A stretch of 64,000 nt of DNA, from IMG/VR virus record IMGVR_UViG_2681813318_000003; one strand, 5' to 3'. How positions within the stretch are numbered: the stretch's first letter is position 1; each line of letters opens with the position of its first letter. This DNA comes from a virus (lineage: Duplodnaviria; Heunggongvirae; Uroviricota; Caudoviricetes). The notes below the pieces were generated by a model, which was not told where the DNA came from, made no database searches, and saw only the letters and a program-made list of their open reading frames with translations. The position numbers were made by a program, and so were the translations under genes. Positions 1-64,000 of the stretch are shown piece after piece.

Positions 1-167
1 CCTTCCAACCGAGTTGATGAACTCCTGCCATGGAACGTAGTACTCACCAATAAATAAGCGTCAATACGGTGCTCCGTTGACGCTTACAATCGAGATCGAG
101 TAATTTGGTCATTGGTTAAAATCCTTTTAAAAGAGAGGCCCATCCTGAGCCTCTGCTTAATTACTGA

Positions 168-914
168 TTAATCTGCGGGGTTAATCGTTACTGATTTAGT
201 TGCCTTCTTACCACCGCTATTGCTGGTGAAGGAGATATTTGTAGAACCCTGCGCCACACCACGTACCAGACCCGTTTGATCTACCGTGGCCTTTTCCTGG
301 TCTTCGGATTCCCAAACACCGGTTTTGTCTGCGGCATCAGCTGGAGTGATTTCGGCTGTCAGTTGCACAGTTTCTCCAGCTTTTACGGTTGGAGATTCCG
401 GTGCGATCGACACAGTTTTTACCGGTTTAGGGCCGCTCATTCTTCCCAGAACGCCTTCGTCATCAGGGTATGCGCTGAACTGAACAGAGAACACACGAAC
501 ATCATCAGACTGGTAGGTCATAGTGAAGTTGCCCGCGGTTGCCGCTTTCGGGATGGTCAACACATAGTCGGTGGTGTCCTGCGGAGTCAGAACCAGCTCC
601 TTCGCCACATCAATCAGGTTAACGCCCTGTGCAGATGTGATCGTGACAGAGTTGTCATCTTCGCTCAGAGTAGAACCAGGCATCAGGTCAACCATGTTTT
701 GGAGTACAGACTCAGCCAGAGGCGCGGTGATGGTAATGTTGCGCCCCTGAACTAATTCGGAAATTACGGTCTGCCCCAACTGATCGACGGTGACTTTCAG
801 CGTTTCAGTGGCTACTTCAACCTGAACACCACCTTTGGTGTAACCCAAATCCACACCACCAAACGACACCTTACAGGCACCAAGTTTGATGTTTTTTACA
901 TGGGTATTAGACAT
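168..914 (-). CDS. Major tail protein with C-terminal Ig-like (Big_2-type) domain
   Basis: ORF 168..950; probable start ATG at 914 preceded by AAGGAG. N-terminal tube-like region plus C-terminal Ig-like repeat, same architecture as lambda gpV-type tail proteins. Last gene of the virion operon inside the window. Confidence 0.55.
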   Translation of the reverse strand: MSNTHVKNIKLGACKVSFGGVDLGYTKGGVQVEVATETLKVTVDQLGQTVISELVQGRNITITAPLAESVLQNMVDLMPGSTLSEDDNSVTITSAQGVNLIDVAKELVLTPQDTTDYVLTIPKAATAGNFTMTYQSDDVRVFSVQFSAYPDDEGVLGRMSGPKPVKTVSIAPESPTVKAGETVQLTAEITPADAADKTGVWESEDQEKATVDQTGLVRGVAQGSTNISFTSNSGGKKATKSVTINPAD

Positions 915-988
915 TGATGGAAAACTCCTTTTTCCGTTAATTCTACGCATTCATTGCGCTAATAGTAAGTATATACTTACTAATTGAG

Positions 989-1345
989 TTAATTCAATAA
1001 ATAGCCAGCAAATTCAACAGGAATGCCTGCTTCTATTAATGCCCCATCATTTTTGGGATAAATGATTGGCATCGCCATCGGTCGTACAAGTCGAAAATAA
1101 ACACCACCAGATTCCGTTTCCTCTACTGGAAACATCTCAATGATTTTATTGGCTTTCTCAACCGTCGTAGTAATTGACGAACCACGCACAATGATTGTGA
1201 ATGATTCGAGATAAAAGCCCTGTAGCTCATGATCGATGCTGATACCGGTATTTGGGTTAATAAGCAGGACGCCAGATTTCACATTGGCAGGCAAGTAGTG
1301 ACAGAAAATGTCAGTCCCGACCGTGCCAATCTTTGCCTTCTGCAT
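989..1345 (-). CDS. Tail component (possible tail terminator or completion protein)
   Basis: ORF 989..1495 trimmed to the internal ATG at 1345 so it does not overlap the upstream gene; lies between head-tail genes and the major tail gene. Confidence 0.35.
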   Translation of the reverse strand: MQKAKIGTVGTDIFCHYLPANVKSGVLLINPNTGISIDHELQGFYLESFTIIVRGSSITTTVEKANKIIEMFPVEETESGGVYFRLVRPMAMPIIYPKNDGALIEAGIPVEFAGYLLN

Positions 1346-1373
1346 CAAACTTGCAAACGCTTCAATAAACACA

Positions 1374-1847
1374 TTAACCTCTCGTAAATCCGGCTTTTCT
1401 GGCAGCCTCAAGAATCGCTTCTGAGAACTGCTTCTCGCTAATTTCCACCGCTCTTTCCAGAAAGTGTGGCCCAACACGGGGTTTAACACCGGCAATTGGT
1501 GGGTTTGTCACGTTCTTCATTCGAGAAAGATAACCGAGTCGGTATTTACCCAGCTCCATGTACTTAGCATAGTCACCTACTTCTACGCCCGGATGCCCCT
1601 GACGTGGTTTTGCTCCAGACACAGAAAGCTCAATACGCAGCCCTGAATAACCTTCTTTAATCACCCTGGCAAAGATGGCTGTCTCCAGAGATCCGGTTTC
1701 CAGCGGGGCCATTGCACGGCTGAAACGCTCAACCAAACGCGCCAGCTTTTCCATGTCCCGAATAAGATATCGCTTAAATGCTTTCTGGCTGTTGTTGAGT
1801 CTATTCCCCGCACGTTTGAACTGATGCGCATCGTATTTCAGACCCAT
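1374..1847 (-). CDS. Head-tail joining or tail component (HK97 gp10-like, tentative)
   Basis: 157-aa ORF in the conserved position between head-closure genes and the tail terminator. Confidence 0.35.
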   Translation of the reverse strand: MGLKYDAHQFKRAGNRLNNSQKAFKRYLIRDMEKLARLVERFSRAMAPLETGSLETAIFARVIKEGYSGLRIELSVSGAKPRQGHPGVEVGDYAKYMELGKYRLGYLSRMKNVTNPPIAGVKPRVGPHFLERAVEISEKQFSEAILEAARKAGFTRG

Positions 1848-2182
1848 ATATTCGCCCCTACTTCAAGATGCCCAGGTCTTCCTCGTAGCCCCCAGCGGCG
1901 ATGAACACTGGACACCTTTAATTTTTGACCTTCAAGGATCAGTACATCATCAAGTTGTACAGCCGCTTCCAAAGGGACAACTAACACAGCATCAAACAGC
2001 TCCAGACTCGCCTTACCACGACTACCAGAGCTATCAGCACGAACTGACGATTTCTCATTACTCTGTTCGAACTTAACCACGCCGACATTCGTCTTCCTGA
2101 CGAATTGTAATTGCGCCTCACCGTAAACGTTCTTTGCGCCAAAGCGGTAGATCGCAATTTCTGTTTGCCATGAAATATTCAT
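1838..2182 (-). CDS. Head-tail connector or head closure protein (tentative)
   Basis: ORF 1838..2278 trimmed to ATG 2182 with SD-like CAGGGAGAG upstream; synteny only. Confidence 0.3.
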   Translation of the reverse strand: MNISWQTEIAIYRFGAKNVYGEAQLQFVRKTNVGVVKFEQSNEKSSVRADSSGSRGKASLELFDAVLVVPLEAAVQLDDVLILEGQKLKVSSVHRRWGLRGRPGHLEVGANIWV

Positions 2183-2261
2183 GCTCTCTCCCTGTTGTTG
2201 TCGGTCGCTCTCATTACTGGCCAAAAACCCTTTAGACCAAAAGTAAATAATGCGACTGGCG

Positions 2262-3095
2262 TTACGCACGGCGAACAATCATACGGTTGTTGATGTAACT
2301 GACCAGCAAGCGCCAGGTACTACGAGCCACATGCACGTTTGCAGCTTTACCGGTACGGTACATGTTGGTTGTTTCACCGATGGACTCTGACAAAATGCCA
2401 TCCTCTCGTGCTGCGGCTACATCATTGCCATTTGCGATCTCACACGCTTCGTTGACAACGGCAAGCATCAACGCTTCTTTGAAGTAGTCAGGGAACTCTT
2501 CAAACTTCTCCTGCGTCATCTTTTCCCAATCGACTAAATCATGCCGGTACGCTCCATCTGCTCCCCACGGAATGTCATACACATTCAGCATATTTTGAGG
2601 GCGATCGTATCGGTCAAAGTCGATACGTAGAATTTTGCGGATTGAGAACGGTAAAGTTTTAATACGTCTGGTAGCCTCAATGAGACGCTTGCGCATTAAG
2701 CCTTCACCATCCGACAGCAAAGTGTCCCCATTCAGCATATCGATCGCCTGCATTTGAGCATCAGCGACAGTTGCAAACGACTGTTCTGGTATCGACAGTT
2801 CAAAAGTATTCAGCAGAACATACATTTGACGCTCTTCATGCGTCAGGCCCGATGCAACAGCCTTCACAATGACGTACCGCAGATCTCGCTCTTTCTCAGA
2901 GAGCTGGTTATATTCAGCCGACACGACAACCGGAATCGACATTTGACCGTTGGTAATTTCTAGCGGCTCGCCATCAACGAGAATAGCCCCGGTGCTGTCC
3001 TTTACTGTGTAGGTGGCAGATTCGATATCCAGCACGTTGAAGGCAAATGAAAGAGAAACAGCTTCACCGCTACGATACGAGTCGATCTGCGCCAT
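2262..3095 (-). CDS. Hypothetical virion protein (possible head-tail adaptor)
   Basis: 277-aa ORF within the structural operon, start coupled to the stop of the upstream gene. Confidence 0.3.
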   Translation of the reverse strand: MAQIDSYRSGEAVSLSFAFNVLDIESATYTVKDSTGAILVDGEPLEITNGQMSIPVVVSAEYNQLSEKERDLRYVIVKAVASGLTHEERQMYVLLNTFELSIPEQSFATVADAQMQAIDMLNGDTLLSDGEGLMRKRLIEATRRIKTLPFSIRKILRIDFDRYDRPQNMLNVYDIPWGADGAYRHDLVDWEKMTQEKFEEFPDYFKEALMLAVVNEACEIANGNDVAAAREDGILSESIGETTNMYRTGKAANVHVARSTWRLLVSYINNRMIVRRA

Positions 3096-3529
3096 TACTC
3101 ACCACCTTGTGCTTTCAGGATGCCGTCAATCATTTCGACAATTCCTTTCGCTTTGACACCAACCTGATTACCAATAACTCGTAGACCGGCAATACCTTCG
3201 TTGTCTGCAATTGACTCCAGCTCTTCTCGTGTGAAAGTCTGGATCTGTTTGGCCGGTTCATCTGGTGTCCCACGTTTCATTGGCACAATGTCAGGCGCTG
3301 CTGGCTCGGTAATCAGGTCTGCTGTCAATTCACCACGATCACTGTATGCGGCAGACGGAGAAACATTTTTGCCCTCTACTGTTGACGCTCGCATTGAAGC
3401 ACAAATCCTCTGCTGATCGATAAAAGGCAACTCCGCTACGGATACCCCGTTCTCGAACTGAACGCCACACAGCATTCCCGAATAACCGGAAAATTGCGGT
3501 TCTAATAAAACAATTTTTGCTGGTTTCAT
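3095..3529 (-). CDS. Hypothetical virion protein
   Basis: 144-aa ORF, ATG at 3529 with GAGAGAAAG upstream; position between decoration and head-tail genes. Confidence 0.3.
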   Translation of the reverse strand: MKPAKIVLLEPQFSGYSGMLCGVQFENGVSVAELPFIDQQRICASMRASTVEGKNVSPSAAYSDRGELTADLITEPAAPDIVPMKRGTPDEPAKQIQTFTREELESIADNEGIAGLRVIGNQVGVKAKGIVEMIDGILKAQGGE

Positions 3530-3573
3530 AACGCTTTCTCTCTACATGGGCGGCTTTCGCCGCCCAATATTGA

Positions 3574-4494
3574 TTATTCCTGTGCAGCAGTGACTTCTAC
3601 GGTCGCTGTCGCTTTGTGGCTACCATCTTGGGTAGTAACCTCGATTGTGGCAGTACCAGCCGCAACGCCAGTTACAACACCGGTTTCGCTATCAACCGTT
3701 GCAAACTCGGTATTTTTGGATTCCCAAGTAACGGTTTTATTTGTTGCTCCTGCCGGCTCGACATTTGCGGTCAGCTGAACAGTTTTGTTTGCCTCAACGG
3801 TTGTGCTATTTGGGTCGATTTCGACGCCGGTAACAGCCACAACAGGCGCAGTTACTTCCACCGTTGCAGTTGCCTTTTTGCTGCCATCTTGGGAAACGAT
3901 CTCAATCGTCGCAGTGCCAACTTCTACACCAGTAACGTTCCCGCTCTGGTCTACCGTTGCCTTATCTTCATTTTTTGAAGACCAGGTAACAGCCTTATTC
4001 GTCGCATTTGACGGCTGAACATTCGCTTTCAGACTGACTGATTTCCCTTTCTCAACAGAGGTTGAGTCTGGCGTTACCGTTACGGATTGAACGGCTACCG
4101 GATTTACGGTGACTTCCACTGACGCGGAAAGCTGGGTTTCCTGATCAGTTGCAGTAATTTTTACTTTGCCTGGTGCTACACCAGTTACTAATCCAGTGCC
4201 GTTAACGGCTGCAATTTGATCATTAGCTGACTTCCAAGTGAATGAACTGGCACTCTTACCCATACTAATACCTGCACTAAGTTGAACAGTTTTCCCAACC
4301 AAAACTGACGGTGAAGCCGGGGTTATGTTTACGGATTGGGAGAGGGGAACCGCCTGCAAACAAGCAGATAGCTGACTTTGTTGCCGCTCGGTTAAAGGTT
4401 CATCGGAGATAGAATTGGTAAATCCGGCGCGGCACATATGCCCCGTAAAATCCGAAAATGCCTCTTCCGTAATCTTCATCTTTTGTTCTGGCAT
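3574..4494 (-). CDS. Ig-like domain (three Big_2-type repeats) head decoration protein
   Basis: Three tandem about 80-aa repeats of the type VTVTP..SV..G..V.L.A.V.P..A.NK.VTW.S...ATV; ATG 4494 preceded by AGGAG; directly downstream of the capsid gene. Confidence 0.55.
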   Translation of the reverse strand: MPEQKMKITEEAFSDFTGHMCRAGFTNSISDEPLTERQQSQLSACLQAVPLSQSVNITPASPSVLVGKTVQLSAGISMGKSASSFTWKSANDQIAAVNGTGLVTGVAPGKVKITATDQETQLSASVEVTVNPVAVQSVTVTPDSTSVEKGKSVSLKANVQPSNATNKAVTWSSKNEDKATVDQSGNVTGVEVGTATIEIVSQDGSKKATATVEVTAPVVAVTGVEIDPNSTTVEANKTVQLTANVEPAGATNKTVTWESKNTEFATVDSETGVVTGVAAGTATIEVTTQDGSHKATATVEVTAAQE

Positions 4495-4510
4495 TTCTTG
4501 CTCCTACAAA

Positions 4511-4536
4511 AAGGGTGGGCGTATAGCCCACCCTTA
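4511..4536 (-). terminator. Rho-independent terminator or attenuator after the capsid gene
   Basis: GGGTGGGC..GCCCACCC hairpin followed by a T-run on the minus strand, between capsid and decoration genes. Confidence 0.5.
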
Positions 4537-4567
4537 AACATAGATAATTGCTTATCTACCACACTGA

Positions 4568-5443
4568 TTAAATTTTTACATTGGTCAGTGCAGCGATAGC
4601 CTTATCGTGCTTATTCGCCAGAGAGCAGTACCACTTCACACGGGTACGTACTGCGTCTTTGTTCTGTACAGTACCAATGTTTTCAACAACGATACCTGCG
4701 TTATCGCCGCCATACAGACCAGTAACGCCGTTCTCTTCTGACAGATGCAGGCAATAGATGCTTGCTTTGCCAGCATCGGTCGGGATGAAGTCGTTGATGA
4801 TGAACGGAACGCCGTTATGACACAGCATCGGACGACCAAAGTTCTCCATCATGATTTCAGACGGACCTACGTTTACTGTACGCAGCAGCGCACGATAAGC
4901 ACGCAGGTGCTCTGAACGCATCATGATGCAGTCAGCACCAAGATCTTTCACCGCATCGACCAGTTCGTCGAACATAGAGAAAGTCATAGATGCACCGGCG
5001 ATATCGATCTTCTGATCTGCGTGCATCAGGCGTGGAATGCCGTCAAACGCTTTGTTGTTGGAGCTGGAGTCACCCAAAATCAGGTTGCGGCGGAACGCAC
5101 GAGCCAGACCTTTAACTTTCTGACGAACCTGAATAGCCAACTGGTTATTGGTGTCGGCCATAGTGGTTGCCAGGAATTTATCAACGTCTACGTCACCAGC
5201 CAGAATACGCAGTTTCGCAACGCATTCTTCGAAGGTTGCTGCACCTTCCGGGATGGTGTCGTTAACGTCGATGAAGGTAGCTTCACTCAGCGTTTTTTCA
5301 CGGTTGTACAGATATGCCTTTGAAGTAATTTTCATAAAAGGCAGGATGGCAAACAGGTCATCGCGATCGATGATGGTTTCAATCACGCCCTGTTCAAGTT
5401 CGTTGTTAGACAGCTTTTCAGCTTCTTCACGCAGTAATGGCAT
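4568..5443 (-). CDS. Major capsid protein (HK97 fold)
   Basis: 291-aa ORF with AAAGGGA SD; follows portal and scaffold in canonical order; terminator downstream consistent with high expression. Confidence 0.65.
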   Translation of the reverse strand: MPLLREEAEKLSNNELEQGVIETIIDRDDLFAILPFMKITSKAYLYNREKTLSEATFIDVNDTIPEGAATFEECVAKLRILAGDVDVDKFLATTMADTNNQLAIQVRQKVKGLARAFRRNLILGDSSSNNKAFDGIPRLMHADQKIDIAGASMTFSMFDELVDAVKDLGADCIMMRSEHLRAYRALLRTVNVGPSEIMMENFGRPMLCHNGVPFIINDFIPTDAGKASIYCLHLSEENGVTGLYGGDNAGIVVENIGTVQNKDAVRTRVKWYCSLANKHDKAIAALTNVKI

Positions 5444-5468
5444 CTATCAATTCCCTTTGATTTAGATG

Positions 5469-6356
5469 TTACTTAAGTCCAATTTTCCCCAGACCGGAGG
5501 CCAACTTATCCATAGTCGACTTGTTCTTCGGTTGGGATATTGTGTAGGTCGATTTGGAATGTGAGCCTACACCCTGCTTGGCTTCGCTACGCATCAATGC
5601 GTCAGCTTCCGGATCTGCCCGCACAATGCGTTCAATCGCGGATTCAAACGGCAACGGCTTACCTTCACCGTCAACCAGAACAGCTCGTTCTTTATGACCT
5701 GCCGGTTTGTCATAACCCACTACGCTACCGTCTTCACCCACTTCAAAATGAGAACCGTAGATCACGCGGGCTTTTGCCGGAGTCATCAGAACTTTGTCAC
5801 GTAGGAAGAGAGAGTTACTGAAGGAAGCGCCCACGGTCATCTCGACTAATTGAGATTTCAGTGATGCGTTTTCACTTTCCAGTGCTGCATAACGTTCGTC
5901 ACGCTGTGCCAGCTCTGCCTGGTGTGCTTCGATCATCTGTTTTTTAACAGCATCGAACTCACCACGACGCTCCAGTTCAGCTTGCTCCGCCTCACGACGT
6001 GCGTTTTCTGCGGCCTGTTCAGCTTCTAAAAGCTGGCGAGCACGCGCCGGGTCGATATCACCGTACTGAGCAAGCTGATCGGCCAATGTGCGCTCTTTCT
6101 CTTTGCGCTTCATGTTCTCTTTCAGCAGTTCAGCACCAGCTTTCTTGGTTTTGCGAAGTTCGACCAGTAACTCTTCATGAGTCATGCCAGCGTATTCGTC
6201 ATCACCCTTCGGCTGCTCTTTTTGTTCACCCTGCTTGTCAGGATCTTGTGTACTCTGCTCATTATCAGCAGCTACACCGCCAGCGCCCCCACGCTCATGC
6301 GCTTCAGCAACATCCATCAGACCACGACGGGCCAAAAGCATTTGCCACAGTTTCAT
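5469..6356 (-). CDS. Scaffolding protein
   Basis: 295 aa, strongly charged E/A/Q/R-rich central coiled-coil-like region; located between portal and capsid genes. Confidence 0.5.
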   Translation of the reverse strand: MKLWQMLLARRGLMDVAEAHERGGAGGVAADNEQSTQDPDKQGEQKEQPKGDDEYAGMTHEELLVELRKTKKAGAELLKENMKRKEKERTLADQLAQYGDIDPARARQLLEAEQAAENARREAEQAELERRGEFDAVKKQMIEAHQAELAQRDERYAALESENASLKSQLVEMTVGASFSNSLFLRDKVLMTPAKARVIYGSHFEVGEDGSVVGYDKPAGHKERAVLVDGEGKPLPFESAIERIVRADPEADALMRSEAKQGVGSHSKSTYTISQPKNKSTMDKLASGLGKIGLK

Positions 6357-6377
6357 AAAAATTCCCTTTGTTACTTA

Positions 6378-7952
6378 TCACTCGTTCTCTTGAGTAGATG
6401 AGTCCCCATTCCCTCGGGGTTGATCTTGCCCGCTTTCTTGGGCCACACCACGATCATAAGTAAGTACTGACTTATTTTCAAGGGTATTTAGATCATTTTT
6501 TGGCGGAAAATTCAAGAGATCTTTATCAAATTCCTTTTTCATCGCCTCAGTAATGTTCGGGAAAATCTTCTCAATAAGCATTTCCATCTGGTGACGACGT
6601 ACAGAGTCCGGTGCCTGAAGTAATGACAGTTTCTCGGCAACAGAAAATTCATCTGTAAGGCCACGAATATCGAAACTTTCTGGATACGCAATTAAAGAGT
6701 GGTCTTCGTCCAGATCTACCCCCATCCATTTCGCAACCAGTAGCATGATTTGGCGTTCAGCCCTTTCCAGACGCTCTGCTTTTGTGACAAGCAAGCTATT
6801 TACACGCTGGAAGTCATACATTTTTGCGGCACCAGATGAGTTATCGATTCCCTGTGCGTTGTCCTGCTTCGTTCGCTCACCAGCTACACCAACTGAATGG
6901 TAGATTTCGTTAATCACCGTCTTAATCGTAGTGATGATCATCTGAGCTTGTTTCGGGTCTGGTGACAGATAAAACGGCTGGTTTCCACCTTCAGAATCGT
7001 AGGTGAAGACTCGCTTTGTGCCCATTTCAAGCACTTTAGTGTGGTTTTCATCACCAGGTAAAAGCGACTGTACCGGTATAGCCAACTGGCTAAATGTCTG
7101 ATCCTGAATAATGGCATCAAGGTTTGACAGATAGTTTGCAACCGCACGATCAAGATAAGCGATATCATCGATCAACGATGGGCTGAAATACGGTGATTCA
7201 CTTTCTCCAATACAATCAACAGGAAACACAGGAACTACGCCGAGATTATGCTCACCGCTATCCTCTAAAATAACTTTTGCCTGACGGCGACCTGCTCCAC
7301 CAGCGCCCTTCTTCACTTCCTCACGGAACAGATACCACTCGTTTTGTGTCCACAGACGATAACGTTGGTATTCCTGACCTGTAGAAGTAAAAGGATCTGC
7401 GTCATCACGAGCGACTTCCACAATTAACGCCCACAACATATTCCCGTCGTCGTCCCATGCCACATCCAGCATTTGCTGAGGTGAAATCCAGTAGGCGTAG
7501 GCGCGAGCATCTTTCTTTTTCTCGTCAGCTACTGACTCAACATCACCACTCATCGTGCTATCGACAACAACCCATATGCGACCGTAAATAGACGACTGCA
7601 AATCAATAGCGGCCATAAATAAGTCAATAGAGGCATTCTGGCGAGTCGCACGTTTCCAGAAATTGCGGATCTGCTCTGGTGCCTCTTCGATATTTCTATG
7701 AATGTCTTCTTTAAAGAGATATTTGTTGATGAGGTTTACCACCTCACGAGTGTGGTTGAAGCGATAAGCACGTTCAACTCGCTCCTTAAACTCCTGATCT
7801 CCCTCTTTAAAGTAACGAAAGATATTGTCTGTAAACCAACCACGCCCGCCAGCGTAAGTGCTGGCGAGGAAGTCCCAATGTTCTTTTTTCTTTTCGTATT
7901 CCGGGTGGCGTCGCGCCACCAGATCCTTAATTTGTTTGTCGTTCAATTCCAT
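6378..7952 (-). CDS. Portal protein
   Basis: 524-aa ORF immediately downstream of terminase large subunit; size and position typical of portal. Confidence 0.65.
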   Translation of the reverse strand: MELNDKQIKDLVARRHPEYEKKKEHWDFLASTYAGGRGWFTDNIFRYFKEGDQEFKERVERAYRFNHTREVVNLINKYLFKEDIHRNIEEAPEQIRNFWKRATRQNASIDLFMAAIDLQSSIYGRIWVVVDSTMSGDVESVADEKKKDARAYAYWISPQQMLDVAWDDDGNMLWALIVEVARDDADPFTSTGQEYQRYRLWTQNEWYLFREEVKKGAGGAGRRQAKVILEDSGEHNLGVVPVFPVDCIGESESPYFSPSLIDDIAYLDRAVANYLSNLDAIIQDQTFSQLAIPVQSLLPGDENHTKVLEMGTKRVFTYDSEGGNQPFYLSPDPKQAQMIITTIKTVINEIYHSVGVAGERTKQDNAQGIDNSSGAAKMYDFQRVNSLLVTKAERLERAERQIMLLVAKWMGVDLDEDHSLIAYPESFDIRGLTDEFSVAEKLSLLQAPDSVRRHQMEMLIEKIFPNITEAMKKEFDKDLLNFPPKNDLNTLENKSVLTYDRGVAQESGQDQPRGNGDSSTQENE

Positions 7953-7978
7953 TTGAATAACCTTAGATAATTACTTAC

Positions 7979-9235
7979 CTATCGAGAACCACCAAGAATA
8001 ACACGGTTTTTGACTGGATACCTACGATGTACTGGATAGCCCAATGCGTCTGCACTATGCTCAATGCCACCTGTCTTATCCATATCTCGTGTTCCAGGCT
8101 TGTAGATGACTTTTTCCAGTGAATCAATCAAATGCTTGCACTTCGGATCGATATACAGCCGGATATCTCCAGATGCGGTCATCAGCATTCGGTTAACAGC
8201 ATTAACACGATCCGCAATTGGCGGGTGCTTTTTCGAATAATCGACACGTAAGAATCCCTTCTCTTTGAATATGTCGACGTCAGACTCCCCGCGAGCATGT
8301 TGGCGATAAGCACCTGCCGGATCTGGAAATATCGTTATCTGTGATTTCCAGCGCCAGAAGCGTCTCTCAAGCTCATCACAAACCTCTGCCGTGTTAGAGG
8401 AAAAGAGCACCAATTCATCAATTGCCCATAGTTCACCATTTGGCTGAGGTTGCAAAATTACGGAAGACATCGGGTCAATGTTGAAGTCCTGCCCTACCCA
8501 TATAGGTAACCGAGGGTTGAACTGAAGCGGTTTTACATGCACGTTACGATCGAACGGGTAGTAAACGCGCCCGGACATGTTCTCAAAGCTGGCCAGGTAC
8601 TCCTGAGCGAACGATTTGGGGTCCATATCGTTCTTAGCAGCTTCAATTTCCGCCGTAGGTACAAACGGAGAATCGGCAGTTACAAACTGCCAGCTCTTCC
8701 ACTGTCCCTTTCTTTGCAGCTCTACGTTCTGGCCTATAGTCCACAGTTTGTGAAATTCCGAGAAGCCTTTTGGCGTACCAATGATCAGTGCACCGCCGCG
8801 TGTCGATGAAAGAGTAGGTCGTAACACCTTGTACCAAGTGTCAGCCTTCATATCCTGAAATTCATCAAGCACTACAAAATGCAACGCTACGCCGCGCAGA
8901 GTGTCAGGCTTATCAGCACCTTTGAGGGCGATCTCCGAACCGTTCTTCAACACGATTGTCATCGTGGTGTCGTTCTTTTTCCTAACCCACTTACGAGGCA
9001 GAACTTCCTGTAGATCGTCCCACAAAATCTGGCGAGCCATCTGGTAAGTAGGAGCGACATACCAGACCCTTTGCTTTTTTTCCTTTGCCGCCGCACGAAT
9101 AATAGTGGAGATCGACAACCGGGATTTTCCCCAGCGTCGACCAGCACAAACAACTTTAAATCGATGCGGAGACTGGAAGACTTTCATCTGTCCAGAATGC
9201 AGTTGCACAAGACTGAGCGAGGACGGGATTGCCAT
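7979..9235 (-). CDS. Terminase large subunit
   Basis: N-terminal Walker A-like VVCAGRRWGKS, ATPase plus nuclease size class, start overlapping the stop of the upstream small-subunit gene. Confidence 0.7.
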   Translation of the reverse strand: MAIPSSLSLVQLHSGQMKVFQSPHRFKVVCAGRRWGKSRLSISTIIRAAAKEKKQRVWYVAPTYQMARQILWDDLQEVLPRKWVRKKNDTTMTIVLKNGSEIALKGADKPDTLRGVALHFVVLDEFQDMKADTWYKVLRPTLSSTRGGALIIGTPKGFSEFHKLWTIGQNVELQRKGQWKSWQFVTADSPFVPTAEIEAAKNDMDPKSFAQEYLASFENMSGRVYYPFDRNVHVKPLQFNPRLPIWVGQDFNIDPMSSVILQPQPNGELWAIDELVLFSSNTAEVCDELERRFWRWKSQITIFPDPAGAYRQHARGESDVDIFKEKGFLRVDYSKKHPPIADRVNAVNRMLMTASGDIRLYIDPKCKHLIDSLEKVIYKPGTRDMDKTGGIEHSADALGYPVHRRYPVKNRVILGGSR

Positions 9236-9867
9236 TATTCGTCCTCCCCTTCACTTCCATCATCTGTCGCATCAAATTCGCTTAGAGCTTCTTCTTCCAA
9301 CGTCTCAAGCAATTCGTCATCGATGATTTCAGGCTCGTCGTCTTCCTGACGTAATTTCGCCACCTGGGAAGGCGTAAGCTCACCAAATACCAGATTCGGA
9401 ATTTCTTCCTCGTCATTTTCCGCATGATCCATGCCCAATGCTTTGGACGAAACTTCAAAGCATTTTGCAAGGGTATTACTGGCTCTCTGTAAGCTCTTGA
9501 GAGAATCCTCAATCGCCCCTAAAGGCTTACCCTCACGTTTGGCCGTAGTGACTTCGACCATCACCATCTGCCCCAACGCATACGCCCAGCCGTCATAACG
9601 TGTACGACGTTCTTCTATCTTTTCTGCACGGGCTTTAGCGCGAAGCTCTGCGTCAGATTTAAGAGACTCACGAACCATCTTCCCAACAGAGTCCGCGCCT
9701 TTCTCTAATCCTCGCTTTTTGAAATGTCTGGAGAGTGTTTCACGACGAATGCCGTACTCTTCCTCCAGCTTTGAGAGTGTATATTCGCCTGACGTCCATT
9801 TGGCTTCAGCTTCGGCCCACTCCGCTGGTGTCAGGCGAGTTTTTACCTCGTCTTTTTCGACCGTCAT
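9235..9867 (-). CDS. Terminase small subunit (DNA-binding, acidic C-terminus)
   Basis: 210-aa ORF directly upstream of and translationally coupled to the large subunit; SD AGAGGGA before ATG 9867. Confidence 0.5.
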   Translation of the reverse strand: MTVEKDEVKTRLTPAEWAEAEAKWTSGEYTLSKLEEEYGIRRETLSRHFKKRGLEKGADSVGKMVRESLKSDAELRAKARAEKIEERRTRYDGWAYALGQMVMVEVTTAKREGKPLGAIEDSLKSLQRASNTLAKCFEVSSKALGMDHAENDEEEIPNLVFGELTPSQVAKLRQEDDEPEIIDDELLETLEEEALSEFDATDDGSEGEDE

Positions 9868-9981
9868 AGATCCCTCTAAAACACACAGAGCGCGTCCATG
9901 CGCTCTAAAACAACTTGTTTACTGCATCTGCTAACCAACTTGTTTTCTGGGGTGTTTAATTAGGTCTGGCATGTCTTACGA

Positions 9982-10040
9982 AGCCTGCTTCCGTATATAT
10001 TTAATAAGTTACTTATTATTTATATATACAGATGCAGGTC
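9982..10040. terminator. Long AT-loop hairpin (bidirectional terminator-like)
   Basis: CCTGCTTCCGTATATA..TATATATACAGATGCAGG inverted repeat; a near-identical element recurs at 38654-38710. Confidence 0.45.
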
Positions 10041-10062
10041 TTTAAATAAGCTCCCAGACCGA

Positions 10063-10329
10063 TTACATCACCAGTAACTTCGCTTTGGCTCGACCTAAAG
10101 TGGTTAACCCAAGAGTTCGGCGGTGATAGCGATTGTCACTGCGTTGGCGCGTATGCCCTTTCTCCACCAGCCCCTTTTTTATCAGAGCGCGAATTGAGAA
10201 CTGGATACTTTGCTTGGTTGTCTTGTACGGCAAAACTTCAAGCAATTCGTCCAGGTCAAGTAGATGACCTCGCTCATAACCGAGATTGAGCGTTTTGATG
10301 ATGTCCTTTTGTTTATCGGTTAACGTCAT
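10063..10329 (-). CDS. Small basic DNA-binding protein (winged-helix-like, tentative)
   Basis: 88-aa ORF with SD AAGGA; basic C-terminus; upstream of the packaging genes. Confidence 0.3.
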   Translation of the reverse strand: MTLTDKQKDIIKTLNLGYERGHLLDLDELLEVLPYKTTKQSIQFSIRALIKKGLVEKGHTRQRSDNRYHRRTLGLTTLGRAKAKLLVM

Positions 10330-10338
10330 GGCAAATCC

Positions 10339-11229
10339 TTATGCCGGTAAAGCAATTTCTAACGGTTTATCCAAAGGTTGTTTGTCGAATGCCAGCAGTG
10401 GCAGCGTGTCAGGCAGTCGACGGCCAAAGTCAGGGTTTCGGTACACACCATACAACGGAGACGTAAAGCTCAGGTTGTGAATGTCCTTGAGCAGCTTCAC
10501 AATGCTGGCCTCGTCCACCAGACTGTCGGCAATGTCCTGAATCGTCGTGCCACGATTCCGCCCAGCTTTTGCCAGGGAACTGTTCTTGTGGTAGTCCGCC
10601 ACCAGATCACGCAGTGCACGGCGACGACGAGACTCGCTCATTGCGAACAACTCTTTGACGATCGCCTCGTTATCACCCGGGTCGGAACGGAAATGGCGCT
10701 GGAATACACGCAGTGCACTTTCATAGCTCTTCGGTCGCTCAGGGCGGATGAACTTAAACCCTGCTTTCATGGCGAAGGGATTGTATTTGCTCATCGAGGA
10801 CTGGATCTCAATGATTGGCCGGTCATGCATCCTGCTAACCAGGTTAATCATTCGATAAGAGACGCCTACGCCACGATACTGAGTATCCACAACTGAGCGA
10901 CTGATCACCGCAAAGTTGTTATTCACGTACCGACCCCAGTACTGGTTAGCCACGGTGGTATTAGTGGTTGGTTTCAACTTAGGAAACATGCGGTGGCGAG
11001 GTGCCAGCAGTAGTTTCGGGTAAGCCATAACCACGACGCCCACCAGACGGTCATCAAGTTCGCAGCGATAGTAAGTTGGCGCGAAAGGTTTGCCGTCTGT
11101 TTTGTAGTGAAGCGACTTAAGAGCGTGCCAGTCCTCTACAGTTCCCTTTGTGACAGTCATTCGCTCCAGAAAGTCCAGATGACGCGGAAACTCTTCAGGG
11201 CGGTAGCGTTTAATGATGATGTCCGTCAT
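10339..11229 (-). CDS. GNAT-like acetyltransferase-fold protein (tentative)
   Basis: Contains Q-Y-R-G-V-G-V-S resembling GNAT motif A (R/Q-x-x-G-x-G/A); translationally coupled to the upstream ABC ATPase gene. Confidence 0.35.
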   Translation of the reverse strand: MTDIIIKRYRPEEFPRHLDFLERMTVTKGTVEDWHALKSLHYKTDGKPFAPTYYRCELDDRLVGVVVMAYPKLLLAPRHRMFPKLKPTTNTTVANQYWGRYVNNNFAVISRSVVDTQYRGVGVSYRMINLVSRMHDRPIIEIQSSMSKYNPFAMKAGFKFIRPERPKSYESALRVFQRHFRSDPGDNEAIVKELFAMSESRRRRALRDLVADYHKNSSLAKAGRNRGTTIQDIADSLVDEASIVKLLKDIHNLSFTSPLYGVYRNPDFGRRLPDTLPLLAFDKQPLDKPLEIALPA

Positions 11230-11891
11230 AAATGAACCTCATCATGACTACCATTGTGATATTCCACCTTCACGCGTTCTTTGTAGTGCTTGGTGATCTG
11301 CATATCCGGGCGCAGCGCGTTCTTCAGGTCTTCGTGAGTCGTCGCCACCATTACCGTCGCACCAACCTTTCGAGCGGCACGCTGGAGGTTAGATGCCACA
11401 ACCTGAGCGGTTACACGGTCTAGAACAGCACCGAACTCGTCAGCAGCCCACACTTTAGCGCCTGACTCAATCAGTTTGGCAATCTTGAGACGATATTTCT
11501 GACCGTCTGACATTTCAGAAGGCTTGCGAACAAACAGATATGCATCGTTCAGACCAGCCATAGATAACAACCCAAGCGCATCGCTGGTCGTTTTGCCCAA
11601 CTGATCGATGACGTTAACCTCATTATCGAAGGTAAAATCATCGATGGAGGCTACAGACAGCCCTTCATCCTTCATCTGTCGTTGCAACTCGCGCAGCACA
11701 ACGGATTTGCCGGAACCGGATTGGCCGGTGATGTACACCACATCGCCCTGCTTCACTTCCAGCTCCAGATTGTCGTAAAGCGTCCACTCTTTTTCGTCCA
11801 GGCCAAGCCCGAACGACTCAGCGATTTCCAACGTGCGCGTGGTTTTATTTACGCGTGTCTGAAACGATACGTTGATGATGTATTTGCTCAT
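11226..11891 (-). CDS. Stand-alone ABC-type ATPase (no transmembrane partner)
   Basis: Walker A GQSGSGKS, ABC signature-like MSDGQKYRL, Walker B VWAADEF, H-loop ATTHEDL; 221 aa. Confidence 0.6.
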   Translation of the reverse strand: MSKYIINVSFQTRVNKTTRTLEIAESFGLGLDEKEWTLYDNLELEVKQGDVVYITGQSGSGKSVVLRELQRQMKDEGLSVASIDDFTFDNEVNVIDQLGKTTSDALGLLSMAGLNDAYLFVRKPSEMSDGQKYRLKIAKLIESGAKVWAADEFGAVLDRVTAQVVASNLQRAARKVGATVMVATTHEDLKNALRPDMQITKHYKERVKVEYHNGSHDEVHL

Positions 11892-12589
11892 ACAGCCATC
11901 TCCCCGGAAGAGATCTTCTCCGCATATGCCACAAATGCGTCTACCCCGCTTTCTCCCGTCATTTCTTCCATGTGGGCAAGCAAATCACCAACAACAATGG
12001 CAGAGCCAGCAGGAAGCGTTTTAAAGCCCAATACGTCGACAACACGTACTTCTTCCGCTGCAACTTCACGACTGATCTCGGTGTGTTCATCCTTCTGTCG
12101 TTTAGTTTCTTCGCCAAGATCGATAACTAGCGAGTCGGTGTCCATTTCTTCTGTCATGCTGCCAACGAGAACATTCAACTCACGCTCTTCAAAGCCGAAA
12201 ACCTCGATATCGTCCAGAACAAGCGACTCAAGCTCTTTCTGTAGCTTAATTGCATCGTAATCAATGCTGGCAAGTCGGTTATCTTCAAGGCGCTTCGCAC
12301 GAACCTCATCATCACTGAGATCATCGCGAACAATAACCGGTACGCGCTCAAGTCCAGCAAAAATTGCAGCCTCACGGCGGCCGTGGCCAGTAATAATTAC
12401 GTCGTTCTTATCGACCGTAATTGGCTGGTCAAATCCGCGCTTTTTAATGGCTGCGGCTAGATCTCGGATCTGCTGTTCATCATGCTTTTTGGCATTCATC
12501 TCATAGGGAATAAGATCTGCCGGGTCGCGATATACGATTTCAAACTTTTTGGTCATTACATACGCTCCTTGTAGTAGTCGACCAGCCAC
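11888..12589 (-). CDS. ParB-like nuclease domain protein
   Basis: ParB/Srx-type motif ITGHGRREAA (GxxRxxA) near the N-terminus; acidic C-terminal half. Confidence 0.55.
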   Translation of the reverse strand: MAGRLLQGAYVMTKKFEIVYRDPADLIPYEMNAKKHDEQQIRDLAAAIKKRGFDQPITVDKNDVIITGHGRREAAIFAGLERVPVIVRDDLSDDEVRAKRLEDNRLASIDYDAIKLQKELESLVLDDIEVFGFEERELNVLVGSMTEEMDTDSLVIDLGEETKRQKDEHTEISREVAAEEVRVVDVLGFKTLPAGSAIVVGDLLAHMEEMTGESGVDAFVAYAEKISSGEMAV

Positions 12590-13236
12590 ACCAGAGCCTC
12601 ACCAGCGTTCTCCATTTCATTACCGGTGTTAATAGCCTGCTCTTTGATGATGTTTTTTATGGTTTCTGCAACACGATCTGACGCATCGAAAGTTACTTTG
12701 AAGCGCATGGTCTGATGTTCCGCCCCCACACGTTCGGTTTTCTCTCGTTTGTCGGTATCGACAGGCTCATCACTACCACGAGACAACGCCTCCAGTGCTT
12801 CAAGGTCGATTGCCGCCTCTTTTGCTAAAACCATCGAGATTTCGTCGTCATACGGGGCGATTTCAGACAGTTGATAGTCAAGTTCTGACTGAATTTCTTC
12901 AATGAAGCGTTGCAATGCGATTTGGTCGTCTTCACCGTATCGCTCGTTGTCCACCAGTGACATCTGTTTAGCTACGACATCGCTAATTTTGCCCACAGAA
13001 AGCACTGGAACCGTTGAAATTCCTTGCTCAATAGCGGCACGCCAGCGATGTTCGCCGCCGAGGATTTCAAAAAATCCATCTTCAAGTTCACGAGCCAAAA
13101 TTGGCTTAAAAAAGCCCAATTTTTCGATAGAACCTTTCAGTTTTTCAAAATTCTGCGCACCAACCGAATTGGTGTTCCAGGTATTCGGGCGAAGGTTGGC
13201 AACATCAACCTGCAAAATCGTGATTTTTACATCCAT
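12556..13236 (-). CDS. ParB-like nuclease domain protein (second copy)
   Basis: ParB motif ILGGEHRWRAA; start trimmed to ATG 13236 (MDVKITI); paralogous architecture to the adjacent gene. Confidence 0.55.
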   Translation of the reverse strand: MDVKITILQVDVANLRPNTWNTNSVGAQNFEKLKGSIEKLGFFKPILARELEDGFFEILGGEHRWRAAIEQGISTVPVLSVGKISDVVAKQMSLVDNERYGEDDQIALQRFIEEIQSELDYQLSEIAPYDDEISMVLAKEAAIDLEALEALSRGSDEPVDTDKREKTERVGAEHQTMRFKVTFDASDRVAETIKNIIKEQAINTGNEMENAGEALVWLVDYYKERM

Positions 13237-13318
13237 TTTATTGCTACAATCCACTAAGTAATCACTTACTTATTATAATAGCCAAATAACATACAAAAGG
13301 CACTAAGGAAAGAGGTTT

Positions 13319-14878
13319 ATGACTGTTCGGATTGTATCTAACGCAGTTAATGCGCTTATTTCTGGCGCAGATGACAAGGTAAAGCAACTGGTGCAACAGA
13401 TGTTGAGCTACGAAGTCGAGACTGGCGACTGGAAGGGCACAAGCACAATGTTCAACTGGAGTAAAAACTCGTTCCCTGCAGGCTTTGCCAAGCCTGTAGC
13501 GGCGAACTTGAACAAGGCGGGCATCAAATGTGTTCATATCCGCAAAGACAAAGCCCCGGCGCTTGGAAAACCAAATCCGGCGGTTAACCCATTCCCATAC
13601 AATCCTGATTATGCGTATCAGGATCAGACTGTGGAAACACTGGTTCGAGAGGGAATGATGATTGCGCAGATCGCTACTGGTGGCGGGAAATCTAATGTTG
13701 CCTGCAAAGCAGCTGCACGTATCGCTCGAATGACATTATTTTTAACAACCCGCTCTGTTCTGATGTTTCAAATGGCCGAAAACTTCCAGAGATCCATCGA
13801 CTACCGCGCCAAAAATGGCGAACCGTGGTTAAAAGACCAAAAGGTTGGAGTCATTGGCTCGGGTGAGTTCCAGGTATCACGACATATCAACGTCGCTACA
13901 GTTCAAACTCTTGCAAGTTTCCTCGAAGAACCACCACGCGATGCAACACCAGATAAGAAAAGCTACCACCTCAAACGTCGGGAGTTGGTGAAACGCTTCC
14001 TTTCAAGTGTCTCTCTTCTTATTCTGGAAGAGGCGCATGAGTCTTCAGGCTCAAATTTCTATGACATCGCCAGATTATGTGTGAACGCAGACTATCGTCT
14101 GGCGCTTACAGCCACGCCGTTCATGAAGGATTCGACGGAAGCCAACATGCGCCTGATGGCGGTGGCCGGGCGAATTGAAATTAAAGTCACAGAAAAGTAC
14201 CTGATTGATCGAGGCATTCTGGCAAAGCCGTACTTCCTTTATCATAAAGTTGCCTACAAGCCAGACGAGGCCAGAATCAAGGCCGAACTTGCCAACAAAC
14301 ATCTCAATTTTAGAGTTGGTATGAGCACCGCCTACCAAAAGGCTTATCAGTTGGGGATCGTGTATAATTTGGGACGTAACGAGGCCATAGTGCGCGAGGC
14401 ATTGCTTTATAAGCAACATTCACTCAACTGCATGACTCTGGTTCGTCTTAAACGCCACGGGCAAATCCTGATGGAGATGATGAAGGAGTCAGGTCTTAGA
14501 GTTGATTTCATCTATGGGGAATCTAACCAGACGACAAGGCAAGCAAAGCTGAACAGTTTAGCGTCTGGTGAAATAGATGTTTTAATAGGCTCGACTATTC
14601 TGGATGTTGGTGTTGATGTGCCAAGCGTTGGTGCGGTCATTCTTGCTGGTGGTGGGAAAGCAGAAGTTGAAATGAGACAGCGTGTCGGTCGTGGCTTACG
14701 AGCCAAAAAAAATCAGGCAAACGTGTGTTTTATCACTGATTTCATTGACATTAGCAACAAATACCTGTTGTCTCACTCTTATGAGCGAAAACACATCATC
14801 GACACCACACCTGGCTTTGCAGAAGGTGTATTGCCTATTGATGGAGCATTCGATTTTGGAGTTCTGAAACGAGATTAG
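13319..14878 (+). CDS. Superfamily 2 DNA helicase (DEAH-like, UvsW or type III res-like)
   Basis: Motif I ATGGGKS, motif II LEEAHE, motif III TATP, motif VI QRVGRGLR; SD AAGGAAAGAGG before ATG. Confidence 0.7.
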   Translation: MTVRIVSNAVNALISGADDKVKQLVQQMLSYEVETGDWKGTSTMFNWSKNSFPAGFAKPVAANLNKAGIKCVHIRKDKAPALGKPNPAVNPFPYNPDYAYQDQTVETLVREGMMIAQIATGGGKSNVACKAAARIARMTLFLTTRSVLMFQMAENFQRSIDYRAKNGEPWLKDQKVGVIGSGEFQVSRHINVATVQTLASFLEEPPRDATPDKKSYHLKRRELVKRFLSSVSLLILEEAHESSGSNFYDIARLCVNADYRLALTATPFMKDSTEANMRLMAVAGRIEIKVTEKYLIDRGILAKPYFLYHKVAYKPDEARIKAELANKHLNFRVGMSTAYQKAYQLGIVYNLGRNEAIVREALLYKQHSLNCMTLVRLKRHGQILMEMMKESGLRVDFIYGESNQTTRQAKLNSLASGEIDVLIGSTILDVGVDVPSVGAVILAGGGKAEVEMRQRVGRGLRAKKNQANVCFITDFIDISNKYLLSHSYERKHIIDTTPGFAEGVLPIDGAFDFGVLKRD

Positions 14879-14880
14879 TT

Positions 14881-15159
14881 ATGAGTGAAAAGAAAACAAC
14901 TTACTGTCAGGTAGCATTGTCTGATAAGGCCAATGACAAACTTGGAAAGTTTCAAGTGAAACTAAAAGAAAAAAATATCAAAATGTCTAAGGCTGAAGTC
15001 ATTAATACCATTCTGGAACAATTGACAATGGCCGACTTTGACAAGGTTATATCTTCTGTCGGGGCTTCCGCTAAGACTCGTGAGAAAATCATGCGTATCT
15101 ATGAGAACTCTAATATGACAAAGGAAGATCTCGAAACGCTATTAAGCAGATTAAAATAA
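14881..15159 (+). CDS. Hypothetical small protein
   Basis: 92-aa ORF immediately after the helicase stop; Lys-rich. Confidence 0.35.
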   Translation: MSEKKTTYCQVALSDKANDKLGKFQVKLKEKNIKMSKAEVINTILEQLTMADFDKVISSVGASAKTREKIMRIYENSNMTKEDLETLLSRLK

Positions 15160-15185
15160 TCACGCTATCAATTAGGGAGACAAAG

Positions 15186-15650
15186 ATGAAGTCTCCCATA
15201 CTGTTCACTTTCTGTTCTAAAACTAACATGAAATACTCGCTTCTCCCTCTACTAACGTTACCAGTGTTGATGCTTACCGCGTGCCAATCACGTCCAATAT
15301 CAATCCATGACGCCAAACCAGCACCGCAGGCCAAAGTGTTCAAGTATCAAAGCGCAGCGCCAGCTACGTTGGTGGTAATGAGAGACACAGGTTTTGTAGG
15401 AGCTGGATGTGATGCTTCCATTTTCATCAATGGCGAAACTGTCGCAAAACTGGCTACAGGCGAAAAAGCGACTTTCCATTTCAATGCCGGAGAATTAATT
15501 GTGGGTGCATCTCTTGAAGGTGCAGGTTTATGTGCTCTAAACCCCGCTCGTCAAGAGCGAGAAACGACTCTGAAGAATGGAGACACAAAAGCGTTCAGGG
15601 TGTTCACCAGCAATTCTGGTAACATCGACATTCTGCCAACAACTCTGTGA
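15186..15650 (+). CDS. Lipoprotein (lipobox LTAC), possible superinfection-exclusion factor
   Basis: Signal peptide LLPLLTLPVLMLTAC with Cys lipobox; SD AGGGAGA before ATG 15186. Confidence 0.5.
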   Translation: MKSPILFTFCSKTNMKYSLLPLLTLPVLMLTACQSRPISIHDAKPAPQAKVFKYQSAAPATLVVMRDTGFVGAGCDASIFINGETVAKLATGEKATFHFNAGELIVGASLEGAGLCALNPARQERETTLKNGDTKAFRVFTSNSGNIDILPTTL

Positions 15651-15654
15651 TGAC

Positions 15655-16179
15655 ATGACAACCAAAGATATTACCTACGGTATCCAAGCTGAACTCTTGC
15701 CGCGAGATTACACTAACGTTGAAAAACTACTGATGTTCTGGCGCAGAGAACAAATTCCTGTAAGGGTCACTCTCGAAGATGGTCAGGCGTTTTGCATGTA
15801 CGTTTATGGCCTCATGCCATCTCGCAACAAAGTTGACCTTTGCCCAGCCCCTTTTGACAAAGAAAATCGTATAAGGCTCCCACTTGAACGCATTAGTACA
15901 ATTGAATCAGGTGTGGTTGACAGTATCGCTCACGATTTCAAAGGTCGATTAACAGTTCACCCTGATTATGTCGATAATCGGCCATCACGCCGCGATTTTT
16001 TTGCAATTTGCAACCAAGCCTACAAAGCAAACAAATCTATAAGGGTGTACATGGCGGATGGCCGTGAAATTGAGGGGGTGTCAGCAGGCGCAGATGCTTG
16101 TCAGGTTACACTACGTGTCGAGAACGGTAGAAAAATAGTTGTTTTGTTCGATTGGGTTGAACGAATTTTGCCTTTTTGA
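15655..16179 (+). CDS. Hypothetical protein
   Basis: ORF 15577..16179 trimmed to ATG 15655 (MTTKDITYG), which is coupled to the preceding stop TGA. Confidence 0.4.
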   Translation: MTTKDITYGIQAELLPRDYTNVEKLLMFWRREQIPVRVTLEDGQAFCMYVYGLMPSRNKVDLCPAPFDKENRIRLPLERISTIESGVVDSIAHDFKGRLTVHPDYVDNRPSRRDFFAICNQAYKANKSIRVYMADGREIEGVSAGADACQVTLRVENGRKIVVLFDWVERILPF

Positions 16180-16182
16180 GTT

Positions 16183-16491
16183 ATGAAATCGATATTGTTA
16201 CCACCATTATTTTTACTTTGCTCAGTTGCGGCAAATGCAATGGACTATAAGCCTGTCATTCAGTCGCTGATGAATGACGTGTGCTCAACGTCTCAGAATG
16301 TATCAGTTTGCATGTATCAATTTTCGGCAGCCGTAAAAGCAGGAAAAGCGATAGGTGAGAATGTGGAACTGTGTAAGAAAGTGGCAAATGAAGAACGGGC
16401 AATGTTGGATTGCGAATCTAGCGAGTCATCGGCACAGTTCGTTGATGCGCTATTTGACACCAATCGTAAGGCTGTAGAGTCTGTTCAATAA
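16183..16491 (+). CDS. Small secreted or periplasmic protein
   Basis: N-terminal signal peptide MKSILLPPLFLLCSVAANA followed by a Cys-containing mature region. Confidence 0.45.
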   Translation: MKSILLPPLFLLCSVAANAMDYKPVIQSLMNDVCSTSQNVSVCMYQFSAAVKAGKAIGENVELCKKVANEERAMLDCESSESSAQFVDALFDTNRKAVESVQ

Positions 16492-16506
16492 ATCTATAAG
16501 GTTAAT

Positions 16507-16534
16507 AACCGGCTAAGTCCGGTTATTATTTTTC
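16507..16534 (+). terminator. Rho-independent terminator
   Basis: AACCGGCTAAGTCCGGTT hairpin followed by ATTATTTTT. Confidence 0.55.
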
Positions 16535-16682
16535 ACATCACTTCTTTATATCTACAAATCAAATAACCTAAATATATATAAGGTCGAAAGCCGGAATCGA
16601 TTATTTATTTAGGGAACACCTTCGACGATCTCGCTTTTATTTCTAGGACTTTCATCCCTGCAAAAAATTTAAAAAAAATACT

Positions 16683-16730
16683 TGCAATCTTTTTTCGCGT
16701 ATCGATAATTGAACTCGTCGAAAGCGAAGA
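16683..16730 (+). promoter_or_regulatory. Strong sigma70-type promoter with upstream A-tract
   Basis: TTGCAA, 17-bp spacer, GATAAT-like -10, preceded by an AAAAAATTTAAAAAAAA tract (UP-element-like); drives the AT-rich three-gene cassette. Confidence 0.45.
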
Positions 16731-16774
16731 CGCTAACGACAATAAATTTTAAATTTACATAAGGAAAAATTATC

Positions 16775-17425
16775 ATGGCTAACATTATCATTTCTAAAAA
16801 ATCCATCATTGAAGCTGCTTCCATTGTATCCGATGAACTGCGCGAAAAAGCAGATCTGGCAACTCAAACATATAACGAACATTATAAAAATGGTACGCAC
16901 ACTAAAGCAGACAAAGCAAATATGCAAGCTGCGTCCACTAAACTTGCTTACTTCATCAACAACGTCGTAAACGCTGTAGAAGACGAAAAATTATGCTCTG
17001 TTTTCTACTATGCGATTAAAGCAAGCAAACAAGCGCCAGAAGTATTTTTCCGTGATGCTATGACTAATAGTTATTCACTGGAAAAACTGGTTTATCTGGT
17101 TAAATCCATTAAAGCTGGTAAATGCGTTTATTCCGTCGCTGATATGTCAGGATCTCGTGTATTTGCTTTAATCGATATGATTAACGACGAGATCGACACG
17201 TTCACTAATGGCGCTGTTTTCGATTTAATGAATGAAGCTAAAAAAGCGTGCGAAATTAAATTGGACGCTGGCTATACTCAAGCCAACCAGTTGATCAATC
17301 TTTGCGAACGTCTTGGACTTGTTGAAAAAGTCAAAGGAGCTGGGAGCGCAAAAGCTGGTACTCAGCAATATCGCTTCATTAAAAATGATTTCTACAATTA
17401 TTTAGCTGATGCTTTCAAAGCGTAA
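16775..17425 (+). CDS. Hypothetical protein (first gene of AT-rich cassette)
   Basis: 216-aa ORF with SD AAGGAAAAA; codon usage biased to GCT/AAA/GAA/CGT/CTG, unlike neighbouring genes. Confidence 0.5.
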   Translation: MANIIISKKSIIEAASIVSDELREKADLATQTYNEHYKNGTHTKADKANMQAASTKLAYFINNVVNAVEDEKLCSVFYYAIKASKQAPEVFFRDAMTNSYSLEKLVYLVKSIKAGKCVYSVADMSGSRVFALIDMINDEIDTFTNGAVFDLMNEAKKACEIKLDAGYTQANQLINLCERLGLVEKVKGAGSAKAGTQQYRFIKNDFYNYLADAFKA

Positions 17426-17473
17426 TTAATGGAATCAAGCGCCCACTATGGGCGCTTTAAAGGAGCTTTAAAA

Positions 17474-17677
17474 ATGGTCAGCTATGACAAGATCCGCGCA
17501 GAATATCGCGCAAAGTATCGCGCTTATAAACTGGAATTAATCGATGATTTGATCGCGCAACGCGACCAATTAAATTTTACGTTTTCTGATTTGCTTAACA
17601 GCAAGCGAGATTGCAAGCGCAAACGTGAATACTTACGTTTAAGCGCATTAATCGGAAAACTTCAAAATTCTATTTAA
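17474..17677 (+). CDS. Small basic coiled-coil protein
   Basis: ORF 17429..17677 trimmed to ATG 17474 (MVSYDK) with SD AAAGGAG; the upstream in-frame codons run through the GCGCCCACTATGGGCGC hairpin. Confidence 0.4.
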   Translation: MVSYDKIRAEYRAKYRAYKLELIDDLIAQRDQLNFTFSDLLNSKRDCKRKREYLRLSALIGKLQNSI

Positions 17678-17698
17678 TTTTTTTTAAGGAGCTTAATC

Positions 17699-17929
17699 AT
17701 GTTTGTTCTTATCGCTGGCGTTAACGTCCATAACGAATATTATGTTAATCGCATCGCTGGGATCGCTGGTTACGCTGGGCGCGCAGTCGAGCTTATAGAT
17801 GAAACGACGCGCAAAATTGACTTATTGAGCGACCAGGAGCGAAAAAAAGCAGACGTGAACGACGCTGATATATTTTTAATGTTAAAAGCGTTTGTAGAAA
17901 TGGGATTTGAAATCAGTCTACATAAATAA
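17699..17929 (+). CDS. Hypothetical small protein
   Basis: 76-aa ORF with SD TAAGGAG. Confidence 0.45.
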   Translation: MFVLIAGVNVHNEYYVNRIAGIAGYAGRAVELIDETTRKIDLLSDQERKKADVNDADIFLMLKAFVEMGFEISLHK

Positions 17930-17980
17930 AATCGAGCGCTCACTATGGGCGTTTTTTTCGTTTCCAATACTTCCACCATA

Positions 17981-18010
17981 ACGCGCCAATGATGGCGCTT
18001 TTTTTATTGT
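17981..18010 (+). terminator. Rho-independent terminator
   Basis: GCGCCAATGATGGCGC hairpin followed by T8; a related hairpin with a T7 run sits at 17933-17958. Confidence 0.6.
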
Positions 18011-18384
18011 CTTTGACTCAAGCCAACAACATAAAAATAAGCGCCAAAATAACGCCATAGACGCACTTTTATATCCTTACCAGTACATACCCATTACTTA
18101 GCGCATTAACGCACTTAAATCGCGTTATATTGCGTTATGGTGTATGGTTAATCATTGGCTTTTATTCTTGCTATGTGATCCGCGTTTAATTGTCGGCGCG
18201 GATCGGCATTTTGTTTTGTTCCGTATCCGCTCGCGTATTATGTGCGCGTGATTTTTCACATAATCACACCACTTAATCACGTATGTGATTACGCTACGAA
18301 AGAAATCTGGATGTCTCAGGCGACGAAAGTCATCATAATTTTCCCCGCTCACCTGTCCGACAACCGCTGGTTGGATTCCACCAG

Positions 18385-18535
18385 CTTCCCGATGTTTTTT
18401 CTATATAAAGGCGAATGCAGCCGTTTCCCGAAAAAATCCTGGCCGTTCCCCGTCGGCTCATGAATACGTTCCTCGCCGTTTCTGAAAATTTCCCTGCGGC
18501 AGCTGGTGGCTATATAGAAAGGGCCGTTTCTGGCC
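18385..18535. repeat. Cluster of about five degenerate direct repeats CCGTT(T)CC(C)nGAAA
   Basis: CCGTTTCCCGAAAAAA, CCGTTCCCCG, CCGTTTCTGAAAATTTCCCTG, CCGTTTCTGG seen in tandem; second cluster at 21550-21690 in the same orientation. Confidence 0.5.
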
Positions 18536-18545
18536 CTCTTCTCAG

Positions 18546-19028
18546 TTACACGCCATCAAGGATGTGGATGCGGTTGCTGGCGTATACATTCAGCATAAAG
18601 TTAGCGCAAAACAGTTTCCATGTATCAACGCCAGCGGTATACGTAATGTTTTTGCATTTAATCGCATTGTTGGCGATCCGCATCCCCTGCGATACTGCTT
18701 CATCGTCGGAAAATTTGAACGACGATTGAGTTTTAATCCAGACAGAAATCTGCGTAGCAAACTCAATCAGCTTGGACTGGCAGAATCGCCCGGAGCGTAC
18801 CGGGAAGACGAACGTTCCGAATCCAGAATTTACCACATACGCTTTCTCAAATACCCGCGAGTAACGACGATTACCAATGATGTCACGTGCAATAATGCAT
18901 TTTTCTTGTGCTGACAGTTCTACCGTCTCATTGTCGCGCCATGCACCAAGTACTCGTTTTTCAATGTCAGAGAACGTTACAGCGATATTGCCATGTGCGG
19001 GTGCGTTTACAGTAGCGATAAAATTCAT
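18546..19028 (-). CDS. Hypothetical early protein
   Basis: 160-aa ORF; class A promoter/leader motif immediately upstream (19045-19086). Confidence 0.4.
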   Translation of the reverse strand: MNFIATVNAPAHGNIAVTFSDIEKRVLGAWRDNETVELSAQEKCIIARDIIGNRRYSRVFEKAYVVNSGFGTFVFPVRSGRFCQSKLIEFATQISVWIKTQSSFKFSDDEAVSQGMRIANNAIKCKNITYTAGVDTWKLFCANFMLNVYASNRIHILDGV

Positions 19029-19378
19029 GATTAATTCCTTATCGTAAATAACAAATTGTTTTCTTGTTGGTGTTAATTATCGTTGTACGAATAAGGCGTC
19101 AAAGTGGAAAGTTGCGGTAGCCGGACGGGAACAGGTGTGTTTGTCGGTTGCCTGGAGGTAAGAGGTTGGTGTTTTTAGCCTGCGGGAAACAGGATGGTCA
19201 TTTAAGACCACCAATGGTGATGGCCTTAATAATTATCGCCCGATTACGCTAAGGATCTTTTCCTCAACTGATTTGTTGTTGCGACTAAACTGCCTTGCGT
19301 ATCTGATGACAGCAGAGGCGTTTTGCTTTCTGACCATCTCGGCTCTTTCCTTCTGGCGTTTCTTGAAATCGCCCATAT

Positions 19379-19753
19379 TTACCACCAGGCGCAGAAGGTC
19401 AGTCTGTTATTGTGAAAGTCGTGGTTCCTGATCAGGTCTTCCACAAGTTTTTTCAGCTTATCCACGTCATGCCAGTAACCTTCGTCGTACTCCTGACTGC
19501 CGAAGAAAAAACCTTCCCGAGTAGGCAAGTACTCTTCGCAATTGCTTTCGTTTATGTGCATCAAATGAGCCTTCAGAAAACAAATGTCATTCATCGTTAA
19601 TTCTAAAAGCTCACAATTTTCGACTTCACCTACGTTGCGCTCCATCCACCCAACGAGCGCATTGAACTTACGGAAGTAAGCAACCTGCTTTCTGGATGCC
19701 TCGTTATTCAGATCGTTTTTAGGCTGTGTCTCGATATAGATATCAAGTCCCAT
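19379..19753 (-). CDS. Hypothetical early protein
   Basis: ORF trimmed to ATG 19753 (MGLDIY) with SD AAGGAAACC; class A-like motif at 19807-19827. Confidence 0.4.
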   Translation of the reverse strand: MGLDIYIETQPKNDLNNEASRKQVAYFRKFNALVGWMERNVGEVENCELLELTMNDICFLKAHLMHINESNCEEYLPTREGFFFGSQEYDEGYWHDVDKLKKLVEDLIRNHDFHNNRLTFCAWW

Positions 19754-19836
19754 GATGGTTTCCTTATTAAGTTGCTTCAGTGAAATCATTTTCACAAATC
19801 AGATAAGGCAGAAAACAAATTGTTATCGGGCATAAT

Positions 19837-19862
19837 AAAATGGCGCGGTTTGCGCGCCATTT
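19837..19862 (-). terminator. Rho-independent terminator
   Basis: GGCGCGCAAACCGCGCC hairpin followed by ATTTTATT on the minus strand, downstream of gene 19871..20266. Confidence 0.55.
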
Positions 19863-19870
19863 AAAGAGGA

Positions 19871-20266
19871 TTAAGCGAATACGCTTTCAGGGATTAAGGT
19901 GTCGGCAGGAATGCCAGAGGTAATGCGCAGACCGTACTGGCCAATCCAGGTGGTGCTGGTGTTCAGGCTGGAGGCGAATACGGTGTTAACCATATTCATC
20001 ATGGTTTCAAACACCTCTTCATCAACCTGGCGGAAGTAGTTCTCGATTTTCAGCAGCAGCGGGTCAGTTGCATCGAGAATGGACTGGTATTGAGTCGCGT
20101 ACTCGCCGCCGGAGGCATCACCTTTACGCACGATCGTACTGGCCTGTACTTCGGCACCAGTTTCGGTGTTGTACGTAACAACGGTGATTTTTGCCACATT
20201 CTTACCTTCGGCGGTTTCAGAGGCATAGTAAACATCAACTGTCAGTTTTTCGCGTTTAACGGTCAT
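19871..20266 (-). CDS. Hypothetical early protein
   Basis: 131-aa ORF with SD GGAGAG; class B palindrome and a terminator lie upstream. Confidence 0.4.
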   Translation of the reverse strand: MTVKREKLTVDVYYASETAEGKNVAKITVVTYNTETGAEVQASTIVRKGDASGGEYATQYQSILDATDPLLLKIENYFRQVDEEVFETMMNMVNTVFASSLNTSTTWIGQYGLRITSGIPADTLIPESVFA

Positions 20267-20330
20267 TTCACTCTCCGTAGTGTCTTGATTATTTTTCTAT
20301 TTTATAATCGTAGGTATGTACTTACAATAC

Positions 20331-20358
20331 AAAAAAGCCCCGTAAGGATGGCGGGGCT
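20331..20358 (-). terminator. Rho-independent terminator
   Basis: AGCCCCGCCATCCTTACGGGGCT hairpin followed by TTTTTTG on the minus strand. Confidence 0.6.
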
Positions 20359-20392
20359 GTCGTACTGTCGACTAATTACCACTTGCACATTA

Positions 20393-20704
20393 TCAGGCTA
20401 TTGCCATCACTGATGCTCTCTGAATTTCTTGCTGGGCCACGCGGTTAACTTCCATCAAGGCCAGTTCGAGCTGATGTTCCGGCCACATTCTTTGAAATGC
20501 CACCCATCCTTTTCCACGCTGGCGACGAACATTCATTACATAACGAGTAAAGGTGTTTTTATCGAAAGACACCGCTGTTTCACGGAACAGACGAATAGAA
20601 GTTCCATTGGCAACGATGTCTAGCAAAGTTAATTGAGCAACCAGTGCAGGCTTCTCTTTTCTCTTCTGGTCTTTGTCCAGACCAAGAACCAATGATTTTT
20701 TCAT
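20393..20704 (-). CDS. Hypothetical early protein
   Basis: ORF trimmed to ATG 20704 (MKKSLVLG) with SD ACGGAG; class A motif overlaps the leader. Confidence 0.4.
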   Translation of the reverse strand: MKKSLVLGLDKDQKRKEKPALVAQLTLLDIVANGTSIRLFRETAVSFDKNTFTRYVMNVRRQRGKGWVAFQRMWPEHQLELALMEVNRVAQQEIQRASVMAIA

Positions 20705-20857
20705 CACAACTCCGTAAACAACTTGTTTTCTCAATGGCGTAAATAATACCAGTAAGAAAACGGCTACAAAGCATAATGATCAGGTGCATGATCGATATGC
20801 AGGTTCCTCCCTGCGGCTATAGAGAAATTAAGCCAGCATTGCTGGCTTTGGTTGGGG

Positions 20858-21187
20858 TTACTCGAATACTTCAAGAAACTCCTGAACGTCCCAATGCTGG
20901 ACGAGGTGAAGATAGACCTTAGAAATCACGTCATTTTCGCTATCGCATGTGAAGTAGTACTTCTGGCTGCGGTTGTATGTGTCCACACAAAATTCGCTCA
21001 TATCCATAAAGTCAGCATCTTCACCCATGTCGCAAATCATCAAAGCAGGTGCGTCATCACGAGTCATCAGCTCAAGCACCCACCGCGAATTGATCAGAGT
21101 GGAAGACCAACCTTCTAACTCATAAAACTGATCAAACTCTTTTTGAGTTAATTTCTTGATTTGGTTGATGTCGATATTTGCAAACAT
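20858..21187 (-). CDS. Small acidic protein (candidate anti-restriction or DNA-mimic type)
   Basis: ORF trimmed to ATG 21187 (MFANIDI) with SD AAGGA; D/E-rich, about 109 aa; class A motif upstream. Confidence 0.4.
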   Translation of the reverse strand: MFANIDINQIKKLTQKEFDQFYELEGWSSTLINSRWVLELMTRDDAPALMICDMGEDADFMDMSEFCVDTYNRSQKYYFTCDSENDVISKVYLHLVQHWDVQEFLEVFE

Positions 21188-21198
21188 AAAGCAATCCT

Positions 21199-21236
21199 TA
21201 AACAACTTGTTTTCTCGTTGGTGTTATTATCGCAAT
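21199..21236 (-). promoter_or_regulatory. Class A promoter/leader motif (representative copy)
   Basis: Minus-strand reading TTGCGATAATAACACCAACGAGAAAACAAGTTGTTTAA: extended -10-like TGnGATAAT followed by palindrome AAACAAnTTGTTT 10-30 nt before the ATG. Related copies near 19045-19086, 19807-19827, 20714-20750, 24007-24075 (two), 31872-31892 (inverted), 34786-34820, 35501-35537, 36230-36268, 46450-46492 (two), 58371-58408. Confidence 0.5.
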
Positions 21237-21549
21237 AACGCACAGGCGAAAAAGGATTTTATTCCGGTGAATGTTGTTTTGGCAGTGAGTTTTCAGGTTC
21301 AGTATCGAGTACACTTTTTACATTATTCTGATTTAGTGGCCGAAGGTGGCTGGTGGGCAGAATAATCCTCTCCCCGAAAACCTACTGAAATCGATTGTGA
21401 CCCGTTGGCTGTCTGGCACAATTACGCTGTAGCTGGGCATTCAGAGGGAATCCAGCGGTAAGTAAGTTCGCCTGCACGTGAGCGCCTCTCTTCTTCCCGC
21501 ACATTACAGGTGGGTAGCCGCAACTCTCCCTCACGCTATACCGGTACGC

Positions 21550-21690
21550 CGCCGTTCCTGAACCGGCATCGAGCCTTTTCCCGAAATCCACACAGGCAAC
21601 TCGACCGTTTCCCTGAAAACCTCCAGCCGTTCCCCGAAGGCAACCCAGCCGTTTCTGTAGCGGGATGCAACCTTTTCCCTGTATGGACCG
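21550..21690. repeat. Second cluster of CCGTT(T)CC(C)nGAA(A) direct repeats
   Basis: CCGTTCCTGAACC, TTTTCCCGAAATCC, CCGTTTCCCTGAAAACC, CCGTTCCCCGAAGG, CCGTTTCTGTAGC, TTTTCCCTGTATGG; same orientation as cluster 18385-18535. Confidence 0.5.
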
Positions 21691-21699
21691 AAGGCTGAC

Positions 21700-22750
21700 C
21701 GTAGGGGTGTTACGGGGGATAAAATCAGGAGTTGAATAAATACGAAAAAGGAGGCGACACCCCTCCTTCCCTCCCCACTTATACATACCTGGCTTCTTCG
21801 CTATACACGTTGTGTTTTCTGCGTGTTTTATCTGTCTCAACCTCTCTATGGGCGTTAATGCACACTCCTTCCAGAACGTTCTATACGGCGACTATTTCTG
21901 TTGGTGAATTGGGTGTGTTGTTTTCTCTGTCGGTGTATGTGGTTTCGTTAGTTTTGCGGTGGTTCTTCTATGGGGTGTTCTCGTCGTTTTGGTGATTGTT
22001 CTTCTCCGTCTATGGAGTAATGGCAGGTGGGCGATTCCTTTCGTTATTGTGTTTGAGTTGTTTGTCTGGAGTGCGTGAAGGGCTTTTGTAGTTATTCGTG
22101 TATTGGGTAATGGCGTTTCCCGTGATTGTTATGTTTCGTGTCTTTTGGGATTGAGAGAAACCTTGCGGTTACAGGCTTCGTTGGGGTTTCAGTGATTCTG
22201 ATGTTTCTTCGCTGTTTGGGTAATGGCGTGTCGTGGGTATCGCGCGTATGAATGTTTTCGGATTGCCTGTGAAAGTTAGGTTGGTTCTCCGGTAGCCTGG
22301 GAAGAAGAGGTGGGTCTTTTCGGTAGCCTGCCATAAAGAGGTTGGTTGTTTTGGGAATGGCATATGTGTTATTTAGTTGTTTTGTTATGCCTGAAAATAA
22401 GTTGTTTATATGGTTATGTAACGCAACGGGAACGATTTTGAGCGTGTGTTTTTGTTGGTAGTGTGTTGGGTCGTCTGTGGTGAAAATTGGACGCTGTGGC
22501 GCTGTCTGCTGCGTAGAATTACGGGTATAAGCAGTGATGTGTGAAAACGTCAATTTTTTAGACCAAATCGGGTGAAAGCGTTGATGTTTCGTTGATCTGT
22601 TATTCAGTTGTTTTCTTGATTGTATAAACAACTATAACTTATTGATATTTAAGGATGTGATTGCGGGTATGGAAGGGGAGTAGTGGCGATCAACGGATTC
22701 TTATAGAAAAGAATCAAATTGTGACCGCCATTATCAATGAGTTGCAACCG
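21700..22750. other. About 1-kb non-coding tract with strong G+T skew on the plus strand
   Basis: No credible ORF; recurring GGTAATGGCG-type units at roughly 100-bp spacing (about 22010, 22095, 22215) and CGGTAGCCTG..AGAGGTGG duplicated. Confidence 0.4.
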
Positions 22751-23320
22751 TTAGTTGTTCAGATAAACATTTGGAACACGGACGTAGAAGTTCCTGTCGC
22801 CGGTAAGTTCCAGAGTAATGTTAATGTCATTACCATTGTCTAGTGTAGCCGTTGCTCTATAGAACTTATCCGTCACCTTGTCCTCTATTGTCACCTTCAT
22901 ACATTTTGGTGCAGTCGAACCGTTATTCTCTTTCAGAATAGTTGTCACGAGAGGGCAGGCTGCTTCTTCAAGAGCAACCTCGTCCTTGTGTGGGATGCCG
23001 ATGAAGATAACCCAAGCCAGCGACGCAACGATTATGATAAATGGCACTCTGCTGCCTTTTGTAATAGTCGCGCGCTTCCAGAGATAGACAGGCAGGAGGA
23101 ATACCCCCCATAGAATTGAAGGTGGTTCACAGCCAGACTCCGATAGAGCCATTCTGTCAGCTACTAACAAACCGATGGTAGTTACACCCCCAATTATAAT
23201 AGCGTAATTGGTATACTCTTCCGGCGATACTCCAAAGAAGAAAGGCATGAACGCTAGAATCCACGCATAAATGTTATTCAGAGGTTTTGTTTGTTGGTTC
23301 TGGGTTTCCATCACATCCAT
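22751..23320 (-). CDS. Membrane protein (about three TM helices plus C-terminal soluble domain)
   Basis: 189-aa ORF with hydrophobic segments IYAWILAFMPFFFGV, AIIIGGVTTIGLLV, FIIIVASLAWVIFIGI. Confidence 0.45.
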   Translation of the reverse strand: MDVMETQNQQTKPLNNIYAWILAFMPFFFGVSPEEYTNYAIIIGGVTTIGLLVADRMALSESGCEPPSILWGVFLLPVYLWKRATITKGSRVPFIIIVASLAWVIFIGIPHKDEVALEEAACPLVTTILKENNGSTAPKCMKVTIEDKVTDKFYRATATLDNGNDINITLELTGDRNFYVRVPNVYLNN

Positions 23321-23472
23321 TCCATCACATAAAAATCGCGTTTATATATTATCAATTTTCTCACTTGTATAACCTAAATACGCATCCGTTTATCAATCCA
23401 CCTTCCACAAACATCAGCTTTAGCTATGAAAAATAACAATCTCAAAGTGAAAACCATTATCATAGGAAACGA

Positions 23473-23658
23473 TTAGATGAGATGGTCTAATTCATCATCT
23501 ATCATTGCTTTAACACTTGAGTCATTAACCCCGTATTGATTTATGAACCGTTTCAGCTCCGGTGAAAACTGAAGGTAGATATCGTGAGCGTTTTTCACTG
23601 TAGGTTCAACGCCACGCATTTCAAGCGCCTTTAGTAGATATGAGTCTTCTTTAAGCAT
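23473..23658 (-). CDS. Hypothetical small protein
   Basis: 61-aa ORF with ATG at 23658. Confidence 0.3.
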   Translation of the reverse strand: MLKEDSYLLKALEMRGVEPTVKNAHDIYLQFSPELKRFINQYGVNDSSVKAMIDDELDHLI

Positions 23659-23694
23659 AAATTCTCCGTTGTCTAGTATGAAGCGATTGCCGGA

Positions 23695-23994
23695 TTACCA
23701 TTGCCAGCACTCTAGCCCTTCAACGACCGGTGCACCACAATCAAAATGTACAGAGTCAAAGCCTACATCAAGTACTTTCTGAATGTTCGCAATCGCGCCC
23801 TCGGATATACCATATCGACGCAACTCATCTTTCCAGTCATCGTCCTGTAACCCGGCGTGGACAATGCAACCGTACTCAATTTGTGAAACCCAATCCAGCT
23901 CATTGCTTGCGATCATGAATCGGCGAGCATCTTCCTCTGATGTATGAGATGAGCTGATCAATGCCACCTGGTAGGCTTGGGTAATGTTCAACAT
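23695..23994 (-). CDS. Hypothetical early protein
   Basis: ORF trimmed to ATG 23994 (MLNIT) with SD GGAGTGG; two class A motif copies upstream. Confidence 0.4.
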   Translation of the reverse strand: MLNITQAYQVALISSSHTSEEDARRFMIASNELDWVSQIEYGCIVHAGLQDDDWKDELRRYGISEGAIANIQKVLDVGFDSVHFDCGAPVVEGLECWQW

Positions 23995-24006
23995 TTCAAC
24001 CACTCC

Positions 24007-24075
24007 AAAACAAGTTGTTTTCTTATGTGGTTTATTATCTCCATCAACAAAAGGCAGAAAACAAATTGTTTTAGG
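24007..24075 (-). promoter_or_regulatory. Two tandem class A motif copies next to the host-like block
   Basis: AGAAAACAACTTGTTTTGG and AAAACAATTTGTTTTCTGCC on the minus strand, ending about 35 bp from the metG terminator. Confidence 0.45.
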
Positions 24076-24109
24076 TACTGTGTAAATCAGAAGGGATTGT
24101 GTCTATATG

Positions 24110-24136
24110 AAAATGCCCGGCGTGTTGCCGGGCATT
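24110..24136 (-). terminator. metG rho-independent terminator
   Basis: AATGCCCGGCAACACGCCGGGCATT hairpin followed by TTTCAT on the minus strand, about 20 nt after the metG stop. Confidence 0.6.
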
Positions 24137-24155
24137 GCGAAGAGAGGTTGTTTAA

Positions 24156-26189
24156 TTACTTAACCTGGTGGCCAGGTTTAGCACCAGCATCCGGGCTTAA
24201 CAGGAAGATATCTTTCCCGCCGGGGCCAGCAGCCATCACCATGCCTTCAGAGATACCGAAGCGCATTTTACGCGGAGCCAGGTTAGCCACCATAATTGTG
24301 TGACGACCAATCAGTGCCTGTGGGTCTGGATAAGCAGAACGGATGCCTGAGAAGACATTACGCTTTTCACCACCGAGATCCAGCGTCAGGCGCAGCAGCT
24401 TGTCAGAACCTTCAACAAACTCTGCGTTTTCAATCAGCGCCACGCGCAGGTCAACTTTAGCGAAGTCGTCAAAGGTGATGGTTTCCTGAATCGGGTCGTC
24501 TGCCAGTGGGCCAGTTACCGGTGCGGCTGTGGCTTTCACTTCTTCTTTGGATGCTTCCACCAGTGCTTCCACCTGTTTCATATCGATACGGTTATACAAT
24601 GCCTTGAACGGATTCACTTTATGGCCCAGCAGCGGTTGCTGGATACCATCCCAGGTCAGTTCTGTATTCAGGAATGCTTCTGCACGTTCAGTCAGTTTCG
24701 GCAGTACCGGTTTCAAGTACGTCATCAGCACGCGGAACAGGTTAATGCCCATAGAGCAAATCGCCTGCAGATCGGCATCGCGTCCTTCCTGCTTCGCCAC
24801 CACCCACGGAGCCTGTTCATCAACATAGCGGTTAGCCAGGTCAGCCAGTGCCATGATTTCACGGATAGCTTTACCAAATTCGCGGCTTTCCCATGCTTCG
24901 CCAATCACTTCAGCGGCATCAGTAAAGGTTTTGTACAGTTGCGGGTCAGCCAGTTCGCTTGCCAGCACGCCGTCAAAACGCTTGTTGATAAAGCCTGCAT
25001 TACGGGAGGCCAGGTTAACCACTTTGTTCACGATATCGGCATTCACGCGCTGAACGAAATCCTCCAGGTTGAGATCGATATCATCAATGCGCGAAGAGAG
25101 TTTCGCAGTGTAGTAGTAACGCAGGCTGTCGGCGTCAAAATGATTCAGCCAGGTGCTGGCTTTAATAAAGGTGCCGCGAGACTTGGACATCTTCGCGCCG
25201 TTCACCGTCACATAGCCGTGAACAAACAGGTTGGTCGGCTTGCGGAAGTTGCTGCCTTCCAGCATGGCAGGCCAGAACAGGCTGTGGAAGTAAACAATAT
25301 CTTTACCGATGAAGTGGTACAGCTCGGCGGTGGAGTCTTTCTTCCAGTATTCATCGAAGCTGGTGGTATCGCCGCGCTTGTCGCACAGATTCTTGAAGGA
25401 ACCCATGTAGCCAATCGGCGCGTCCAGCCAGACGTAGAAATATTTGCCCGGCGCGTTCGGAATTTCAAAACCGAAGTAAGGCGCATCGCGGGAGATATCC
25501 CACTGTTGCAGGCCGGATTCAAACCATTCCTGCATTTTGTTCGCCACCTGCTCCTGCAACGCGCCGCTGCGGGTCCATGCCTGCAACATTTCGCTGAAAG
25601 AAGGCAGATCAAAGAAGAAGTGTTCGGAATCACGCATTACCGGGGTAGCGCCAGAAACCACCGATTTCGGCTCGATCAATTCAGTCGGGCTATATGTTGC
25701 GCCGCAGACTTCACAGTTATCGCCGTATTGATCTGGCGCTTTACATTTCGGGCAGGTGCCTTTTACAAAACGATCCGGCAGGAACATGCCTTTTTCCGGG
25801 TCGTACAACTGAGAGATAGTGCGGTTTTTAATAAAACCGTTCTCTTTCAGGCGAGTATAGATAAGCTCAGACAACTGACGGTTCTCTTCGCTGTGCGTCG
25901 AGTGATAGTTGTCATAGCTGATGTTAAAGCCTGCGAAATCAGTCTGATGCTCATGACTCATTTCGCCAATCATCTGCTCCGGTGTGATACCAAGCTGCTG
26001 TGCTTTCAGCATGATCGGCGTACCGTGGGCATCGTCGGCACAGATGAAATTAACCTCGTGGCCGCGCATTCGCTGGTAACGAACCCAGACATCAGCCTGG
26101 ATGTGCTCCAGCATATGGCCGAGGTGGATTGAGCCGTTAGCGTACGGCAGCGCGCACGTCACCAGAATTTTCTTCGCGACTTGGGTCAT
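24156..26189 (-). CDS. metG: Methionine--tRNA ligase (host-type)
   Basis: 677-aa protein starting [31 protein letters not shown], class I HIGH motif, zinc knuckles CPKC/CEVC, KMSKS motif. Near-identical (a handful of substitutions) to Escherichia coli MetG as recalled from memory, not from a database search. The longer ORF to 26318 is an upstream read-through. Confidence 0.95.
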
Positions 26190-26346
26190 AGTAGGCATTA
26201 CTTCTTTGTAGTGAAAAGGGGCTTGATAGTAACAAAATGGCCTTATGTCTGCCATGTGATAACAGCATTTCTCATAAATGATTAAATGTCGTAGCTGGAG
26301 TACACTACAAGGCGACAATTGCGCAAATTAAAATAAAGGAGACGGG

Positions 26347-27447
26347 ATGAGCGAGTCCAAATCGCCGGATGCCCTGAGAGCAATGGTAGCCGGTACGCTG
26401 GCTAATTTTCAGCACCCAACCCTGAAACACAACCTGACTACGCTTAAAGCGTTACACCATGTTGCGTTGATGGATGACACACTGCATGTCGAACTAATCA
26501 TGCCTTTCGTGTGGAATAAGCCTTTTGAAGACCTGAAAGAGCAATGTAGTGGTGATCTGCTCCGTATCACTGGCGCAAAGGCTATTGACTGGAAGCTGTC
26601 GTACAACATTGCCACGCTTAAGCGCGTCAAAAACCAACCAGGCATTAATGGCGTTAAGAACATTATCGCCGTCAGCTCAGGCAAGGGCGGCGTGGGTAAA
26701 TCCTCCACGGCGGTAAACCTGGCACTGGCGTTGGCTGCTGAAGGTGCGAAAGTTGGTATTTTGGATGCCGATATCTATGGTCCATCAATTCCAACCATGC
26801 TGGGCGCGGAAAACCAACGTCCAACCTCACCTGACGGTACTCACATGGCACCTATCATGTCTCATGGCCTGGCAACCAACTCTATTGGTTATCTGGTCAC
26901 CGACGACAATGCAATGGTGTGGCGTGGACCGATGGCCAGCAAGGCGCTGATGCAGATGTTGCAGGAAACTCTATGGCCTGATCTGGACTATCTCGTTCTC
27001 GATATGCCGCCGGGCACTGGTGATATTCAGTTGACGCTGGCGCAGAACATTCCTGTAACTGGTGCGGTTGTGGTAACTACGCCGCAAGACATCGCGCTGA
27101 TCGATGCGAAGAAAGGCATTGTGATGTTCGAAAAAGTCGAAGTGCCGGTACTGGGTATCGTCGAAAACATGAGTGTGCATATTTGCAGTAACTGCGGTCA
27201 TCACGAGCCAATTTTTGGCACCGGTGGCGCACAGAAACTGGCCGAGAAATACAACACGCAGTTGTTAGGCCAAATGCCACTTCATATCTCTCTTCGTGAA
27301 GATCTGGATAACGGAACACCAACCGTTATTAGTCGTCCAGATAGCGAATTTACGGCTATTTATCGTGACCTCGCAGATCGCGTTGCTGCCCAAATGTATT
27401 GGCAAGGTGAAGTAATACCTGGCGAAATCGCATTCCGCGCAGTGTGA
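26347..27447 (+). CDS. apbC: Fe-S cluster carrier ATPase Mrp/ApbC (host-type)
   Basis: 366 aa, P-loop SGKGGVGKS, CxxC motif ICSNCGHHEP; divergent from metG with a 157-bp intergenic region as in the enterobacterial chromosome. Confidence 0.95.
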   Translation: MSESKSPDALRAMVAGTLANFQHPTLKHNLTTLKALHHVALMDDTLHVELIMPFVWNKPFEDLKEQCSGDLLRITGAKAIDWKLSYNIATLKRVKNQPGINGVKNIIAVSSGKGGVGKSSTAVNLALALAAEGAKVGILDADIYGPSIPTMLGAENQRPTSPDGTHMAPIMSHGLATNSIGYLVTDDNAMVWRGPMASKALMQMLQETLWPDLDYLVLDMPPGTGDIQLTLAQNIPVTGAVVVTTPQDIALIDAKKGIVMFEKVEVPVLGIVENMSVHICSNCGHHEPIFGTGGAQKLAEKYNTQLLGQMPLHISLREDLDNGTPTVISRPDSEFTAIYRDLADRVAAQMYWQGEVIPGEIAFRAV

Positions 27448-27452
27448 TAAAA

Positions 27453-27478
27453 AGGCGGTGCATTGCACCGCCTAATCA
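27453..27478. terminator. Bidirectional terminator shared by mrp and the UmuD'-like gene
   Basis: GGCGGTGCATTGCACCGCC hairpin flanked by AAAAA on the plus side (T-run on the minus strand). Confidence 0.55.
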
Positions 27479-27484
27479 GTTCTC

Positions 27485-27874
27485 CTACATCACGGGACAA
27501 TCATCAAACTCGCCACTTCTTGCGTCGTTGATAATGTGAGTGATCACACCAAACACGGCATTGCTGCCCGTGCATCCATCGTCATCCTTTGGCAATGCTT
27601 CCTTCTTACCGGTTCTTAAATCCTCCAGATGCTGACGTGGGTACTTCCGGTATCTTTTTACGCGATATTCCCCACCCAGAGCGCATACAAGCAGAGAACC
27701 ATCAACCGGGGTAAGTGAGGAATCGACCACCAGCAATGCACCCTGTAATATTCCCTCACGATGATGACTATCAGCTGCCCTCATGAAGTAGGTCGCTGAA
27801 GGATGTCTAATTATCTGCTGATCAAGAGAAATACGGCTCTCAGCATAATCCGCCGCAGGAGAAGGGAAGCCCAT
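27485..27874 (-). CDS. UmuD'-like peptidase S24 protein encoded in pre-processed form (HumD-like)
   Basis: Starts MGFPSPAADY, corresponding to UmuD residues just after the Cys24-Gly25 autocleavage site; HPSATYF motif; Ser (ADSH) and Lys (RVKRYRK) of the catalytic dyad present; in-frame TAA five codons upstream excludes a longer N-terminus. Confidence 0.8.
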   Translation of the reverse strand: MGFPSPAADYAESRISLDQQIIRHPSATYFMRAADSHHREGILQGALLVVDSSLTPVDGSLLVCALGGEYRVKRYRKYPRQHLEDLRTGKKEALPKDDDGCTGSNAVFGVITHIINDARSGEFDDCPVM

Positions 27875-27890
27875 AATACTCGCCTCTTAA

Positions 27891-27910
27891 TACTGTATAT
27901 ACATACAGTA
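27891..27910. promoter_or_regulatory. LexA (SOS) box
   Basis: TACTGTATATACATACAGTA, a CTGT-N8-ACAG match to the SOS-box consensus, 17 nt upstream of the UmuD'-like ATG and overlapping a TTCAAA-17-TATACT promoter on the minus strand. Confidence 0.75.
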
Positions 27911-27964
27911 TATGTTGAAGCTATATATTTTTGAACTCTATCTCTTAAAAAAGATGTTAATAAG

Positions 27965-28207
27965 ATGCTAACTATTGAAAGGCATAAATATATACAATTC
28001 CATCAAACGTTATTTTTAACAAATTTTTTCTCTCCGTTGACTTTTGCGAAAGCCTTGTCTGGCCTAAATTGCGCGGAAGATACTTTTTCCTTCCTGAGTT
28101 ATCCACAGAGTTATGCACTTGCATGCATAACCTATACACACTATCTTAATTCGCAAGACACTGATGTTGCGGTATTGAAGGTTCATTGGGTTAAAAATAG
28201 ACATTAA
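27965..28207 (+). CDS. Hypothetical small hydrophobic protein (low confidence)
   Basis: 80-aa ORF divergent from the SOS-controlled gene, followed immediately by a terminator; weak SD. Confidence 0.25.
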   Translation: MLTIERHKYIQFHQTLFLTNFFSPLTFAKALSGLNCAEDTFSFLSYPQSYALACITYTHYLNSQDTDVAVLKVHWVKNRH

Positions 28208-28236
28208 AAAGCCCAGTTGACTAGGCTGGGCTTTTT
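28206..28236. terminator. Bidirectional rho-independent terminator
   Basis: AAAAAGCCCAGTTGACTAGGCTGGGCTTTTT. Confidence 0.6.
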
Positions 28237-28271
28237 AAAAGGAAACAGAGTTTGCGCCTCTGTTCCTGAGC

Positions 28272-28572
28272 CATAAGTATCTGGCGACTGAGCTAAGATT
28301 AACCGAATGTACTGGATTCATCAAGAAACGTTGAGCCGTCATGCTAGGTAATAATGACCATTTACCAAACATCGTTGTTCTCAAAGAAGATTTAAGTCCA
28401 GGTTTTTGGTGACTCTAAAACCTTACCTTAACTCGAAATCGTGCCGTAAGTATCTGGCGACTACAGATATTGCAACTGCAAAGGCAAGCTCAAAGGTATT
28501 TGCAGCTAGGTGCGATAAAACTAAGTGAGGCCTATAGTGCTTAACTTACTTTTCAAAATCGTGCCGCCTATG
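28272..28572. repeat. Two tandem imperfect repeat units in a non-coding region
   Basis: Both units begin with TAAGTATCTGGCGACT (28276 and 28449) and end with AAATCGTGCCG (28437 and 28555); no ORF. Confidence 0.45.
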
Positions 28573-28630
28573 TTCGCAATCATCGAAGCGATCATTGAGT
28601 ACGTCAACCAGCGCCCATAATGCTAGTTGT

Positions 28631-28660
28631 TACCGGCCCCATCCAAATGGGGCCATTTTA
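28631..28660 (+). terminator. Rho-independent terminator
   Basis: CCGGCCCCATCCAAATGGGGCC followed by ATTTTATT. Confidence 0.55.
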
Positions 28661-28669
28661 TTGTATTGA

Positions 28670-29341
28670 CTACATACTTTCTGATCTAATTGAGTTGTTC
28701 ACTGCTCTGGCAATTTTCTCCCGCAATTGCTGCGTTCCGTGGTACTGAACCGCAATATCCCGCAACTCGTTCACCAGTTCTCTAATCTGGTGATCTTTAA
28801 GCTCATTATTTGGGTGATGGGTAACAACTCTGGTTAATTCACCCTTGTCTTTTGCCCTTACGTATGCAGCTCTTGTGCATTCGACCCATGTATTACCGCC
28901 TACATTAACTTCGTAGATTAGGCTAGACTTATCTGTCAATTCGGAACAAATACGGGCCGTGGTCTGGCAACTAGAGCATTCGCAGTTATCGCGGAAACCG
29001 TGGTCTACTGGCTTCGGTTTCACATCATCAACTTTTTCTACCCTATTGGAATTTAAATACTTCGAAGCCTTGCTATGCCAATCGCTGGTTTTAGGATCTT
29101 GTCCATCCATCAAACGCCAGGCTTCAGCGATTAACTCATAACTAGTGACTGTAGCTTCCTGCGCATCACCAATAAGTCGTGTAATCTCTCTTTCAAGCCG
29201 ACCGCCTAGCTCTGTTTTAGTGCAATGTTCTGACCAATCGCCAGCCTCAAGCAGCGCGAGAATGCTTAAAATATCGTCCAATAGATCAGTGGTATTATCG
29301 ACTTCCTTCTGAAGCTCACCGGCTACTGATTTATGCATCAT
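28670..29341 (-). CDS. Hypothetical protein
   Basis: 223-aa ORF, first of a run of small minus-strand accessory genes. Confidence 0.4.
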   Translation of the reverse strand: MMHKSVAGELQKEVDNTTDLLDDILSILALLEAGDWSEHCTKTELGGRLEREITRLIGDAQEATVTSYELIAEAWRLMDGQDPKTSDWHSKASKYLNSNRVEKVDDVKPKPVDHGFRDNCECSSCQTTARICSELTDKSSLIYEVNVGGNTWVECTRAAYVRAKDKGELTRVVTHHPNNELKDHQIRELVNELRDIAVQYHGTQQLREKIARAVNNSIRSESM

Positions 29342-29559
29342 TCGTCATCCTCATCCGAGTCATCCTCATCACAGAATGAAAGTAGTGGGTTAGTCATTCG
29401 CCCTACCTGAGTAGCGTAGCCACGCCGACAGAGATTGCGCAGCACACTGTATATTTCGAACATCTCGGTTCGTTCACCGCCAACATCAAGCTCAGATGCT
29501 ATAGCGTGACATTCAGTCGCGAGAGCCGATATTTTCTGAAATAACTCTGCTTTATTCAC
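29338..29559 (-). CDS. Hypothetical small acidic protein
   Basis: 73 aa with poly-acidic C-terminus DEDDSDEDDE; translationally coupled to neighbours. Confidence 0.35.
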   Translation of the reverse strand: MNKAELFQKISALATECHAIASELDVGGERTEMFEIYSVLRNLCRRGYATQVGRMTNPLLSFCDEDDSDEDDE

Positions 29560-30256
29560 TCTGCGACTCCTGCGGAGGTTCTGGTAGCGGCATCCAATGG
29601 GTTACGTTGCTAATCAGTCCATATTCATTAGTTTGAGGATGGCCGCCGCGATCGTCTCCGTATTTAAAACTTTCCATAAAACCATAATGCTTACCCCCAT
29701 TAACGCTCACAAAGCCGTAATAAGCTGGTATAACGCCGATCTCACACGTAATCAGCAAAGGAAAACCAGTTCTCCAATTTAGCTCGCCGATTACAGGCAT
29801 TCGCTCACTACAGCTTATCCAGCTATCCTTAATGCCACTATCTTGACTCTGAAGCATGGCGGCACGACAGGCGTTCCAGCCTCTCACCTCTGCAATAGCG
29901 GCAACAGCATCGACCGCGTACATTTTAAGAGGGTTAGGCATTGGTTTTTCTTCAGGTACTACTGGAATGGGTGGGGCGGCGTAGACCTCAATAATTCCAT
30001 TATCAATAGGCCATTCTCCATCCTTGAGGTAGTCACTTGTGCCGTCAACTTGCTGTTCTGCAATGTGGAATGCACCTATTGGTTTTGCCTCAAGCGAGGC
30101 CAGTGCAATTCGTGCCAGTTCTAGATCTCGTTCAACCATCTCAAGAACAACTTTGCAGTCCGCACCTTCTTTGCTAACACGTCCTTTCAAGTTTTCCAGA
30201 TAACTAACGCTTTCGCGTGCATGGGAGATTAACTGTTCTTTGGTAAAGGTGGTCAT
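29552..30256 (-). CDS. DUF551-like phage protein (tentative)
   Basis: C-terminal GDDRGGHPQTNEYGLISNVTHWMPLPEPP resembles the conserved C-terminal motif of DUF551 proteins common in enterobacterial prophages. Confidence 0.35.
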   Translation of the reverse strand: MTTFTKEQLISHARESVSYLENLKGRVSKEGADCKVVLEMVERDLELARIALASLEAKPIGAFHIAEQQVDGTSDYLKDGEWPIDNGIIEVYAAPPIPVVPEEKPMPNPLKMYAVDAVAAIAEVRGWNACRAAMLQSQDSGIKDSWISCSERMPVIGELNWRTGFPLLITCEIGVIPAYYGFVSVNGGKHYGFMESFKYGDDRGGHPQTNEYGLISNVTHWMPLPEPPQESQSE

Positions 30257-30444
30257 TAGGCAGCTCTCTCAACAACAAGCAATTCGTCGTAGTCATAATC
30301 AGTTTCGGAGCCATCCGTACCGAACAGAGTCACTTTGTCACCGTCCATCCAGAAAGATTTAACCGCACATTGTTGACCTTTAGATGTTATGACCACATCA
30401 CCAGGTATTACGTCCTCAGCGCGAACTTCTATAGTTCTCATCAT
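30256..30444 (-). CDS. Hypothetical small protein
   Basis: ORF 30256..30570 trimmed to the internal ATG (MMRTIEV) that abuts the upstream stop. Confidence 0.3.
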
Positions 30445-30764
30445 GCTGATCCCTCTTTCTCTCCCCGGATAATTCTGTTGCACACATCCACGCACTCGTC
30501 GCAGATAAAAACGGCGTCCCCAGCAATTAACTTTTTGACGGCGTGCTGGGATTTGTTGCAGAAGCTGCAATAAAGCGTTCGCCTAACGGATACGGATGGT
30601 GCGCCAGATGTCAGCCGCGCCATATCGTTCTTGCGGCGCAACATCACACGGCTGAACTCAACCAGTTTCTCTGGGGATATCTCCTCCTCCGTAGCTAGCG
30701 TCTCTAGTCGTTCGAGTATGTGGAAGGCTTTTTCCTGGGTAATTGCAGAATGCGATGTGGTCAT
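30441..30764 (-). CDS. Small protein with ClpX-type C4 zinc-binding domain
   Basis: [36 protein letters not shown] closely parallels the ClpX N-terminal zinc-binding domain ([36 protein letters not shown]); no AAA+ module follows. Confidence 0.55.
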
Positions 30765-31106
30765 CTTCTTTCACCTTAATTTTCGACACGATCATGATTT
30801 AGCCAAAATCCACCATCCCGAAATGAGTGCATAATCTGACCAACATGAGTGAACAATCCCGTTCTCCTGTTGCTGATTCTTGTCCATTGCAAGACTCGAG
30901 GGTCGTTTCTACGAACTAATAGAATCTTTGCTTTACGGTTTTTCATCGTTTTGCTCTCCTGCGTTTCTTTGCTGCACGCCGAGCCGCCGCGATACCAGTA
31001 CGACGCTTTGATGCAGGAATACCGGTTCCATCAGAAAAGACATGCGACTTTATGAGTGATGTTGACGCCCAAAGGCGAATTGGGTGTGGAAGCAAGCCGA
31101 AGAACA

Positions 31107-31352
31107 CTATCTGCATTTCACACCACCATTTGTATTCGGTGAGCTATTTACTTCTTTCGCGTTAGCTTTGCGCTTAACTTCTCGAACGGTATAAGAAAGG
31201 TCATTAAGCATGATGACCGACGCCATAATATTGCAATGCAGTTGCTCTTCGACACGGTTAAGCATTATTCGCAAATCCGGGTGTTCCGCTTCAAATCTTG
31301 CACGCTCAATCTGCCATAAGTTGGCGGCTTCTAACGTTTTATTGGTTGCCAT
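31107..31352 (-). CDS. Hypothetical small protein
   Basis: 81-aa ORF with ATG at 31352. Confidence 0.3.
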   Translation of the reverse strand: MATNKTLEAANLWQIERARFEAEHPDLRIMLNRVEEQLHCNIMASVIMLNDLSYTVREVKRKANAKEVNSSPNTNGGVKCR

Positions 31353-31353
31353 A

Positions 31354-31803
31354 TCAAACTCCTTTGCGAAGCTCAGCGGCGAAGGCTACTGCGTGATCAT
31401 GATGTTCAAGTGTGTATGCATACTCCGCAAACATCTCCACGCCCTGCGCACGTACTTCAGCCAGAAAAGCATCGGTGGCTGGAGTCTCCGTCAATTCGCT
31501 AACCCAATTATCTCCGTGTTCCTCGGCACACATCGCATCGAATGCTCGCTCAGATTCTTTCAGGGCTGCATTCTCCGCCGCTAATGCGTCTCTTTGCGCC
31601 CGCAACTTCTCAATTTCGGCAGCCATGTAGTAACCAACCATAGCGAAGACGGCAAAAGAGTTGTCTGCCTCATCAGGCGACACTGAGGCCATTAGCAGGC
31701 CATCGTAAAAATCGTGACTCCCATTGGTGATCGCCACCGCATAGGAGTCGTGGTTCTCGCGCTTGTGAATGAGAACTACGGGATTTTCGATTTTGTTACT
31801 CAT
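31354..31803 (-). CDS. Hypothetical protein
   Basis: 149-aa ORF; conserved start context AGAGAAAAACACATG; inverted class A motif about 70 nt upstream. Confidence 0.4.
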   Translation of the reverse strand: MSNKIENPVVLIHKRENHDSYAVAITNGSHDFYDGLLMASVSPDEADNSFAVFAMVGYYMAAEIEKLRAQRDALAAENAALKESERAFDAMCAEEHGDNWVSELTETPATDAFLAEVRAQGVEMFAEYAYTLEHHDHAVAFAAELRKGV

Positions 31804-31941
31804 GTGTTTTTCTCTTCTTTGCTGTTACATAAGCACTACCAAGTGCTGGTTTATTTTCACAAATAAGAAAATGTAGAAAACAATTTATTTAAGGCCATAA
31901 GTTATGGCCTTTATTTATTCATGCAGAAGGATTTGTAGCGC

Positions 31942-32322
31942 CTAATTGCCGGATAAAATGGGTTGAGGTGCTTGCCAGTAAGCTCCACCGTCCCATGTGA
32001 ACCCCATGCGAATAAGAGTGTTTATTGCGGCTTTGGTAGACTCTGATTCGACGCTGACTTTTCGAAACTCTTGAACCTCTTTCGCCAACTTGTATGTAAT
32101 TGTGCAGGGGACGATTGCAGCCCAGCCTTTCTCATGACTGTTAATGACCATCTGGATGTGACCATCCAGAATAGGTTGATTAGGCATGTTATTGAAAACG
32201 TCTGCCTGTTTTTGAATGTGAAGAAAAAGCCTTGCCAGCGCCATTTGCTCACTACGAGACAAGGGATTATCAAGAGGACTTTTTGCAAAAGCTGCTATAC
32301 GCTGTGCATCAATGCCAAACAT
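31942..32322 (-). CDS. Hypothetical protein
   Basis: 126-aa ORF, start coupled to the stop of the upstream gene. Confidence 0.35.
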   Translation of the reverse strand: MFGIDAQRIAAFAKSPLDNPLSRSEQMALARLFLHIQKQADVFNNMPNQPILDGHIQMVINSHEKGWAAIVPCTITYKLAKEVQEFRKVSVESESTKAAINTLIRMGFTWDGGAYWQAPQPILSGN

Positions 32323-33026
32323 CAGCGCACCTCACCATCTTTATGGCTGGAGTTAACTTCCGCCATTAAATGTCTGACGTAATCGACAAGAGAGCCATCT
32401 GGTGGAATCTGGCATTCCTCAACTAACTGGAAGTAGATATCCGCTGCATTACGTGTATTACTACCCGCGCATATTCTTTCTTCCCGAAGTGCATGAAGCT
32501 CGTTGATCAAACGGTCACACTCTCCGTTACGCTGATCCACAACGGCCTCAAGCTCTGCGACGCGTTCACCTGGCGTCTTACCTTCTTTGCGTTGGATGGT
32601 AACGACGAAATCGCCAATTGCAGGGACGTTGTAATCCAGCTCAAGGTAGTTTTTGGCACCGCTGCGGACGAACTCACCCGCGAACATGGTGGCGAACATC
32701 GCAGAGGCCACTTCGCCGTTGAAAAGTGACTCCAGATCTAACGGAGTCCCGGCAGCAAGAGCCTCTTTTGCTGTATCCATTGCATCCATGAACCGATCAA
32801 ACTCACTAGCGCGCTTTTCCAGGTCTTTCCATTGCTCGCTCCAACGTTTGGCAACGAAGTCTATGAATGTTTTCGCGGATTCATCAAAATCCCCCTCAAA
32901 CTTAACGATGCCTTTATCAATAATGATCTGGCCTACCGCATCCTCTGCATAACCTTTCAATGTAAACTTGAAAGGAAAATCAGAATGGCCTGTGACGTTA
33001 AAATGCTCTAACTGGAGGTTGTTCAT
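32322..33026 (-). CDS. Hypothetical protein
   Basis: 234-aa ORF; start context GAGAAAAACACATG. Confidence 0.4.
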   Translation of the reverse strand: MNNLQLEHFNVTGHSDFPFKFTLKGYAEDAVGQIIIDKGIVKFEGDFDESAKTFIDFVAKRWSEQWKDLEKRASEFDRFMDAMDTAKEALAAGTPLDLESLFNGEVASAMFATMFAGEFVRSGAKNYLELDYNVPAIGDFVVTIQRKEGKTPGERVAELEAVVDQRNGECDRLINELHALREERICAGSNTRNAADIYFQLVEECQIPPDGSLVDYVRHLMAEVNSSHKDGEVR

Positions 33027-33087
33027 GTGTTTTTCTCTTATCGTTTAGTTATTACATTCTTACACAAATTAAGTAAGTATTTACCTA

Positions 33088-34773
33088 TCATTTAACGCAT
33101 TTGAAAACGTATACGCTGACTGTGATCCCTGTGTCTTCAAACTCGTTGGTAAACGACTTCCCTCTGGCATAAACGTAATTATCCATCGTCATCCAGTCCA
33201 GTATTGGCGCAGTGCCCGGCAATACTGCTACAAGACGCCCGCCGACTTTCAGATGCCCCAGCGCAGCCAGCGTGTGCTCTCTATGACGACCAAGCGAGTA
33301 CGGCGGGTTCATAACGATTTTGTCGAACTGATAACCTGCGTTGTCCTCAGACCACTTTATGAAGTCGCAGCAAATCGTGTTCGTATACCCTTTTCCACGC
33401 AGGATATCAGCGAAGAGAGGTGCGATTTCTATGCAGGTAACATCTTCCAGATCGGCGTTAATATAGGCCAGAAGATCCCCACGTCCGGCTTGAGGCTCCA
33501 ACAGCTTCTCACCAGGCTTCAATTCAGTGGCTCTGGCAACGTACTCAGCAATCAAGCGTGGGGTAGGGTAGAACTGGTGTGATTTTGTATCCGGTATTAA
33601 ACCGGTAGCCACAATCGTATTTAGCGTATGGCCGATCTCATACGGGAACTGCCAGTGCTTTTTCTCCTGCACGCCGCCAATGAAGCTCAGTGTGCGCTCA
33701 AGCTCTTCCACCTGCGACTTCTGGAGAGCTGAATCAGAGAAGTACCATACGCCTTTGTCTTTGCTCAATCGCCCGTCACGAAGCGCAGTGCGAACCGGCA
33801 TGGAGATCGTCTTCTGGATTAACCCGAACTGCTTTGGTGCCCGTGTTTTTGGCGCAGTTCGGCATGGCGCGGGAATTGCAGCAGGCATACTGTAAGCCAG
33901 CACCTCATTCAACTTCCAGGCCACGTCAGGATGTATTTCAAAGTGAACGTTGCCGTTCTTGAACATCTTCACGCGCATCAGATTTCCATCGACGTTCATC
34001 CAGTCACCGGTCTGGCAGTCGTTTGCCCGATACGCAGCTGATAGCACCTCAGCAGTGCGGTTGATGGTAATAAATTCTTTGTGCGCGAAGAAATGAAGCA
34101 AGACACGCAGATCGTCGATGTAGTCCTCTTTGCGATAGTTCACGCTAACGCTGTCCCGCCAGAAATCAGAAATGCAGTCAGCGATTATCAGACGCTCGCT
34201 GAAACCGTTTGTCTTATTTGTCTTGTGCGCAGGACTCAGCGCCTTAAACAAGCCATACACGCGCTCAGAGAGATATTTGTGCCTGTCATTCAGCAAATTA
34301 AGCATCGTGGGTATGACCGTTTCTGCTTTGAACTCCGGTACACCAACGAACTCTTTAACCTTCATCTGGTAGCCGGTTCTGTCAGTTTTGATGACTTCCT
34401 GTTTGCCCTCTATAAACTGCTCGCGCCACTCATCTCGACGGGAAGCTGGCATGATCAGCAAAACGTTAGTCATATCCGTGACCTTCCTCCAGTACTCGGC
34501 CCAAATATTCTGTTTCACCCATTCCAGATCGACTTTATCCAACCAACCTCGATTTAAACGCGAGCGATCTTCATCTGGTCGATGGTTTAGTCGCAGCAGG
34601 CGATTAATCATGTTGTGGCGTTCGTCGCCATAAACGAAGTCGTGTACCTGATACATGAAGGCGATCTCTTTCTCGCACTCGGCCACGATTTCGTGGATGA
34701 CATTCATTTCCTGACGATAGTCGATAGCCGTGTTTGAGCTGGCATCGTCGATGATGGAAAGGGCTGTATTCAT
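33088..34773 (-). CDS. DNA N6-adenine (or N4-cytosine) methyltransferase with large N-terminal domain, orphan
   Basis: C-terminal SAM-binding LLEPQAGRGDL and catalytic IVMNPPY; 561 aa; no restriction endonuclease partner nearby. Confidence 0.6.
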   Translation of the reverse strand: MNTALSIIDDASSNTAIDYRQEMNVIHEIVAECEKEIAFMYQVHDFVYGDERHNMINRLLRLNHRPDEDRSRLNRGWLDKVDLEWVKQNIWAEYWRKVTDMTNVLLIMPASRRDEWREQFIEGKQEVIKTDRTGYQMKVKEFVGVPEFKAETVIPTMLNLLNDRHKYLSERVYGLFKALSPAHKTNKTNGFSERLIIADCISDFWRDSVSVNYRKEDYIDDLRVLLHFFAHKEFITINRTAEVLSAAYRANDCQTGDWMNVDGNLMRVKMFKNGNVHFEIHPDVAWKLNEVLAYSMPAAIPAPCRTAPKTRAPKQFGLIQKTISMPVRTALRDGRLSKDKGVWYFSDSALQKSQVEELERTLSFIGGVQEKKHWQFPYEIGHTLNTIVATGLIPDTKSHQFYPTPRLIAEYVARATELKPGEKLLEPQAGRGDLLAYINADLEDVTCIEIAPLFADILRGKGYTNTICCDFIKWSEDNAGYQFDKIVMNPPYSLGRHREHTLAALGHLKVGGRLVAVLPGTAPILDWMTMDNYVYARGKSFTNEFEDTGITVSVYVFKCVK

Positions 34774-34920
34774 AATTACACCATTAAATAATTTGTTTTC
34801 TTATTGGTGTAATTATCGCAAACTTGAAAAGGCATAAAAGCTGCATTCATAGGCGTTACAGCAGATTTAAGGCGTAAAAATGGGGGCTTTCGCCCCCTGT
34901 CGACTTGTGCGGTATTAGAA

Positions 34921-35484
34921 TTATGCGTATTGCGTTTTGTGCGGTTGCTTATTCAAGTCGTGGCGATGCGTAAGCTCCCGCATCATGTCTTCAAGCCGAC
35001 TTTTCGTATCATCAAGCTGGTCGGCCATTGCTCCCAAAAGCTGGCGAACGGCCATTGGATCGTCACTGTTTAGTGATGGCATTTTATATCCCGCTTTAGA
35101 AGACATAAGATTGATTGCAGACATCAACATCGTTAGAGAAGACTTAAGTCCGGCAATTTCACGATCTTTGCTGGCAATAATCGTCTCACTATTGTTACCG
35201 TCATGGGTTCCTTGAGTCTCGCTCACCATATCCAAAGTCGCCTGCAACTTATTAGCGCGCTCTTTTTCAGCAAGATAATGAACACCGAAATGGTGTGCCA
35301 AAGCTACAACCTGAGTTGGCTCTTCAAAGGTGGAATTAAAATTAAGTACTGTAAACAGTCTCTCAAATATAGAAACGTCTTCTGTTCCCCGAACAATGCC
35401 TAACATTTTGACAAGTTCATTAGCATCCATTTCTTCGAATAGGGCGTTTTGTTCATCAGCTATTGCTTTGCATTTCTCGCACAT
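34921..35484 (-). CDS. Hypothetical protein
   Basis: 187-aa ORF with start context AAGGAAAACACATG and a class A motif upstream. Confidence 0.4.
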   Translation of the reverse strand: MCEKCKAIADEQNALFEEMDANELVKMLGIVRGTEDVSIFERLFTVLNFNSTFEEPTQVVALAHHFGVHYLAEKERANKLQATLDMVSETQGTHDGNNSETIIASKDREIAGLKSSLTMLMSAINLMSSKAGYKMPSLNSDDPMAVRQLLGAMADQLDDTKSRLEDMMRELTHRHDLNKQPHKTQYA

Positions 35485-35781
35485 GTGTTTTCCTTAATGC
35501 TTAAACAAGTTGTTTTCTAATTGGATTTATTGTGATGTGGCATAAAAGGGGAGCAAGCTAAACGTAAAGGTGCAAACTCTCTATTTCGGTCAACGAAACA
35601 CAAGGGCCATTTGGCCCTTGTCATTAACACGTTGCTTTACGGACTAGCGGATAAGCGAAGTAGATCGCCAGGCCAATGAGGACGCCATCAGAAATGACAG
35701 ACATCATCTTTCCCGTAAAATCCACCAACACCGCCATCACCAGAAGAGCAATGACGGTCACAAGCCGGAATCTCTCAAGCA

Positions 35782-36207
35782 TTAGAGATAAGCATCCAGT
35801 GACAACTGAAGCGCCTGGGCTATCTTTTTCAGCGCCTGCTCTTCTTGTTCTCCAATACCGTCTTGGTCGGCAATATCAAGGCACAGACACAGAACATCGA
35901 CCGCCTCTGGAGTACCCGCAATATCAGACAGCTCACGAATAGCCTGTGCATTAGCAGAACGAGGGGACGCTTCGTAACGAGCACGGATATTGGCGCTCAT
36001 TTGGGCAATTTCACCAGCAAACGGAGAAAACGCAGGCAGAGCTGCAATTGTCTTCTCAAGAATGGCAATTTCTTTTGCGTCACATGTGCCGTCGGCATAG
36101 GAGATCATGTACGCGCCCCACACGGTGGCCTCAACCGCATCACGGTTCTCCATTTTTTTGACTTCAATAACAGCTTTACGAGTTTTCTTTTTGAAGAAAC
36201 CTAACAT
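35782..36207 (-). CDS. TerB-like domain protein (tentative)
   Basis: YADGTCDAKEIAILEKTIAALPA segment resembles the TerB fold signature; class A motif upstream. Confidence 0.35.
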   Translation of the reverse strand: MLGFFKKKTRKAVIEVKKMENRDAVEATVWGAYMISYADGTCDAKEIAILEKTIAALPAFSPFAGEIAQMSANIRARYEASPRSANAQAIRELSDIAGTPEAVDVLCLCLDIADQDGIGEQEEQALKKIAQALQLSLDAYL

Positions 36208-36300
36208 GTGTTTTCCTTTTATTATTTGTCAGAACAAGTTGTTTTCTAGTTTCATAAATTGCTTGCGCAAAGATGGTCAATGCATATGCACTAACAACCG

Positions 36301-36489
36301 TCAGAAATAACCAAGTACCGAACCAACTGGAAAAACAAAAATCCCAACTACACGAGCCAAGGTCATGCCAGCCTGAAACTGGAGATCACCAGAGCAAACA
36401 AGTTTTATAATGTTCGATACCCAACCGGCGGCCATGAGGGCCAGAATTGCCAGCCAAATTTTTCCAAAGTGATTTGAAAACCAGTTCAT
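36301..36489 (-). CDS. Small two-TM membrane protein
   Basis: 62 aa with hydrophobic stretches IWLAILALMAAGWV and VVGIFVFPVGSVLGYF. Confidence 0.4.
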   Translation of the reverse strand: MNWFSNHFGKIWLAILALMAAGWVSNIIKLVCSGDLQFQAGMTLARVVGIFVFPVGSVLGYF

Positions 36490-36737
36490 ACAACCGCCTT
36501 AGTCACAACATGATCCTGAGTAACTGGATGAACTTGAGGTATCGCATCCACCGTCATCCCATCCAGAGTGACAGGACGCTCTACTGGAGTGGTGGTAATT
36601 GTCGTCGACGGAGGTGTGGTGATGGATGAATCCGGCATCAAAAGGCTCTGGCCGGCTGGAACAGCTACCGTCGCCAGTGAAACTATAATGAGAACGTAGG
36701 CCATTGGTTTCAGCCTCTTTCTTTGAAAATTTTCCAT
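36486..36737 (-). CDS. Small signal-anchored Pro/Thr-rich protein
   Basis: 83 aa, TM segment MAYVLIIVSLATVAVPAG, SD AAGGA before ATG 36737; lies in a different frame inside the longer ORF 36499..36993. Confidence 0.4.
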   Translation of the reverse strand: MENFQRKRLKPMAYVLIIVSLATVAVPAGQSLLMPDSSITTPPSTTITTTPVERPVTLDGMTVDAIPQVHPVTQDHVVTKAVV

Positions 36738-36993
36738 TCGAACTGTCCTTGTTGTTTTTCTCCTTCACTAAAGGCCGTGCATTTTTCGCTTGGTGTGAAG
36801 AACCAGAGGTAACAATCGCCCCCACGTTCGCAACAACTGACGCTTGCTTATCTAAACGTTCATTCAGCAACCGAACGGTAGTCTCCAGTTCATCAAGACG
36901 TGACAGAACACGACCGCTAAATAATTCGGCCAAAATTTGACGTAGTGAACGAGGACGTTTAGTTGCAGAAGTGAAATAGGTTTGACGTGCCAT
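36499..36993 (-). CDS. Hypothetical protein (extent uncertain; overlaps the 83-aa gene out of frame)
   Basis: 164-aa ORF with SD GGAG before ATG 36993; C-terminal half is low complexity, so either the real gene ends early or this is an embedded-gene arrangement. Confidence 0.25.
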   Translation of the reverse strand: MARQTYFTSATKRPRSLRQILAELFSGRVLSRLDELETTVRLLNERLDKQASVVANVGAIVTSGSSHQAKNARPLVKEKNNKDSSNGKFSKKEAETNGLRSHYSFTGDGSCSSRPEPFDAGFIHHHTSVDDNYHHSSRASCHSGWDDGGCDTSSSSSYSGSCCD

Positions 36994-37138
36994 GTGGACT
37001 CCATCCAGTGTCAGAAAGAGTTGCGGCTGGCGATTGCCAGCCGCCTTTCTCGTTCCATCCTGGAACTGTGTCTTACCGACACATTGTCATCCTGACGCCG
37101 ATAAGATACATGATTTAATATGATAGGTAAACACTTAC

Positions 37139-37732
37139 TTACCACTTGTTGTAAATAAAACCAATGTCTTTCTTGTGAGGCGTATCGGCTGCGGAAAAAG
37201 CTGCGATCTTCGCGAGTCGATCACATATTTCATTTTCACGATGCCCGGCGTGACCTTTAACCCACTTCCAGCGAACATTATGTCGACTTGCGGCCTCATC
37301 CAGACGTTTCCACAGATCAACATTCTTTACCGGTTTTTTATCAGAAGTCATCCATCCATTACGTTTCCACCATTTCATCCACTGTGTCATGCCGTTTTTC
37401 AGATACTGGCTATCAGAGTACAAAATAACGTTGCATGGATATTTCAAACGCTCCAGCCCGATAAGTGCGCCCATCATCTCCATGCGGTTATTGGTGGTGC
37501 TATGAAAACCATCTGAGAACTCGCGTTCCTCACCACGATACTGGAGAACGATACCGTAACCGCCCGGGCCACCCGGATTTTTAAGGCAAGAGCCATCACT
37601 AAAGATTTTCACGGTTTTGAGCTGGGGATTGAACTCTACGACAGGCGTTGTGGGATTGGTGCGGGGAGAATTTTTGTTTTTGTCTTTTTTGCGAGTTTTT
37701 GCTTGCGATCGGGCTGGTGTCTTCGTCGTCAT
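37139..37732 (-). CDS. Ribonuclease HI with basic N-terminal extension
   Basis: [58 protein letters not shown] align to E. coli RnhA catalytic motifs; start at ATG 37732 with SD CAGGAG. Confidence 0.85.
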
Positions 37733-38316
37733 ATAAACTCCTGAATCAATCGCCGCGCCGATTTTTTTTCCTCGCGCGTGCGCACACGCGTGCGTGTTAA
37801 TAATTATTAAAATAAACAAATTACTTCCCAGAACAGGTTTTTATAAACCTGAACTGAACGAACGAAGTGAGTGAAGTTCACCTCGAACGAAGTGAGAGGT
37901 TGTCTTTTCAGGTAATACTCTCCCAGGGAGGTGAGTATAAAATTCCTCACCAACCTGGTCGTTTCATAACCTGAAAAGCTATGGTCTAAGTCTACTGCCA
38001 GCTTAGACTTGGGAAGTTATGGATGACAGCACCCCAGAACCGAGATCTTCCCACACTTTATGAAGGGGAGTACTGGATTCAACCTCTCGAAACACCCCAG
38101 ACTCGACAATCATAAAGTGACCCTTGTCTCTGCTCACTTTGGTTCCCCCTTCCCCGACACCTATACGGCACCGGTTCTACGCTGGTAGTGAGCTTTTTTA
38201 AACCTGACGCCAGTGACGCTTACCCCCACCCATCAGGTCGAGCCTCCAGTCTACGACTGGAAACTATCATATCTTAGCACTTACAATTCACTTTATGAAT
38301 AGTTTGTACTTATCTA
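37733..38316. other. About 580-bp non-coding region with multiple inverted repeats (candidate structured RNA or cis element)
   Basis: No ORF; alternating GC tract CGCGCGTGCGCACACGCGTGCG, GAACGAAGTGAG direct repeats, CTCCCAGGGAG and TAAGTCTA..TAGACTT palindromes. Confidence 0.3.
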
Positions 38317-38547
38317 TCATTGTGATTGATTATTTTCTCGACCATGTAGTTGAACATTCAAGGCAAACACCTCATTGATCAACTCACCTAAAAGCTGTTC
38401 AACAAGTTCGCGATGCTCGCCAAGATGCAAGCACTTAATTGCCCACTCGTACAAGTTGAAAGCCTGCTCACGATCTTTCATCATTTCACGAGCCTGGGCC
38501 AGAAAATCGCTCTCTACGAGCGCAACGACATTAGTCGGGTATGACAT
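38317..38547 (-). CDS. Hypothetical small protein
   Basis: ORF 38317..38571 trimmed to ATG 38547 (MSYPTNV) with SD AAGGA. Confidence 0.35.
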   Translation of the reverse strand: MSYPTNVVALVESDFLAQAREMMKDREQAFNLYEWAIKCLHLGEHRELVEQLLGELINEVFALNVQLHGRENNQSQ

Positions 38548-38653
38548 GTTGGTTTCCTTAAAGTGGTTCATAAAATCGATTTTAAAGCGTCTGGGAAGGG
38601 GTTCTAGTGGATTCTGTAGTGATGTTCAGGTCTGGAGTCTCTGATACAAAACA

Positions 38654-38710
38654 GCCTGCTTCCGTATATTAATAATTAATATGTAGTTATTTATATATAC
38701 AGAAGCAGGC
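38654..38710. terminator. Long AT-loop hairpin (bidirectional terminator-like), paralog of 9982-10040
   Basis: GCCTGCTTCCGTATATT..TTATATATACAGAAGCAGGC. Confidence 0.45.
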
Positions 38711-38732
38711 TAATTACAGACGCCAGAACAAA

Positions 38733-39326
38733 CTAAGCAGCCTTCTTTGATGGTCTTTTTTTCCTGATCACATTCGCAGGATCATACCCTCCCAGACTTT
38801 TCATGACGTCCAAAGGGATCTTGCTTATAGAGTGCCCAGCGTCCTGACAGAATCCTCGAAAAACAACGAGCATACTGCCACCGGGGTTGATGTTTACTTC
38901 TACCTGACCCAAATTGACGTCAGGCTCGACAAACGCTACGCGGCCACCAGACAGAATAATCGTCTCATTCGCACACTCTGTTGCACGCTCATACCACTTT
39001 GTATCGAGGGATTGAGGAATTAGCATCACTGTTGTAACTCCGCGAGCCTGCTCACGTATAGCCGCATCAATCCAGGGGGAGATTTTGGAGTAGGGTGGAT
39101 TGAGGAAGGCAATTGTACCTGGCTGTCCCCATTCAGATTTCAAAGCATCACGCTCAACGCCTATGAAAATAGGCAGCTTTGCGTTGTCCTTGTTGCAGGC
39201 AACGTCAACATCAAATGTCACTCCAAGATAACGTTGAATGGCAGAAAACAGCCAATCAGGTGTTCTCCAGAGGTCACGAAGAGAGTTGTCGCGCTTTCGC
39301 TGTTTGATTTTTTCGGCTGCAATCAT
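38733..39326 (-). CDS. Phage-type Dam-like DNA N6-adenine methyltransferase, orphan
   Basis: 197 aa with FLNPPYSK catalytic motif; size and layout of the small phage Dam family. Confidence 0.6.
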   Translation of the reverse strand: MIAAEKIKQRKRDNSLRDLWRTPDWLFSAIQRYLGVTFDVDVACNKDNAKLPIFIGVERDALKSEWGQPGTIAFLNPPYSKISPWIDAAIREQARGVTTVMLIPQSLDTKWYERATECANETIILSGGRVAFVEPDVNLGQVEVNINPGGSMLVVFRGFCQDAGHSISKIPLDVMKSLGGYDPANVIRKKRPSKKAA

Positions 39327-39336
39327 CTTCTTTCTC

Positions 39337-39357
39337 GATAGGTAAGTGATTACCTAT
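39337..39357. promoter_or_regulatory. Class B palindromic motif (representative copy)
   Basis: GATAGGTAAGTGATTACCTAT, 8-bp arms ATAGGTAA/TTACCTAT, about 12 nt upstream of the Dam ATG. Related copies near 963-982 (perfect 20-bp palindrome TAGTAAGTATATACTTACTA), 4542-4559, 7964-7983, 10003-10017, 13253-13274, 20309-20331, 33070-33089, 37121-37145, 44177-44198, 48890-48913, 53571-53593, 59511-59535, 63035-63062. Confidence 0.5.
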
Positions 39358-39509
39358 TTTTGCATTTGATTTTATGTCTGGCAATCAAATAAAACGCGCC
39401 AGAAATGCAAACGAGAAGCTCTCTGGCGCGTTTTTGTGGTGCTGGGTATGTGATTGGCTTACCCAGCACTATAAAGCTCTCTATGGGCTTTATTTTCAGT
39501 AGGGGGACG

Positions 39510-40319
39510 TCATCCAATAGTGTACTCCGCTACAAACTTCTTAACGATCGGTGATTCTTCGTTCAATGTTAGATTTCCACCGTCTCTAACGGCAATTCCT
39601 GTCGCTGGAAATACAGCCATCATTTGCCCAGCCTGAGTTGACGCAGTGTTAAGCGGATACGGTTTTTCTGGATTGCTCATTAAAGCAATCTTAATACTAT
39701 TACTTGTAGCCTTCTTTTCTGTGAGAAGGTGTCTCATGGAAATTACCGTGTAAACACTAATATCTGGACCTCCGCTAAACCAATTAAGAAGGTTTAATAT
39801 CTTATCCTTTGCTTTGACAGGCGCGTTTTCGTAAGTGTCTAAGAAAATATCTTTTTCTAAGCCTGCTTTATTGAAAAACAAATCATCTTTATCACTTAAA
39901 GTAAAACGAGGACCTCTTGCAGTACGAGCTTTTTTATTTGTATTGCTATCATTTGACTGTTGAACTTTTAATTCATCATTAACCTCAACACACTCTTCAA
40001 CCTCAATAAACCCCAATTGTTCTGGCTCGTTTTCGGCAGATTCAACACTTTCAGCCTTAATTACGTTTATAGGCTCATGAGCTAACTCCAACTCATTTAA
40101 AGCGGAGCTGAAATCACCTGCTTTTTCTTCATTGAACAGTTCTTCGGCAACATCATCAGAACTCATGGCTACGCCAGCATCGAGGCCGAGAAGCAGATCG
40201 TCAATATCATCAGTATTTTCAACCTGTGCAGCTTTTTTTACTGGTTCATCAAGTGATTGCAACATGGCTGTCAGCTCATCCAGATCATCATTTGTCATTA
40301 CATTTTCAACCGAACTCAT
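39510..40319 (-). CDS. Hypothetical protein with highly acidic N-terminal half
   Basis: 269-aa ORF with SD AAGGAG; N-terminal 120 aa rich in D/E. Confidence 0.4.
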   Translation of the reverse strand: MSSVENVMTNDDLDELTAMLQSLDEPVKKAAQVENTDDIDDLLLGLDAGVAMSSDDVAEELFNEEKAGDFSSALNELELAHEPINVIKAESVESAENEPEQLGFIEVEECVEVNDELKVQQSNDSNTNKKARTARGPRFTLSDKDDLFFNKAGLEKDIFLDTYENAPVKAKDKILNLLNWFSGGPDISVYTVISMRHLLTEKKATSNSIKIALMSNPEKPYPLNTASTQAGQMMAVFPATGIAVRDGGNLTLNEESPIVKKFVAEYTIG

Positions 40320-40440
40320 GTAAGTCTCCTTCTGTTTAGTTGCATTTGCGTTTCGATGGCTACATTTTGACTAAACCTATCAGGCGGAAAAGTATTAAAT
40401 ACAGGCAGGAAATGATTGAAAGGCGACTGTTCTTTAAAAG

Positions 40441-40482
40441 AAAGCCTGCTTCAAACTCTCTTTAAAGCAGGCTTTTGTTTTA
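40441..40482. terminator. Hairpin terminator (bidirectional)
   Basis: AAAGCCTGCTT..AAGCAGGCTTTTGTTTT. Confidence 0.5.
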
Positions 40483-41037
40483 CACAATTTCAGAGGGTAA
40501 TTTAAAAAATCCGTATTTATTACGTGCCTTAAAGAAGCATTGCATCATTAAGTTTGTGTCATATAAGGCACTATGTGCTTTGGCATGATCGTATATAAAG
40601 CCAAGAGAGAAGGCCAATTCTTCAAGGCGAGGACGTTTACCGTCTTCTGTGGCCCACAATCCCGATAACATAGTATCTATAACAGGAACTTCTGGCAGTC
40701 TTACTCCATACCCTGAAAACTCGTGTCGAATAAATGGTATATCAAACGCTTCGCCGTTATGAGCAATCCACGCACTACATGCCCCCATATAAGCGCCAAT
40801 TTCGCTGGCATGATTTGACAACAAAGGTTCAGCTGCGAGCTGTTCTAATGAAATGCCATGAACGGCTTGAGCTTTCGGATCTATGTTTCTGCGAGGGTTA
40901 AAACGCATCTCCAGACTATCAATATGTCTCTGTGTCTCCAGTTCATAGCGGGTAATTGCGATTTCAATAATTTTATGACCAGCAAGGAAATCCAGTCCCG
41001 TAGACTCGATATCGATGCCTGCAACAATCGTTGTCAT
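40480..41037 (-). CDS. DnaQ-like 3'-5' exonuclease (DEDD family)
   Basis: Exo I GIDIESTGL, Exo II HNGEAFDIPF, Exo III HSALYDT motifs; SD AAGGAG. Confidence 0.7.
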   Translation of the reverse strand: MTTIVAGIDIESTGLDFLAGHKIIEIAITRYELETQRHIDSLEMRFNPRRNIDPKAQAVHGISLEQLAAEPLLSNHASEIGAYMGACSAWIAHNGEAFDIPFIRHEFSGYGVRLPEVPVIDTMLSGLWATEDGKRPRLEELAFSLGFIYDHAKAHSALYDTNLMMQCFFKARNKYGFFKLPSEIV

Positions 41038-41046
41038 CAGAACTCC

Positions 41047-41466
41047 TTACAACTTCTTAGCGCCCTTAAGTAGGGCGCTACGTACAAATTGAGCCGCTTT
41101 TTTCAAAGTTTCTTCACTGGTTTCACAGACAATCGGATCTTTCCACTTACCTGACGCAGTGTTGAGAATATTGATTTGGTTGCTATCCAGACAAATAGAG
41201 ATATAAAGCACCGTGCCACCAGCCAGCATCAAATGCATAGGAAACAGAGGCTTTTTACTGTCTTCACTGAACTGAGACATGGCGATGTTAATGGCTTCAC
41301 CTACTTGTGCGCCAACAAGCCCCTGCGCAGTTTCGAATATGGCACGAATAGCCAGACGAGCCTCTCGATCGCTCATAAGCGACCGGGAATGTTCGTCCGC
41401 TACACGAATCAAAGCCTCTGTTGTTTTCCGATCCAGTTCATCTTCAAGCAACATTTCACTAAACAT
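41047..41466 (-). CDS. Hypothetical protein
   Basis: 139-aa ORF with SD TAAGGA. Confidence 0.4.
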   Translation of the reverse strand: MFSEMLLEDELDRKTTEALIRVADEHSRSLMSDREARLAIRAIFETAQGLVGAQVGEAINIAMSQFSEDSKKPLFPMHLMLAGGTVLYISICLDSNQINILNTASGKWKDPIVCETSEETLKKAAQFVRSALLKGAKKL

Positions 41467-41527
41467 TTTTTATCCTTAACCCATTTTGAGAGTTTTATTG
41501 TCGCAATGTCGAAGAGGCGAACAATTT

Positions 41528-42172
41528 CTAATGAACGGTTACTCGGCCACAGAACCGGTTTTCTATCTTTTCTACAGCGTTATCTAGCATTCTCATCACT
41601 GATCTGGCTCTTGCTTCAACCGTGCGATATCGGTTGGAAACGACGAAGGTTTGCAGATCTCCCCTTTGCGGATGCAGGTGAATTTTTGTCAGTTCCCCGC
41701 ACATCAACGCATCAATACGAGCGACATACAGACGGTCTAATGATGCTCGTTGTGATCGCAAGTAATCTCGCTCTGAGAGAGCGACTCCCGGGCGTAAGCC
41801 AGCAATGGCGTTAAAGTTTGAAATAGCAGTTTTGTGGCAAAACTTTTCGATATCGAGGGCTAACTCAATACATCGATCTTCATTGGTATGGCCGACCAAA
41901 TCCAACGTGTAGGCCATAACATCAGCAGGTGTGCGATCGATAACAAAGCCTTCAACACCACGCGTAAGTAGCTCTATATGCTTTGCTATTTCCATTTGAA
42001 TCTGAAGCCGCTCATATAGAGGCATAGACTCACCTACTCGAACACCGAGGCGGCTCATCAAACTTCCGACACCAGCATCCACGTAAGGGATTCCGTAATG
42101 TTTGTCGATATATTTAGCCAGGGTTGTTTTCCCACTGCCCTGAGCACCAGTGATCCCAATCCGGTAATCCAT
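41528..42172 (-). CDS. P-loop nucleotide kinase (putative dNMP kinase)
   Basis: Walker A GITGAQGSGKTT at the N-terminus, 214 aa, start coupled to the DHFR stop within a nucleotide-metabolism operon. Confidence 0.5.
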   Translation of the reverse strand: MDYRIGITGAQGSGKTTLAKYIDKHYGIPYVDAGVGSLMSRLGVRVGESMPLYERLQIQMEIAKHIELLTRGVEGFVIDRTPADVMAYTLDLVGHTNEDRCIELALDIEKFCHKTAISNFNAIAGLRPGVALSERDYLRSQRASLDRLYVARIDALMCGELTKIHLHPQRGDLQTFVVSNRYRTVEARARSVMRMLDNAVEKIENRFCGRVTVH

Positions 42173-42648
42173 TACGACCTTCTGTATACGATCTGCGAAA
42201 AGCCAGGCTCTTCCTCGCTGGCTCGTTGGGTATAAGCTGTTTCAACAGGCACAAAGCCTAAGTTACGCATCATGCTTGCCGGGAAGAATGCATCGGCGTT
42301 TGGTACATCAACGCCGATGTGGGAGAGCCAAATCTCTTCAACATGCGGCATGAATAGCGAGTAAATTTGTTCCCCGCCAATCACCCACACAGGCTCTGGT
42401 AATCGCAACACATCATCCACACCAGCAGGGTAGAATCCATTTGGTACAAAGCCATGAGAGCGCGTCAAAACGAGGTTATGACGCTCTGGAAGAGGGCGTT
42501 TGAGACTTTCCATCGTTTTACGCCCCATAACAACAGTGGCGTTTTTGGTGAGTCTCTTAAATAGCTTCAGATCGGTAGAACAACGCCAGGGCAGTTCGTT
42601 CGCTATGCCGATCTCATAGTTACGGCCAACAGCAGCTATCATCTTCAT
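42172..42648 (-). CDS. Dihydrofolate reductase
   Basis: 158 aa, MIAAVGRNYEIG..LPW N-terminus and VVMGRKTMESL motif typical of DHFR; adjacent to thymidylate synthase. Confidence 0.75.
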   Translation of the reverse strand: MKMIAAVGRNYEIGIANELPWRCSTDLKLFKRLTKNATVVMGRKTMESLKRPLPERHNLVLTRSHGFVPNGFYPAGVDDVLRLPEPVWVIGGEQIYSLFMPHVEEIWLSHIGVDVPNADAFFPASMMRNLGFVPVETAYTQRASEEEPGFSQIVYRRS

Positions 42649-43058
42649 TTGCTCACCTCATAGATGACCGGTCTATGATGAGAGTCAGCTAAAGCGGCAC
42701 GGAGTCGAGGATCGTGCACCAGCGCAGCGATAAGCAGATCGCCTTTATGCTCCGCTAATGTGCGCTTAATATGCTTCTCATAACTGGTGCCATTCGGTAC
42801 GAGATGAAGCCAGTCGTAATCAACGCCAAAATCTTTCAGCCATCGTTTAGTGGGCGCTTCAAGAGTTTCAGAGCGGCTACTGATAAGCACCACTTCAGCC
42901 CCTGAGCGAGCAAAACCACGCAACATACGGCTGGTGGGGAAAATGAGTTCATCACCGGCAATGAGCTGGCCTGCATCCGCGTCAGATACAGATTTACGAT
43001 GACTGGTATTTGCCAGCACACCTTCAATTTCGCATAAGACATACATACCTCTTGCCAT
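42645..43058 (-). CDS. Hypothetical protein
   Basis: ORF 42645..43106 trimmed to ATG 43058, which is coupled to the thymidylate synthase stop. Confidence 0.3.
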   Translation of the reverse strand: MARGMYVLCEIEGVLANTSHRKSVSDADAGQLIAGDELIFPTSRMLRGFARSGAEVVLISSRSETLEAPTKRWLKDFGVDYDWLHLVPNGTSYEKHIKRTLAEHKGDLLIAALVHDPRLRAALADSHHRPVIYEVSK

Positions 43059-43059
43059 A

Positions 43060-44163
43060 TCACACCGCCACTGGAACCTTGATCCACGGTAGAGGGTCAT
43101 AGCCAAGAATTAAAACCTCGTCCCATTTGAAATCATCCAACTCTGACCATTCATGAGGGAAAATAACGACCGGATCTGAATGCTCTGGAGCCTGTCGTTT
43201 CATTAGCTCACACACACCTTCCATTTGGTTGTTGTACAAATGCACGTCAAAGCCAAAATGTACAAATGCACCGGCCATGTGACCCGTAATCTTCGCGAGA
43301 AAATGAGTGAGAATGCCATAGCCAGCAATATTGAATGGCATACCAACAAAAGTGTCTACGCTACGCTGTACGAGGCAGGAGTTGAGGATGCGTTTGGGGA
43401 TTCCAAGTTCATCCAGTTCAGCTTCAGTAACACTGCCGTCCATCTCCAGATCGTATAGCATCTTGGTGTAGATAGACTCATAACCGAGGCGACTGTGTTG
43501 AAGACCAATGTCAGTTGCCATCGTTAAACGGGTTTCAAAATCAAGCTCACGACTCCACAAAGAGAAGACAAAGTGGCAAGGTGGCAGTTTCATATCCTCA
43601 AGCTCGCCTACGTTCCATGCGTTAAGCATGATACGACGATCGGTGGGGTTCGTGCGCAGTGTATCGACAATACGCTGTAGCTGATCGATTTCACGGGACA
43701 GCACTACGCGATCTTCACTGATACCCAGGTATCCCTCGACTTTGTACCCGCGTTCACGGAAAGTATCGATCTTGCTCAGATATTCACTATGGCTCACGAT
43801 GCGGGTATCTTCCCATCGACGCCACTGCTTACCGTAAACCGGCCCCAAATCGCCATTCTCATCGGCCCATGCATCCCAAATCTTAACGCCGTTATCCTTG
43901 AGAAATTGGATGTTGCCCGTGCCTTTCAGATACCACTCAAGTTCGACAAGCAGTGGCTTAAGATTTACCGCCTTTCCAGAAATAAGCGGCACAGTCCCAC
44001 CAGTAAGCATGTAGTAAGAGGGAACGTAGCAGGTGCTTAAAGTACCAGTGCCTGTGCGATCATCAGCCTGCACGCCGCTTTTAAGCACCGTCTCAATAAC
44101 TTTTGCATACGATGCGTTTGTTACCTGACCGTTCGTATGCTCACGATTCAAAAGGAGTGACAC
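43060..44163 (-). CDS. thyA: Thymidylate synthase (ThyA family) with two internal insertions
   Basis: DRTGTGT, WADENGDLGPVYGKQWR, NPTDRRIMLNAWNVGEL, catalytic LPPCHFVF, QRSVDTFVGMPFNIAGY, GYDPLPWIKVPVAV; probable GTG start at 44163 with SD GAGG; about 100 extra residues relative to E. coli ThyA. Confidence 0.8.
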   Translation of the reverse strand: MSLLLNREHTNGQVTNASYAKVIETVLKSGVQADDRTGTGTLSTCYVPSYYMLTGGTVPLISGKAVNLKPLLVELEWYLKGTGNIQFLKDNGVKIWDAWADENGDLGPVYGKQWRRWEDTRIVSHSEYLSKIDTFRERGYKVEGYLGISEDRVVLSREIDQLQRIVDTLRTNPTDRRIMLNAWNVGELEDMKLPPCHFVFSLWSRELDFETRLTMATDIGLQHSRLGYESIYTKMLYDLEMDGSVTEAELDELGIPKRILNSCLVQRSVDTFVGMPFNIAGYGILTHFLAKITGHMAGAFVHFGFDVHLYNNQMEGVCELMKRQAPEHSDPVVIFPHEWSELDDFKWDEVLILGYDPLPWIKVPVAV

Positions 44164-44334
44164 AAAAACCTCACAAAGATAAGTAACCACTTATTCCTTA
44201 AGTGAGTTTACATTTATTGAGGGAACAAGGCCAGATAGATAAAAAAATGGTGGCCATAGGCCACCAAAAACGAATAGTTGTTTCAGAAATTTAACGCGCC
44301 AACGCAATATACACAGATAGATAACTACCTACAA

Positions 44335-45204
44335 TTATTTTTTGATCATTCCGTACATTGCTGAGGCTTTAGCTTGCTCAACAAAGGAGGATAAATCGAC
44401 ATCACTATAGGTTGGAGACTTCAGAATCTTTCCATCGGAAATTCGAAAACCGATCATCTTATCGGTGCCATCAGCATGGCGAAATCCCAGGTCAGAAGAG
44501 TCGTATTTGCAGTTGGCCACAGCATGGCGACGCTCTTCGGCATCTGCAGGCCATAATTTTGTCATGTTGGACCGATGAATTTCGCCAACCAGCTCGACGA
44601 CATTGATACCGAGGAAATCAGCCAGTCGATAGGTCATCATGCACGCCACATAGATTTTGTTCATTACACGGCGCAGTTCCTGAATCAGCTCAGAATCCTT
44701 AACAGTCTTGTTCTCAAGTTTATCTGCCAGCTCTTCGAGCATACATGACGCCTCACGAGCTTCCTGAAATGGCATTGCCATATCATCGAAAACAGTGTTA
44801 CCAGGCACAAAAATTGTCTGCATAAAGCGATCAATGCTCTGTTCCTGCGTGTAATAGGTCATGCCGGTAGAAATACCACCTTTGATGGCGACCATCGTAC
44901 CAACACCAACGTATAAAAAGTCGGCCATTGCATCCAGCAGTTGCTCAATATCCCCATTCATTGCGGCTGGAATACCTTCCACTACAGCTTCTTCATGAAT
45001 CAGGCTTGCACGGAGACGAAGCAGCTCTGGTGTCGGCATAACGCGTCTCGGATGCTGGAAGAGTTCATGAAACTGATCGACCATCTTGTAAATACTTTCA
45101 GTAGCTACACCATGACCTTCATGCAACTCATATGGTTCTGGCTTAAATCCAATGAGTCGATCGGTGGCAAGTTTCAGGTGGTCAGTCAGTTTGGTAAAGT
45201 TCAT
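44335..45204 (-). CDS. Hypothetical protein in nucleotide-metabolism operon
   Basis: 289-aa ORF with SD AAGGA; no confident motif recognised. Confidence 0.4.
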   Translation of the reverse strand: MNFTKLTDHLKLATDRLIGFKPEPYELHEGHGVATESIYKMVDQFHELFQHPRRVMPTPELLRLRASLIHEEAVVEGIPAAMNGDIEQLLDAMADFLYVGVGTMVAIKGGISTGMTYYTQEQSIDRFMQTIFVPGNTVFDDMAMPFQEAREASCMLEELADKLENKTVKDSELIQELRRVMNKIYVACMMTYRLADFLGINVVELVGEIHRSNMTKLWPADAEERRHAVANCKYDSSDLGFRHADGTDKMIGFRISDGKILKSPTYSDVDLSSFVEQAKASAMYGMIKK

Positions 45205-45281
45205 GCTAGTTTTGTTCCTTCTTAATTCTTGTGATCCATTGTGGCCCAGCGTTGCCAGGCCACATAATGCTTTGTATCGGT

Positions 45282-46424
45282 TTACAGGTCTGCAAACTGG
45301 CTTAGAGAAGCCTTATCCACGGTAGAATCGATCTGACCTACCAGATATGTGCTTTGCTCTGCCTCTTGTGGTGCAATTTGCAGTGTGTCGGTTAACAACC
45401 ACTTGTTCATCCAGACCAGCGGATCTGTGGTAACTTCTGGAAATAAAGCCTTCAGGCCAAGACGATTCATAGCCAGATTGGTGCGGTATTTTACATAGGT
45501 CTTCAGAATATCCGCGTTTAAACCAATCATCGAACCGTCTTTGAAGAGATAGTCTGCCCAGTTCATTTCTTGTTCGGCGACTGATTTCATGGTGTCGTAA
45601 ATGACGTTTTCTTCATCAGCAGCAATCTCTTTCCACAATAAACCTTCGCGACCGGTACGCATGAAGCGGATCATGCGTTCAGTTCCTTCGCAATGCAGAG
45701 CTTCATCACGGGCAATAAAGCGCATAATTTTGGTGTTGCCCTCAAGCAACTTCCGTTCGCCAAAGGCAAACGTACATGCAAAACTTACATAGAAACGGAT
45801 CGCCTCAAGCGCATTAATGGACACCAACGTGCGGAAAAGCTGACGGTGCAAAGGGTATGGCTCCCAGCCATATTCATTTACGTACAGACGTTCAAACTCT
45901 TTCTCACCTAACGACTGGCGCTCGCAGGTCATCCCATAAAGCCTGTCATATTCAGCAGAGATACTGATCGCTCGGTTGATGATTTCTTCATCCGTAACAA
46001 TACCGTTAAAAACAATGCTCGGATCGTCCACCATGCCACGAATAATGTGGGTGTAGCTGCGGCTATGGATAGTCTCAGAGAAAGACCATGTTTCAACCCA
46101 CGTTTCCAGTTCAGGAATAGAGATAAGCGGCAGCAGCGTTGCATTTGGGCTACGTCCCTGAACTGAATCGAGTAACGTTTGATAACGGAGATTGCTCAGA
46201 AAAATGTGACGTTCGTGGTCCCGCAGCTTCGTGTTGAAGTCGATACGATCGCTCGAAATATCAACTTCTTCCGGCCGCCAGAAGAAAGACAATTGACGTT
46301 CAATCAACTTTTCAAAATCACGGTATTTTTGCTGATCGTAACGTGCCACGTTGACAGATTGTCCGAGGAACATAGGCTCTTTGGTTGCATCATTAGCACC
46401 CAAACGGAACGTTGAATATGACAT
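45282..46424 (-). CDS. nrdB: Ribonucleotide reductase class Ia small subunit
   Basis: 380 aa, co-linear with E. coli NrdB ([39 protein letters not shown], iron ligand region EALH..GT, C-terminal SYLVGQIDS). Confidence 0.9.
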
Positions 46425-46504
46425 GTGTTTTCCTTTTGCTTATTGATGTGTTTAAACAAGTTGTTATCTTATTTGTTTAAACAAGGTTTACAAATCAAAG
46501 AGAA

Positions 46505-46523
46505 GGTGGGGATATCCCCCACC
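46505..46523 (-). terminator. Rho-independent terminator after nrdA
   Basis: GGTGGGGGATATCCCCACC perfect hairpin followed by TTCTCTTTGATTTG on the minus strand. Confidence 0.55.
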
Positions 46524-46528
46524 ATATG

Positions 46529-48844
46529 TCAGATTTTGCAGGCTCCGTCGCACTCATCTTCTGGCTCGACGGCTACAGCTTGCGTCAGTGGATTCTGCGG
46601 TTCGTCGTCATCACGCTTTCCTGCCCCATCTCTGGTGTTGTGGTAGTAAAGCGTTTTAACTCCCATCTTGTAGGCGAGAAGCAAATCTGACAGTAGCGTC
46701 ATCATTGGGACTTTATCGCCTTCAAAGCGAGAAGGGTCATAGTTGGTATTGGCTGAAATAGCCTGGTCAAAGAACTTCTGGATGATCGCCACCTTTGTCA
46801 GATAGCCGCGGTTGTCCGGCATATCCCACAGGTATTCATACTGTTCCTTCAGTTTTTCAAACTCAGGCACGACCATCTTAACGATGCCGTCCTTAGAAGA
46901 TTTCACCGACACCGGGCCACGAGGCGGTTCGATGCCGTTGGTGGAATTAGTGATCTGGCTGGAAGTCTCGCATGGCATTTGTGCCGTCAGTGTGGAGTTG
47001 CGAAGGCCGTATTTTGCAATACGTTCACGCAGTTCTTCCCACGGCATCTTTAACTCAAAGTTGGTTTCGCCACTTTCGTCTAATGAAGAACGGTAATGGT
47101 CGATCGGCAACTGACCAATTGCGTACTTGGTCTGCTCAAACCAGTCACACTCACCTTTTGCTTCAGCAAGTCGGCAGCTGGCATCAAGAAGGTAATACTG
47201 GATAGCTTCGAACGTTTCATGCACCAGTTTATTGCCAGCGGTATCAGAATAACGAACGCCATTCTTTGCCAGGTAATAAGCAAAGTTGGTTACACCAATT
47301 CCCAAGCTACGACGAGCTTTGGCAGGCACTGCGGCTGCCTCCATCGGATAGTCTTGATAATCCAGTAACGAATCCAGTGCAGCAACGGCATAGAACGCCA
47401 CCTCTTTAAGAGACTCCAGTGAACGGATGGCTCCGAGGTTAAAAGCGGATAAAGTGCATAGCGCGATCTCACCGTTCGGGTCGTCGGTAAATGCCAGTGG
47501 ACGAGTGGGTAGAGTGATCTCCATGCACAGGTTTGACTGGCGGACAGGTGCAAGAGCAGGAATGAAAGCGCCATGCTCATTAATATGATCGACGTTCGCA
47601 ATATAAATTCGGCCCGTGGACGCTCGTTCCTGCATCAGAGATGAGAACAGCTCAATGGCAGACACTGACTTCTTGCGAATTGAATCATCGGCTTCGTATT
47701 TATGGTACAGCTTTTCAAACAGATCCTGGTCTGTGAAGAAGGCTTCGTACATATCAGGCACATCATGCGGGCTGAACAGAGTGATGTTCTCGCTTCTGAC
47801 GAGTCGACGGTACATTAGACGGTTACTCATGACGCCGTAATCAAGATGGCGAACGCGGTTTTCATCAATACCACGGTTATTTTTCACCACCAGCAGACTT
47901 TCAACTTCAAGATGCCAGATCGGGTAAAACGCTGTTGCTGCGCCACCACGAACACCACCTTGCGAACAAGATTTAACAGCCGTCTGGAAATGCTTCAGGA
48001 ATGGAATAACTCCGGTATGGGTGGCTTCACCATTGCGGATCTCGCTGCCCAGCGCACGGATACGGCCAAAACCAATACCAATTCCAGCACGACGTGAAAC
48101 GTAGTCGATAATTGCGGCTGAAGCTGCACTAATCCCTTTCAGACTATCGCCAGACTCAATCAGCACACAACTGGAGAACTGACGGGTTGGAGTACGGACG
48201 CCGGCCATGATTGGTGTGGGCAGAGACAGTTTGAACGTACTTGTAACGTCATAGAAACCTTTGACCATCTCCATACGTGTTTTACCAGCGCAGTCGTCTT
48301 CCCAATTCTGGAACAGACACATGCCTACCAGCATATAGATATGTTGCGGCCCCTCATGAATCTCACCAGTAACACGGTTTTGAACGAGGTATTTGCTTTG
48401 CAACTGCACCGTAGCTGCATAGCCAAAAAGATCGTCACGTTTCGGCTTAATGTAATTGCCGAGTTCTTCGATCTCTTCAAACGAATAATGTGTCAGCAAA
48501 TCCTTGTCATAAACGCCCTTGTTAACGTTCTTGACAATGTGTTGGTAGAAGTTCGGATAGTCGTAACGACCGAAGGCATCTTTGCGGATTTTAAAAATGT
48601 TCAGGCGGGCAGCCACCTGTGAGTAATTTGGTGCTTCTGGTGAGATCAAATCAGCGGCAGATTTAACCAAAGCCTCATGCAACTGGCTGGTGGTAATCCC
48701 ATCAAAAATGCTGGCCGCAGCTCCCATTGCTACAGCGGATGCGCTTACACCACGAATGCCTTCTACGCCATACATTACGACGCGGTTGTATTTTTCTTCG
48801 GATAACGGCTCTGTTTGGCCGTTACGTTTTACGATGCTTATCAT
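46529..48844 (-). CDS. nrdA: Ribonucleotide reductase class Ia large subunit
   Basis: 771 aa, N-terminal ATP-cone region and active-site region NLCMEI, C-terminal Cys pair; directly upstream of nrdB. Confidence 0.9.
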   Translation of the reverse strand: MISIVKRNGQTEPLSEEKYNRVVMYGVEGIRGVSASAVAMGAAASIFDGITTSQLHEALVKSAADLISPEAPNYSQVAARLNIFKIRKDAFGRYDYPNFYQHIVKNVNKGVYDKDLLTHYSFEEIEELGNYIKPKRDDLFGYAATVQLQSKYLVQNRVTGEIHEGPQHIYMLVGMCLFQNWEDDCAGKTRMEMVKGFYDVTSTFKLSLPTPIMAGVRTPTRQFSSCVLIESGDSLKGISAASAAIIDYVSRRAGIGIGFGRIRALGSEIRNGEATHTGVIPFLKHFQTAVKSCSQGGVRGGAATAFYPIWHLEVESLLVVKNNRGIDENRVRHLDYGVMSNRLMYRRLVRSENITLFSPHDVPDMYEAFFTDQDLFEKLYHKYEADDSIRKKSVSAIELFSSLMQERASTGRIYIANVDHINEHGAFIPALAPVRQSNLCMEITLPTRPLAFTDDPNGEIALCTLSAFNLGAIRSLESLKEVAFYAVAALDSLLDYQDYPMEAAAVPAKARRSLGIGVTNFAYYLAKNGVRYSDTAGNKLVHETFEAIQYYLLDASCRLAEAKGECDWFEQTKYAIGQLPIDHYRSSLDESGETNFELKMPWEELRERIAKYGLRNSTLTAQMPCETSSQITNSTNGIEPPRGPVSVKSSKDGIVKMVVPEFEKLKEQYEYLWDMPDNRGYLTKVAIIQKFFDQAISANTNYDPSRFEGDKVPMMTLLSDLLLAYKMGVKTLYYHNTRDGAGKRDDDEPQNPLTQAVAVEPEDECDGACKI

Positions 48845-48917
48845 GTATCACCAAATAAAGAGGGCCACTAAATATAGTGGCCCATGTTAATAGATAAGCA
48901 CTTACCTATCAACGAGA

Positions 48918-49487
48918 TCAAATGAGAGACTTGAGAACATCGCGCACCTGGCGAAACTGATCTGTTTGCATACCGGTATGGATGGCAGCCACCGCATCAG
49001 CCAAATGTTCGTTTTTGTTCACGAGAACATCCTGTCCAGATTGCTTACGACGCAGCCACGGTGCTTTAGGGTGTTTTTTCGTAGCCCACTGGATAATCTC
49101 TTCTTTCGATGTAGTAAGTTTATTGCCGACAAAATGCTTGATTTCGTTTGGAGTAACCTGGATCAATGGCTTATCCACACACGCAAGTACACCGATACAA
49201 ATACCGTAAGACGTCTGCGAACGAGAGTTTTGGCTCCCAACCGGTAGCTCACAAAAAACCATATTTGCCTTATCAATGATTGGCTTCGCAACACGCCATA
49301 TTTCACTGGCTCGGCGCAGATCGTCACTGTTCACACGAACGGTCTTTTTGTTACTCCCCGCTTTAGTCTCAACAAGAGTAAGGCCGTGAATCTCAAGTTC
49401 GTCCGTCTCAAGGTCTAAAGTGCCCACAGCAAGCCCAAAGTTGCTCATTGAGGGATCAACACCAACTACGCTGATTTTTTTACTCAT
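48918..49487 (-). CDS. RuvC-like Holliday junction resolvase
   Basis: N-terminal VVGVDPSMSNFGLAVG resembles the RuvC/YqgF catalytic Asp motif; 189 aa; SD AAGGAG. Confidence 0.5.
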   Translation of the reverse strand: MSKKISVVGVDPSMSNFGLAVGTLDLETDELEIHGLTLVETKAGSNKKTVRVNSDDLRRASEIWRVAKPIIDKANMVFCELPVGSQNSRSQTSYGICIGVLACVDKPLIQVTPNEIKHFVGNKLTTSKEEIIQWATKKHPKAPWLRRKQSGQDVLVNKNEHLADAVAAIHTGMQTDQFRQVRDVLKSLI

Positions 49488-49496
49488 ATAGTCTCC

Positions 49497-50240
49497 TTAC
49501 CATGTTCCCCATATAGGGTTTTCCAATAATCTCGCCTCCAACGAATTGGCTACTATTGCCGTTTGCAACGTTGGTTGGGGATAGTTTGCAAAGTCTGAAT
49601 ACTCATTTTCCTGCGTGACACGTTTATCTGCGGCATGTTTAACACCACTTGCTATGAAATGACGCATGATGCCCAACAGCCTCCGACTGTCTGCACTATC
49701 GTTTGCTAAAACATGAGGGAGCTGAAGTTCGATTTCTACCATTTCTCCATACTTACCAACAAACTGTAGTTTGTCCGCACTGTACTTTTTATCCCTCCTT
49801 TGGATAAGGAAACCAGTAAAAGCATCACCTGGCGATGCCAAACTATCCGCCCGCTTATTGGCAAGTCGAATAAGGTTCGTGAAAGCCATACAGAGATGCG
49901 CATCCATTGCCCCAAAGAACCCTTCGCTATTAATGTTAAGATCTTCAGTTTCATGGGTTGCGATAAACCCAGGTCCGACGTTGGGAAGATATCCCCCCTC
50001 AACAAAAGGATTAATCAAGATCGGCGCAATACATCCAGACGGCAGTGATTCCAAACTTTGCATCAATGGTGTCTCGGATATTAGACCAAGCAACGGGGCG
50101 AATTGTGCTTTGTCAATATTATTGCTGCCCCACAGAATACGTGGAGCCGCACTATTGGAAGTATGCCCATTGATCAGTTTTATCGACTGCATCACTGCAA
50201 ACACCTGCAAAAACTGCGAGCGGCTTAATTTAAACGACAT
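49497..50240 (-). CDS. Hypothetical protein co-transcribed with SbcCD
   Basis: 247-aa ORF with SD GAGGGG; start overlaps the SbcC stop region. Confidence 0.4.
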   Translation of the reverse strand: MSFKLSRSQFLQVFAVMQSIKLINGHTSNSAAPRILWGSNNIDKAQFAPLLGLISETPLMQSLESLPSGCIAPILINPFVEGGYLPNVGPGFIATHETEDLNINSEGFFGAMDAHLCMAFTNLIRLANKRADSLASPGDAFTGFLIQRRDKKYSADKLQFVGKYGEMVEIELQLPHVLANDSADSRRLLGIMRHFIASGVKHAADKRVTQENEYSDFANYPQPTLQTAIVANSLEARLLENPIWGTW

Positions 50241-52146
50241 AGCTGCGCCCCTCTTTAACTTCCAGCGTAATAGTTTCGCGGAACCATGACTTCATCTCTT
50301 TATGGGAGATAATCAGCACAGTGCCCCGTTCGCGAGCTTTGGACTCCAGAATACCCATGAGGCGTTCAAGACCGGCTGTATCGAGTGCATCGTCAATTTC
50401 GTCGCCGATAAACAAATCGATGTTTTTACTCGCCCGGTTACTAACCAGATCCTGCAATGCCAAAGAACACGCAATGCGAACCTTCCGCTTCTCACCACCA
50501 GAGAGGGTCTGGAACGACTTACTTGAACCTTTCTTCTGCACACTAATGTTGAATTTGTCGCGATACTCACCTTTTTTAGTGACATCCATCGTCGACCACT
50601 CAGCAGTAATATTCCCGTCAGACAACGTATTGAGATACTCGGCTGTGCGTGTATTCAGGAAAGGCGTAACAGACGTCAAAATATGAGAACGCACCCCGGC
50701 AGGAGAGTAGACCTGACGAGCTTTTTCCAATAGCAACGTTTGTTCCTGAATAGCCTTCAACTCATCTTTTAAGGACTTGAAGGTAGACTTACTGGATACC
50801 AGGTTATCTTCGTGTCTGGCGATAAGAGCAATAAACGGATTAATCTCTTTTGATATACGATCGACCTCAGTACGAGCACGAGTAACAAGAGACTCAATAG
50901 CAACAACCTCCTTCTCACGATGACGCAAAGATGAGAGTTGTTTAGTAAGTTCTTCAATCCGGGCAATGATAGCCGTTACATCAGGTGTCGTTTTAACAAG
51001 GGCAGACTCAATGCTTAACGCCTTCTCAAGATTCGTTTTGTGTTTAGCCATTGCCTCTGCAAGTGTCTTCGCCTGACCAATTTCCTGACGTGCTTGTTCA
51101 ATGAAATTCTCCTTCACCGTTGATAGATCTTTTTCGCAGTAGGCTTTGCCACAAGTAGGGCATGGTGATCCTACTTTAGTACCAACCTCTTCTGCTTTGG
51201 TCTTAAAATTGCGCGCGCGGCTCATTGCATCAGCCTGACTATTTTCTGTAGCTTTGATGCTTGCCCGAATATCAGTTATCGCTCCACGCACTTTGAGCAA
51301 CTTGGCGTCATGTTCTTCTTTTGAGGCTAACTTTTTGCGCTCACTTTCGATTGCCTTCTCGGTATCACAGATCTGTTCGGGAAGAGTGCGGATCTCAAGT
51401 TCAACTTCTGTTAACTCAACTTCGGCACTTGCCAGCCCAGCCAGGGCATCGTCATAACGTTTAGAACGCTCTTGTTCCCATGATTCAGAGGAGGCTTTCG
51501 CGGACTCAATTTCTGACTGTGTTGCCTCAATGGTCGAGATTGTCGACTCCAATTTGGTTTTAACCACGTCCATACGTGCGGCAGCTGCGTTAGCTCGTTC
51601 ACGAGCAATAGCGTAGGCGCGTGTCAGTCTGTCAACGCCAGCGGCTTCTTCTACGATGGTTTTGAGGTTTTTGTCGGACATTCCAGGTAGATCTGGCATA
51701 GCTTCTTGGCTTGCATAGATGGAAGCCATGAAAACCTCTTTAGATGCACCGATCAGACGTTCGACGAACTCTTGCGTCAGCGCATCTTTGCCTTTCGTCA
51801 TATCGCCGTCTTCACCACGAACGATAAGCCGATTTTTGAACTCTTTGTGTTTACGGTGACGAATGATCGCATATCTCTTGCCTTCATCCTCGATGGTTAC
51901 TGCAACACGACAGTTCTTTTCATGGTCGGTAGACAACACATCGTCCCCCTTCACACCATGAGCTGTTTCACCATAAAGACACCACATCAGGCTATTCATT
52001 AGAGTTGACTTTCCAGAGCCATTACTTGATGCGGAACTATCATCACTATTAACGCCCTGAATTAACACTAAACCACGCTGATCTAACTCGACCTCCGCGC
52101 TGGCGATAGCCATAAAATTCTCAACCTGGAGTTTTAAAAACTTCAT
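50230..52146 (-). CDS. SbcC/Rad50-like recombination ATPase
   Basis: Walker A NGSGKST, long coiled coil with central CPTCGK zinc hook, C-terminal signature LSGGEKRK and Walker B LFIGDEID. Confidence 0.8.
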   Translation of the reverse strand: MKFLKLQVENFMAIASAEVELDQRGLVLIQGVNSDDSSASSNGSGKSTLMNSLMWCLYGETAHGVKGDDVLSTDHEKNCRVAVTIEDEGKRYAIIRHRKHKEFKNRLIVRGEDGDMTKGKDALTQEFVERLIGASKEVFMASIYASQEAMPDLPGMSDKNLKTIVEEAAGVDRLTRAYAIARERANAAAARMDVVKTKLESTISTIEATQSEIESAKASSESWEQERSKRYDDALAGLASAEVELTEVELEIRTLPEQICDTEKAIESERKKLASKEEHDAKLLKVRGAITDIRASIKATENSQADAMSRARNFKTKAEEVGTKVGSPCPTCGKAYCEKDLSTVKENFIEQARQEIGQAKTLAEAMAKHKTNLEKALSIESALVKTTPDVTAIIARIEELTKQLSSLRHREKEVVAIESLVTRARTEVDRISKEINPFIALIARHEDNLVSSKSTFKSLKDELKAIQEQTLLLEKARQVYSPAGVRSHILTSVTPFLNTRTAEYLNTLSDGNITAEWSTMDVTKKGEYRDKFNISVQKKGSSKSFQTLSGGEKRKVRIACSLALQDLVSNRASKNIDLFIGDEIDDALDTAGLERLMGILESKARERGTVLIISHKEMKSWFRETITLEVKEGRSYVV

Positions 52147-52375
52147 ATAACACCTTTGATACCGTGTGTTAGCTTTTGACCTTCTTTCAATCTGAACTCC
52201 GTATGCGCCGGGAAGGATCTGCGCCTCAATACGCCTTTTCTGGTTAACCTTCCAAGATAAAACGCTACGGGATTTCCTTGTGGCGGGTAGGGCTTGTGAA
52301 ACATCACCGTCTGGCCTCGTTCAAGTCTTTTCATCGTGATGGCAAAGTCTCGAAAGCTCCCATAACGACTTTGCC

Positions 52376-53461
52376 TCACACAGCCTCCGAACTCTCCGCT
52401 TCGGTGAGGATTTCCTGACACAAAATATCCAACTTGCTCAGATCAAATCCGCCGTCAGTATCGTGGACAATCTTGCAATAAGCAGATACCGACTCTCCCA
52501 GGCTATCGATTTTGCTGGTTTCCGTTGTGCTTGCTGTCCCTTCCATCATTGATGACTTACGGATGAAGTTGCACACAACACCTTTTGCACCCATTGTTTT
52601 GAGGATGTTCTGGTACTTAATGCCTTCTTCGTCGTTCTCGATTACGGCGCGGAAACGCACGTAGTTGCCGCGAATTTGGTCATCAGCAACATAATCTTCC
52701 AGGTTAATGAATTTAGGCGCACTGGTTTCGTAGTGACTGAAACTGCCGTCCGGGTTTACGATCATGTAACCAGCCAGAGATCCAACATCTCCCCAATTTT
52801 GATGGGTCAGTGCACCGACACTGATAACTCCAGGAATGACCTCTTTGTGGTTGTGGTAATGCCCACTAAGCACGAGACGAAAGCCGATATCCTTTAACTC
52901 CTGCGCATCGATACCGACGTCAGGCATTGTTGGAATGGCTTTGTTAATGGATGTATGGATAACAACATCATGATTATCACCTTCTACGCTCTTACGTAAT
53001 GCTTTCAGATCGCTGATAAGCTCTGCATGATTGTTACGCCAGCTAATCAGGTGGACAGTCACATCACCAATTTTTATTGAGTGTGGGCGCTTGCCACATA
53101 CGATTACCACGCCGATAGAACTCAGCGATGCTGCTGCGTTGGCGCTATATACTGAATCGTTGGTTTCAAGATCGTGATTACCGGCCAGCATTACTACTGT
53201 CAGATCAAGCTCGTTGATAATCCACTTGTACGTTTCAGTTACGTAATGCAAAACAGAAGGGGACACAGTTCCTCGGACGTGAAATGTATCACCGGCAACC
53301 AACATGTACTTACAACCGGCCTTCTTCATGGCGATGGCTGCTTCTTTCGTTGCTTCCAACTGTATTTCAAGTCTGGAGTTAAGCCCCTCAGCGTTCGTCG
53401 TGGAGAACGCATCCCATTTGTGGTAGTGGCAGTCAGAAATGACGCCGTATGGCAAAGTCAT
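52376..53461 (-). CDS. SbcD/Mre11-like nuclease (calcineurin-like phosphoesterase)
   Basis: Phosphoesterase motifs LVAGDTFH, LAGNHD, LSGHYH; start at ATG 53461 with context AAAGGAAAAACACATG. Confidence 0.8.
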   Translation of the reverse strand: MTLPYGVISDCHYHKWDAFSTTNAEGLNSRLEIQLEATKEAAIAMKKAGCKYMLVAGDTFHVRGTVSPSVLHYVTETYKWIINELDLTVVMLAGNHDLETNDSVYSANAAASLSSIGVVIVCGKRPHSIKIGDVTVHLISWRNNHAELISDLKALRKSVEGDNHDVVIHTSINKAIPTMPDVGIDAQELKDIGFRLVLSGHYHNHKEVIPGVISVGALTHQNWGDVGSLAGYMIVNPDGSFSHYETSAPKFINLEDYVADDQIRGNYVRFRAVIENDEEGIKYQNILKTMGAKGVVCNFIRKSSMMEGTASTTETSKIDSLGESVSAYCKIVHDTDGGFDLSKLDILCQEILTEAESSEAV

Positions 53462-53782
53462 GTGTTTTTCCTTTGTGGTTATTTGATACAAATCTTAAGC
53501 TTGCTCGAGAGGTGAGCAACCAAGACAGCACGGCACAGAAGAACATCAACAGGCATAGTATTACAAAATAAATAGGTAAGTGAATACCTACCAAAATTGT
53601 TGAATGGATTGCTTACAAGGCGGCTAGAGTTTCATTGAAGTGCTTAGATGTATATGGTAGGCAAAAGTCTCATCGTTACATATGAATGAACTATCTCATG
53701 GGTCATGTATCATTTGATATTTTTATTATCAACAATTACTGTATAAGAGGAATTTTCCAAATTGAAAAAGGATTGATTATCA

Positions 53783-54040
53783 ATGGCTATTGATGAAAGA
53801 AATATTGTTGTTGGTGGATTGTACAAGACCCATACGAATCAAGAACGGGTCGTTCTAGAAATAAAAGATGATGAAGTGAAATACGCTCCTCGAGGTGGAA
53901 ATGTAGAAAATAAATTTGACCATATGCAAAAAGCCAAATTGATCACATTTGCAGGAGCATGTTCAGAAAAAATTAAAGATTTACCCTCCGATGAATTTAA
54001 TAAAATTCGACAACTATTTGTGGATAGAAAACTTATTTAA
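53783..54040 (+). CDS. Hypothetical small protein in AT-rich moron
   Basis: 85-aa plus-strand ORF in a low-GC island between minus-strand operons, followed by a T-run terminator near 54132-54165. Confidence 0.4.
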   Translation: MAIDERNIVVGGLYKTHTNQERVVLEIKDDEVKYAPRGGNVENKFDHMQKAKLITFAGACSEKIKDLPSDEFNKIRQLFVDRKLI

Positions 54041-54187
54041 ATAGTTGTATTAGTTTTGAGGGTTTGTCTCTTAAAGGATTACCATTACTTGGATGAGTAA
54101 ATTTTAAACAGGAAAAGTTCTAAAAGCCAATGAGCGCCTATGTAACGAGCGCTCTTTTTTTGTTTGTGGATGGGCCTACTAAACCAT

Positions 54188-54841
54188 TTAAATCGTGTCG
54201 GAGGGCTTTTTACGCGCGTTACGCGCTGCGTTTATGCTTATGACGCCAGCTTTTGGACGTGGGTCAACAAGGTTAAGCTCTTCTTCACTGTGGTATTCGA
54301 GGTCGAACTCACGTTTTACATGTCTGATGTAGATTGCGGTGAGCAGGCTATCTTTGGTTAGGAAGTGTCCGTAGGATTTGCGGATCACTTCTTCTACCTT
54401 CTCGATTTTCTCACCCCCCATACAGAGATGATTAAACCGGCTGTGTTTTCGCAACATTTCGTCTACTGGACCTGAGTAAACCTTGTCTACTTTCCCAAAA
54501 CGGATGATTTTCCCTGTGTCTGCGGATACAAGGCAAATCAGCTTGTCTGGTGATAAACGATCTCGCCACGTCACACCTGAACGGAGTGTGTTGAAGTAGG
54601 GGGCATCCAATCCGATGATCGGTTTACGAAATGCGAGCAATGGAACGTACCTGATGCAACTGTTTAAATGAAAATTCACACCAGCCTTATCAAGTTTAAT
54701 TCTGGTTTCGTAGATCGGGCACTTCGCCGCTATACCGCAGATGTCACAAAGCAACTTCTGCTTATTCAGGTTGGAATTTGATTCGATAGTGTAGGAGCCG
54801 TCTTCAAGACGACGAACCCAGCGCGTGCGTTTTAGATCCAT
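54188..54841 (-). CDS. Hypothetical protein adjacent to the replication origin
   Basis: 217-aa ORF with CxxC (LCDICG) and further Cys residues; divergent from repA. Confidence 0.4.
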   Translation of the reverse strand: MDLKRTRWVRRLEDGSYTIESNSNLNKQKLLCDICGIAAKCPIYETRIKLDKAGVNFHLNSCIRYVPLLAFRKPIIGLDAPYFNTLRSGVTWRDRLSPDKLICLVSADTGKIIRFGKVDKVYSGPVDEMLRKHSRFNHLCMGGEKIEKVEEVIRKSYGHFLTKDSLLTAIYIRHVKREFDLEYHSEEELNLVDPRPKAGVISINAARNARKKPSDTI

Positions 54842-54918
54842 ATGTCATTTTTCTGTGATTGTTAGCCGAGGCAACGATAACCCACCAGGTGCGCCGAAGG
54901 TAGTAAATGCCTGTTTTA

Positions 54919-55145
54919 ATTATTCACATATCCACAGGATAGATCCTAATAAAGAGATCCATAGATAGATCCTTGTATAGATCAAATAAGATCCCCGATC
55001 GCTGTAAGCCGCGCCACGACTGGTCTGAAGCCATGTTCATGTATGCTACCAGCGGTAATTGATAGTCTGTCAACGGTTCGCCGTATGCTGCCAACTGTTT
55101 TTGGTATGCTGCCAGCGGCAAATCAAGTATGCTGTCAGCGGTTGA
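54919..55145. promoter_or_regulatory. Plasmid-type replication origin: tandem DnaA boxes, GATC-rich repeats, upstream iterons
   Basis: TTATTCACATATCCACA (two overlapping DnaA-box matches), six GATC sites within about 60 bp in AGATCC units, then four iteron copies GTATGCT(G/A)(C/T)CAGCGG at about 55041, 55083, 55104, 55127. Confidence 0.7.
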
Positions 55146-55162
55146 ATGACAAAGGTGTCCAC

Positions 55163-56257
55163 ATGTCCACAAAAAATAAAAAAGGTAAAAATAACAAAGA
55201 AGTAGAAGATAATCTCGACAACTTTGAAGAAGGTTCCCTTGAATTGTACACAGGGGAACTTGTCCCTAATAGCAACAATACAGTCCAACCAATTGCGTTG
55301 ATGCGGCTGGGGTTGTTCGTGCCCACGCTCAAGGGGACAAAATACAGCAAGCGTAACAAGCCAAATGAGATCGATGCTTCAAAGGAGCTTGTTCAGCTCG
55401 AAGTAGCCCGTTCTGAAGGTTATTCCGATATCAAGATAACCGGTCCTCGTCTCGACATGGATCATGATTTCAAAACGTGGGTGGGCGTTGTGCGTTCGCT
55501 GGCAGAATACGGCGAACCTAACGGTCGTGTCGAGTTAAGCATCACGAAATTTGCGAAGTTTTGTGGCTATCCATCGTCACAGATCCGCAAAACACTCCGC
55601 GACCGGCTTACAAACAGTCTTTTGAAGATCATGCGTACAACTCTGTCTTTTCAGAGAACGTATGAAGAAAAGAACGTCGACGGCTCTAACAAGATCTCGC
55701 TTCTGATGGTGCACCTCATCAATAGCGTGGACTACAACGAGCAGAAAGATACGGTGGTGTTCTATGCAGAACCGAAGCTGGCCGAACTATATCGCTTTGA
55801 CCATAAGGTTCTTTTGCAGTTAAAGGTTATCAATAAGCTACCACGCAAAGAAACAGCACAGGCTCTGTACACCTTCATCGAAAGTCTTCCAACCAAGCCT
55901 GCGCCGGTATCGCTTGCTCGATTACGTGCGCGACTCAATTTGAGTAGCAGGAATGTCAGCTCGCAGAATCAGACTATACGTAACGGCTTAAAAGCTCTCC
56001 AAGATTTGGGCTATCTCGAATACAGCGAGATTAAGCGAGGGCGGTCGATCTATATCCAGATTCACAGCCGCAATCCAAAACTCAAAGTCGCACCGCCAAA
56101 ACCTGAAGACATCGAACCCAAAAAACCAGATGAGAAAGCTGGGGAAATTGATGCCAAACAGAACATTATCAACAAGATAACCGAACTTTCGCAGAATTTG
56201 ACGCCTGAAAATATCAAGATGATTGAGATCCTTTCCAATAGTCTCAAACTGCTTTGA
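55163..56257 (+). CDS. repA: Iteron-binding replication initiator (RepA-like)
   Basis: 364-aa ORF flanked on both sides by same-orientation iterons; start taken at ATG 55163 (MSTKNKKGK) after SD AAGG; architecture matches P1-type incC-repA-incA replicons. Confidence 0.7.
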   Translation: MSTKNKKGKNNKEVEDNLDNFEEGSLELYTGELVPNSNNTVQPIALMRLGLFVPTLKGTKYSKRNKPNEIDASKELVQLEVARSEGYSDIKITGPRLDMDHDFKTWVGVVRSLAEYGEPNGRVELSITKFAKFCGYPSSQIRKTLRDRLTNSLLKIMRTTLSFQRTYEEKNVDGSNKISLLMVHLINSVDYNEQKDTVVFYAEPKLAELYRFDHKVLLQLKVINKLPRKETAQALYTFIESLPTKPAPVSLARLRARLNLSSRNVSSQNQTIRNGLKALQDLGYLEYSEIKRGRSIYIQIHSRNPKLKVAPPKPEDIEPKKPDEKAGEIDAKQNIINKITELSQNLTPENIKMIEILSNSLKLL

Positions 56258-56792
56258 TATGCTGTCAGCGGTGAAATGTATGCTATCAGCGGCTATTTTT
56301 CTGAAAAGTATGCTGTGAACGGTTAAAGATATGCTACCAGCGGTATAGTGAGATAAACGTATGCTGTGAGCGGTAAATCATCTATCACCACTCAATGCTC
56401 TGGCATACCTCCCCAGTGGTTACTAACCTCGAAGAGTGCATTCCATATAGGTTTGCGCTCACTAACATTCTATTGCCGTTGCGCTGATTGCTTGTAGTGA
56501 AAGGCATTTATTGCCTGCTGCTCCCTGATAGAACGTATGCTGTCAGCGGTGTTTTATTGAGGAATTTTTGTTTGGATATGCTATCAGCGGTAATTAATGG
56601 TATATGTCAGACCTTCGTATGCTGCCAGCGGTAATTTTGTTCTGGTTATAACCATACCGGTACACATTATTCATGCAATGTCTTAAGTATGCTGTCAGCG
56701 GTAAAAAATCGAGTAAAGTATGCTGTGAGCGGTGAGATAAACTCTCGATATGCTATCAGCGGTAATTGATTGTGTATGCTGTCAGCGGTGAC
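56258..56792 (+). repeat. Downstream iteron arrays (incA-like), about 12 copies
   Basis: 19-bp units (G)TATGCTGTCAGCGGT(A/G)A at about 56258, 56279, 56308, 56329, 56359, then after a 150-bp spacer at 56535, 56576, 56617, 56687, 56718, 56748, 56774; irregular spacing. Confidence 0.8.
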
Positions 56793-56836
56793 GACTATGA
56801 AATATGACTGCGGCACGTGCCGCAGTCAGTTTGCAT

Positions 56837-57049
56837 TTAGTGTATTTTCTTTAACAGACCCCAAAGTGTTCCGGCTTTTGTAGTCAGTTTTCCTGTTTCT
56901 GGATCGTACATACGCCATTCACGCCGCTGGTGGACGATATACCCATCTTCACGTTCCAGACGCTCAAGAATGCCAGGCTGCTTGAAACCCTTAGCACGCC
57001 AGTAGCCGCTTGTTTTCTCGATTTCCAGACCTGCCAGTGTTAATGCCAT
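56837..57049 (-). CDS. Hypothetical small protein
   Basis: 70-aa ORF, start overlapping the stop of the upstream gene. Confidence 0.35.
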   Translation of the reverse strand: MALTLAGLEIEKTSGYWRAKGFKQPGILERLEREDGYIVHQRREWRMYDPETGKLTTKAGTLWGLLKKIH

Positions 57050-57384
57050 TATCCAACCTCCTTGCAGTCATCGAAAAGGTAGCTTTGCTGAGAAGCGTGA
57101 ACGCCATAGAAGCCCTTGTATTTGTTGTATACGAAGTGGTCTTCTCCGACGCCGGTTAATTTGCCATTACGGTTTGTGAGATATGGGGATGACAATACTC
57201 GATCGTCACGCACTACATAGAACTGGTCGCCGCTGTCTACGACCATCGCGCCATATGGTGCTTTTATGACGTCGGTAAAAGCGCCATTCTTAATGTCGGC
57301 TACAGACATTTCACACTGATAAACAGTGGTGTCGGCCACAACGATCGAAGAAAGGAACAACAAAGCGAATGGGATGGCCTTCAT
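57049..57384 (-). CDS. Secreted or periplasmic protein
   Basis: 111 aa with signal peptide MKAIPFALLFLSSIVVA. Confidence 0.45.
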   Translation of the reverse strand: MKAIPFALLFLSSIVVADTTVYQCEMSVADIKNGAFTDVIKAPYGAMVVDSGDQFYVVRDDRVLSSPYLTNRNGKLTGVGEDHFVYNKYKGFYGVHASQQSYLFDDCKEVG

Positions 57385-57560
57385 GCTGCCACCTCTTTGA
57401 TTACATCAAATGCTGAATTAAATACGAGCACGATAGCCAAAGCGTTTATGACTACTTCGTTCACCGGGGAAAATACTTTACGAATGACACCAGTGAAAAT
57501 GCAGTCGATGACAAAAGCTATTGACACGATGAGTAACAAGTATTCAATAAAAATCTTCAT
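57381..57560 (-). CDS. Small membrane protein (below the ORF-track size cutoff)
   Basis: 59-aa ORF read manually (MKIFIEYLLLIVSIAFVIDCIFTGV...); its stop overlaps the next start as ATGA; two hydrophobic segments. Confidence 0.3.
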   Translation of the reverse strand: MKIFIEYLLLIVSIAFVIDCIFTGVIRKVFSPVNEVVINALAIVLVFNSAFDVIKEVAA

Positions 57561-57599
57561 GATAGGTAGATACTAACTTATATAAATTTTACTGTAAAC

Positions 57600-57875
57600 T
57601 CACTCAAAAGTGCTGATGCTTAAAATACGCTCAAGATGTGCGGCATCTTCATCACTGATTTGTTGAGTCTCTTCTACGTACCAACAGTTGCCGTTATGCC
57701 AACAAACACCATCATCATCAACCATCACTGAATCAGCGTCATGACCTGTATATTCAACGAGAATGTGCTGGATCAGCGCGTCAGTTTCTTCGTCGTTAAG
57801 GCCATCGGCTTTGACCATAAAAAGCGGAAACACGTCATAGACAGTGCTGGTAACGATTCGAACTAAAACTCTCAT
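57600..57875 (-). CDS. Hypothetical small acidic protein
   Basis: 91-aa ORF with start context AAAGGAAAAACACATG. Confidence 0.4.
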   Translation of the reverse strand: MRVLVRIVTSTVYDVFPLFMVKADGLNDEETDALIQHILVEYTGHDADSVMVDDDGVCWHNGNCWYVEETQQISDEDAAHLERILSISTFE

Positions 57876-57930
57876 GTGTTTTTCCTTTTGTGGTTAGTGT
57901 TTACTTATTTTGTTAGTTATGAATAGGCGA

Positions 57931-58356
57931 TCAATCTTCTTGTTTAGGGAAAAACTGTTCAATAACTCTGTCAACGGCTGTGTCTATATGGAGTAGATGC
58001 CACACAACCATATCTTTGCTTCCCATGCCTTGTGTGAATATCACGTCATACTTACGCCATGCGCAGTGGAACCAATATGCTGAGTCATCAATTGGTAAAT
58101 CCTCTCCCGCCTCTTTGAAGTATTTCAGCAGCATTGCCTGCTCTGCCGTTGGCGTTGGACCTATTTCCTGAGCGTACATACGGATGAATCGCTGCCAGTC
58201 TGTCTCGTCGGGGGTTGGATCTGGTGGGGTCATTTCTGCGATAGCGTTTCGTAGCTGATGCGCCCAATCAGGTTCAGGAAAGCCTTTTGCTACTTCATCA
58301 TCAATAACATCCAGAGCCACGTTTGCGGCATCGTAGAGTTTCTTAATAGCTGTCAT
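57931..58356 (-). CDS. Hypothetical protein
   Basis: 141-aa ORF; class A motif upstream. Confidence 0.4.
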   Translation of the reverse strand: MTAIKKLYDAANVALDVIDDEVAKGFPEPDWAHQLRNAIAEMTPPDPTPDETDWQRFIRMYAQEIGPTPTAEQAMLLKYFKEAGEDLPIDDSAYWFHCAWRKYDVIFTQGMGSKDMVVWHLLHIDTAVDRVIEQFFPKQED

Positions 58357-58404
58357 GTTTTCTTATCCTTTTAAACAAATTGTTTTCTTAATAAGATAAT
58401 TGCG

Positions 58405-58432
58405 ATAAAAAAGGCGTCCAACTGGACGCCTG
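58405..58432 (-). terminator. Rho-independent terminator (GGCGTCC hairpin family)
   Basis: AGGCGTCCAGTTGGACGCCT followed by TTTTTT on the minus strand; same stem family at 59545-59570 and 61877-61906. Confidence 0.65.
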
Positions 58433-58447
58433 AACTTTTTAGGGGAG

Positions 58448-59278
58448 TTATTTCACTGTAATGAAAGGAGTGTTAGCCCCTTGAGTCATGTACTGCGGTA
58501 ACTGGCCATTCCATTTATTGATGGCTTCCAGTTCCATAACGTTCGGGTTTTGACGCAGAGCTTCACCGCGCAGACGAATGGCGTCTGCTTCTGCTTGCGC
58601 ACGAGCACGGATAGCATCAGCTTCACCATTAGCCTGTTCACGTAGCATATTCGCCTCAGCTTTACGTTGTTCAACTTCCTGCTGACGTTGCAGAGTACGC
58701 TGGTTAGCCGTTACTTTGGCGTTAATAGATTCAATGACAGTTTTTGGGTAATCAGGCTTTCCAACCCATGACAGGCTCAGTACCTCAATACCAACCGGAG
58801 ACATCTCTTTCTGAATATCTTTCAGTGCGTTGTCCAGCAATTGTGCCTTACCACCGTCGATAAATGAGTCAGTGGTCATACGGCTGGCCAAACGGTTTAG
58901 AGAGTCGGCAATTTTCTGACGCAGATCTGATTCGGTGATATCGTCTACGCCTTTGCGATAGGTCTGGAACACCGTCGTTACCTTGTCACGATTAACCAGA
59001 TACGCAACGCCAATTTTGTGACCAATAGCAGTACCGTCACTCATCTGGAATGTGAACGGCTCGTCGTAGGTCTTCATTTGTTTGAAGGTCGGGAATACGT
59101 AAAGTTCGGTGTTAAGACCTGTCCATTGGCGACCAACGCCAACCACTTCACCAATCCCTTTGTCTTCACCTAATTTGTTTACTTTGATGCCAACGTATCC
59201 AGGCTCCACGCGATCGCAGCCAGTAAGACCCATTGTGCAAATAGCCGCCAGAGCAACTGCAAGTAAACCTTTCTTCAT
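58448..59278 (-). CDS. SPFH (band 7/prohibitin-like) domain lipoprotein
   Basis: Lipobox LTGC after a signal peptide, followed by an SPFH-like domain and an A/E/R/Q-rich coiled-coil C-terminus. Confidence 0.55.
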   Translation of the reverse strand: MKKGLLAVALAAICTMGLTGCDRVEPGYVGIKVNKLGEDKGIGEVVGVGRQWTGLNTELYVFPTFKQMKTYDEPFTFQMSDGTAIGHKIGVAYLVNRDKVTTVFQTYRKGVDDITESDLRQKIADSLNRLASRMTTDSFIDGGKAQLLDNALKDIQKEMSPVGIEVLSLSWVGKPDYPKTVIESINAKVTANQRTLQRQQEVEQRKAEANMLREQANGEADAIRARAQAEADAIRLRGEALRQNPNVMELEAINKWNGQLPQYMTQGANTPFITVK

Positions 59279-59281
59279 TAC

Positions 59282-59482
59282 TTATTTCCCCTTTGCTTTG
59301 ATTAATGAGTTGATAAACTTACGACCAGCAATAAGACCGATTACAGGAGCACCAAAACCAACGATAACTCCAAACATGACGGCTAAATCACTCTTGGTAG
59401 AAATCAGCGACGGAACCAGTAAACCGTAGATGAGAGCCACTGAAAGGCCTGTGGCTACTGCCAATAGATAGATTTTGATCAT
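59282..59482 (-). CDS. Small two-TM membrane protein upstream of the SPFH gene
   Basis: 66 aa, hydrophobic helices LLAVATGLSVALIYGLLV and VMFGVIVGFGAPVIGLIAG. Confidence 0.45.
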   Translation of the reverse strand: MIKIYLLAVATGLSVALIYGLLVPSLISTKSDLAVMFGVIVGFGAPVIGLIAGRKFINSLIKAKGK

Positions 59483-59544
59483 GTGTTTTCCTATGTGGTT
59501 GTTATGCGAAAATAATAAGTAAGTACTTATATATTTTCAAGAGA

Positions 59545-59570
59545 TAAAAAAGGCGTCCTGTGGACGCCTT
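59545..59570 (-). terminator. Rho-independent terminator (GGCGTCC hairpin family)
   Basis: AGGCGTCCACAGGACGCCT followed by TTTTTT on the minus strand, after the RecA-like gene. Confidence 0.65.
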
Positions 59571-59574
59571 GTGT

Positions 59575-60648
59575 TTACTCTTCTACTGACTCGGTGGGGT
59601 TGTCTTTTGCTCTTCGGTCGTCGATTGCCTGCAAAGCCGCAATGATTTCAGCCAGTGGCTTCTCCCGATACATCTCGACGATCTGCGATTTGGTGTATTT
59701 CTTGTCACCAATTTCAACTCGCCCGCTGGCGTTCTTTGGCAGGTATCCTTCTTCCAGCATGTACTCGACGAGCGATTCGATAACGTCGAGGCCACGAGTA
59801 GGATCGAAGTAGAATTTCCAGGTGCATTTGCCATACGGTGGTGCAACTTTGTTTTTGATGCATTCTGCGCCTACGTCCTGGCCGATCTTCTCTTTACCAT
59901 CCTTCATTACCGATGCACCAAGACGGATACGTACAGAAGCGTAGAACTTCGGTGAATCTCCACCTGGCGACGTAGTAGGGTCGCCAAACATTACACCGAT
60001 TTTTGTGCGAACCTGATTCAAGAAGATGATGCAGGCGTTGTATTTGCGTGCCCACAAAGCCAGAGTAGGGAAGTTCGCACTTGTCGCACGAGCCAGTGCC
60101 GTATTGTCGTTCATGTTTAGCTGATCTTTGTCTTTGGCAGTGCCTTCAGCCATCTTTTCGAACTTCTCGGCTTTGGTGTTCGGAACCATAGACGCAAGTG
60201 AGTCAGCCACGATACAGATAGGTGCTGATTCAGGGATAAGCTCTTCATCACGTACCAATTTAAGTATTGTGCCGATCAACTCTACAGAGTCTTCGAAGGT
60301 GTCAGGCTGCTTGTATACCCACTGACCGTCATCCTCATCTGCGTTCAGGCCATTGGCTACAGCCAGGCCAACGTCAAAACTGTTTTCATGATCGAGGAAT
60401 ACCGCCAGACCATCTTGTTTTTGAGCGGAGATCATCGCTGCTGTCGCAAGGAACGTTTTCCCTGCACTTGGAGGACCGAATACTTCGACGATACGACCAC
60501 ATGGGAAGCCGCCATCGTAACGACCGGAAATAGCTTTGTTTAACGGTGGAAAGCCTGTATCAATCCAATGAGTTACTTTCTGAATTTCGTCGTTGCTACC
60601 GATTTTCTTTTTCAGAGCAAGTGCCAGTGCGGATTTTCCTTTTGCCAT
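59575..60648 (-). CDS. RecA/UvsX-like recombinase
   Basis: Walker A GPPSAGKT in a RecA-type core, 357 aa, SD AAGGAG. Confidence 0.7.
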   Translation of the reverse strand: MAKGKSALALALKKKIGSNDEIQKVTHWIDTGFPPLNKAISGRYDGGFPCGRIVEVFGPPSAGKTFLATAAMISAQKQDGLAVFLDHENSFDVGLAVANGLNADEDDGQWVYKQPDTFEDSVELIGTILKLVRDEELIPESAPICIVADSLASMVPNTKAEKFEKMAEGTAKDKDQLNMNDNTALARATSANFPTLALWARKYNACIIFLNQVRTKIGVMFGDPTTSPGGDSPKFYASVRIRLGASVMKDGKEKIGQDVGAECIKNKVAPPYGKCTWKFYFDPTRGLDVIESLVEYMLEEGYLPKNASGRVEIGDKKYTKSQIVEMYREKPLAEIIAALQAIDDRRAKDNPTESVEE

Positions 60649-60650
60649 GA

Positions 60651-60923
60651 TCAGGCTCCTTTTGTTTCGTTGATTCGTTTTAAAGCGGCGGATTCGTCGA
60701 ATACAATCGCATCGTGATTAAGGAGTCTGGATACACGAGCGAGGATTTTTACGACCTGCTCGCTGACTAATCCAAACTCGCGATCTGTCGCTTTCATTCC
60801 GGCAGCGCCCAGAATTGACGGCAGTGCGATGACAGCGTACTCACCGTGATAAAAGACAATCTCTTTTGCCAGTTGGGTGGGGGTGGTTGTAGCGCCATTA
60901 ATAATCGATTTAAGCATTAGCAA
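60651..60923 (-). CDS. Hypothetical small protein
   Basis: 90-aa ORF between the flap endonuclease and recombinase genes. Confidence 0.35.
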   Translation of the reverse strand: MLMLKSIINGATTTPTQLAKEIVFYHGEYAVIALPSILGAAGMKATDREFGLVSEQVVKILARVSRLLNHDAIVFDESAALKRINETKGA

Positions 60924-61861
60924 TACCTTTCGAATGGAAGAACAAACACTTCAAGGTCTTCAAGGAACGAACGGAAATTCAGCTCGTAGCACAGTTGCTC
61001 GAATGCTTTCACGTCACGATTGCCTTTGATTGTTTCGATTTCGGTAGGCGGAAACTTCGTCTCAATCAGGTTCATTAGCGTGATGTTTCTCTTGAACGCT
61101 TCGAGCATTCGACAGCCTGTTTTCTCGTTGAAGGCATTCTTCGCTAGTTTGTTGAAGGCGGTCTTATGGCGTCCTTTGTCAACCACGATTGAGCCGTCGT
61201 TGATGCCGCGTACCATCGTTGCGACACTTCCCCATTCATGCAGCAGCTCTTTCGCACCGCCAGCACCAATGCCACCAACACCGCTAATGTTGTCCGATTT
61301 ATCGCCTTGTAATGCTTTTGCTTCCAAAAATGCGCGAGGAGTAGCGAATCCTGTCAGCTCCGCAAATTGCTCAAAATTAACCTGCTTGTTTTTGGCGTCT
61401 TCGCGCAGGCTTACCCAGCTTACGTTTTCGCGAACTAACTGAAGCCAGTCGCTATCGCCTGTTAACAGATAGATGTGTTCAACGGTTGGCTGCGCTGCCA
61501 TGCGGGATACCAGCAGCCCGGCCAGATCATCCGCTTCTGCATCTTTTGCAATGAGTTGGGTAACTCCAAGCGCGGTCATCATTTTGAGGATGTATGGCTT
61601 CTGGATAGCAAAGCCTTCCTTCATCTTTTTCATATCAGGATCGTCGTCGCGATTTGCTTTGTAGTCCGGGTAAAAGTCGCGACGCTTGTCACTAAATCCA
61701 TCCCAAAGAATCATAGGTCGGGCATGGAGGATGGAGGCATAACGACGGACGTTCTTAACAAAGCCGAAAGCAGCCTGTACTTCCATTTCGCCGTTGTGCA
61801 ATTTGTCAGATTGTTGGTGGTAATAACCCAGGCTATTGCCATCTACGAAGAGATAATTCAC
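60917..61861 (-). CDS. 5'-3' exonuclease / flap endonuclease (FEN family)
   Basis: N-terminal LFVDGNSLGYY PIN-like motif and H3TH motif GDKSDNISGVGGIGAGGAKELL; start taken at GTG 61861 after SD GGAAGGA. Confidence 0.75.
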   Translation of the reverse strand: MNYLFVDGNSLGYYHQQSDKLHNGEMEVQAAFGFVKNVRRYASILHARPMILWDGFSDKRRDFYPDYKANRDDDPDMKKMKEGFAIQKPYILKMMTALGVTQLIAKDAEADDLAGLLVSRMAAQPTVEHIYLLTGDSDWLQLVRENVSWVSLREDAKNKQVNFEQFAELTGFATPRAFLEAKALQGDKSDNISGVGGIGAGGAKELLHEWGSVATMVRGINDGSIVVDKGRHKTAFNKLAKNAFNEKTGCRMLEAFKRNITLMNLIETKFPPTEIETIKGNRDVKAFEQLCYELNFRSFLEDLEVFVLPFERYC

Positions 61862-61876
61862 CGGTACATTCCTTCC

Positions 61877-61906
61877 AAAAAGTAAGGCGTCCGTAGACGC
61901 CTTACT
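61877..61906 (-). terminator. Rho-independent terminator (GGCGTCC hairpin family)
   Basis: AGTAAGGCGTCTACGGACGCCTTACT followed by TTTTTGG on the minus strand, after the SSB-like gene. Confidence 0.6.
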
Positions 61907-61921
61907 GGTCACGTAATGGGA

Positions 61922-62950
61922 TTACAGAGAGTCCAGCTCTCTCAGTAGGTCATCCAGACCTTCATCTTCCGTCGCAGATGCGGTTGCTACAGATGTCGCT
62001 GCGACTGCTTCAGACTCTTTGACTGATACGGCAACGGCAGCGGAACTTGCCTCTGGTTTAAATTCAGTTTCAACGGCACGGAGGATTTCTTCATCAACCA
62101 GACTGGTTGGTTCAGAAGCCGGTGTGTGCGCGGTTGCTACAGCCGTCGCTCCTTCTGTATGACCAGTGACAGAGCCAAATCCAGGTAGTGCCGCAGCCGA
62201 TGTTTTCGCGGTTGAGGAAATTGCTGGTGCAGATGCTGCGGCAGTTGGTGCAGCGATGCCAATCAGACGACCCATAGTGCGAACTGTCGACAGAAGACGA
62301 GTTTCATCAGCCTGATTTGCGTATGCGATCAGATCATGCTGAGTGTTCCAGAATTTATCTTCGATATCGCCTTTGTAGACTTTACGCTTAGGCGAGACGT
62401 CATATTTGGTATCGCGACCAGAGCCAGTACGTTTAATCAGGAATGCGTAGCCTTCCTCTTTGCTCAGTGGATTGCCGATATCATCAGCGATGTCTTCGGT
62501 GATTGCTTTGCAGATATCATCGAATACAGTAGACGGCAGCTCGATTAACTGGCATTTCTCAGCATCTGCGAAATCCTCACGAGCAGAAAGAATGCCGTTG
62601 ACCAGGTAGCGAGGAGTGGCACGCATTTGACCGATGCGTTCTTCCATTGCTTTGTTACCCTTGTGACGAGCGCGACCTTCCATCACCATTTCGCATAGCT
62701 GACAAGCGCGACCGTGAGTATGTTGCTCACAAATATAAGCGTTGGTTGCTTCTTTACCTTCCTCGTTCTGATACTTAACGTAGTGCATACCGAAAGTCTG
62801 GAAGAACTTACCGTTTGGGTCGTCTTTATTCGGGAAGATGCGGATATAGTTGACGCCGTCTTTTAAGCGAGTCAGATCAACGTTGTTACCACGTTTGGCG
62901 GCAATGTCTTCACGAGTTTTGTTAAGCAAATCAAGTAATGTCTTAGACAT
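61922..62950 (-). CDS. Single-stranded DNA-binding protein (T4 gp32-like, tentative)
   Basis: Cys/His cluster YICEQHTHGRACQLCE, Ala/Ser-rich linker, acidic C-terminal tail DEGLDDLLRELDSL; sits with recombinase and FEN genes. Confidence 0.5.
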   Translation of the reverse strand: MSKTLLDLLNKTREDIAAKRGNNVDLTRLKDGVNYIRIFPNKDDPNGKFFQTFGMHYVKYQNEEGKEATNAYICEQHTHGRACQLCEMVMEGRARHKGNKAMEERIGQMRATPRYLVNGILSAREDFADAEKCQLIELPSTVFDDICKAITEDIADDIGNPLSKEEGYAFLIKRTGSGRDTKYDVSPKRKVYKGDIEDKFWNTQHDLIAYANQADETRLLSTVRTMGRLIGIAAPTAAASAPAISSTAKTSAAALPGFGSVTGHTEGATAVATAHTPASEPTSLVDEEILRAVETEFKPEASSAAVAVSVKESEAVAATSVATASATEDEGLDDLLRELDSL

Positions 62951-63067
62951 GTGTTTCTCCTTGTTGTGATTTGGCCGATGGCGCTATGCGCGTTGGGCTT
63001 TCGTTCATTCGTGGCTCTTTCGAGCTGTTAAATGATAGATCAGTACTTACTTATTATCTATCAAAAA

Positions 63068-63499
63068 TCAACGGGGAGTAATAAAGCGTTCAGAGCCTAA
63101 TCGCTCTAATTCAACGATGGCCATCTTTGACGCCTGAACGATCATGTCTCGGCGATGCGAAAAGGCGGCGACAGCATGTTTGTATATGTCTGCGATGTGC
63201 CGTGCTTCATCCAACTTCTGCCGTTTAGACAGATACTGTGGGTTTGTTTTAACCTTAGCGTCCAGTACAGATTCGTTGAACTTAATGCCGTTCATACTCA
63301 AGTTCTTACGCTCTGTGTCGTATAGCTTTGCTTCAACAGCTTCAAGGTTAAGTTTTGCTTCTGCGACACTTCTTTCTGCATGGGCGAGTTTTGAGCCATA
63401 TTCCATCAACAGGCGGGGTTGTCTACGCCAGACTTCTTCCAGATTGTCTCGGTCAAACTCGAGATCAGACATTATTTTCTCGTAAATATCGGCGATCAT
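63068..63499 (-). CDS. Hypothetical protein
   Basis: ORF 63068..63523 trimmed to ATG 63499 with SD AAGGAA. Confidence 0.35.
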   Translation of the reverse strand: MIADIYEKIMSDLEFDRDNLEEVWRRQPRLLMEYGSKLAHAERSVAEAKLNLEAVEAKLYDTERKNLSMNGIKFNESVLDAKVKTNPQYLSKRQKLDEARHIADIYKHAVAAFSHRRDMIVQASKMAIVELERLGSERFITPR

Positions 63500-63626
63500 G
63501 CACATTTCCTTATCACTTATCATTTTGTATTGATTATATCATTGTAATGATGAGGCAATGAGCTTGAAGATAGGGGGGGGTGAGGGGATAAGGGAAAACA
63601 TGGCCTTTATGGCCATGTTTATTGGA

Positions 63627-64000
63627 TCACGTCTTAATAGTTTCTGCTACGTCGGCTAATATCGCTTCTAGTCGTTCTCCCTCTTCAGGTCTGAAGTAAA
63701 GAATGTTGGGGTTAAACCCGTAAAAGACAGTAACGTCAAGGTCTGGAAGATACTCCTTCCTGCCGACCAAATCGGATGGCTTGTTTTTGTTGTTAAACAA
63801 TGCCGTTGCCCGGCTGCCACACGTCAGCACATAGGTCGGACGCACCAGATTGATCTCTTCACGTATAAAGTCGGTGAACTGGCCGATCTCGTCTTTGGTG
63901 TAGTCTTTTTCTTTGTCTTTAACCTTCTTGCAAACGCCTGTGACATAGAGATCGCCCATTCGTAAATCTCCAGCCGTCAATAGCTTGGCCTTAAAGTCGT
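63627..64000 (-). CDS. Hypothetical protein, 5' end probably beyond the window
   Basis: Minus-strand reading frame stays open to the window edge; the first in-window ATG is at 63959. Confidence 0.3.
   Translation of the reverse strand, partial: DFKAKLLTAGDLRMGDLYVTGVCKKVKDKEKDYTKDEIGQFTDFIREEINLVRPTYVLTCGSRATALFNNKNKPSDLVGRKEYLPDLDVTVFYGFNPNILYFRPEEGERLEAILADVAETIKT

Follow-up and report, generated by a model that had tools for sequence, protein, structure and literature searches.

Dispersed palindromes at promoters and operon boundaries of an SSU5-like phage-plasmid of Escherichia coli

Distribution and shape of the palindromic element

The 64,000-nucleotide stretch of DNA analysed here (the window) belongs to a phage-plasmid of E. 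coli that is SSU5-like. A total of 18 palindromic sites were identified in it, 15 strong and 3 weak (Table 1), and these are associated with promoters and operon boundaries. An earlier note on this DNA had described about 14 copies, placed at operon starts or between genes. The dispersed set is real and a site is present at every location named, the number being 18. The placement holds in general, except for one strong site that lies within the portal gene, at its 3' end; the site near the DUF4942 methylase gene lies just past that gene's stop codon rather than upstream of it.

Table 1. Palindromic sites and genes for candidate binding proteins in the window (sites are given as 18-bp spans with strand "."; bits are symmetric PWM scores)
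Feature	Span	Strand	Bits	Setting	Relatives
Site	966..983	.	20.4	963-982 of the earlier note; between tail-completion/minor capsid gene (989-1372) and major tail gene (168-914)	
Site	4541..4558	.	20.1	between major capsid stop (4568) and Ig-like decoration gene; followed by intrinsic terminator 4533..4517	
Site	6457..6474	.	26.2	within portal gene 3' end	
Site	7964..7981	.	19.8	large terminase/portal junction, 20 nt before portal start codon	syntenic in SSU5, pJN2-26 and divergent lineages
Site	13255..13272	.	22.7	divergent ParB-like/helicase control region	motif copy at this junction in every lineage examined
Site, weak	20311..20328	.	12.9	closely follows a terminator-like hairpin; small hypothetical gene on either side	SSU5 16.5 bits
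Site	33070..33087	.	27.0	10 nt past DUF4942 methylase stop codon; next gene (32322-33026) 52 nt away	SSU5 84179, pJN2-26 20936
Site	37124..37141	.	25.7	at RNase H gene stop codon; gene 36499-36993 is 139 nt downstream	SSU5 31.2 bits, pJN2-26 30.7 bits
Site	38299..38316	.	17.7	just downstream of small gene 38317-38547	SSU5 21.7 bits
Site	39339..39356	.	25.7	21 nt upstream of N6-adenine methyltransferase start codon	
Site	44180..44197	.	16.3	25 nt upstream of thymidylate synthase start codon	SSU5 28.5 bits, pJN2-26 28.8 bits
Site, weak	44318..44335	.	13.2	at pyrophosphohydrolase gene stop codon	
Site	48891..48908	.	28.3	upstream of nrdA	
Site	53573..53590	.	23.2	120 nt upstream of sbcD-like gene	SSU5 63081, pJN2-26 344
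Site	57563..57580	.	23.7	upstream of small-gene cluster 56837-57384 (equivalent to CYRAN_60-62)	
Site, weak	57890..57907	.	14.4	23 nt upstream of gene 57600-57875	
Site	59516..59533	.	27.1	spacer of near-consensus promoter, membrane protein/SPFH operon; just after terminator 59570..59550 of recA-like gene	
Site	63036..63053	.	26.3	94 nt upstream of gp32-like SSB gene (61922-62950)	
Candidate binder, alternative: ParB/Spo0J/Noc-like (ParB1)	12556..13236	-		ParB_N domain, E = 3e-13	
Candidate binder, weak: 92-aa protein	14881..15159	+		directly after helicase gene	conserved

Allowing up to 3 mismatches, AGTAAGT-N4-ACTTACT is matched 18 times in the window, against 1.7 times in dinucleotide shuffles. 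The symmetric PWM gives 21 matches of at least 12 bits, 20 of which are intergenic in a window that is 14% intergenic (binomial p = 2e-16); composition-matched simulations of AT-rich intergenic DNA predict 0.39 by chance. The intergenic enrichment proposed earlier as a check is therefore found. Three of the 21 are part of a separate long inverted-repeat element, leaving the 18 sites. In a whole related plasmid (98.9% identical) there are 43 motif matches, against 3.8 in shuffles, and TAAGTA is the most intergenic-enriched hexamer (44 intergenic and 24 coding). No strong sites were found in front of the rep and parA genes, both of which are expressed in the lysogen.

The consensus first proposed, TAGGTAAGT-NN-ACTTACCTA, had to be abandoned: nothing in the window fits it, even when 3 mismatches are allowed, and the two 9-bp arms abut without a 2-bp spacer. 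The corrected family consensus is ATARGTAAGT-ACTTAYCTAT (dyad at the hyphen), with a core of TARGTA-N6-TACYTA; it is fully symmetric from positions -10 to +10, and its end, TATYAT, resembles a -10 hexamer. The perfect 20-bp palindrome reported at 963-982 is present and reads TAGTAAGTATATACTTACTA. This copy is atypical: it is one base short of its orthologues (TAGTAAGT in place of TAGGTAAGT or TAAGTAAGT), which puts its perfect symmetry out of register with the family dyad.

Promoters, lysogen expression and relatives

A sigma-70 match of at least 9/12 overlaps 9 of the 18 sites, compared with 11.7% of random intergenic 18-mers (p = 7e-5), although this overlap is partly intrinsic to the -10-like end of the motif. 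The top promoter-like match is a palindrome site in both 20-kb scans. In 1-20000 it is TTGAAA-17-TATGAT at 6481..6453, directed at scaffold-like and capsid genes and with its spacer filled by the portal site; in 44000-63999 it is TTGAAA-17-TATTAT at 59540..59512, before the SPFH operon. Both are near-consensus; in the LF82/Cyrano lysogen, the genes that follow them show background expression. Promoter-like matches that are kept in SSU5 and pJN2-26 overlap the first site in the window (TTGAAT-18-TATACT at 997..968, minus strand) and the nrdA site (TTGATA-17-TAACAT at 48912..48884, its -10 hexamer abutting the stem of terminator 48883..48862). Others are found at the SSB site (TAGATA-17-TATCAT at 63060..63032), over site 57563..57580 (57598..57570 and 57586..57559) and at the N6-adenine methyltransferase gene, where TTGCCA-17-AAAAAT at 39384..39356 puts the predicted transcription start inside the palindrome. 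A TATAAT hexamer (13274-13279) abuts site 13255..13272 on its helicase side. Several sites are without a convincing promoter, for example at the terminase/portal and capsid/decoration junctions; at the latter the palindrome is upstream of the terminator, and the order of stop codon, palindrome and terminator is kept in all lineages.

The position of the -10 hexamer relative to the dyad varies (+8, +11, +2, -14), a register typical of operators and not of activator sites. The earlier note had offered operators or a phage-specific promoter class. Because the register varies between sites, and because two sites sit in the spacers of near-consensus promoters that are silent in the lysogen, repressor operators are favoured over a promoter class of fixed architecture.

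Expression was taken from the LF82/Cyrano lysogen (PMC9928086 Table S1). Genes downstream of palindromes are silent there, for example CYRAN_56 (downstream of site 59516..59533), which has zero reads in LB-grown cells, although CYRAN_34 and CYRAN_81, both downstream of palindromes, are expressed. Read-through drops across several stop/palindrome junctions, and no rise in expression across palindrome junctions was seen in the lysogen RNA-seq. In macrophage-grown lysogens CYRAN_12, 56 and 60 rise by 4-6 log2 units (+6.3 for CYRAN_60) and their upstream neighbours do not. Preferential de-repression of palindrome-downstream genes was not significant in the lysogen RNA-seq (p = 0.18), promoter score did not predict de-repression (rho = 0.09), and co-regulation of flanking genes gave no significant signal in these published data. 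H-NS-type silencing of AT-rich DNA could likewise keep strong promoters quiet.

The motif belongs to the SSU5/pHCM2/pKpn/pSLy3/pMT1 group of phage-plasmids. Syntenic positions carry sites in Salmonella SSU5 (33 motif matches), Klebsiella pJN2-26, a Y. pestis contig and Kluyvera, and also in more than 150 viral contigs, including those of IMG/VR. Multiple exact-consensus copies occur only on SSU5-like contigs. The genome-wide set of sites suggested earlier is supported, and it is specific to this family. In divergent lineages the outer TARGTA-N6-TACYTA is kept and the inner bases are altered together at all sites. For example, in one lineage (C) 21 of 24 half-sites have G for A at their position 7, and two others (L082 and L087) have variants of their own. 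Even the copy within the portal coding sequence follows its lineage's variant: in seven comparable lineages (portal identity 69-100%) its inner palindrome changes and the promoter hexamers are nearly unchanged (TTGAAA/TTGATA, TATGAT/TATCAT). As read from these sequences, such concerted, lineage-wide change implies co-evolution with a presumed trans-acting factor.

Candidate binding proteins and alternative readings

Our preferred reading, given a probability of about 0.5, is that the palindromes are operators at which a global repressor controls the lytic transcription units, on the model of P1 C1. The variable register and the silent promoters favour the C1-like strategy that had been suggested; that the sites repress rather than activate we infer, and no homologue of P1 C1 was found. 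A regulator encoded outside the window had also been supposed. The sole such candidate, a Cyrano-type helix-turn-helix repressor, is unlikely, since SSU5 has the same motif without that gene. The FljA-like protein encoded in the window, with a predicted tandem Hfq fold, is excluded or unlikely as an operator binder. The 92-aa protein is a tentative candidate. Its gene shares the operon whose promoter carries site 13255 and was found after the helicase gene in 86 of 86 loci searched, and its Cyrano equivalent, CYRAN_117, is expressed in the lysogen at 12 times background. A ribbon-helix-helix pattern can be seen in it by eye, unsupported by Pfam, hhalign or AlphaFold2.

It seems unlikely that the palindrome is a promoter element specific to the phage and dependent on a lytic-phase activator, which would bind it and recruit host RNA polymerase as Lpa, Mu C/Mor or P2 Ogr do. 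In P1, Lpa binds a conserved 9-bp inverted repeat present near -22 in each of the 11 late promoters (PMC10695390). The element described here is alike in having 9-bp arms beside a -10-like hexamer and in occurring about a dozen times or more ahead of genes for the virion and lysis, and the annotated LPhot -22 box AAGTTACTT is close to its AAGT-ACTT core; the same letters as in this box also make up the centre of the long inverted-repeat element that the window carries separately. With TATYAT as the -10, the dyad would be set near -20. A good -35 hexamer is absent at many sites, and the rise of CYRAN_12, 56 and 60 without their neighbours suggests that transcripts start there. However, no Lpa homologue was found (tblastn E > 0.8), the dyad centre is even and not odd, its distance to the best -10 hexamer varies, and the motif is fully symmetric, without directional information, and precedes early-type and late-type genes alike. 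Some copies lie in the spacers of complete sigma-70 promoters; at the two best sites a near-consensus -35/-10 pair has the palindrome in its 17-bp spacer, and an activator would be unneeded.

It is more doubtful that the ParB/Noc-like protein, whose gene lies next to site 13255, loads at or recognises the palindromes. They would then be comparable to KorB OB, Noc NBS or VirB sites, with the protein coating or sliding along the lytic genome and so remodelling transcription, countering silencing or organising DNA for packaging. Proteins of the ParB/Noc family typically have dispersed palindromic sites 14-20 bp long; like KorB OB of RK2 and the Noc/ParB palindromes, the sites are scattered across a replicon carried as a plasmid, and one of them has a ParB-family gene as its neighbour. 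Two ParB_N-domain genes adjoin the terminase genes in every lineage. One of these encodes ParB1, which matches Spo0J and Noc in the PDB, has a GERRxRA-like box (GGEHRWRAA) and has its start codon 27 nt from the palindrome. In motif-drifted lineages its gene diverges faster than any other in the cluster, with 44-46% identity where the neighbours retain 68-82%. ParB1 is a possible, if weak, candidate binder. Against this, ParB1 (CYRAN_119) has zero reads in the LB-grown lysogen and cannot be what silences genes there. Its DNA-binding domain is putative, with no helix-turn-helix evident beyond the N-terminal domain in the Spo0J alignment. Sites are absent from the replication and partition promoters, where KorB-type regulators act, and they sit exactly on promoter hexamers, which is needless for a loading site.

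That the palindromes work as RNA is very improbable. On that view they would form hairpins in long polycistronic mRNAs and signal processing, stability or termination, or they would be translational operators of the FljA-family protein (PF03614, E = 1e-82). FljA has been reported to block translation of fliC mRNA (PMC2652032), and the protein encoded in the window has a predicted fold of two Hfq/Sm domains (pLDDT 80; Foldseek to Hfq, probability 1.0). The sites are transcribed, since nearly all genes are on one strand, several end 12-35 nt before a start codon, beside the ribosome-binding site, and one scores as terminator-like. Yet the halves vary independently, with a Watson-Crick sum of 7.32 both between true halves and in permuted halves (p = 0.51), and there is no compensatory pattern; the conservation is of sequence, not pairing. 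This argues for a symmetric protein reading DNA and not for an RNA hairpin; taken with the symmetric consensus, it makes a dimeric DNA-binding regulator, as suggested earlier, the best reading of the sites. In addition, most sites lack a U-tract, and their distances to the start codon spread between 12 and more than 180 nt. Nothing motif-like occurs in the E. coli fliC leader, and a search of the window for Rfam families gave no match. The ligand of Hfq-type proteins is single-stranded RNA and not an AU-rich duplex.

A proposed dispersed operator system

The stoperators of mycobacteriophages L5 and Bxb1 comprise tens of repressor sites that occupy short gaps between genes and are frequently in contact with a stop or start codon. 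The putative repressor sites described here are similarly numerous and similarly placed genome-wide, and lysogen read-through falls across several of their junctions. Stoperators are asymmetric 13-14-mers oriented with transcription, whereas the palindromes are symmetric and often coincide with promoter hexamers.

With P1 the SSU5-like elements share the lifestyle of temperate enterobacterial phage-plasmids with many transcription units, and one short site scattered at lytic promoters for what is, in P1, direct control of many operons by one regulator (PMC10695390, P1 record annotation) and may be so here. The P1 operators are asymmetric 17-mers whose sequence is unrelated to that of the predicted operators described here. 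Late genes are controlled indirectly in P1, via Lpa, whereas here the same site precedes early-type and virion genes.

Under the operator reading, one symmetric (dimeric or tetrameric) phage-encoded DNA-binding protein, conserved across the SSU5/pHCM2/pKpn/pSLy3/pMT1 group, would use the palindromes as operators, most of them within or beside sigma-70-type promoters heading the virion, lysis, nucleotide-metabolism, recombination and replication units. In the plasmid-prophage state it would occupy 30-40 sites per genome, covering a part of the promoter (-10 hexamer, spacer or transcription start) and, at sites squeezed in between one gene's stop codon and the gene that follows, also blocking read-through. 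Each lytic operon would thereby be silenced directly, as by P1 C1 at its dispersed operators.

Identity of the window and the palindrome family

Megablast searches place the window at 98-99% identity to the Escherichia phages CMS-2020a and Cyrano and to approximately 195 E. coli plasmids, and at approximately 80% identity to Salmonella phage SSU5 and Klebsiella phage-plasmids. By its sequence, the window is part of an SSU5-like phage-plasmid of E. coli. Gene coordinates were transferred to it from a plasmid with 98.9% identity (NZ_JBVDMI010000003.1, annotated by PGAP); nearly all of the genes are on the minus strand.

Features of the window, by position
Coordinates (strand)	Feature	Remarks
1-87	Probably the end of an insertion sequence adjoining phage-plasmid DNA	100% identical to Stx2-phage sequences; repeat found in every complete E. 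coli genome
963-982	Perfect 20 bp palindrome	TAGTAAGTATATACTTACTA
6481..6453	Near-consensus predicted promoter on a palindrome	TTGAAA-17-TATGAT
9984-10038	Long inverted repeat, first copy
11888-12556 (-)	Second ParB_N-domain gene
12556-13236 (-)	ParB1, Spo0J/Noc-like
13255	Palindrome site	Start coordinate; ParB-like/helicase junction
14881-15159 (+)	92-aa protein
15655-16179 (+)	FljA-family protein	PF03614, E = 1e-82
24156-27447	Host-type metG (methionyl-tRNA synthetase) and ApbC/MinD-like ATPase genes	Beside a HumD (UmuD-like) gene; the Cyrano lysogen expresses few genes, the ApbC-like and HumD ones included
33070	Palindrome site	Start coordinate; 3' end of the DUF4942 methylase gene
~38000-38130	CYRAN_81, 44-codon ORF	In the stretch from the RNase H gene to 38317-38547
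38653-38711	Long inverted repeat, second copy
48862-48912	Terminator with a nested promoter-like match, upstream of nrdA	TAACAT (-10) ends at 48884, stem starts at 48883
59540..59512	Near-consensus predicted promoter on a palindrome	TTGAAA-17-TATTAT

A total of 18 matches to AGTAAGT-N4-ACTTACT with 3 or fewer mismatches were identified in the window, against 1.7 in shuffled sequences. A symmetric matrix, at 12 bits or more, identified 21 matches where first-order Markov simulation of AT-rich intergenic DNA gives an expectation of 0.39. Three of the 21 belong to a different, long inverted repeat, leaving 18 palindrome sites; the earlier note, made from the sequence alone, had recognised the recurrence correctly and put the number at about 14. 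The intergenic enrichment that it proposed checking is present, with 20 of the 21 matches intergenic in a window that is 14% intergenic (binomial p = 2e-16). All of the locations it named hold, except that the DUF4942 methylase gene has site 33070 at its 3' rather than its 5' end. The portal gene contains one strong copy. Across the whole of a related plasmid, the iterated symmetric matrix has 43 matches against 3.8 in dinucleotide shuffles, and TAAGTA is the top intergenic-enriched hexamer (44 intergenic and 24 coding occurrences, 12.8% of the genome being intergenic).

A consensus profile was made from fifty sites in three genomes, oriented along transcription. It is a symmetric 20-mer, ATARGTAAGTACTTAYCTAT, in which ATARGTAAGT directly abuts ACTTAYCTAT, with an A-rich upstream and a T-rich downstream flank. 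The form suggested previously, two 9-mers around a 2 bp spacer, has no match in the window even at 3 mismatches. The perfect palindrome that had been claimed is there, although it is an atypical copy, having one base fewer than its orthologues, so that its perfect symmetry is in a shifted register. The oriented profile is symmetric position by position. With all of the sites tabulated, little was left of an apparent orientation bias in the central bases; the largest asymmetries (n=50), both minor, are G40 versus C33 at ±2 and A44 versus T34 at ±10.

The long inverted repeat consists of CCTGCTTCCGTATATAT, an AT-rich palindromic core and ATATATACAGAAGCAGG, its 17 nt arms being 88-94% complementary. 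The core of the first copy is TTAATAAGTTACTTATTA, with AAGTTACTT at its centre, which is identical to the -22 box annotated for LPhot, a late promoter of P1. A third copy is found elsewhere in the related plasmid, and the element is also present in SSU5 and in the Klebsiella plasmid pJN2-26. Bidirectional termination, a centromere-like role and late promoter activity are all possible functions.

Conservation and drift between lineages

The genome sequence of SSU5 contains 33 matches to the motif and the first 50 kb of pJN2-26 contains 17, at corresponding gene junctions. The motif is syntenic in 80 IMG/VR loci anchored on the portal gene, in 80 anchored on the helicase gene and in 6 genome contigs, including one from Y. 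pestis and two from Kluyvera; the helicase-based scan of genome contigs yielded 6 close loci only. Among 2.9 million viral contigs, the exact 18-mer occurs in 78 stretches, with multiple copies on SSU5-like contigs only. The scattered single matches look like chance, a judgement made by appearance and without a computed expectation. The palindrome family is real, specific to the SSU5-like group and functionally constrained.

In divergent lineages the outer TARGTA-N6-TACYTA is kept and the inner bases are altered together. For example, position 7 of the half-site is G in place of A in 21 of the 24 half-sites of lineage C (81-82% identity), and the variants in lineages L082 and L087 are TAGGTAT..ATACCTA and TATGTA..TACATA, respectively. 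Even the copy within the portal coding sequence carries the variant of its own lineage. Such concerted change at many dispersed sites implies a co-evolving trans-acting partner, and the drift of the motif by lineage is a natural experiment on the co-evolution of a regulator with about 35 dispersed sites.

Promoters, lysogen expression and the nature of the sites

The palindromes are associated with predicted promoters. The best sigma-70-like match in each of two 20 kb scans falls on a palindrome. Nine of the 18 sites overlap a match of at least 9/12, compared with 11.7% of random intergenic 18-mers (p = 7e-5), an excess that is partly intrinsic to a motif ending in TATYAT; eight of these nine promoter-like matches are on the sense strand. 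At the 3' end of the portal gene, the hexamers are near-constant (TTGAAA/TTGATA and TATGAT/TATCAT) across seven comparable lineages with 69-100% protein identity, while the palindrome filling the 17 bp spacer varies. Site families differ in where the best -10 hexamer starts (+8, +11, +2 or -14, counted from the dyad), and orthologues share the position. In the terminator upstream of nrdA, transcripts reading through into the region would be expected, from the sequence, to end at the stem, and those begun at the nested promoter would be without its 5' arm.

Expression can be followed gene by gene in the published RNA-seq data for lysogens of Cyrano in E. coli LF82 (PMC9928086), Cyrano being approximately 98% identical to the window. 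Expression of almost all lytic genes does not exceed background, and this holds for CYRAN_4 and CYRAN_56, the genes behind the two near-consensus palindrome promoters, which argues for these two promoters being held off. The LF82/Cyrano table shows no systematic or significant rise in expression across 21 palindrome junctions. In one condition expression falls across them, with a mean of -1.06 against +0.41 at other junctions, as from the expressed parA operon to CYRAN_31 and from CYRAN_34 to CYRAN_35, which fits boundaries or roadblocks. In macrophage-grown bacteria, CYRAN_12, CYRAN_56 and CYRAN_60, all behind palindromes, are up by 4-6 log2 units and their upstream neighbours are not. Taken together, genes close to palindromes show no significant excess of de-repression (p = 0.18), nor is de-repression predicted by promoter score (rho = 0.09). 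The expression data are compatible with the sites being operators, but are no proof of it.

Two other transcripts stand out in the lysogen. CYRAN_81, with 97.7% amino acid identity between Cyrano and SSU5, far above the genome average of approximately 80%, is expressed at 12 times background and has no Rfam match; its product may be a small RNA and not a protein. CYRAN_43 (Cyrano L009 30268-30822, outside the window) is at approximately 720 times background, is without a homologue in either SSU5 or the DG342 plasmid, and could be a strain-specific accessory gene or RNA.

Taken as a set, the palindromes are read here as operators of a global symmetric DNA-binding regulator of the lytic transcription units, most likely a repressor, with a probability of about 0.5. 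RNA elements, whether terminators, processing sites or translational operators, are highly improbable: half-sites vary independently, their summed Watson-Crick complementarity of 7.32 being the same as with permuted right halves (p = 0.51), and the window has no match to any Rfam family. There is thus no sign of selection for intramolecular pairing, and the symmetry would be one imposed by a symmetric protein on duplex DNA instead of by the needs of an RNA or cruciform hairpin. That the sites bind an activator is unlikely. Activator sites have a fixed register, whereas these sit in the spacer or over the start of complete promoters in a variable one and are therefore more like operators of a repressor. 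Some sites fit the operator reading less well. In all lineages the capsid/decoration site is preceded by the stop codon and followed by a conserved terminator, the terminase/portal site has no convincing promoter, and at the site upstream of nrdA the -10 hexamer abuts a terminator stem. ParB-type loading sites are dispersed and palindromic as these are and a ParB gene adjoins, as with KorB and Noc, but this explanation is quite doubtful since the timing of expression is out of keeping with it, ParB1 being silent in the lysogen.

The operators of P1 C1, to which the earlier note likened the palindromes, are the nearest in strategy: there too one regulator of a phage-plasmid acts through dispersed sites on many lytic promoters. 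The comparison holds for the strategy, at the probability given for operators, and not for the protein, as tblastn against DG342, SSU5 and Cyrano found no C1 homologue with a match better than E = 4. The C1 operators are asymmetric 17 bp sequences unrelated to the symmetric 20-mer, and a P1 control segment contains 0 motif matches. P1 also has 11 Lpa-dependent late promoters, each with a 9 bp inverted repeat (PMC10695390). The LPhot -22 box is close to the AAGTACTT core of the palindromes. However, the Lpa repeats are at a fixed distance, approximately -22, from a -10 whose position varies here, and they serve late virion and lysis genes only, whereas the palindromes also precede nrdA, thyA, sbcD, SSB and methylase genes. 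No Lpa was found by tblastn, the best match (E = 0.86) falling in a gene that is specific to Cyrano and found neither in the window nor in SSU5. The stoperators of cluster A mycobacteriophages are likewise scattered between genes, but each is asymmetric and follows the direction of transcription.

Candidate binding proteins and implications

It had been supposed that the regulator is encoded outside the window. The candidate there, a lysogen-expressed helix-turn-helix 'putative repressor' of Cyrano, has no homologue in SSU5, which carries the same motif, and the region upstream of its gene has only a weak core copy. This makes it an unlikely binder. Some host factors have similar-looking half-sites, namely SlmA (GTGAGTACTCAC), the NarL heptamers (TACYYMT) and the RcsB box, with differences in spacing or key positions, and are improbable binders. 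The SlmA-like inner bases are altered in divergent lineages.

The FljA-family protein, a 'repressor of phase-1 flagellin', is the sole annotated regulator in the conserved core. Its predicted fold is two tandem Hfq/Sm domains (pLDDT 80), with Hfq structures as the top Foldseek matches (1.1-1.9 A rmsd, probability 1.0), and on this model it would be an RNA binder. The E. coli fliC leader has nothing resembling the motif. On these two grounds it was rejected as the binder. Homologues are mostly on contigs of approximately 100-115 kb, the size of phage-plasmids, thus much of the family is apparently phage-plasmid-borne. The protein may be an RNA-binding post-transcriptional regulator, either of the phage itself or of host flagellin.

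The first candidate repressor is the 92-aa protein encoded after the helicase in 86 of 86 loci searched, in an operon whose promoter bears site 13255, and expressed in the lysogen at 12 times background. By eye, its N-terminus has a strand-helix-helix look. A ribbon-helix-helix fold is unsupported by Pfam (no match), PHROGs, a PDB profile search, hhalign (probability 0.3-1% against Arc, Mnt, CopG and NikR) and AlphaFold2 (pLDDT 50). Among 1.84 billion representative proteins, profile searching identified only 27 relatives, none informative, and the putative DNA-contact strand shows no clear co-variation with the motif variants.

ParB1 is the first candidate lytic-phase factor. The two adjacent ParB_N-domain genes, with ABC-type ATPase genes, are upstream of terminase in every lineage, and the proteins flank site 13255. 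ParB1 keeps the GERRxRA-like, CTP-box-like motif GGEHRWRAA, has no evident helix-turn-helix and is the fastest-evolving member of the cluster (44-46% identity, against 68-82% for its neighbours). No reads map to it in the lysogen grown in LB, and expression of both ParB genes there is close to or at background, so that they are not the plasmid partition system. It is conceivable, if rather a long shot, that this CTP-box protein uses the palindromes, about 35 sites, as loading sites on induction and spreads or slides genome-wide, switching promoter accessibility. By analogy, this would be through VirB-like anti-silencing of AT-rich control regions or KorB-like clamp-to-repressor switching, and the protein might also couple transcription to packaging. 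If true, this would be a virus with its lytic programme run by a ParB-CTP switch.

Phage-plasmids of the SSU5 type, which comprise the pHCM2, pKpn, pSLy3 and pMT1 groups, carry resistance genes and are frequently found in E. coli, Salmonella, Klebsiella and Yersinia. In the literature searched, the motif is absent and control of lysogeny and the lytic cycle in the SSU5 group is nowhere described. The site used as bait, for example as the duplex ATAGGTAAGTACTTACCTAT, is a direct route to the master regulator of these clinically widespread elements. With one conserved site before most lytic operons, the regulon and the map of transcription units become definable by sequence alone, and the site is a possible handle with which to induce or lock SSU5-like elements.

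Follow-up and report, generated by a model that had tools for sequence, protein, structure and literature searches.

Proteins that join an ABC ATPase to a GNAT-fold acetyltransferase in one polypeptide occur in viruses and archaea, with MK0520 as the prototype, and we take this fused family to be COG2401. It was predicted in 2013 that a GNAT protein coupled to an ABC ATPase acylates a DNA base, and the authors of that prediction later termed the acyl modification uncharacterised (Iyer et al. 2021, PMC7824862). ParB-superfamily proteins are also found together with DNA-modifying enzymes. The Dnd and Dpd systems combine such a protein (DndB or DpdB), and in Dnd also the ABC ATPase DndD, with modifying enzymes (PMC10853773, PMC12839542), and a phage 5mYOX enzyme is active on dsDNA via a ParB-like protein that has no DNA-binding domain (PMC13229309).

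Here we describe a five-gene module in a stretch of phage DNA of 64,000 nucleotides (IMG/VR record IMGVR_UViG_2681813318_000003, called the window below). The sequence-only reading of this DNA had held that the combination could not be assigned to a described system. This was wrong, because the ATPase and the GNAT protein are the split halves of the known fused family. While the ABC-GNAT pair has been predicted since 2013 to carry out DNA-base acylation, the ParB triple fusions, the adjacency to terminase genes in at least four lineages, the ASCH neighbours and the low dN of the GNAT gene are new.

The module and its genes

The window is an SSU5-like phage-plasmid with 99.5% identity to phage Cyrano. 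Five ORFs lie on the minus strand between 10063 and 13254, immediately upstream of terS/terL, with stop and start codons overlapping or nearly abutting (Table 1); all five lie where the sequence-only reading had placed them. From ParB1 down to the 88-aa gene the junctions are TAATG (1-nt overlap), ATGA, ATGA and then a 9-nt spacer, which contains AGGA ahead of the ATG of the last gene. The start of ParB1 in Cyrano and in the RefSeq annotation is ATG 13236, giving 226 aa. ParB2 has a longer ORF (11888-12589), whose PHROG alignment starts at residue 12; its real start is the ATG listed in Table 1. The gap between the 88-aa gene and TerS is about 195 nt. The SSU5 record terminates within the AT-rich palindrome of this gap, and the Cyrano and SSU5 records both end at about position 10001 of the window. 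On the other side, upstream, the lineage has conserved the UvsW-like helicase as a neighbour, with an equivalent place in loci L003-L007. The arrangement is not due to chance, because relatives with only 40-44% identity to the window in their GNAT protein have the genes in the identical order.

Table 1. Positions of the module genes and neighbouring features in the window
Feature	Position	Strand	Description
TerL	7979-9235	-	Terminase_6N/6C, phrog_2; directly after TerS; context gene, conserved neighbour of the module
TerS	9235-9867	-	phrog_867; context gene, conserved neighbour of the module
Intergenic module-terS region	9868-10062	.	AT-rich palindrome and terminator-like hairpin
Terminator-like hairpin	9886-9907	-	
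AT-rich palindrome	9994-10026		Kept in SSU5 and Klebsiella pJN2-26
Winged-helix protein	10063-10329	-	88 aa, basic; stand-alone; predicted DNA-binding
GNAT-fold acyltransferase (predicted activity)	10339-11229	-	296 aa; helical insert at about 169-254
ABC ATPase	11226-11891	-	221 aa; stand-alone nucleotide-binding domain
ParB2	11888-12556	-	222 aa from ATG 12556; paralogous ParB/Srx domain
ParB1	12556-13254	-	ORF from GTG 13254; ParB/Srx N-terminal domain
UvsW-like DEAD/DEAH helicase	13319-14878	+	ResIII/DEAD/Helicase_C; divergent; context gene

The first two genes had been read as paralogous ParB/Srx proteins with a GxxRxxA motif, and this is borne out. Pfam ParB_N scored 49.9 bits in ParB1 and 35.0 bits in ParB2 (cutoff 26.3), and the N-terminal domains share 33% identity over 116 aa (E 6e-10). 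Their arginine boxes, GEHRWRA in ParB1 and GHGRREA in ParB2, both align to Spo0J/ParB box II. When ParB1 was aligned to the Spo0J/ParB/Noc CTP-binding domain, GEHRWRAA corresponded to box II and LVDNER to box III, and we regard the box II and box III-like motifs of the ParBs as candidate CTP-clamp features. ParB1 matched phrog_723 (E 2e-79) and ParB2 matched phrog_930 (E 2e-112). Outside its own family, ParB2 is most closely related to the ParB domains that phages fuse to methyltransferases (phrog_498 'DNA methyltransferase', E 5e-32; PADLOC MTase_II, E 2.7e-17). Both proteins are acidic (ParB1 pI 4.55, net charge -18; ParB2 pI 4.53, net charge -22), with highly acidic C-terminal halves.

With Pfam and NCBIfam models only the N-domain was matched, and no HTH_ParB or other HTH was found in either ParB; TIGR00180 reached 43 bits, below its cutoff of 58.45. 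There is no ParA gene in the operon or beside the ParBs. The two proteins thus do not qualify as canonical partition ParBs of the ParABS type, which have a central HTH for parS binding and a ParA ATPase alongside.

The third gene encodes a complete nucleotide-binding domain (Pfam ABC_tran 50.1 bits, cutoff 25). Walker A (G56QSGSGKS63), Q-loop (Q97), signature (M127SDGQ131), Walker B (V147WAADE152), D-loop (L157D158) and H-loop (H186) are all present in this order. Neither annotation nor matches revealed a membrane-domain or transporter gene among the five operon genes and their neighbours, in agreement with the earlier description of a soluble ABC ATPase that has all motifs and no transporter partner. 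The domain is nearest to NBDs of transporter and ABC-F type, not to Rad50/SMC. Aligned by hhalign with the ABC part of the fused proteins, it gave a probability of 100% and E 3.6e-69, with 48% identity over 214 columns. On this sequence evidence the ATPase is the split-off N-terminal half of the ABC-GNAT family, orthologous to the ABC half of the fusions.

The 296-aa protein is below the threshold of the Pfam GNAT models (Acetyltransf_10, E 0.037; 14.4 bits, cutoff 23.6), while distant fused relatives pass, such as P0235 with Acetyltransf_1 (25.6 bits, cutoff 20.7). Its AlphaFold model is confident (pLDDT 88, pTM 0.79) and has the mixed alpha/beta GNAT fold. Motif A of GNAT enzymes (R/Q-x-x-G-x-G/A) binds the pyrophosphate of CoA. 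In the model Q117YRGVGVS124 follows strand beta4 (106-114), at the beta4-alpha3 junction expected for motif A. Across 40 homologues of 41-83% identity R119 and G122 do not vary, nor do many other residues, and the equivalent R320 and G323 are invariant in the fused family. The GNAT fold with a motif A-like QYRGVGVS, proposed from the letters, is thus upheld by the model. With a pI of 9.8 and a charge of +15, the 296-aa protein is strongly basic. The alignment of its family with the C-terminal half of the fused family (hhalign E 2.7e-41, 275 columns) identifies it, at the level of sequence, as the split-off C-terminal half, and GenBank and JGI annotators label it 'ABC-type ATPase fused to a predicted acetyltransferase domain'. 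It is a predicted acyl-CoA-dependent transferase.

The 88-aa protein shows a three-helix bundle followed by a beta-hairpin wing, which confirms the small winged-helix-like protein of the earlier description. Its gene directly follows the GNAT gene throughout the SSU5/nickie/RHEph10 lineage.

Distribution, selection and genomic contexts

The module was present in 757 PLSDB plasmids from Klebsiella, Escherichia, Enterobacter, Yersinia and Salmonella, and the terminase/portal region in 763. It occurred in 247 of 5,426 complete E. coli genomes (4.6%), always on plasmids, and close relatives bear CTX-M and dfrA genes. It is also present in Pseudomonas phage nickie, which was isolated as infectious particles and has no plasmid record. 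The sequence-only reading had named a different fold of the 296-aa protein, or absence of the module from most relatives, as grounds to abandon it; the fold is GNAT, and among relatives the module occurs as widely as the packaging genes do. Among ten genes compared, the GNAT gene had the lowest dN (0.021, dN/dS about 0.012). The ABC gene had a dN of 0.030 (against Klebsiella pJN2-26), TerL 0.031, capsid 0.034 and portal 0.067. The GNAT gene belongs to the vertically inherited core of the lineage and not to its variable accessory genes.

In an exhaustive profile search most of the distant matches were fused ABC_tran-GNAT proteins, and more than 551 such loci were counted in IMG/VR. Most viruses with ABC-GNAT encode both domains as a single polypeptide, and the family is found in viruses of bacteria and in viruses of archaea. 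Four cluster representatives of 666-699 aa are ParB-Zn ribbon-ABC-GNAT fusions, and these triple fusions are new in this analysis. Their N-terminal profile matched ParB nuclease 5k5a (E 5e-6) and ParB 7bnk (E 6e-6) in the PDB, and by hhalign their ParB part gave 89% to ParB2 and 88% to ParB1 of the window. Because some viruses fuse all three in one polypeptide, we conclude that ParB, ABC and GNAT act together physically. The link to ParB is present in the SSU5-type lineage and the triple fusions, and in some of the Planctomycetota loci; among 80 fused loci a ParB was found in only one, by a single-sequence search of limited sensitivity.

Also new here, at least four virus lineages with no relation to one another have the split or fused unit next to terminase genes: the SSU5/nickie/RHEph10/Stenotrophomonas lineage, viral contigs with their closest genomic relatives among Bathyarchaeia MAGs (45 of 80), Planctomycetota loci, which also have a ParB_N gene, and the triple-fusion loci. 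In at least 24 contigs ABC-GNAT is fused to DNA polymerase B, and at other sites it adjoins Pol III alpha or lies inside a DnaB/DHH/gyrase module. ASCH-domain genes occurred in 11 of the 80 fused loci, about 47 of which offer enough downstream sequence to judge, and nine of these 11 genes were within 650 bp downstream and convergent; the link is confined to one lineage and to a minority of its loci. ASCH proteins act as N4-acylcytosine amidohydrolases (PMC6972931), and tRNA ac4C is also erased by ASCH proteins (bioRxiv 10.64898/2026.02.27.708502). These neighbours are a base-level hint toward acylated cytosine.

Possible acylation of phage DNA and alternative explanations

A role in DNA modification, which the sequence-only reading had put forward as plausible, is in our judgement the best-supported reading, with the function inferred from fold, orthology and context. 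It may be that the five genes form one machine which acts on phage DNA at the stage between replication and packaging and acylates a base before packaging, and we would place this a little short of probable. The more specific proposal is tentative and on the doubtful side: that virion DNA of SSU5-like phage-plasmids and hundreds of other viruses of bacteria and archaea bears an acylated base, possibly N4-acetyl- or N4-acyl-cytosine, written by a ParB-loaded ABC-GNAT enzyme, with ASCH proteins as erasers or readers in some lineages. The literature searched holds no chemical evidence of a modified base in any SSU5-like phage.

In such a machine the two acidic ParB paralogues, lacking a DNA-binding HTH, would serve as a nucleotide-gated loader or activator, a role modelled on the phage ParB that turns on a thymine dioxygenase on dsDNA, and DNA targeting might come from the winged-helix protein. 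ATP-driven dimerisation of the ABC domains would clamp the basic GNAT subunits on DNA and make a base accessible, and the GNAT would move an acyl group from acyl-CoA to the exocyclic amine of the base. Acyl donor and target base are guesses, with cytosine N4 as the best single guess for the target. The mark would be written after replication by an ATP-gated ABC-GNAT pair loaded by ParB-type clamps, and progeny DNA marked ahead of terminase packaging would be shielded from host nucleases in the next infection.

The position beside the terminase fits a packaging role as well as it fits acylation. The module could be an accessory of packaging initiation in which transferase chemistry on DNA is not the point. 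The ParBs would then be nicking nucleases or site-binding clamps at a nearby pac/cos region, the site would be read by the winged-helix protein, and the ABC-GNAT pair would be structural or regulatory. The genes terS/terL directly downstream, the conserved palindrome at which the linear records of SSU5 and Cyrano stop, and a conservation of the module equal to that of the packaging genes agree with it. Nuclease activity is also known among ParB/Srx domains, and in the PDB the fused ParB domain is closest to a 'ParB domain protein nuclease'. However, other viruses keep ABC-GNAT in replication modules far from the terminase or fused to PolB, most terminase-adjacent fused forms had no ParB (in the single-sequence search of limited sensitivity), and the invariant motif A and other residues, with the lowest dN in the GNAT gene, argue for catalysis, so we think this quite unlikely. 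We also consider it unlikely that the GNAT acetylates a DNA-bound protein and not a base, in a machine that still rides DNA. Nucleoid proteins such as HU (Alba or histones in archaeal hosts), or else terminase or portal, would be the candidate targets, and the effect would be stripping or remodelling of nucleoprotein ahead of replication or packaging, or regulation of the packaging motor. Terminase adjacency in four lineages and polymerase fusion or adjacency would fit any job that travels on DNA, and the very strong purifying selection suits a core morphogenetic role. But the ASCH neighbours indicate acylated cytosine and not lysine, and Mom is the best viral structural match. Bacterial and archaeal hosts also differ in their chromatin proteins, which leaves no one conserved host target; a phage-protein target would escape this objection.

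The GNAT target might be neither phage DNA nor a DNA-bound protein. Candidates are a host protein of defence or transcription (cf. AcrVA5, phiKMV Rac) and a cytosine of tRNA or rRNA; in the latter case the ABC domain would stand in for the helicase of TmcA/NAT10, the ATP-dependent ac4C writer. AcrVA5 and TmcA are enzymes with such non-DNA roles. There are phage GNAT precedents (Rac is cited in PMC7824862), the ASCH erasure of tRNA ac4C (bioRxiv 10.64898/2026.02.27.708502) would fit an RNA target, and the ABC domain resembles transporter and ABC-F NBDs more than Rad50/SMC. On the other hand, all informative contexts are DNA-centred (ParB fusions, polymerase fusion or adjacency, terminase adjacency), no defence or anti-defence family was matched beyond generic P-loop matches, and the gene is vertically inherited core; such a target seems very unlikely to us. 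The product names in GenBank, PHROG and RefSeq would make the module a plasmid partition ParB pair with the ATP-binding subunit of an ABC transporter. This is scarcely credible: operon and flanks have no membrane-domain gene, the ParBs have no ParA beside them and no HTH was found in them, the ATPase has its specific orthologue in the ABC half of ABC-GNAT fusions, and the module is also present in infectious-particle phages not recorded as plasmids, such as nickie. We rejected this naming as contradicted by the membrane-gene, ParA, HTH and orthology tests.

If acylation of phage DNA is true, phage-plasmids common in clinical bacteria would package acylated DNA, with effects on host range, escape from restriction and other defences, and spread of resistance genes. 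It would give a first function to a family widespread in bacterial and archaeal viruses, the acyl mark would join the natural DNA modifications as a chemically new class among those of phage DNA, and the ABC and ParB nucleotide switches would be shown to be recruited to DNA-base chemistry. Even with a protein target the gene pair is likely important for the phages, because its dN is below that of the terminase, capsid and portal genes alongside. The question is directly testable because the host phages are growable, engineerable E. coli phages.

Comparison with known systems

Phage Mu Mom (PDB 8bv8) is a GNAT-fold enzyme that puts a carbamoyl-methyl type group on adenine N6 in DNA. The GNAT protein of the window resembles it at fold level only, and no sequence match to the Mom family was obtained with PDB, Pfam or NCBIfam. 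Mom acts without ABC ATPase or ParB, and the GNAT protein here differs from it by a helical insert of some 85 residues and by an invariant residue set of its own. The RNA N4-acetylcytidine writers TmcA/NAT10 are similar in that a P-loop ATPase is coupled to a base-acetylating GNAT and ASCH acts on the product.

In phage ParB-methyltransferase fusions (phrog_498; PADLOC MTase_II PDLC03229) a ParB2-like domain is covalently joined to a DNA-modifying enzyme, and genes for such fusions are commonly near terminase genes. That enzyme is a SAM-dependent methylase, however, and ParB1 and ParB2 have no methylase domain. ParB176, the partner that 5mYOX176 needs for its action on dsDNA, consists of nucleotide-binding and C-terminal domains with no DNA-binding domain (PMC13229309). 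The window ParBs have the same two-part build with no HTH detected, a likeness at the level of the shared superfamily; in that system an Fe/2OG dioxygenase takes the place of the GNAT, and an ABC ATPase is absent.

Dnd and Dpd differ in chemistry (phosphorothioate or 7-deazaguanine), in their enzymes and in being cellular defence systems, compared with phage late genes here. DndD, an SMC-like ABC protein, contains a coiled coil, in contrast to the minimal transporter-type NBD of the window. No TGT-like (DpdA) gene was found in the operon or the window genes examined, and PADLOC gave no Dpd match.

The fused ABC-GNAT family has the most in common with the module: both halves are orthologous, the ABC-then-GNAT order is the same, and both are viral with DNA-centred neighbourhoods. 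The window differs in having two separate genes linked by an ATGA overlap, its relatives often insert small genes at the ABC/GNAT junction, and it adds two ParB paralogues and a winged-helix protein.

The five genes and their phage-plasmid

The sequence-only reading had described five translationally coupled genes, and we found all five on the minus strand where it had placed them, so this observation was confirmed in full. Only the starts of ParB1 and ParB2 were trimmed, according to the Cyrano and RefSeq annotation and PHROG alignments. The gene junctions are, in order, TAATG, ATGA, ATGA and a 9-nt spacer, and such overlaps and short spacer are consistent with coupling. Both proteins proposed as paralogous ParB-like proteins pass Pfam ParB_N, carry GxxRxxA and are indeed paralogues. 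Their alignment to the CTP-binding domain of Spo0J/ParB/Noc takes in a box III-like DNxR. Both are very acidic (pI 4.5), above all in the C-terminal halves, and no HTH was detected in either of them. The proposed soluble ABC ATPase passes ABC_tran, has all six motifs and no membrane partner, and is nearest by sequence to transporter-type and ABC-F NBDs. The 88-aa protein is a winged helix, as had been suggested. Database labels such as “partition protein” and “ABC transporter” are unsupported. PADLOC gave only generic P-loop and ParB-methylase matches for the module proteins. For the 296-aa GNAT protein, the NCBIfam search gave no match and the PDB sequence search gave noise only (AlkD at E about 1).

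Escherichia phage Cyrano matches the region at 99.5% identity, Salmonella phage SSU5 at 85% and an E. coli plasmid at 100%. On these phage and plasmid matches we take the window as an SSU5-like phage-plasmid. In PLSDB the region was found on 757 plasmids (Klebsiella, Escherichia, Enterobacter, Yersinia, Salmonella and others), and 247 of 5,426 complete E. coli genomes carry the module, which is plasmid-borne in every case. The module is on 757 plasmids, compared with 763 for the terminase/portal region; it belongs to the core of these phages and is no accessory gene.

The module genes are under very strong constraint. Against the Klebsiella relative pJN2-26 (about 81% DNA identity), GNAT had dN of 0.021 and dN/dS of about 0.012, ratios of this kind being rough because dS is saturated. 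In the ranking by dN, which saturation of dS does not affect, the ATPase had 0.030; the values for comparison were TerL 0.031, capsid protein 0.034 and portal 0.067.

Elsewhere in the window there are two cellular-type housekeeping genes, a full-length methionyl-tRNA synthetase (tRNA-synt_1g E 1e-165, with tRNA_bind domain) and an iron-sulfur carrier ATPase of ApbC/Mrp type. Scanning the window for Rfam families and tRNAs gave no matches. A 561-aa protein has a DUF4942 domain (E 1.7e-20) as its sole assignment. The thymidylate synthase homologue has 376 aa, about 100 residues over the usual length, and the model matched it in three stretches; genes for ribonucleotide reductase and SbcC/SbcD-like proteins lie near it, with a Rep3-type initiator and a RecA homologue in the same region.

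Positions of features in the window and in the compared contigs (L-numbers)
Sequence	Feature	Position	Strand
Window	ParB1	most likely start ATG 13236	-
Window	ParB2	most likely start ATG 12556	-
Window	ABC/GNAT gene boundary	11226-11229	-
Window	Interval between module and terS	9868-10062	
Window	AT-rich palindrome	9994-10026	
Window	Terminator-like hairpin	9886-9907	-
Window	Methionyl-tRNA synthetase gene	24156-26318	-
Window	ApbC/Mrp-type ATPase gene	26347-27447	+
Window	561-aa protein	33088-34773	-
Window	Thymidylate synthase homologue	43060-44190	-
Window	Ribonucleotide reductase genes	45282-48844	
Window	SbcC/SbcD-like genes	50230-53491	
Window	Rep3-type initiator	55043-56257	
Window	RecA homologue	59575-60648	
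L002	Insert at ABC/GNAT boundary	1235-1489	
L230	Insert at ABC/GNAT boundary	7164-7715	
L003	Insert at ABC/GNAT boundary	6961-7999	
L004	Insert at ABC/GNAT boundary	7705-7995	
L005	Insert at ABC/GNAT boundary	5646-5981	
L006	Insert at ABC/GNAT boundary	5393-5895	
L121, L124, L129, L134, L141, L146, L151, L155, L173	ASCH gene (Pfam PF04266)	just downstream of fused gene	
L096, L107, L178	ASCH gene, further loci		

ABC, GNAT and ParB domains in fused proteins

An exhaustive profile search built on 40 homologues of the 296-aa protein gave 889 cluster representatives. Past the close stand-alone relatives, most matches were proteins of 450-500 aa with the alignment starting near residue 200-235, and Pfam showed that ABC_tran precedes the GNAT region in them. 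The window ATPase matched the N-terminal half of an alignment of 26 fusions (E 3.6e-69, 48% identity), the 296-aa family matched the C-terminal half of the fused alignment (E 2.7e-41), and the domain order in the fusions is the gene order in the window. By these alignments, the ATPase and GNAT of the window correspond to a single protein divided into two genes. The existing GenBank and JGI label of the 296-aa protein is [quoted passage not shown]. A scan of viral contigs with the 296-aa family reached close relatives only, and the fused-family alignment was used for other lineages.

We set aside the idea that a programmed frameshift at the ATGA overlap links the ABC and GNAT products, because relatives carry whole genes inserted at this junction. 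The boundary is an insertion hot spot for small genes in the relatives, with none in the window; SSU5 has an 84-aa gene there, pJN2-26 a 183-aa gene, and an Ectothiorhodospira contig three genes, including Phage_gp49_66 and a RyR-domain protein.

Four representatives of 666-699 aa have an additional N-terminal domain of ~190 residues and, after it, a CPxC zinc ribbon. The profile of this domain matches solved ParB proteins (E 5e-6), and the domain aligns to ParB1 and ParB2 of the window with 88-89% probability. On these matches the four proteins are taken as ParB-ABC-GNAT fusions, and their domain order is again that of the window genes. Where context exists, the genes after the triple fusion are a small gene, TerL, portal and one that is Mu F-like; Planctomycetota genome bins have ABC and GNAT genes, then a ParB_N gene, then TerL. 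In contig L226, the triple fusion has an 88-aa gene upstream of it, which had no similarity to the window winged-helix protein. ParB, ABC and GNAT form one functional unit, which is viral and DNA-associated. Nicked Pseudomonas phage genomes (PMC11780129), considered as a lead to a ParB nickase, are those of unrelated phages with about 45 kb.

Genomic neighbourhoods and the region before terS

The order in the SSU5 lineage is helicase (divergent), ParB, ParB, ABC, GNAT, winged helix, TerS, TerL and portal, and it was kept in 80 of 80 close viral contigs, truncated ones excepted. It was also kept at 40-44% GNAT identity in Pseudomonas phage nickie, Rhizobium phage RHEph10, Stenotrophomonas phage BUCTxx99, the Ectothiorhodospira contig and a 3.3-Mb metagenomic contig. 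For the fused gene, TerL was the immediate upstream gene in 45 of 80 viral contigs, whose closest genomic relatives are in Bathyarchaeia bins. At least 24 contigs have the ABC-GNAT unit fused to DNA polymerase B, and in other viruses it adjoins Pol III alpha or sits within a DnaB/DHH/gyrase replication module. At the fused loci, ParB and replication genes were searched by neighbour clustering and Pfam/PHROG scans, single-sequence phmmer being limited in sensitivity. Every informative context of the unit is DNA replication or DNA packaging.

Unusual architectures were seen in the family proteins P0206 and P0182 (L009, L010), P0163 and P0155 (L011): DNA polymerase B-ABC-GNAT fusions in a Prim-Pol/RecA replication module, an intein with LAGLIDADG endonuclease inside the ABC domain, and a C-terminal TFIIB repeat, which suggests archaeal origin. 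Three forms of 880-910 aa (P0190, P0202, P0235) are extended at the N-terminus by about 440 residues. In these there is a P-loop NTPase, with a weak, sub-threshold match (E 0.015) to the A32 packaging ATPase of poxviruses, as well as a PD-(D/E)xK-like motif, which at most hint at another connection to packaging or to a nuclease. Of the 80 contigs L094-L173, 29 ended <=500 bp past the fused gene, often exactly at the gene end, which suggests a genome terminus or assembly-breaking repeat, like the SSU5 and Cyrano records.

Between the module and terS there is an AT-rich near-perfect palindrome, TATATATTTAATAAGT A ACTTATTATTTATATA, which is kept in SSU5 and pJN2-26 although overall DNA identity is about 81%. 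The linear GenBank records of SSU5 and Cyrano both terminate inside it (window ~10001). It could be a cos/pac site, a late operator or a promoter. A terminator-like GC-rich hairpin with T-run precedes the terS start codon by 19 nt; its stem is kept in pJN2-26, with differences confined to the loop, and it may keep the module transcript apart from the packaging operon or control read-through.

Predicted acceptor and comparison with known systems

The cofactor loop of GNAT is intact, and we infer that the acceptor is a DNA base. Mom is the best viral structural match of GNAT, the enzyme is strongly basic, and ParB2 is close to the ParB domains of ParB-methyltransferase fusions, all of which count toward a base. 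There is also an experimental precedent of a ParB-like protein without DNA-binding domain which activates a phage DNA dioxygenase on dsDNA (PMC13229309). ASCH genes were near the fused gene in 11 of 80 loci (about 47 evaluable), nine of them <=650 bp downstream and convergent, a count from the lineage with closest genomic relatives in Bathyarchaeia bins; ASCH proteins hydrolyse N4-acylcytosines (PMC6972931). From these points together, acylation of a base is favoured. The predicted reaction would be an ATP-gated, ParB-assisted transfer of an acyl group to the base, possibly N4 of cytosine, before DNA packaging, and we hold it tentatively.

Among the main rivals, acetylation of a DNA-bound protein by the same GNAT, set beside the Mom match and the ASCH genes, is unlikely. 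A role in packaging initiation with no DNA chemistry is more unlikely still, and a target other than DNA, such as host proteins or RNA, is quite improbable beside the replication and packaging contexts. Apart from the favoured base acylation, we looked at a hydroxymethyl-pyrimidine route. Nothing points to it, since the long ThyA homologue scores above the cutoff of the thymidylate synthase equivalog and has a DHFR gene beside it in a close relative. The ASCH genes often overlap the 3' end of the fused ABC-GNAT genes, and none was found in the window.

Literature on COG2401, the ABC-GNAT annotation and SSU5/Cyrano modification gave nothing on function, and PMC8969562 does not mention the module genes. 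Five features appear to be absent from the accessible literature: the split arrangement of five genes, two ParB paralogues and a winged helix among them; the triple fusions of ParB, ABC and GNAT; the repeated terminase adjacency across unrelated virus lineages; the ASCH link; and the exceptional sequence constraint. The function is so far a computational prediction, and the module matters as a common, strongly conserved one which is directly testable in E. coli. In Iyer et al. 2021 (PMC7824862), the authors' own earlier (2013) prediction is that GNAT coupled to ABC ATPase makes an uncharacterised DNA-base acyl modification. The module is not categorically new, because its parts and the pairing of ABC with GNAT are known and a role in DNA modification has already been predicted in print.

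Follow-up and report, generated by a model that had tools for sequence, protein, structure and literature searches.

The stretch of DNA analysed here (the window; 64,000 nucleotides in all) is an SSU5-like phage-plasmid, a member of the family that takes in pHCM2 of S. Typhi and pMT1 of Y. pestis. At 16500-18110 it carries an AT-rich cassette of three small genes on the plus strand, which the initial annotation had proposed and which proved to be real genes, all of them under purifying selection (dN/dS 0.04-0.15 in unsaturated comparisons). The first, g216 (16775..17425; PHROG 1513), is a core gene for a protein of 216 residues and 24 kDa. It is followed by two accessory genes, g67 (17474..17677; PHROG 6145), which encodes a small, basic, helical protein of 67 residues, and g76 (17699..17929; PHROG 1585), which encodes a small protein of 76 residues. 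The start of g67 was set at 17474 by its ribosome-binding site and its PHROG match; the longest open reading frame begins at 17429. The locus of g216 lies outside the structural module, within the sole plus-strand block of the element, and adjoins a helicase gene. An intrinsic terminator on the plus strand at 16503..16533 (10-bp stem followed by a T-run; fold of -12.6 kcal/mol, z -4.55) closes the upstream plus-strand operon, which runs from the helicase to a 102-aa gene, and insulates the cassette from it.

Distribution of the genes and predicted properties of their products

g216 was found in 815 PLSDB plasmids and 12 phages, every one of them SSU5-like, and its position is unchanged in all SSU5-like elements examined, which comprise these plasmids and phages together with distant metagenomic relatives. 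HMMER, run exhaustively against 1.84 billion representatives, returned only 23 clusters for g216, all belonging to the same family. As judged from these sequence comparisons, g216 is an old, syntenic core gene of SSU5-type phage-plasmids. The families of g67 and g76 are likewise confined to SSU5-like elements, so that none of the three gives any sign of transfer between phage types. g67 occurs in 517 plasmids, as against 815 for g216, and g76 in 373, including variants of about 50% identity in pMT1 and pHCM2.

The g216 protein is predicted to fold into an N-terminal long helical hairpin (coiled coil) and a C-terminal winged helix, that is, a helix-turn-helix followed by a beta-hairpin wing, in which the polar third helix (TQxxQ) is invariant and the wing is rich in Lys and Gly. 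This predicted fold suggests that g216 probably binds DNA, although the protein is neutral (pI 7.6), which counts against it. Unlike the winged-helix proteins of the MarR, ArsR/CadC, Fur/PerR and TubR types, however, g216 belongs to no sequence family: curated helix-turn-helix and winged-helix families (Pfam, NCBIfam, PDB profile search) yielded no match, nor did the Pfam, NCBIfam, PDB-sequence and BFVD families at large, and searches of PDB sequences with a single sequence and with a 15-sequence profile returned nothing. Its 30-residue N-terminal helix pair and overall 216-aa architecture also set it apart from winged-helix proteins, with no full-length match in PDB or BFVD; no match in a Foldseek search of BFVD reached E below 0.001, and the top rows, labelled RNA polymerase, had a TM score of 0.15 and are noise.

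For g67 and g76, too, Pfam and NCBIfam yielded no match above noise. The PHROG matches of the three proteins are uninformative, two of the families being of unknown function and the third mislabelled as a metal transporter. That label, MIT/CorA metal-ion transporter, is attached to PHROG 6145 and to the SSU5 orthologue of g67, and it derives from the SSU5 record and no other source. MIT/CorA transporters have about 300 aa, transmembrane helices at the C-terminus and a CorA domain; g67, with its 67 residues, hydrophilic composition (GRAVY -0.65, pI 9.7) and lack of a CorA Pfam match, is not one. The AF2 model of g76 is poor (pLDDT 54). PADLOC found nothing for g216 or g76, and for g67 a single weak match (E 0.027, 12 bits).

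Promoter, A-tract and 5' hairpin

Upstream of g216 lies a sigma70-type promoter, TTGCAA-16 nt-GATAAT (16682..16709, plus strand), which matches the consensus at 9 of 12 positions. In a consensus scan of 15.5-19.5 kb such promoter-like sites were no more frequent than in shuffled sequence (9 versus 8.7). We nevertheless take the promoter as real, because the A-run before it, the TTG of the -35 and the -10 region TCGATAATT are conserved in 76 distinct relatives, the latter two at 90% or more and with the 16-nt spacer kept. The earlier description of a near-consensus promoter with a 17-nt spacer is thus right as to the promoter and wrong as to its spacing and closeness of match. The A-tract said to precede it is present as well: AAAAAATTTAAAAAAAAT, at 16661-16680 on the plus strand, lies directly upstream of the -35, and it is the A-run abutting the -35 that is conserved. 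With +1 taken near 16716, the tract agrees from -46 to -38 (16671-16679) with the proximal UP subsite AAAAAARNR, a consensus reportedly due to Estrem et al. (1998/1999), and by virtue of this match it can be called UP-element-like.

At the start of the predicted transcript, in a conserved position, is a hairpin, GTCGAAAGCGAAGACGCTAACGAC (16717..16740, plus strand; -9.8 kcal/mol, z -2.7), which would form close to the mRNA 5' end or, alternatively, might be a palindromic operator. One of its pairs switches cleanly between A-U (12 sequences) and G-C (4), which is probably a single evolutionary event, so that the covariation is thin. In three divergent lineages different sequences fold at this position, G-U pairs included; in the related locus L095 it reads GAATCAG...CTGATTC.

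Several other modes of control were considered and set aside. A sigma28 (FliA) promoter was suggested by the -10 CGATAA, which is similar to GCCGATAA, and by an upstream FljA-like gene, but the -35 agrees, by eye, at only 2 of 8 positions. A T7/SP6-like phage RNA-polymerase promoter had been suggested by the resemblance of box 2 (see below) to the SP6 promoter; no phage RNA polymerase is annotated in the genome of a close relative. GGTAAGNNCTTACC, a candidate operator for the CI-like repressor, is enriched in the window as a whole and absent from 16.4-18.2 kb, which speaks against direct control of the cassette by that repressor. The repeat TCGTCGAAAG, as a further possible operator, is no more frequent than expected by chance.

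Invariant boxes upstream of the promoter

Three plus-strand boxes precede the A-tract. Box 1, ATATATAAGG (16574..16583), is invariant in all nine relatives retrieved by protein similarity and in 76 distinct sequences; further copies of its AT[CA]TATAAGG type stand at 16492-16501 and, inside the FljA-like gene, at 16035-16044. Each element has one to three copies of box 1, all of them in plus-strand orientation and confined to the DNA before g216, with none elsewhere in about 110 kb. Box 2, ATTTATTTAGGGAACACCTTCGA (16603..16625), is unique in the window even with three mismatches allowed (0 expected) and is conserved in relatives whose proteins are only 31-48% identical; in IMG/VR, g216 follows about 170-180 nt 3' of it in all 66 loci with enough downstream DNA. 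Box 3, TTTATTTCTAGGACTTT (16634..16652), is at least 90% conserved over 76 sequences and is found in the most distant relatives. The AGG cores of the three boxes are spaced by 30 and 32 bp.

Promoter and boxes have been conserved although synonymous sites are saturated between the same relatives (dS about 1). We found no conserved pairing or covariation indicative of a structured RNA over boxes 1-3 (single-sequence fold z +0.2), and no Rfam family in 16.0-19.2 kb. Box motifs are met nowhere else in about 110 kb, and hence there is no visible regulon. A degenerate box 1-box 2 pattern was too loose for a scan of 596 Gb of genomes, in which 82 of the 87 matches were chance occurrences without g216. 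The distance from boxes to promoter varies, being about 200 nt greater in L095. This locus has the boxes without a FljA-like gene between helicase and g216, and the FljA-like protein was accordingly rejected as their binder. Downstream of the cassette, a conserved 600-bp non-coding stretch contains GCCGTTYC repeats, which on the other strand read GGGAAC-like and resemble box 2.

Hairpins, terminators and the small-gene slot

Hairpin T1 (17438..17456, plus strand) lies between g216 and the small genes; it has an 8-bp stem followed by TTT only, within a fold of -15.5 kcal/mol, and may act as a leaky terminator or as a stabiliser of the mRNA 3' end. T2 (17934..17961, plus strand) duplicates the T1 hairpin, with a 9-bp stem followed by T7, and T3 (17983..18005, plus strand; GCGCCAATGATGGCGC followed by T7) has a 6-bp GC stem and is conserved in relatives. 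T2 and T3 have both the GC-rich stem-loop and the U-tract of intrinsic terminators; T1, which has the stem-loop but only UUU, is one only in part. The two GCGCYCACTATGGGCG-type hairpins, at 17439-17454 and 17936-17951, are 82% identical over 34 nt, and no further copy occurs in about 110 kb. The cassette had been credited with two terminators sharing a hairpin: the duplication is there, but the first copy is weak, with three T, and the third terminator at 17983-18005 had been overlooked. The broader claim of a cassette with its own promoter and terminators holds, and with the conserved promoter, T2 and T3, and the insulating terminator upstream it is an autonomous unit.

Among relatives, internal copies of the hairpin are followed by one to four T in 37 of 40 cases and the last copy by five to seven T in 52 of 57, with up to three copies per locus. 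g216 stands alone in 13 loci, with g67 in 20, with g76 in another 20 and with both in 13; g67 and g76 have a ribosome-binding-site junction, TTTAAGGAGCTT, in common, and a terminator hairpin as well. The two genes are promoterless accessory cassettes, present in every combination. By analogy only, this recalls integron cassettes, in which promoterless small ORFs are likewise arrayed behind one promoter, each ending in the same hairpin-forming sequence, and combinations and orders differ among relatives; here, however, the hairpin is a 20-nt intrinsic terminator and not attC, and no integrase is adjacent. For the boundaries common to g67 and g76, junction and terminator alike, homologous recombination between co-resident relatives is the simpler explanation.

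Base composition and codon usage

As the initial annotation had stated, the cassette is lower in GC than its surroundings: windowed GC is 37.7% in 16500-18110 against a mean of 46.2% for the window (sd 2.6, 1.6-kb windows), the lowest-GC 1.6 kb of the window falls within it, and only 0.26% of windows are equally low. The intergenic stretch upstream of g216 has 31% GC. The g216 orthologue lies below the surrounding GC in all relatives, even where the proteins are only 31-48% identical. Since g216 is core and low in GC in all of them, its AT-richness is an old, maintained trait. It is owed in part to a preference for A/U-ending major codons, the GC3 of g216 being 0.34 alongside a high CAI (0.44, rank 6 of 90 ORFs). 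Its codon usage is like that of the stoichiometric lytic proteins of the element (capsid, scaffold, tail tube, SSB and UvsX); the high-CAI class comprises the major head protein (0.62), SSB (0.46), scaffold (0.44), tail/Ig protein (0.42) and a UvsX-like protein (0.40). g67 and g76, at 0.25-0.27, are near the window mean of 0.29, so that the high-expression codons attributed to all three genes are a property of g216 and not of the small genes.

Expression in a related lysogen

Expression was assessed from published RNA-seq of an uninduced LF82 lysogen of the phage-plasmid Cyrano (PMC9928086 S1 Table), the g216 protein of which is 97% identical to that of the present element and the promoter near-identical. 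The g216 homologue, CYRAN_113, and the g76 homologue, CYRAN_112, had means of 5.9 and 5.0 normalised reads, which is the floor; the median of the element is 9.8 and the authors' cut-off for morons 49 (PMC9928086 S1 Table). Both genes are thus below the element median and 8-10 fold under the cut-off, a result that contradicts, for this close relative, the earlier proposal of a moron strongly expressed from the prophage. The genes upstream of the cassette are transcribed in the same lysogen, whereas the g216 homologue is not, and RepA and ParA, encoded elsewhere, are expressed (PMC9928086 S1 Table). Both homologues rose only in company with capsid and tail genes. CYRAN_113 rose in one condition only, at 6 h in macrophages (log2 2.3-3.9 to 5.5-5.7), where capsid and tail genes also rise, the capsid gene from 2.8-4.3 to 7.4-7.8 (PMC9928086 S1 Table); the increase is small, and the authors concluded that Cyrano is not induced in macrophages (PMC9928086). 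We found no lytic transcriptomes or virion proteomes in the literature on SSU5-like phages. As a promoter with a 9/12 match and a UP-like tract should fire alone, its silence in the lysogen calls for a repressor or silencer.

Discussion

The moron, as reportedly defined in lambdoid phages by Juhala, Hendrix et al., is a close point of reference for this cassette, which is likewise compact, brings its own promoter and intrinsic terminators, has a GC content below that of its neighbours, and includes two genes, g67 and g76, that are present in some relatives and absent from others. These same features would favor a horizontally acquired moron expressed from the prophage to the benefit of host or prophage, be it by defence, anti-defence or lysogenic conversion. 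We nevertheless regard such an origin as very improbable. The main gene, unlike that of a moron, is a core gene of the whole family, syntenic and AT-rich in all relatives, and silent in the prophage, reads for the g216 and g76 homologues in the Cyrano lysogen being at the detection floor; only g67 and g76 (517 and 373 plasmids) vary in presence among close genomes, and these have no promoter of their own, while the one of them with a homologue in Cyrano is silent in the lysogen. The low GC, real as it is, is common to all orthologues and so does not indicate recent acquisition, PADLOC offers no convincing match (that of g67 being weak, E 0.027), and the restriction of all three families to SSU5-like elements leaves no evidence of acquisition from outside the family. 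The claim of horizontal acquisition is therefore not supported for g216: the cassette exists and is AT-rich, yet no moron of recent acquisition.

A different role for g216 would be that of a low-copy lytic regulatory switch, such as a late-gene activator or anti-repressor, with the boxes as its autoregulatory operators. The predicted winged-helix fold with its invariant recognition helix, the position of the conserved sites next to g216's own gene and the silence of its homologue in the lysogen are all consistent with this; yet by codon adaptation it belongs among the stoichiometric proteins, where one would not usually find a regulator, the strong promoter with UP-like tract and 5' mRNA hairpin suggests high output, and the box motifs have no visible regulon in about 110 kb, so that we consider such a switch unlikely. 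That g216 shares its high-CAI class with head, scaffold and tail proteins, and that its expression profile parallels capsid and tail genes, could instead point to a structural role, a role in assembly or one inside the virion, with a winged-helix-like domain that has no specific DNA as its target. This is quite doubtful, more so than the switch, in view of a gene placed by the helicase in the only plus-strand block and outside the structural module, the lack of a PHROG structural annotation or structural match, and the invariance of recognition-helix residues as expected for base contacts. Hardly credible, finally, is a plasmid-maintenance protein, either centromere-binding (TubR/ParR-like) or origin-binding, for which the upstream boxes or the downstream GCCGTTYC repeats would be centromere or iterons: the TubR match is generic for winged helices, no NTPase partner is adjacent, RepA and ParA of Cyrano are expressed and located elsewhere, and g216 is silent in the lysogen, a state that requires both partition and plasmid replication.

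The reading that we prefer, and to which we give an even chance, is that the cassette is a self-contained unit which is off in the plasmid prophage and probably strongly transcribed by host RNA polymerase in lytic growth. In this model g216 would be an abundant lytic-cycle protein, DNA-binding in a sequence-specific or architectural manner, as its predicted fold suggests. Boxes 1-3, located 60-140 bp upstream of the promoter and about three helical turns apart, would be protein-binding sites, occupied either by g216 itself or by an activator or anti-silencer of the lytic cycle through which the unit is turned on. T1, having lost most of its U-tract, would by the layout of the locus let a fraction of transcripts through into g67 and g76; T2 and T3 are full terminators and close the unit.

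This arrangement recalls rrnB P1, a UP-element promoter with three Fis sites, in that the A/T tract of the cassette (about -38 to -59) abuts the -35 and conserved sites lie near -71, -103 and -139. It is unlike rrnB P1 in that the boxes, as invariant 10-22-mers, have a much higher specificity than Fis sites, that their distance to the promoter is not fixed in distant relatives, and that the cassette is silent in lysogen outgrowth, when Fis is abundant. A more speculative reading, which we think improbable, is that SSU5-type phage-plasmids have an unrecognised cis/trans module made up of g216 and the invariant non-coding sequence on either side of it, with the three phased boxes and the downstream 600-bp stretch acting in cis and g216 as an abundant lytic-cycle DNA-architectural protein nucleating there, for example at a lytic origin, a packaging/condensation site or a counter-silencing hub.

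For scans of this kind, the cassette illustrates that low GC, a promoter and terminators do not together identify a moron, and its hairpin-bounded small-gene slot is a tidy example of accessory ORF shuffling at terminator boundaries. SSU5-type phage-plasmids are common in clinical Enterobacteriaceae, g216 being carried, among others, by pHCM2 of S. Typhi and by pMT1 of the plague bacillus, and their lytic program is almost unstudied. Three things make this locus a sensible entry to the plasmid-to-phage switch: g216 is core and, by prediction, reaches the abundance of capsid scaffold or SSB; its fold, probably a DNA-binding one, has no characterised relative; and the non-coding boxes did not change over a time in which synonymous sites became saturated.

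A core gene of SSU5-like phage-plasmids

The DNA between 16400 and 18300 is 96% identical to Escherichia phage CMS-2020a, 94-95% identical to phages PhiR41_1 and Cyrano and 98% identical to E. coli plasmids of ~100-110 kb, with DNA-level matches in 512 plasmids; on these sequence comparisons the element and its relatives are SSU5-like phage-plasmids, the family of S. Typhi pHCM2 and Y. pestis pMT1. The minus strand carries nearly all genes of the element. Only one plus-strand block of any size is present; it begins with a DEAD-box/UvsW helicase, continues with a 92-aa gene and with genes for a lipoprotein, a FljA-like protein and a 102-aa secreted protein, and ends in the cassette at 16500-18110, where the three ORFs described in the initial annotation are indeed present: g216 (16775-17425, 216 aa), g67 (17474-17677, 67 aa) and g76 (17699-17929, 76 aa). 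We place the g67 start at 17474, with AAGGAG eight nucleotides upstream and a full-length match to a 67-aa PHROG; the longest ORF, starting at 17429, would overlap a hairpin. All three genes are under purifying selection (dN/dS 0.04-0.15 where synonymous sites are unsaturated).

The cassette is as AT-rich as had been noticed (37.7% GC, window mean 46.2%): just 0.26% of 1.6-kb windows reach so low a value, the window minimum falls there, and the intergenic stretch upstream of g216 has just 31% GC. This composition had been taken as part of the signature of horizontal acquisition, a reading that the relatives do not support. The g216 orthologue has a lower GC content than its own locus in every relative, and thus its AT-richness is, judging from these sequences, ancestral. 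PLSDB contains 815 plasmids with a g216 homologue (Klebsiella 346, Escherichia 217, Enterobacter 91, Yersinia 62, Salmonella 49, and others); nearly all are non-mobilizable and, among the records listed, most measure ~100-115 kb. The 12 deposited phages with the gene are SSU5-like without exception, and when 1.84 billion representative proteins were searched exhaustively with a profile, just 23 clusters matched. The distant full-length members that could be placed (31-33% identity) occupy the same genomic position, in the order ParB-ParB on one strand, helicase, g216, 600-750 bp of non-coding DNA and opposite-strand small genes. By synteny and distribution, g216 is a core gene, not cargo.

The codon choices of highly expressed genes, previously ascribed to all three genes, are found in g216 (CAI 0.44, rank 6 of 90, with the weights of Sharp and Li) but not in g67 and g76 (0.25-0.27 vs a mean of 0.29). 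Comparison values are 0.62 for the major head protein, 0.46 for SSB, 0.44 for the scaffold, 0.42 for the tail/Ig protein and 0.40 for the UvsX-like recombinase, which puts g216, as far as codon usage can indicate, with the stoichiometric lytic proteins. High CAI goes together with a GC3 of 0.34, and preference for A/U-ending major codons therefore accounts for part of the AT-richness of g216.

Several other genes of the element deserve mention. The 102-aa protein (16183-16491), between the FljA-like gene and the cassette, has a signal-peptide-like N-terminus and several cysteines; its gene is found in E. coli and Klebsiella relatives and is absent from SSU5, pMT1 and pHCM2. The FljA-like gene (15577-16179) matches Pfam Flag1_repress (E 1.7e-82) and shows a weak Hfq-like match at the C-terminus of its product. 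It precedes g216 in those closer relatives that were examined, but not in the relative L095, and the Cyrano lysogen transcribes it. In Salmonella, FljA represses flagellin mRNA post-transcriptionally; the copy seen here may target either host flagellin or the g216 leader. A divergent pair at 24156-27447, methionyl-tRNA synthetase (720 aa, CAI 0.49) and ApbC/Mrp, sits within a 50-52% GC patch and is also present in Cyrano (CYRAN_100, CYRAN_99); the E. coli chromosome has the two genes arranged as neighbours in the same way. The minus-strand gene at 19871-20266 encodes a 131-aa acidic protein (PHROG 2473), which, with the second highest CAI in the window (0.53), is probably another abundant product.

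Conserved control DNA upstream of g216

The proposed promoter, TTGCAA and GATAAT, is present and conserved, with a spacer of 16 nt rather than 17. Its match to the consensus (9/12) is by itself no better than chance in so AT-rich a region (9 sites vs 8.7 expected). Across 76 distinct relatives, conservation is at least 90% for the A-run, the -35 TTG and the -10 region TCGATAATT, with the 16-nt spacer kept, although between these relatives synonymous sites have reached saturation (dS ~1). The A-tract fits the consensus of the proximal UP subsite, in agreement with the UP-like A-tract reported initially.

Phylogenetic footprinting revealed three invariant plus-strand boxes upstream of this promoter that are better conserved than the promoter itself: box 1 at 16574 (ATATATAAGG), box 2 at 16603 (ATTTATTTAGGGAACACCTTCGA) and box 3 at 16634 (TTTATTTCTAGGACTTT), with their AGG cores spaced by 30 and 32 bp. 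They are retained in relatives with 31-48% protein identity. Box 2 is single-copy in the window even when three mismatches are permitted, and in IMG/VR g216 is found in 66/66 loci having box 2 plus enough downstream DNA, a set for which box 2 was the query, such that its conservation within the set is circular. The box-1 motif AT[CA]TATAAGG occurs in one to three copies per element, always on the plus strand and always upstream of g216, with no other copies in the window or the remaining 46 kb of a close relative; one of the copies, within the FljA-like coding sequence, uses the rare codons ATA and AGG. Since no conserved RNA pairing was found across boxes 1-3, they are likeliest to be protein-binding DNA. 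In L095 their distance to the promoter is ~200 nt greater, a shift that speaks against a rigid activator geometry.

The predicted 5' UTR opens with a hairpin (16717-16740, -9.8 kcal/mol). One of its pairs is either A-U or G-C in a clean switch, and in three divergent lineages differing sequences fold at this position, G-U pairs included. This pattern fits a 5' stabiliser hairpin, the alternative being that the same stretch is a palindromic operator.

Silence in the lysogen

The "strongly expressed moron" of the initial annotation finds no support in RNA-seq of E. coli LF82 carrying Cyrano (Misson et al., PMC9928086), a relative whose g216 is 97% identical and which has the promoter hexamers, spacer length and boxes 2-3 of the window unchanged. 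In overnight LB, the g216 homologue CYRAN_113 averages 5.9 and the g76 homologue CYRAN_112 5.0, the floor value, against an element median of 9.8 and the authors' moron cut-off of 49 (PMC9928086). Upstream plus-strand genes are transcribed in the same lysogen (helicase 46, CYRAN_117 114, FljA-like gene 18; PMC9928086), which shows that the terminator at 16503-16533 works, insulating the unit from the upstream operon, and that the promoter of g216 is inactive. Over the ten samples, the log2(5+FPKM) of CYRAN_113 remains at 2.3-3.9 and reaches 5.5-5.7 only at 6 h in macrophages, the only condition in which the major capsid gene (to 7.4-7.8), the major tail gene (8.4-8.5) and CYRAN_13 (7.6) also go up (PMC9928086). 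We read this rise as the signal of a few induced cells, which would, indirectly, group g216 with highly expressed lytic genes. A lytic transcriptome of SSU5-like phages was not found in the literature.

What might keep the promoter silent can be considered from two sides. The candidate operator of the CI-like repressor, GGTAAGCACTTACC, is a perfect palindrome just upstream of the repressor gene (9771-9784 in L091, the rest of a 98%-identical plasmid) and is absent from the cassette region. Its near-matches (up to two mismatches) number 10 in the window vs 1.4 expected, with positions including 20313, 33072, 37126, 39341, 48893 and 53575 and none near the cassette; this distribution suggests dispersed, P1-style operators. 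H-NS nucleates at the motif TCGATAAATT, and because the -10 region resembles it, H-NS silencing of the 31%-GC region upstream of g216 is plausible.

A predicted winged helix

No matches to g216 were found in Pfam, NCBIfam, PADLOC or PDB sequences. Modelled by AlphaFold from 15 diverse homologues (pLDDT 82, pTM 0.70), g216 is predicted to have two antiparallel helices of ~30 residues (8-39, 44-69), three short helices and then a winged helix (helices 128-137, 145-158 and 168-179, a strand after the first, and a strand pair 183-185/198-201). Conservation peaks in the third helix and the wing, with D164, T168 and Q169 invariant, Q172 nearly so, and conserved Lys/Gly in the wing (K185, K187, G188, G190 and K193 invariant among closer relatives); the N-terminal hairpin varies among homologues. 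From this model, g216 probably binds DNA. A DNA mimic or a histone-like basic protein was rejected because the protein is neutral (pI 7.6).

A slot for small accessory genes

The hairpin reported as shared by two terminators is indeed duplicated, after g216 and after g76 (82% identical over 34 nt), with no further copies in ~110 kb. The first copy (17438-17456) has an 8-bp stem and a UUU tail only, the second (17934-17961) a U7 tail; beyond them, at 17983-18005, lies a third, canonical terminator. Against the 815 plasmids with g216, PLSDB holds 517 with g67 and 373 with g76, the latter including ~50%-identical variants in pMT1 and pHCM2; both families are confined to SSU5-like elements. Of the IMG/VR loci, 13 have neither small gene after g216, 20 have g67, another 20 have g76 and 13 have the pair; the slot is also occupied by other small ORFs (62, 75 and 78 aa). 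Every small-gene cassette has the same start junction (TTTAAGGAGCTTAAT..ATG) and the same hairpin copy at its end, with up to three copies per locus; internal copies end in 1-4 T in 37/40 cases and the last copy in 5-7 T in 52/57. Recombination between relatives at these shared boundaries is the simplest reading of the variation. As to the products, the label "MIT family metal ion transporter" for g67 (SSU5_119, PHROG 6145) is an annotation error, the 67-aa protein being hydrophilic and without a CorA domain, and the structure model of g76 was too poor for use.

Between the convergent ends of g76 and a 160-aa minus-strand gene lies a ~600-bp non-coding stretch (17930-18545), conserved in all relatives, that contains four direct GCCGTT[TC]C repeats (18420, 18442, 18475 and 18523). 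A second cluster 3.1 kb away (21551-21655, within 21525-21700) shares a near-identical ~40-bp core and ~22-bp spacing, with a block of five small minus-strand genes between the two clusters. The repeats resemble iterons, but the Cyrano RepA and ParA genes are elsewhere. Just after the second cluster, ~800 nt of non-coding DNA (21780-22560) have a plus strand strongly enriched in G+T (GC skew +0.44 and AT skew -0.40 for 22001-22500); L095 has a similar GT-rich insert between the boxes and the g216 promoter. Chi sites (GCTGGTGG) number 13 in the window, in both orientations, vs 1.3 expected from shuffles (~ten-fold), and two of them (18378-18385, minus; 18502-18509, plus) fall in the non-coding stretch downstream of the cassette.

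We propose that host polymerase would transcribe the unit strongly during the lytic cycle and that the boxes would be bound by g216 or by a lytic regulator. Read-through from g216 would reach g67 and g76, and the truncated internal terminator, as an attenuator or 3' stabiliser, may hold the g216 level above that of the accessory genes. The initial observation was largely right; its reading as a horizontally acquired, strongly expressed moron is unsupported. There remains a core lytic gene, so far uncharacterised, whose control DNA is unusually well conserved, together with a small accessory-gene slot.
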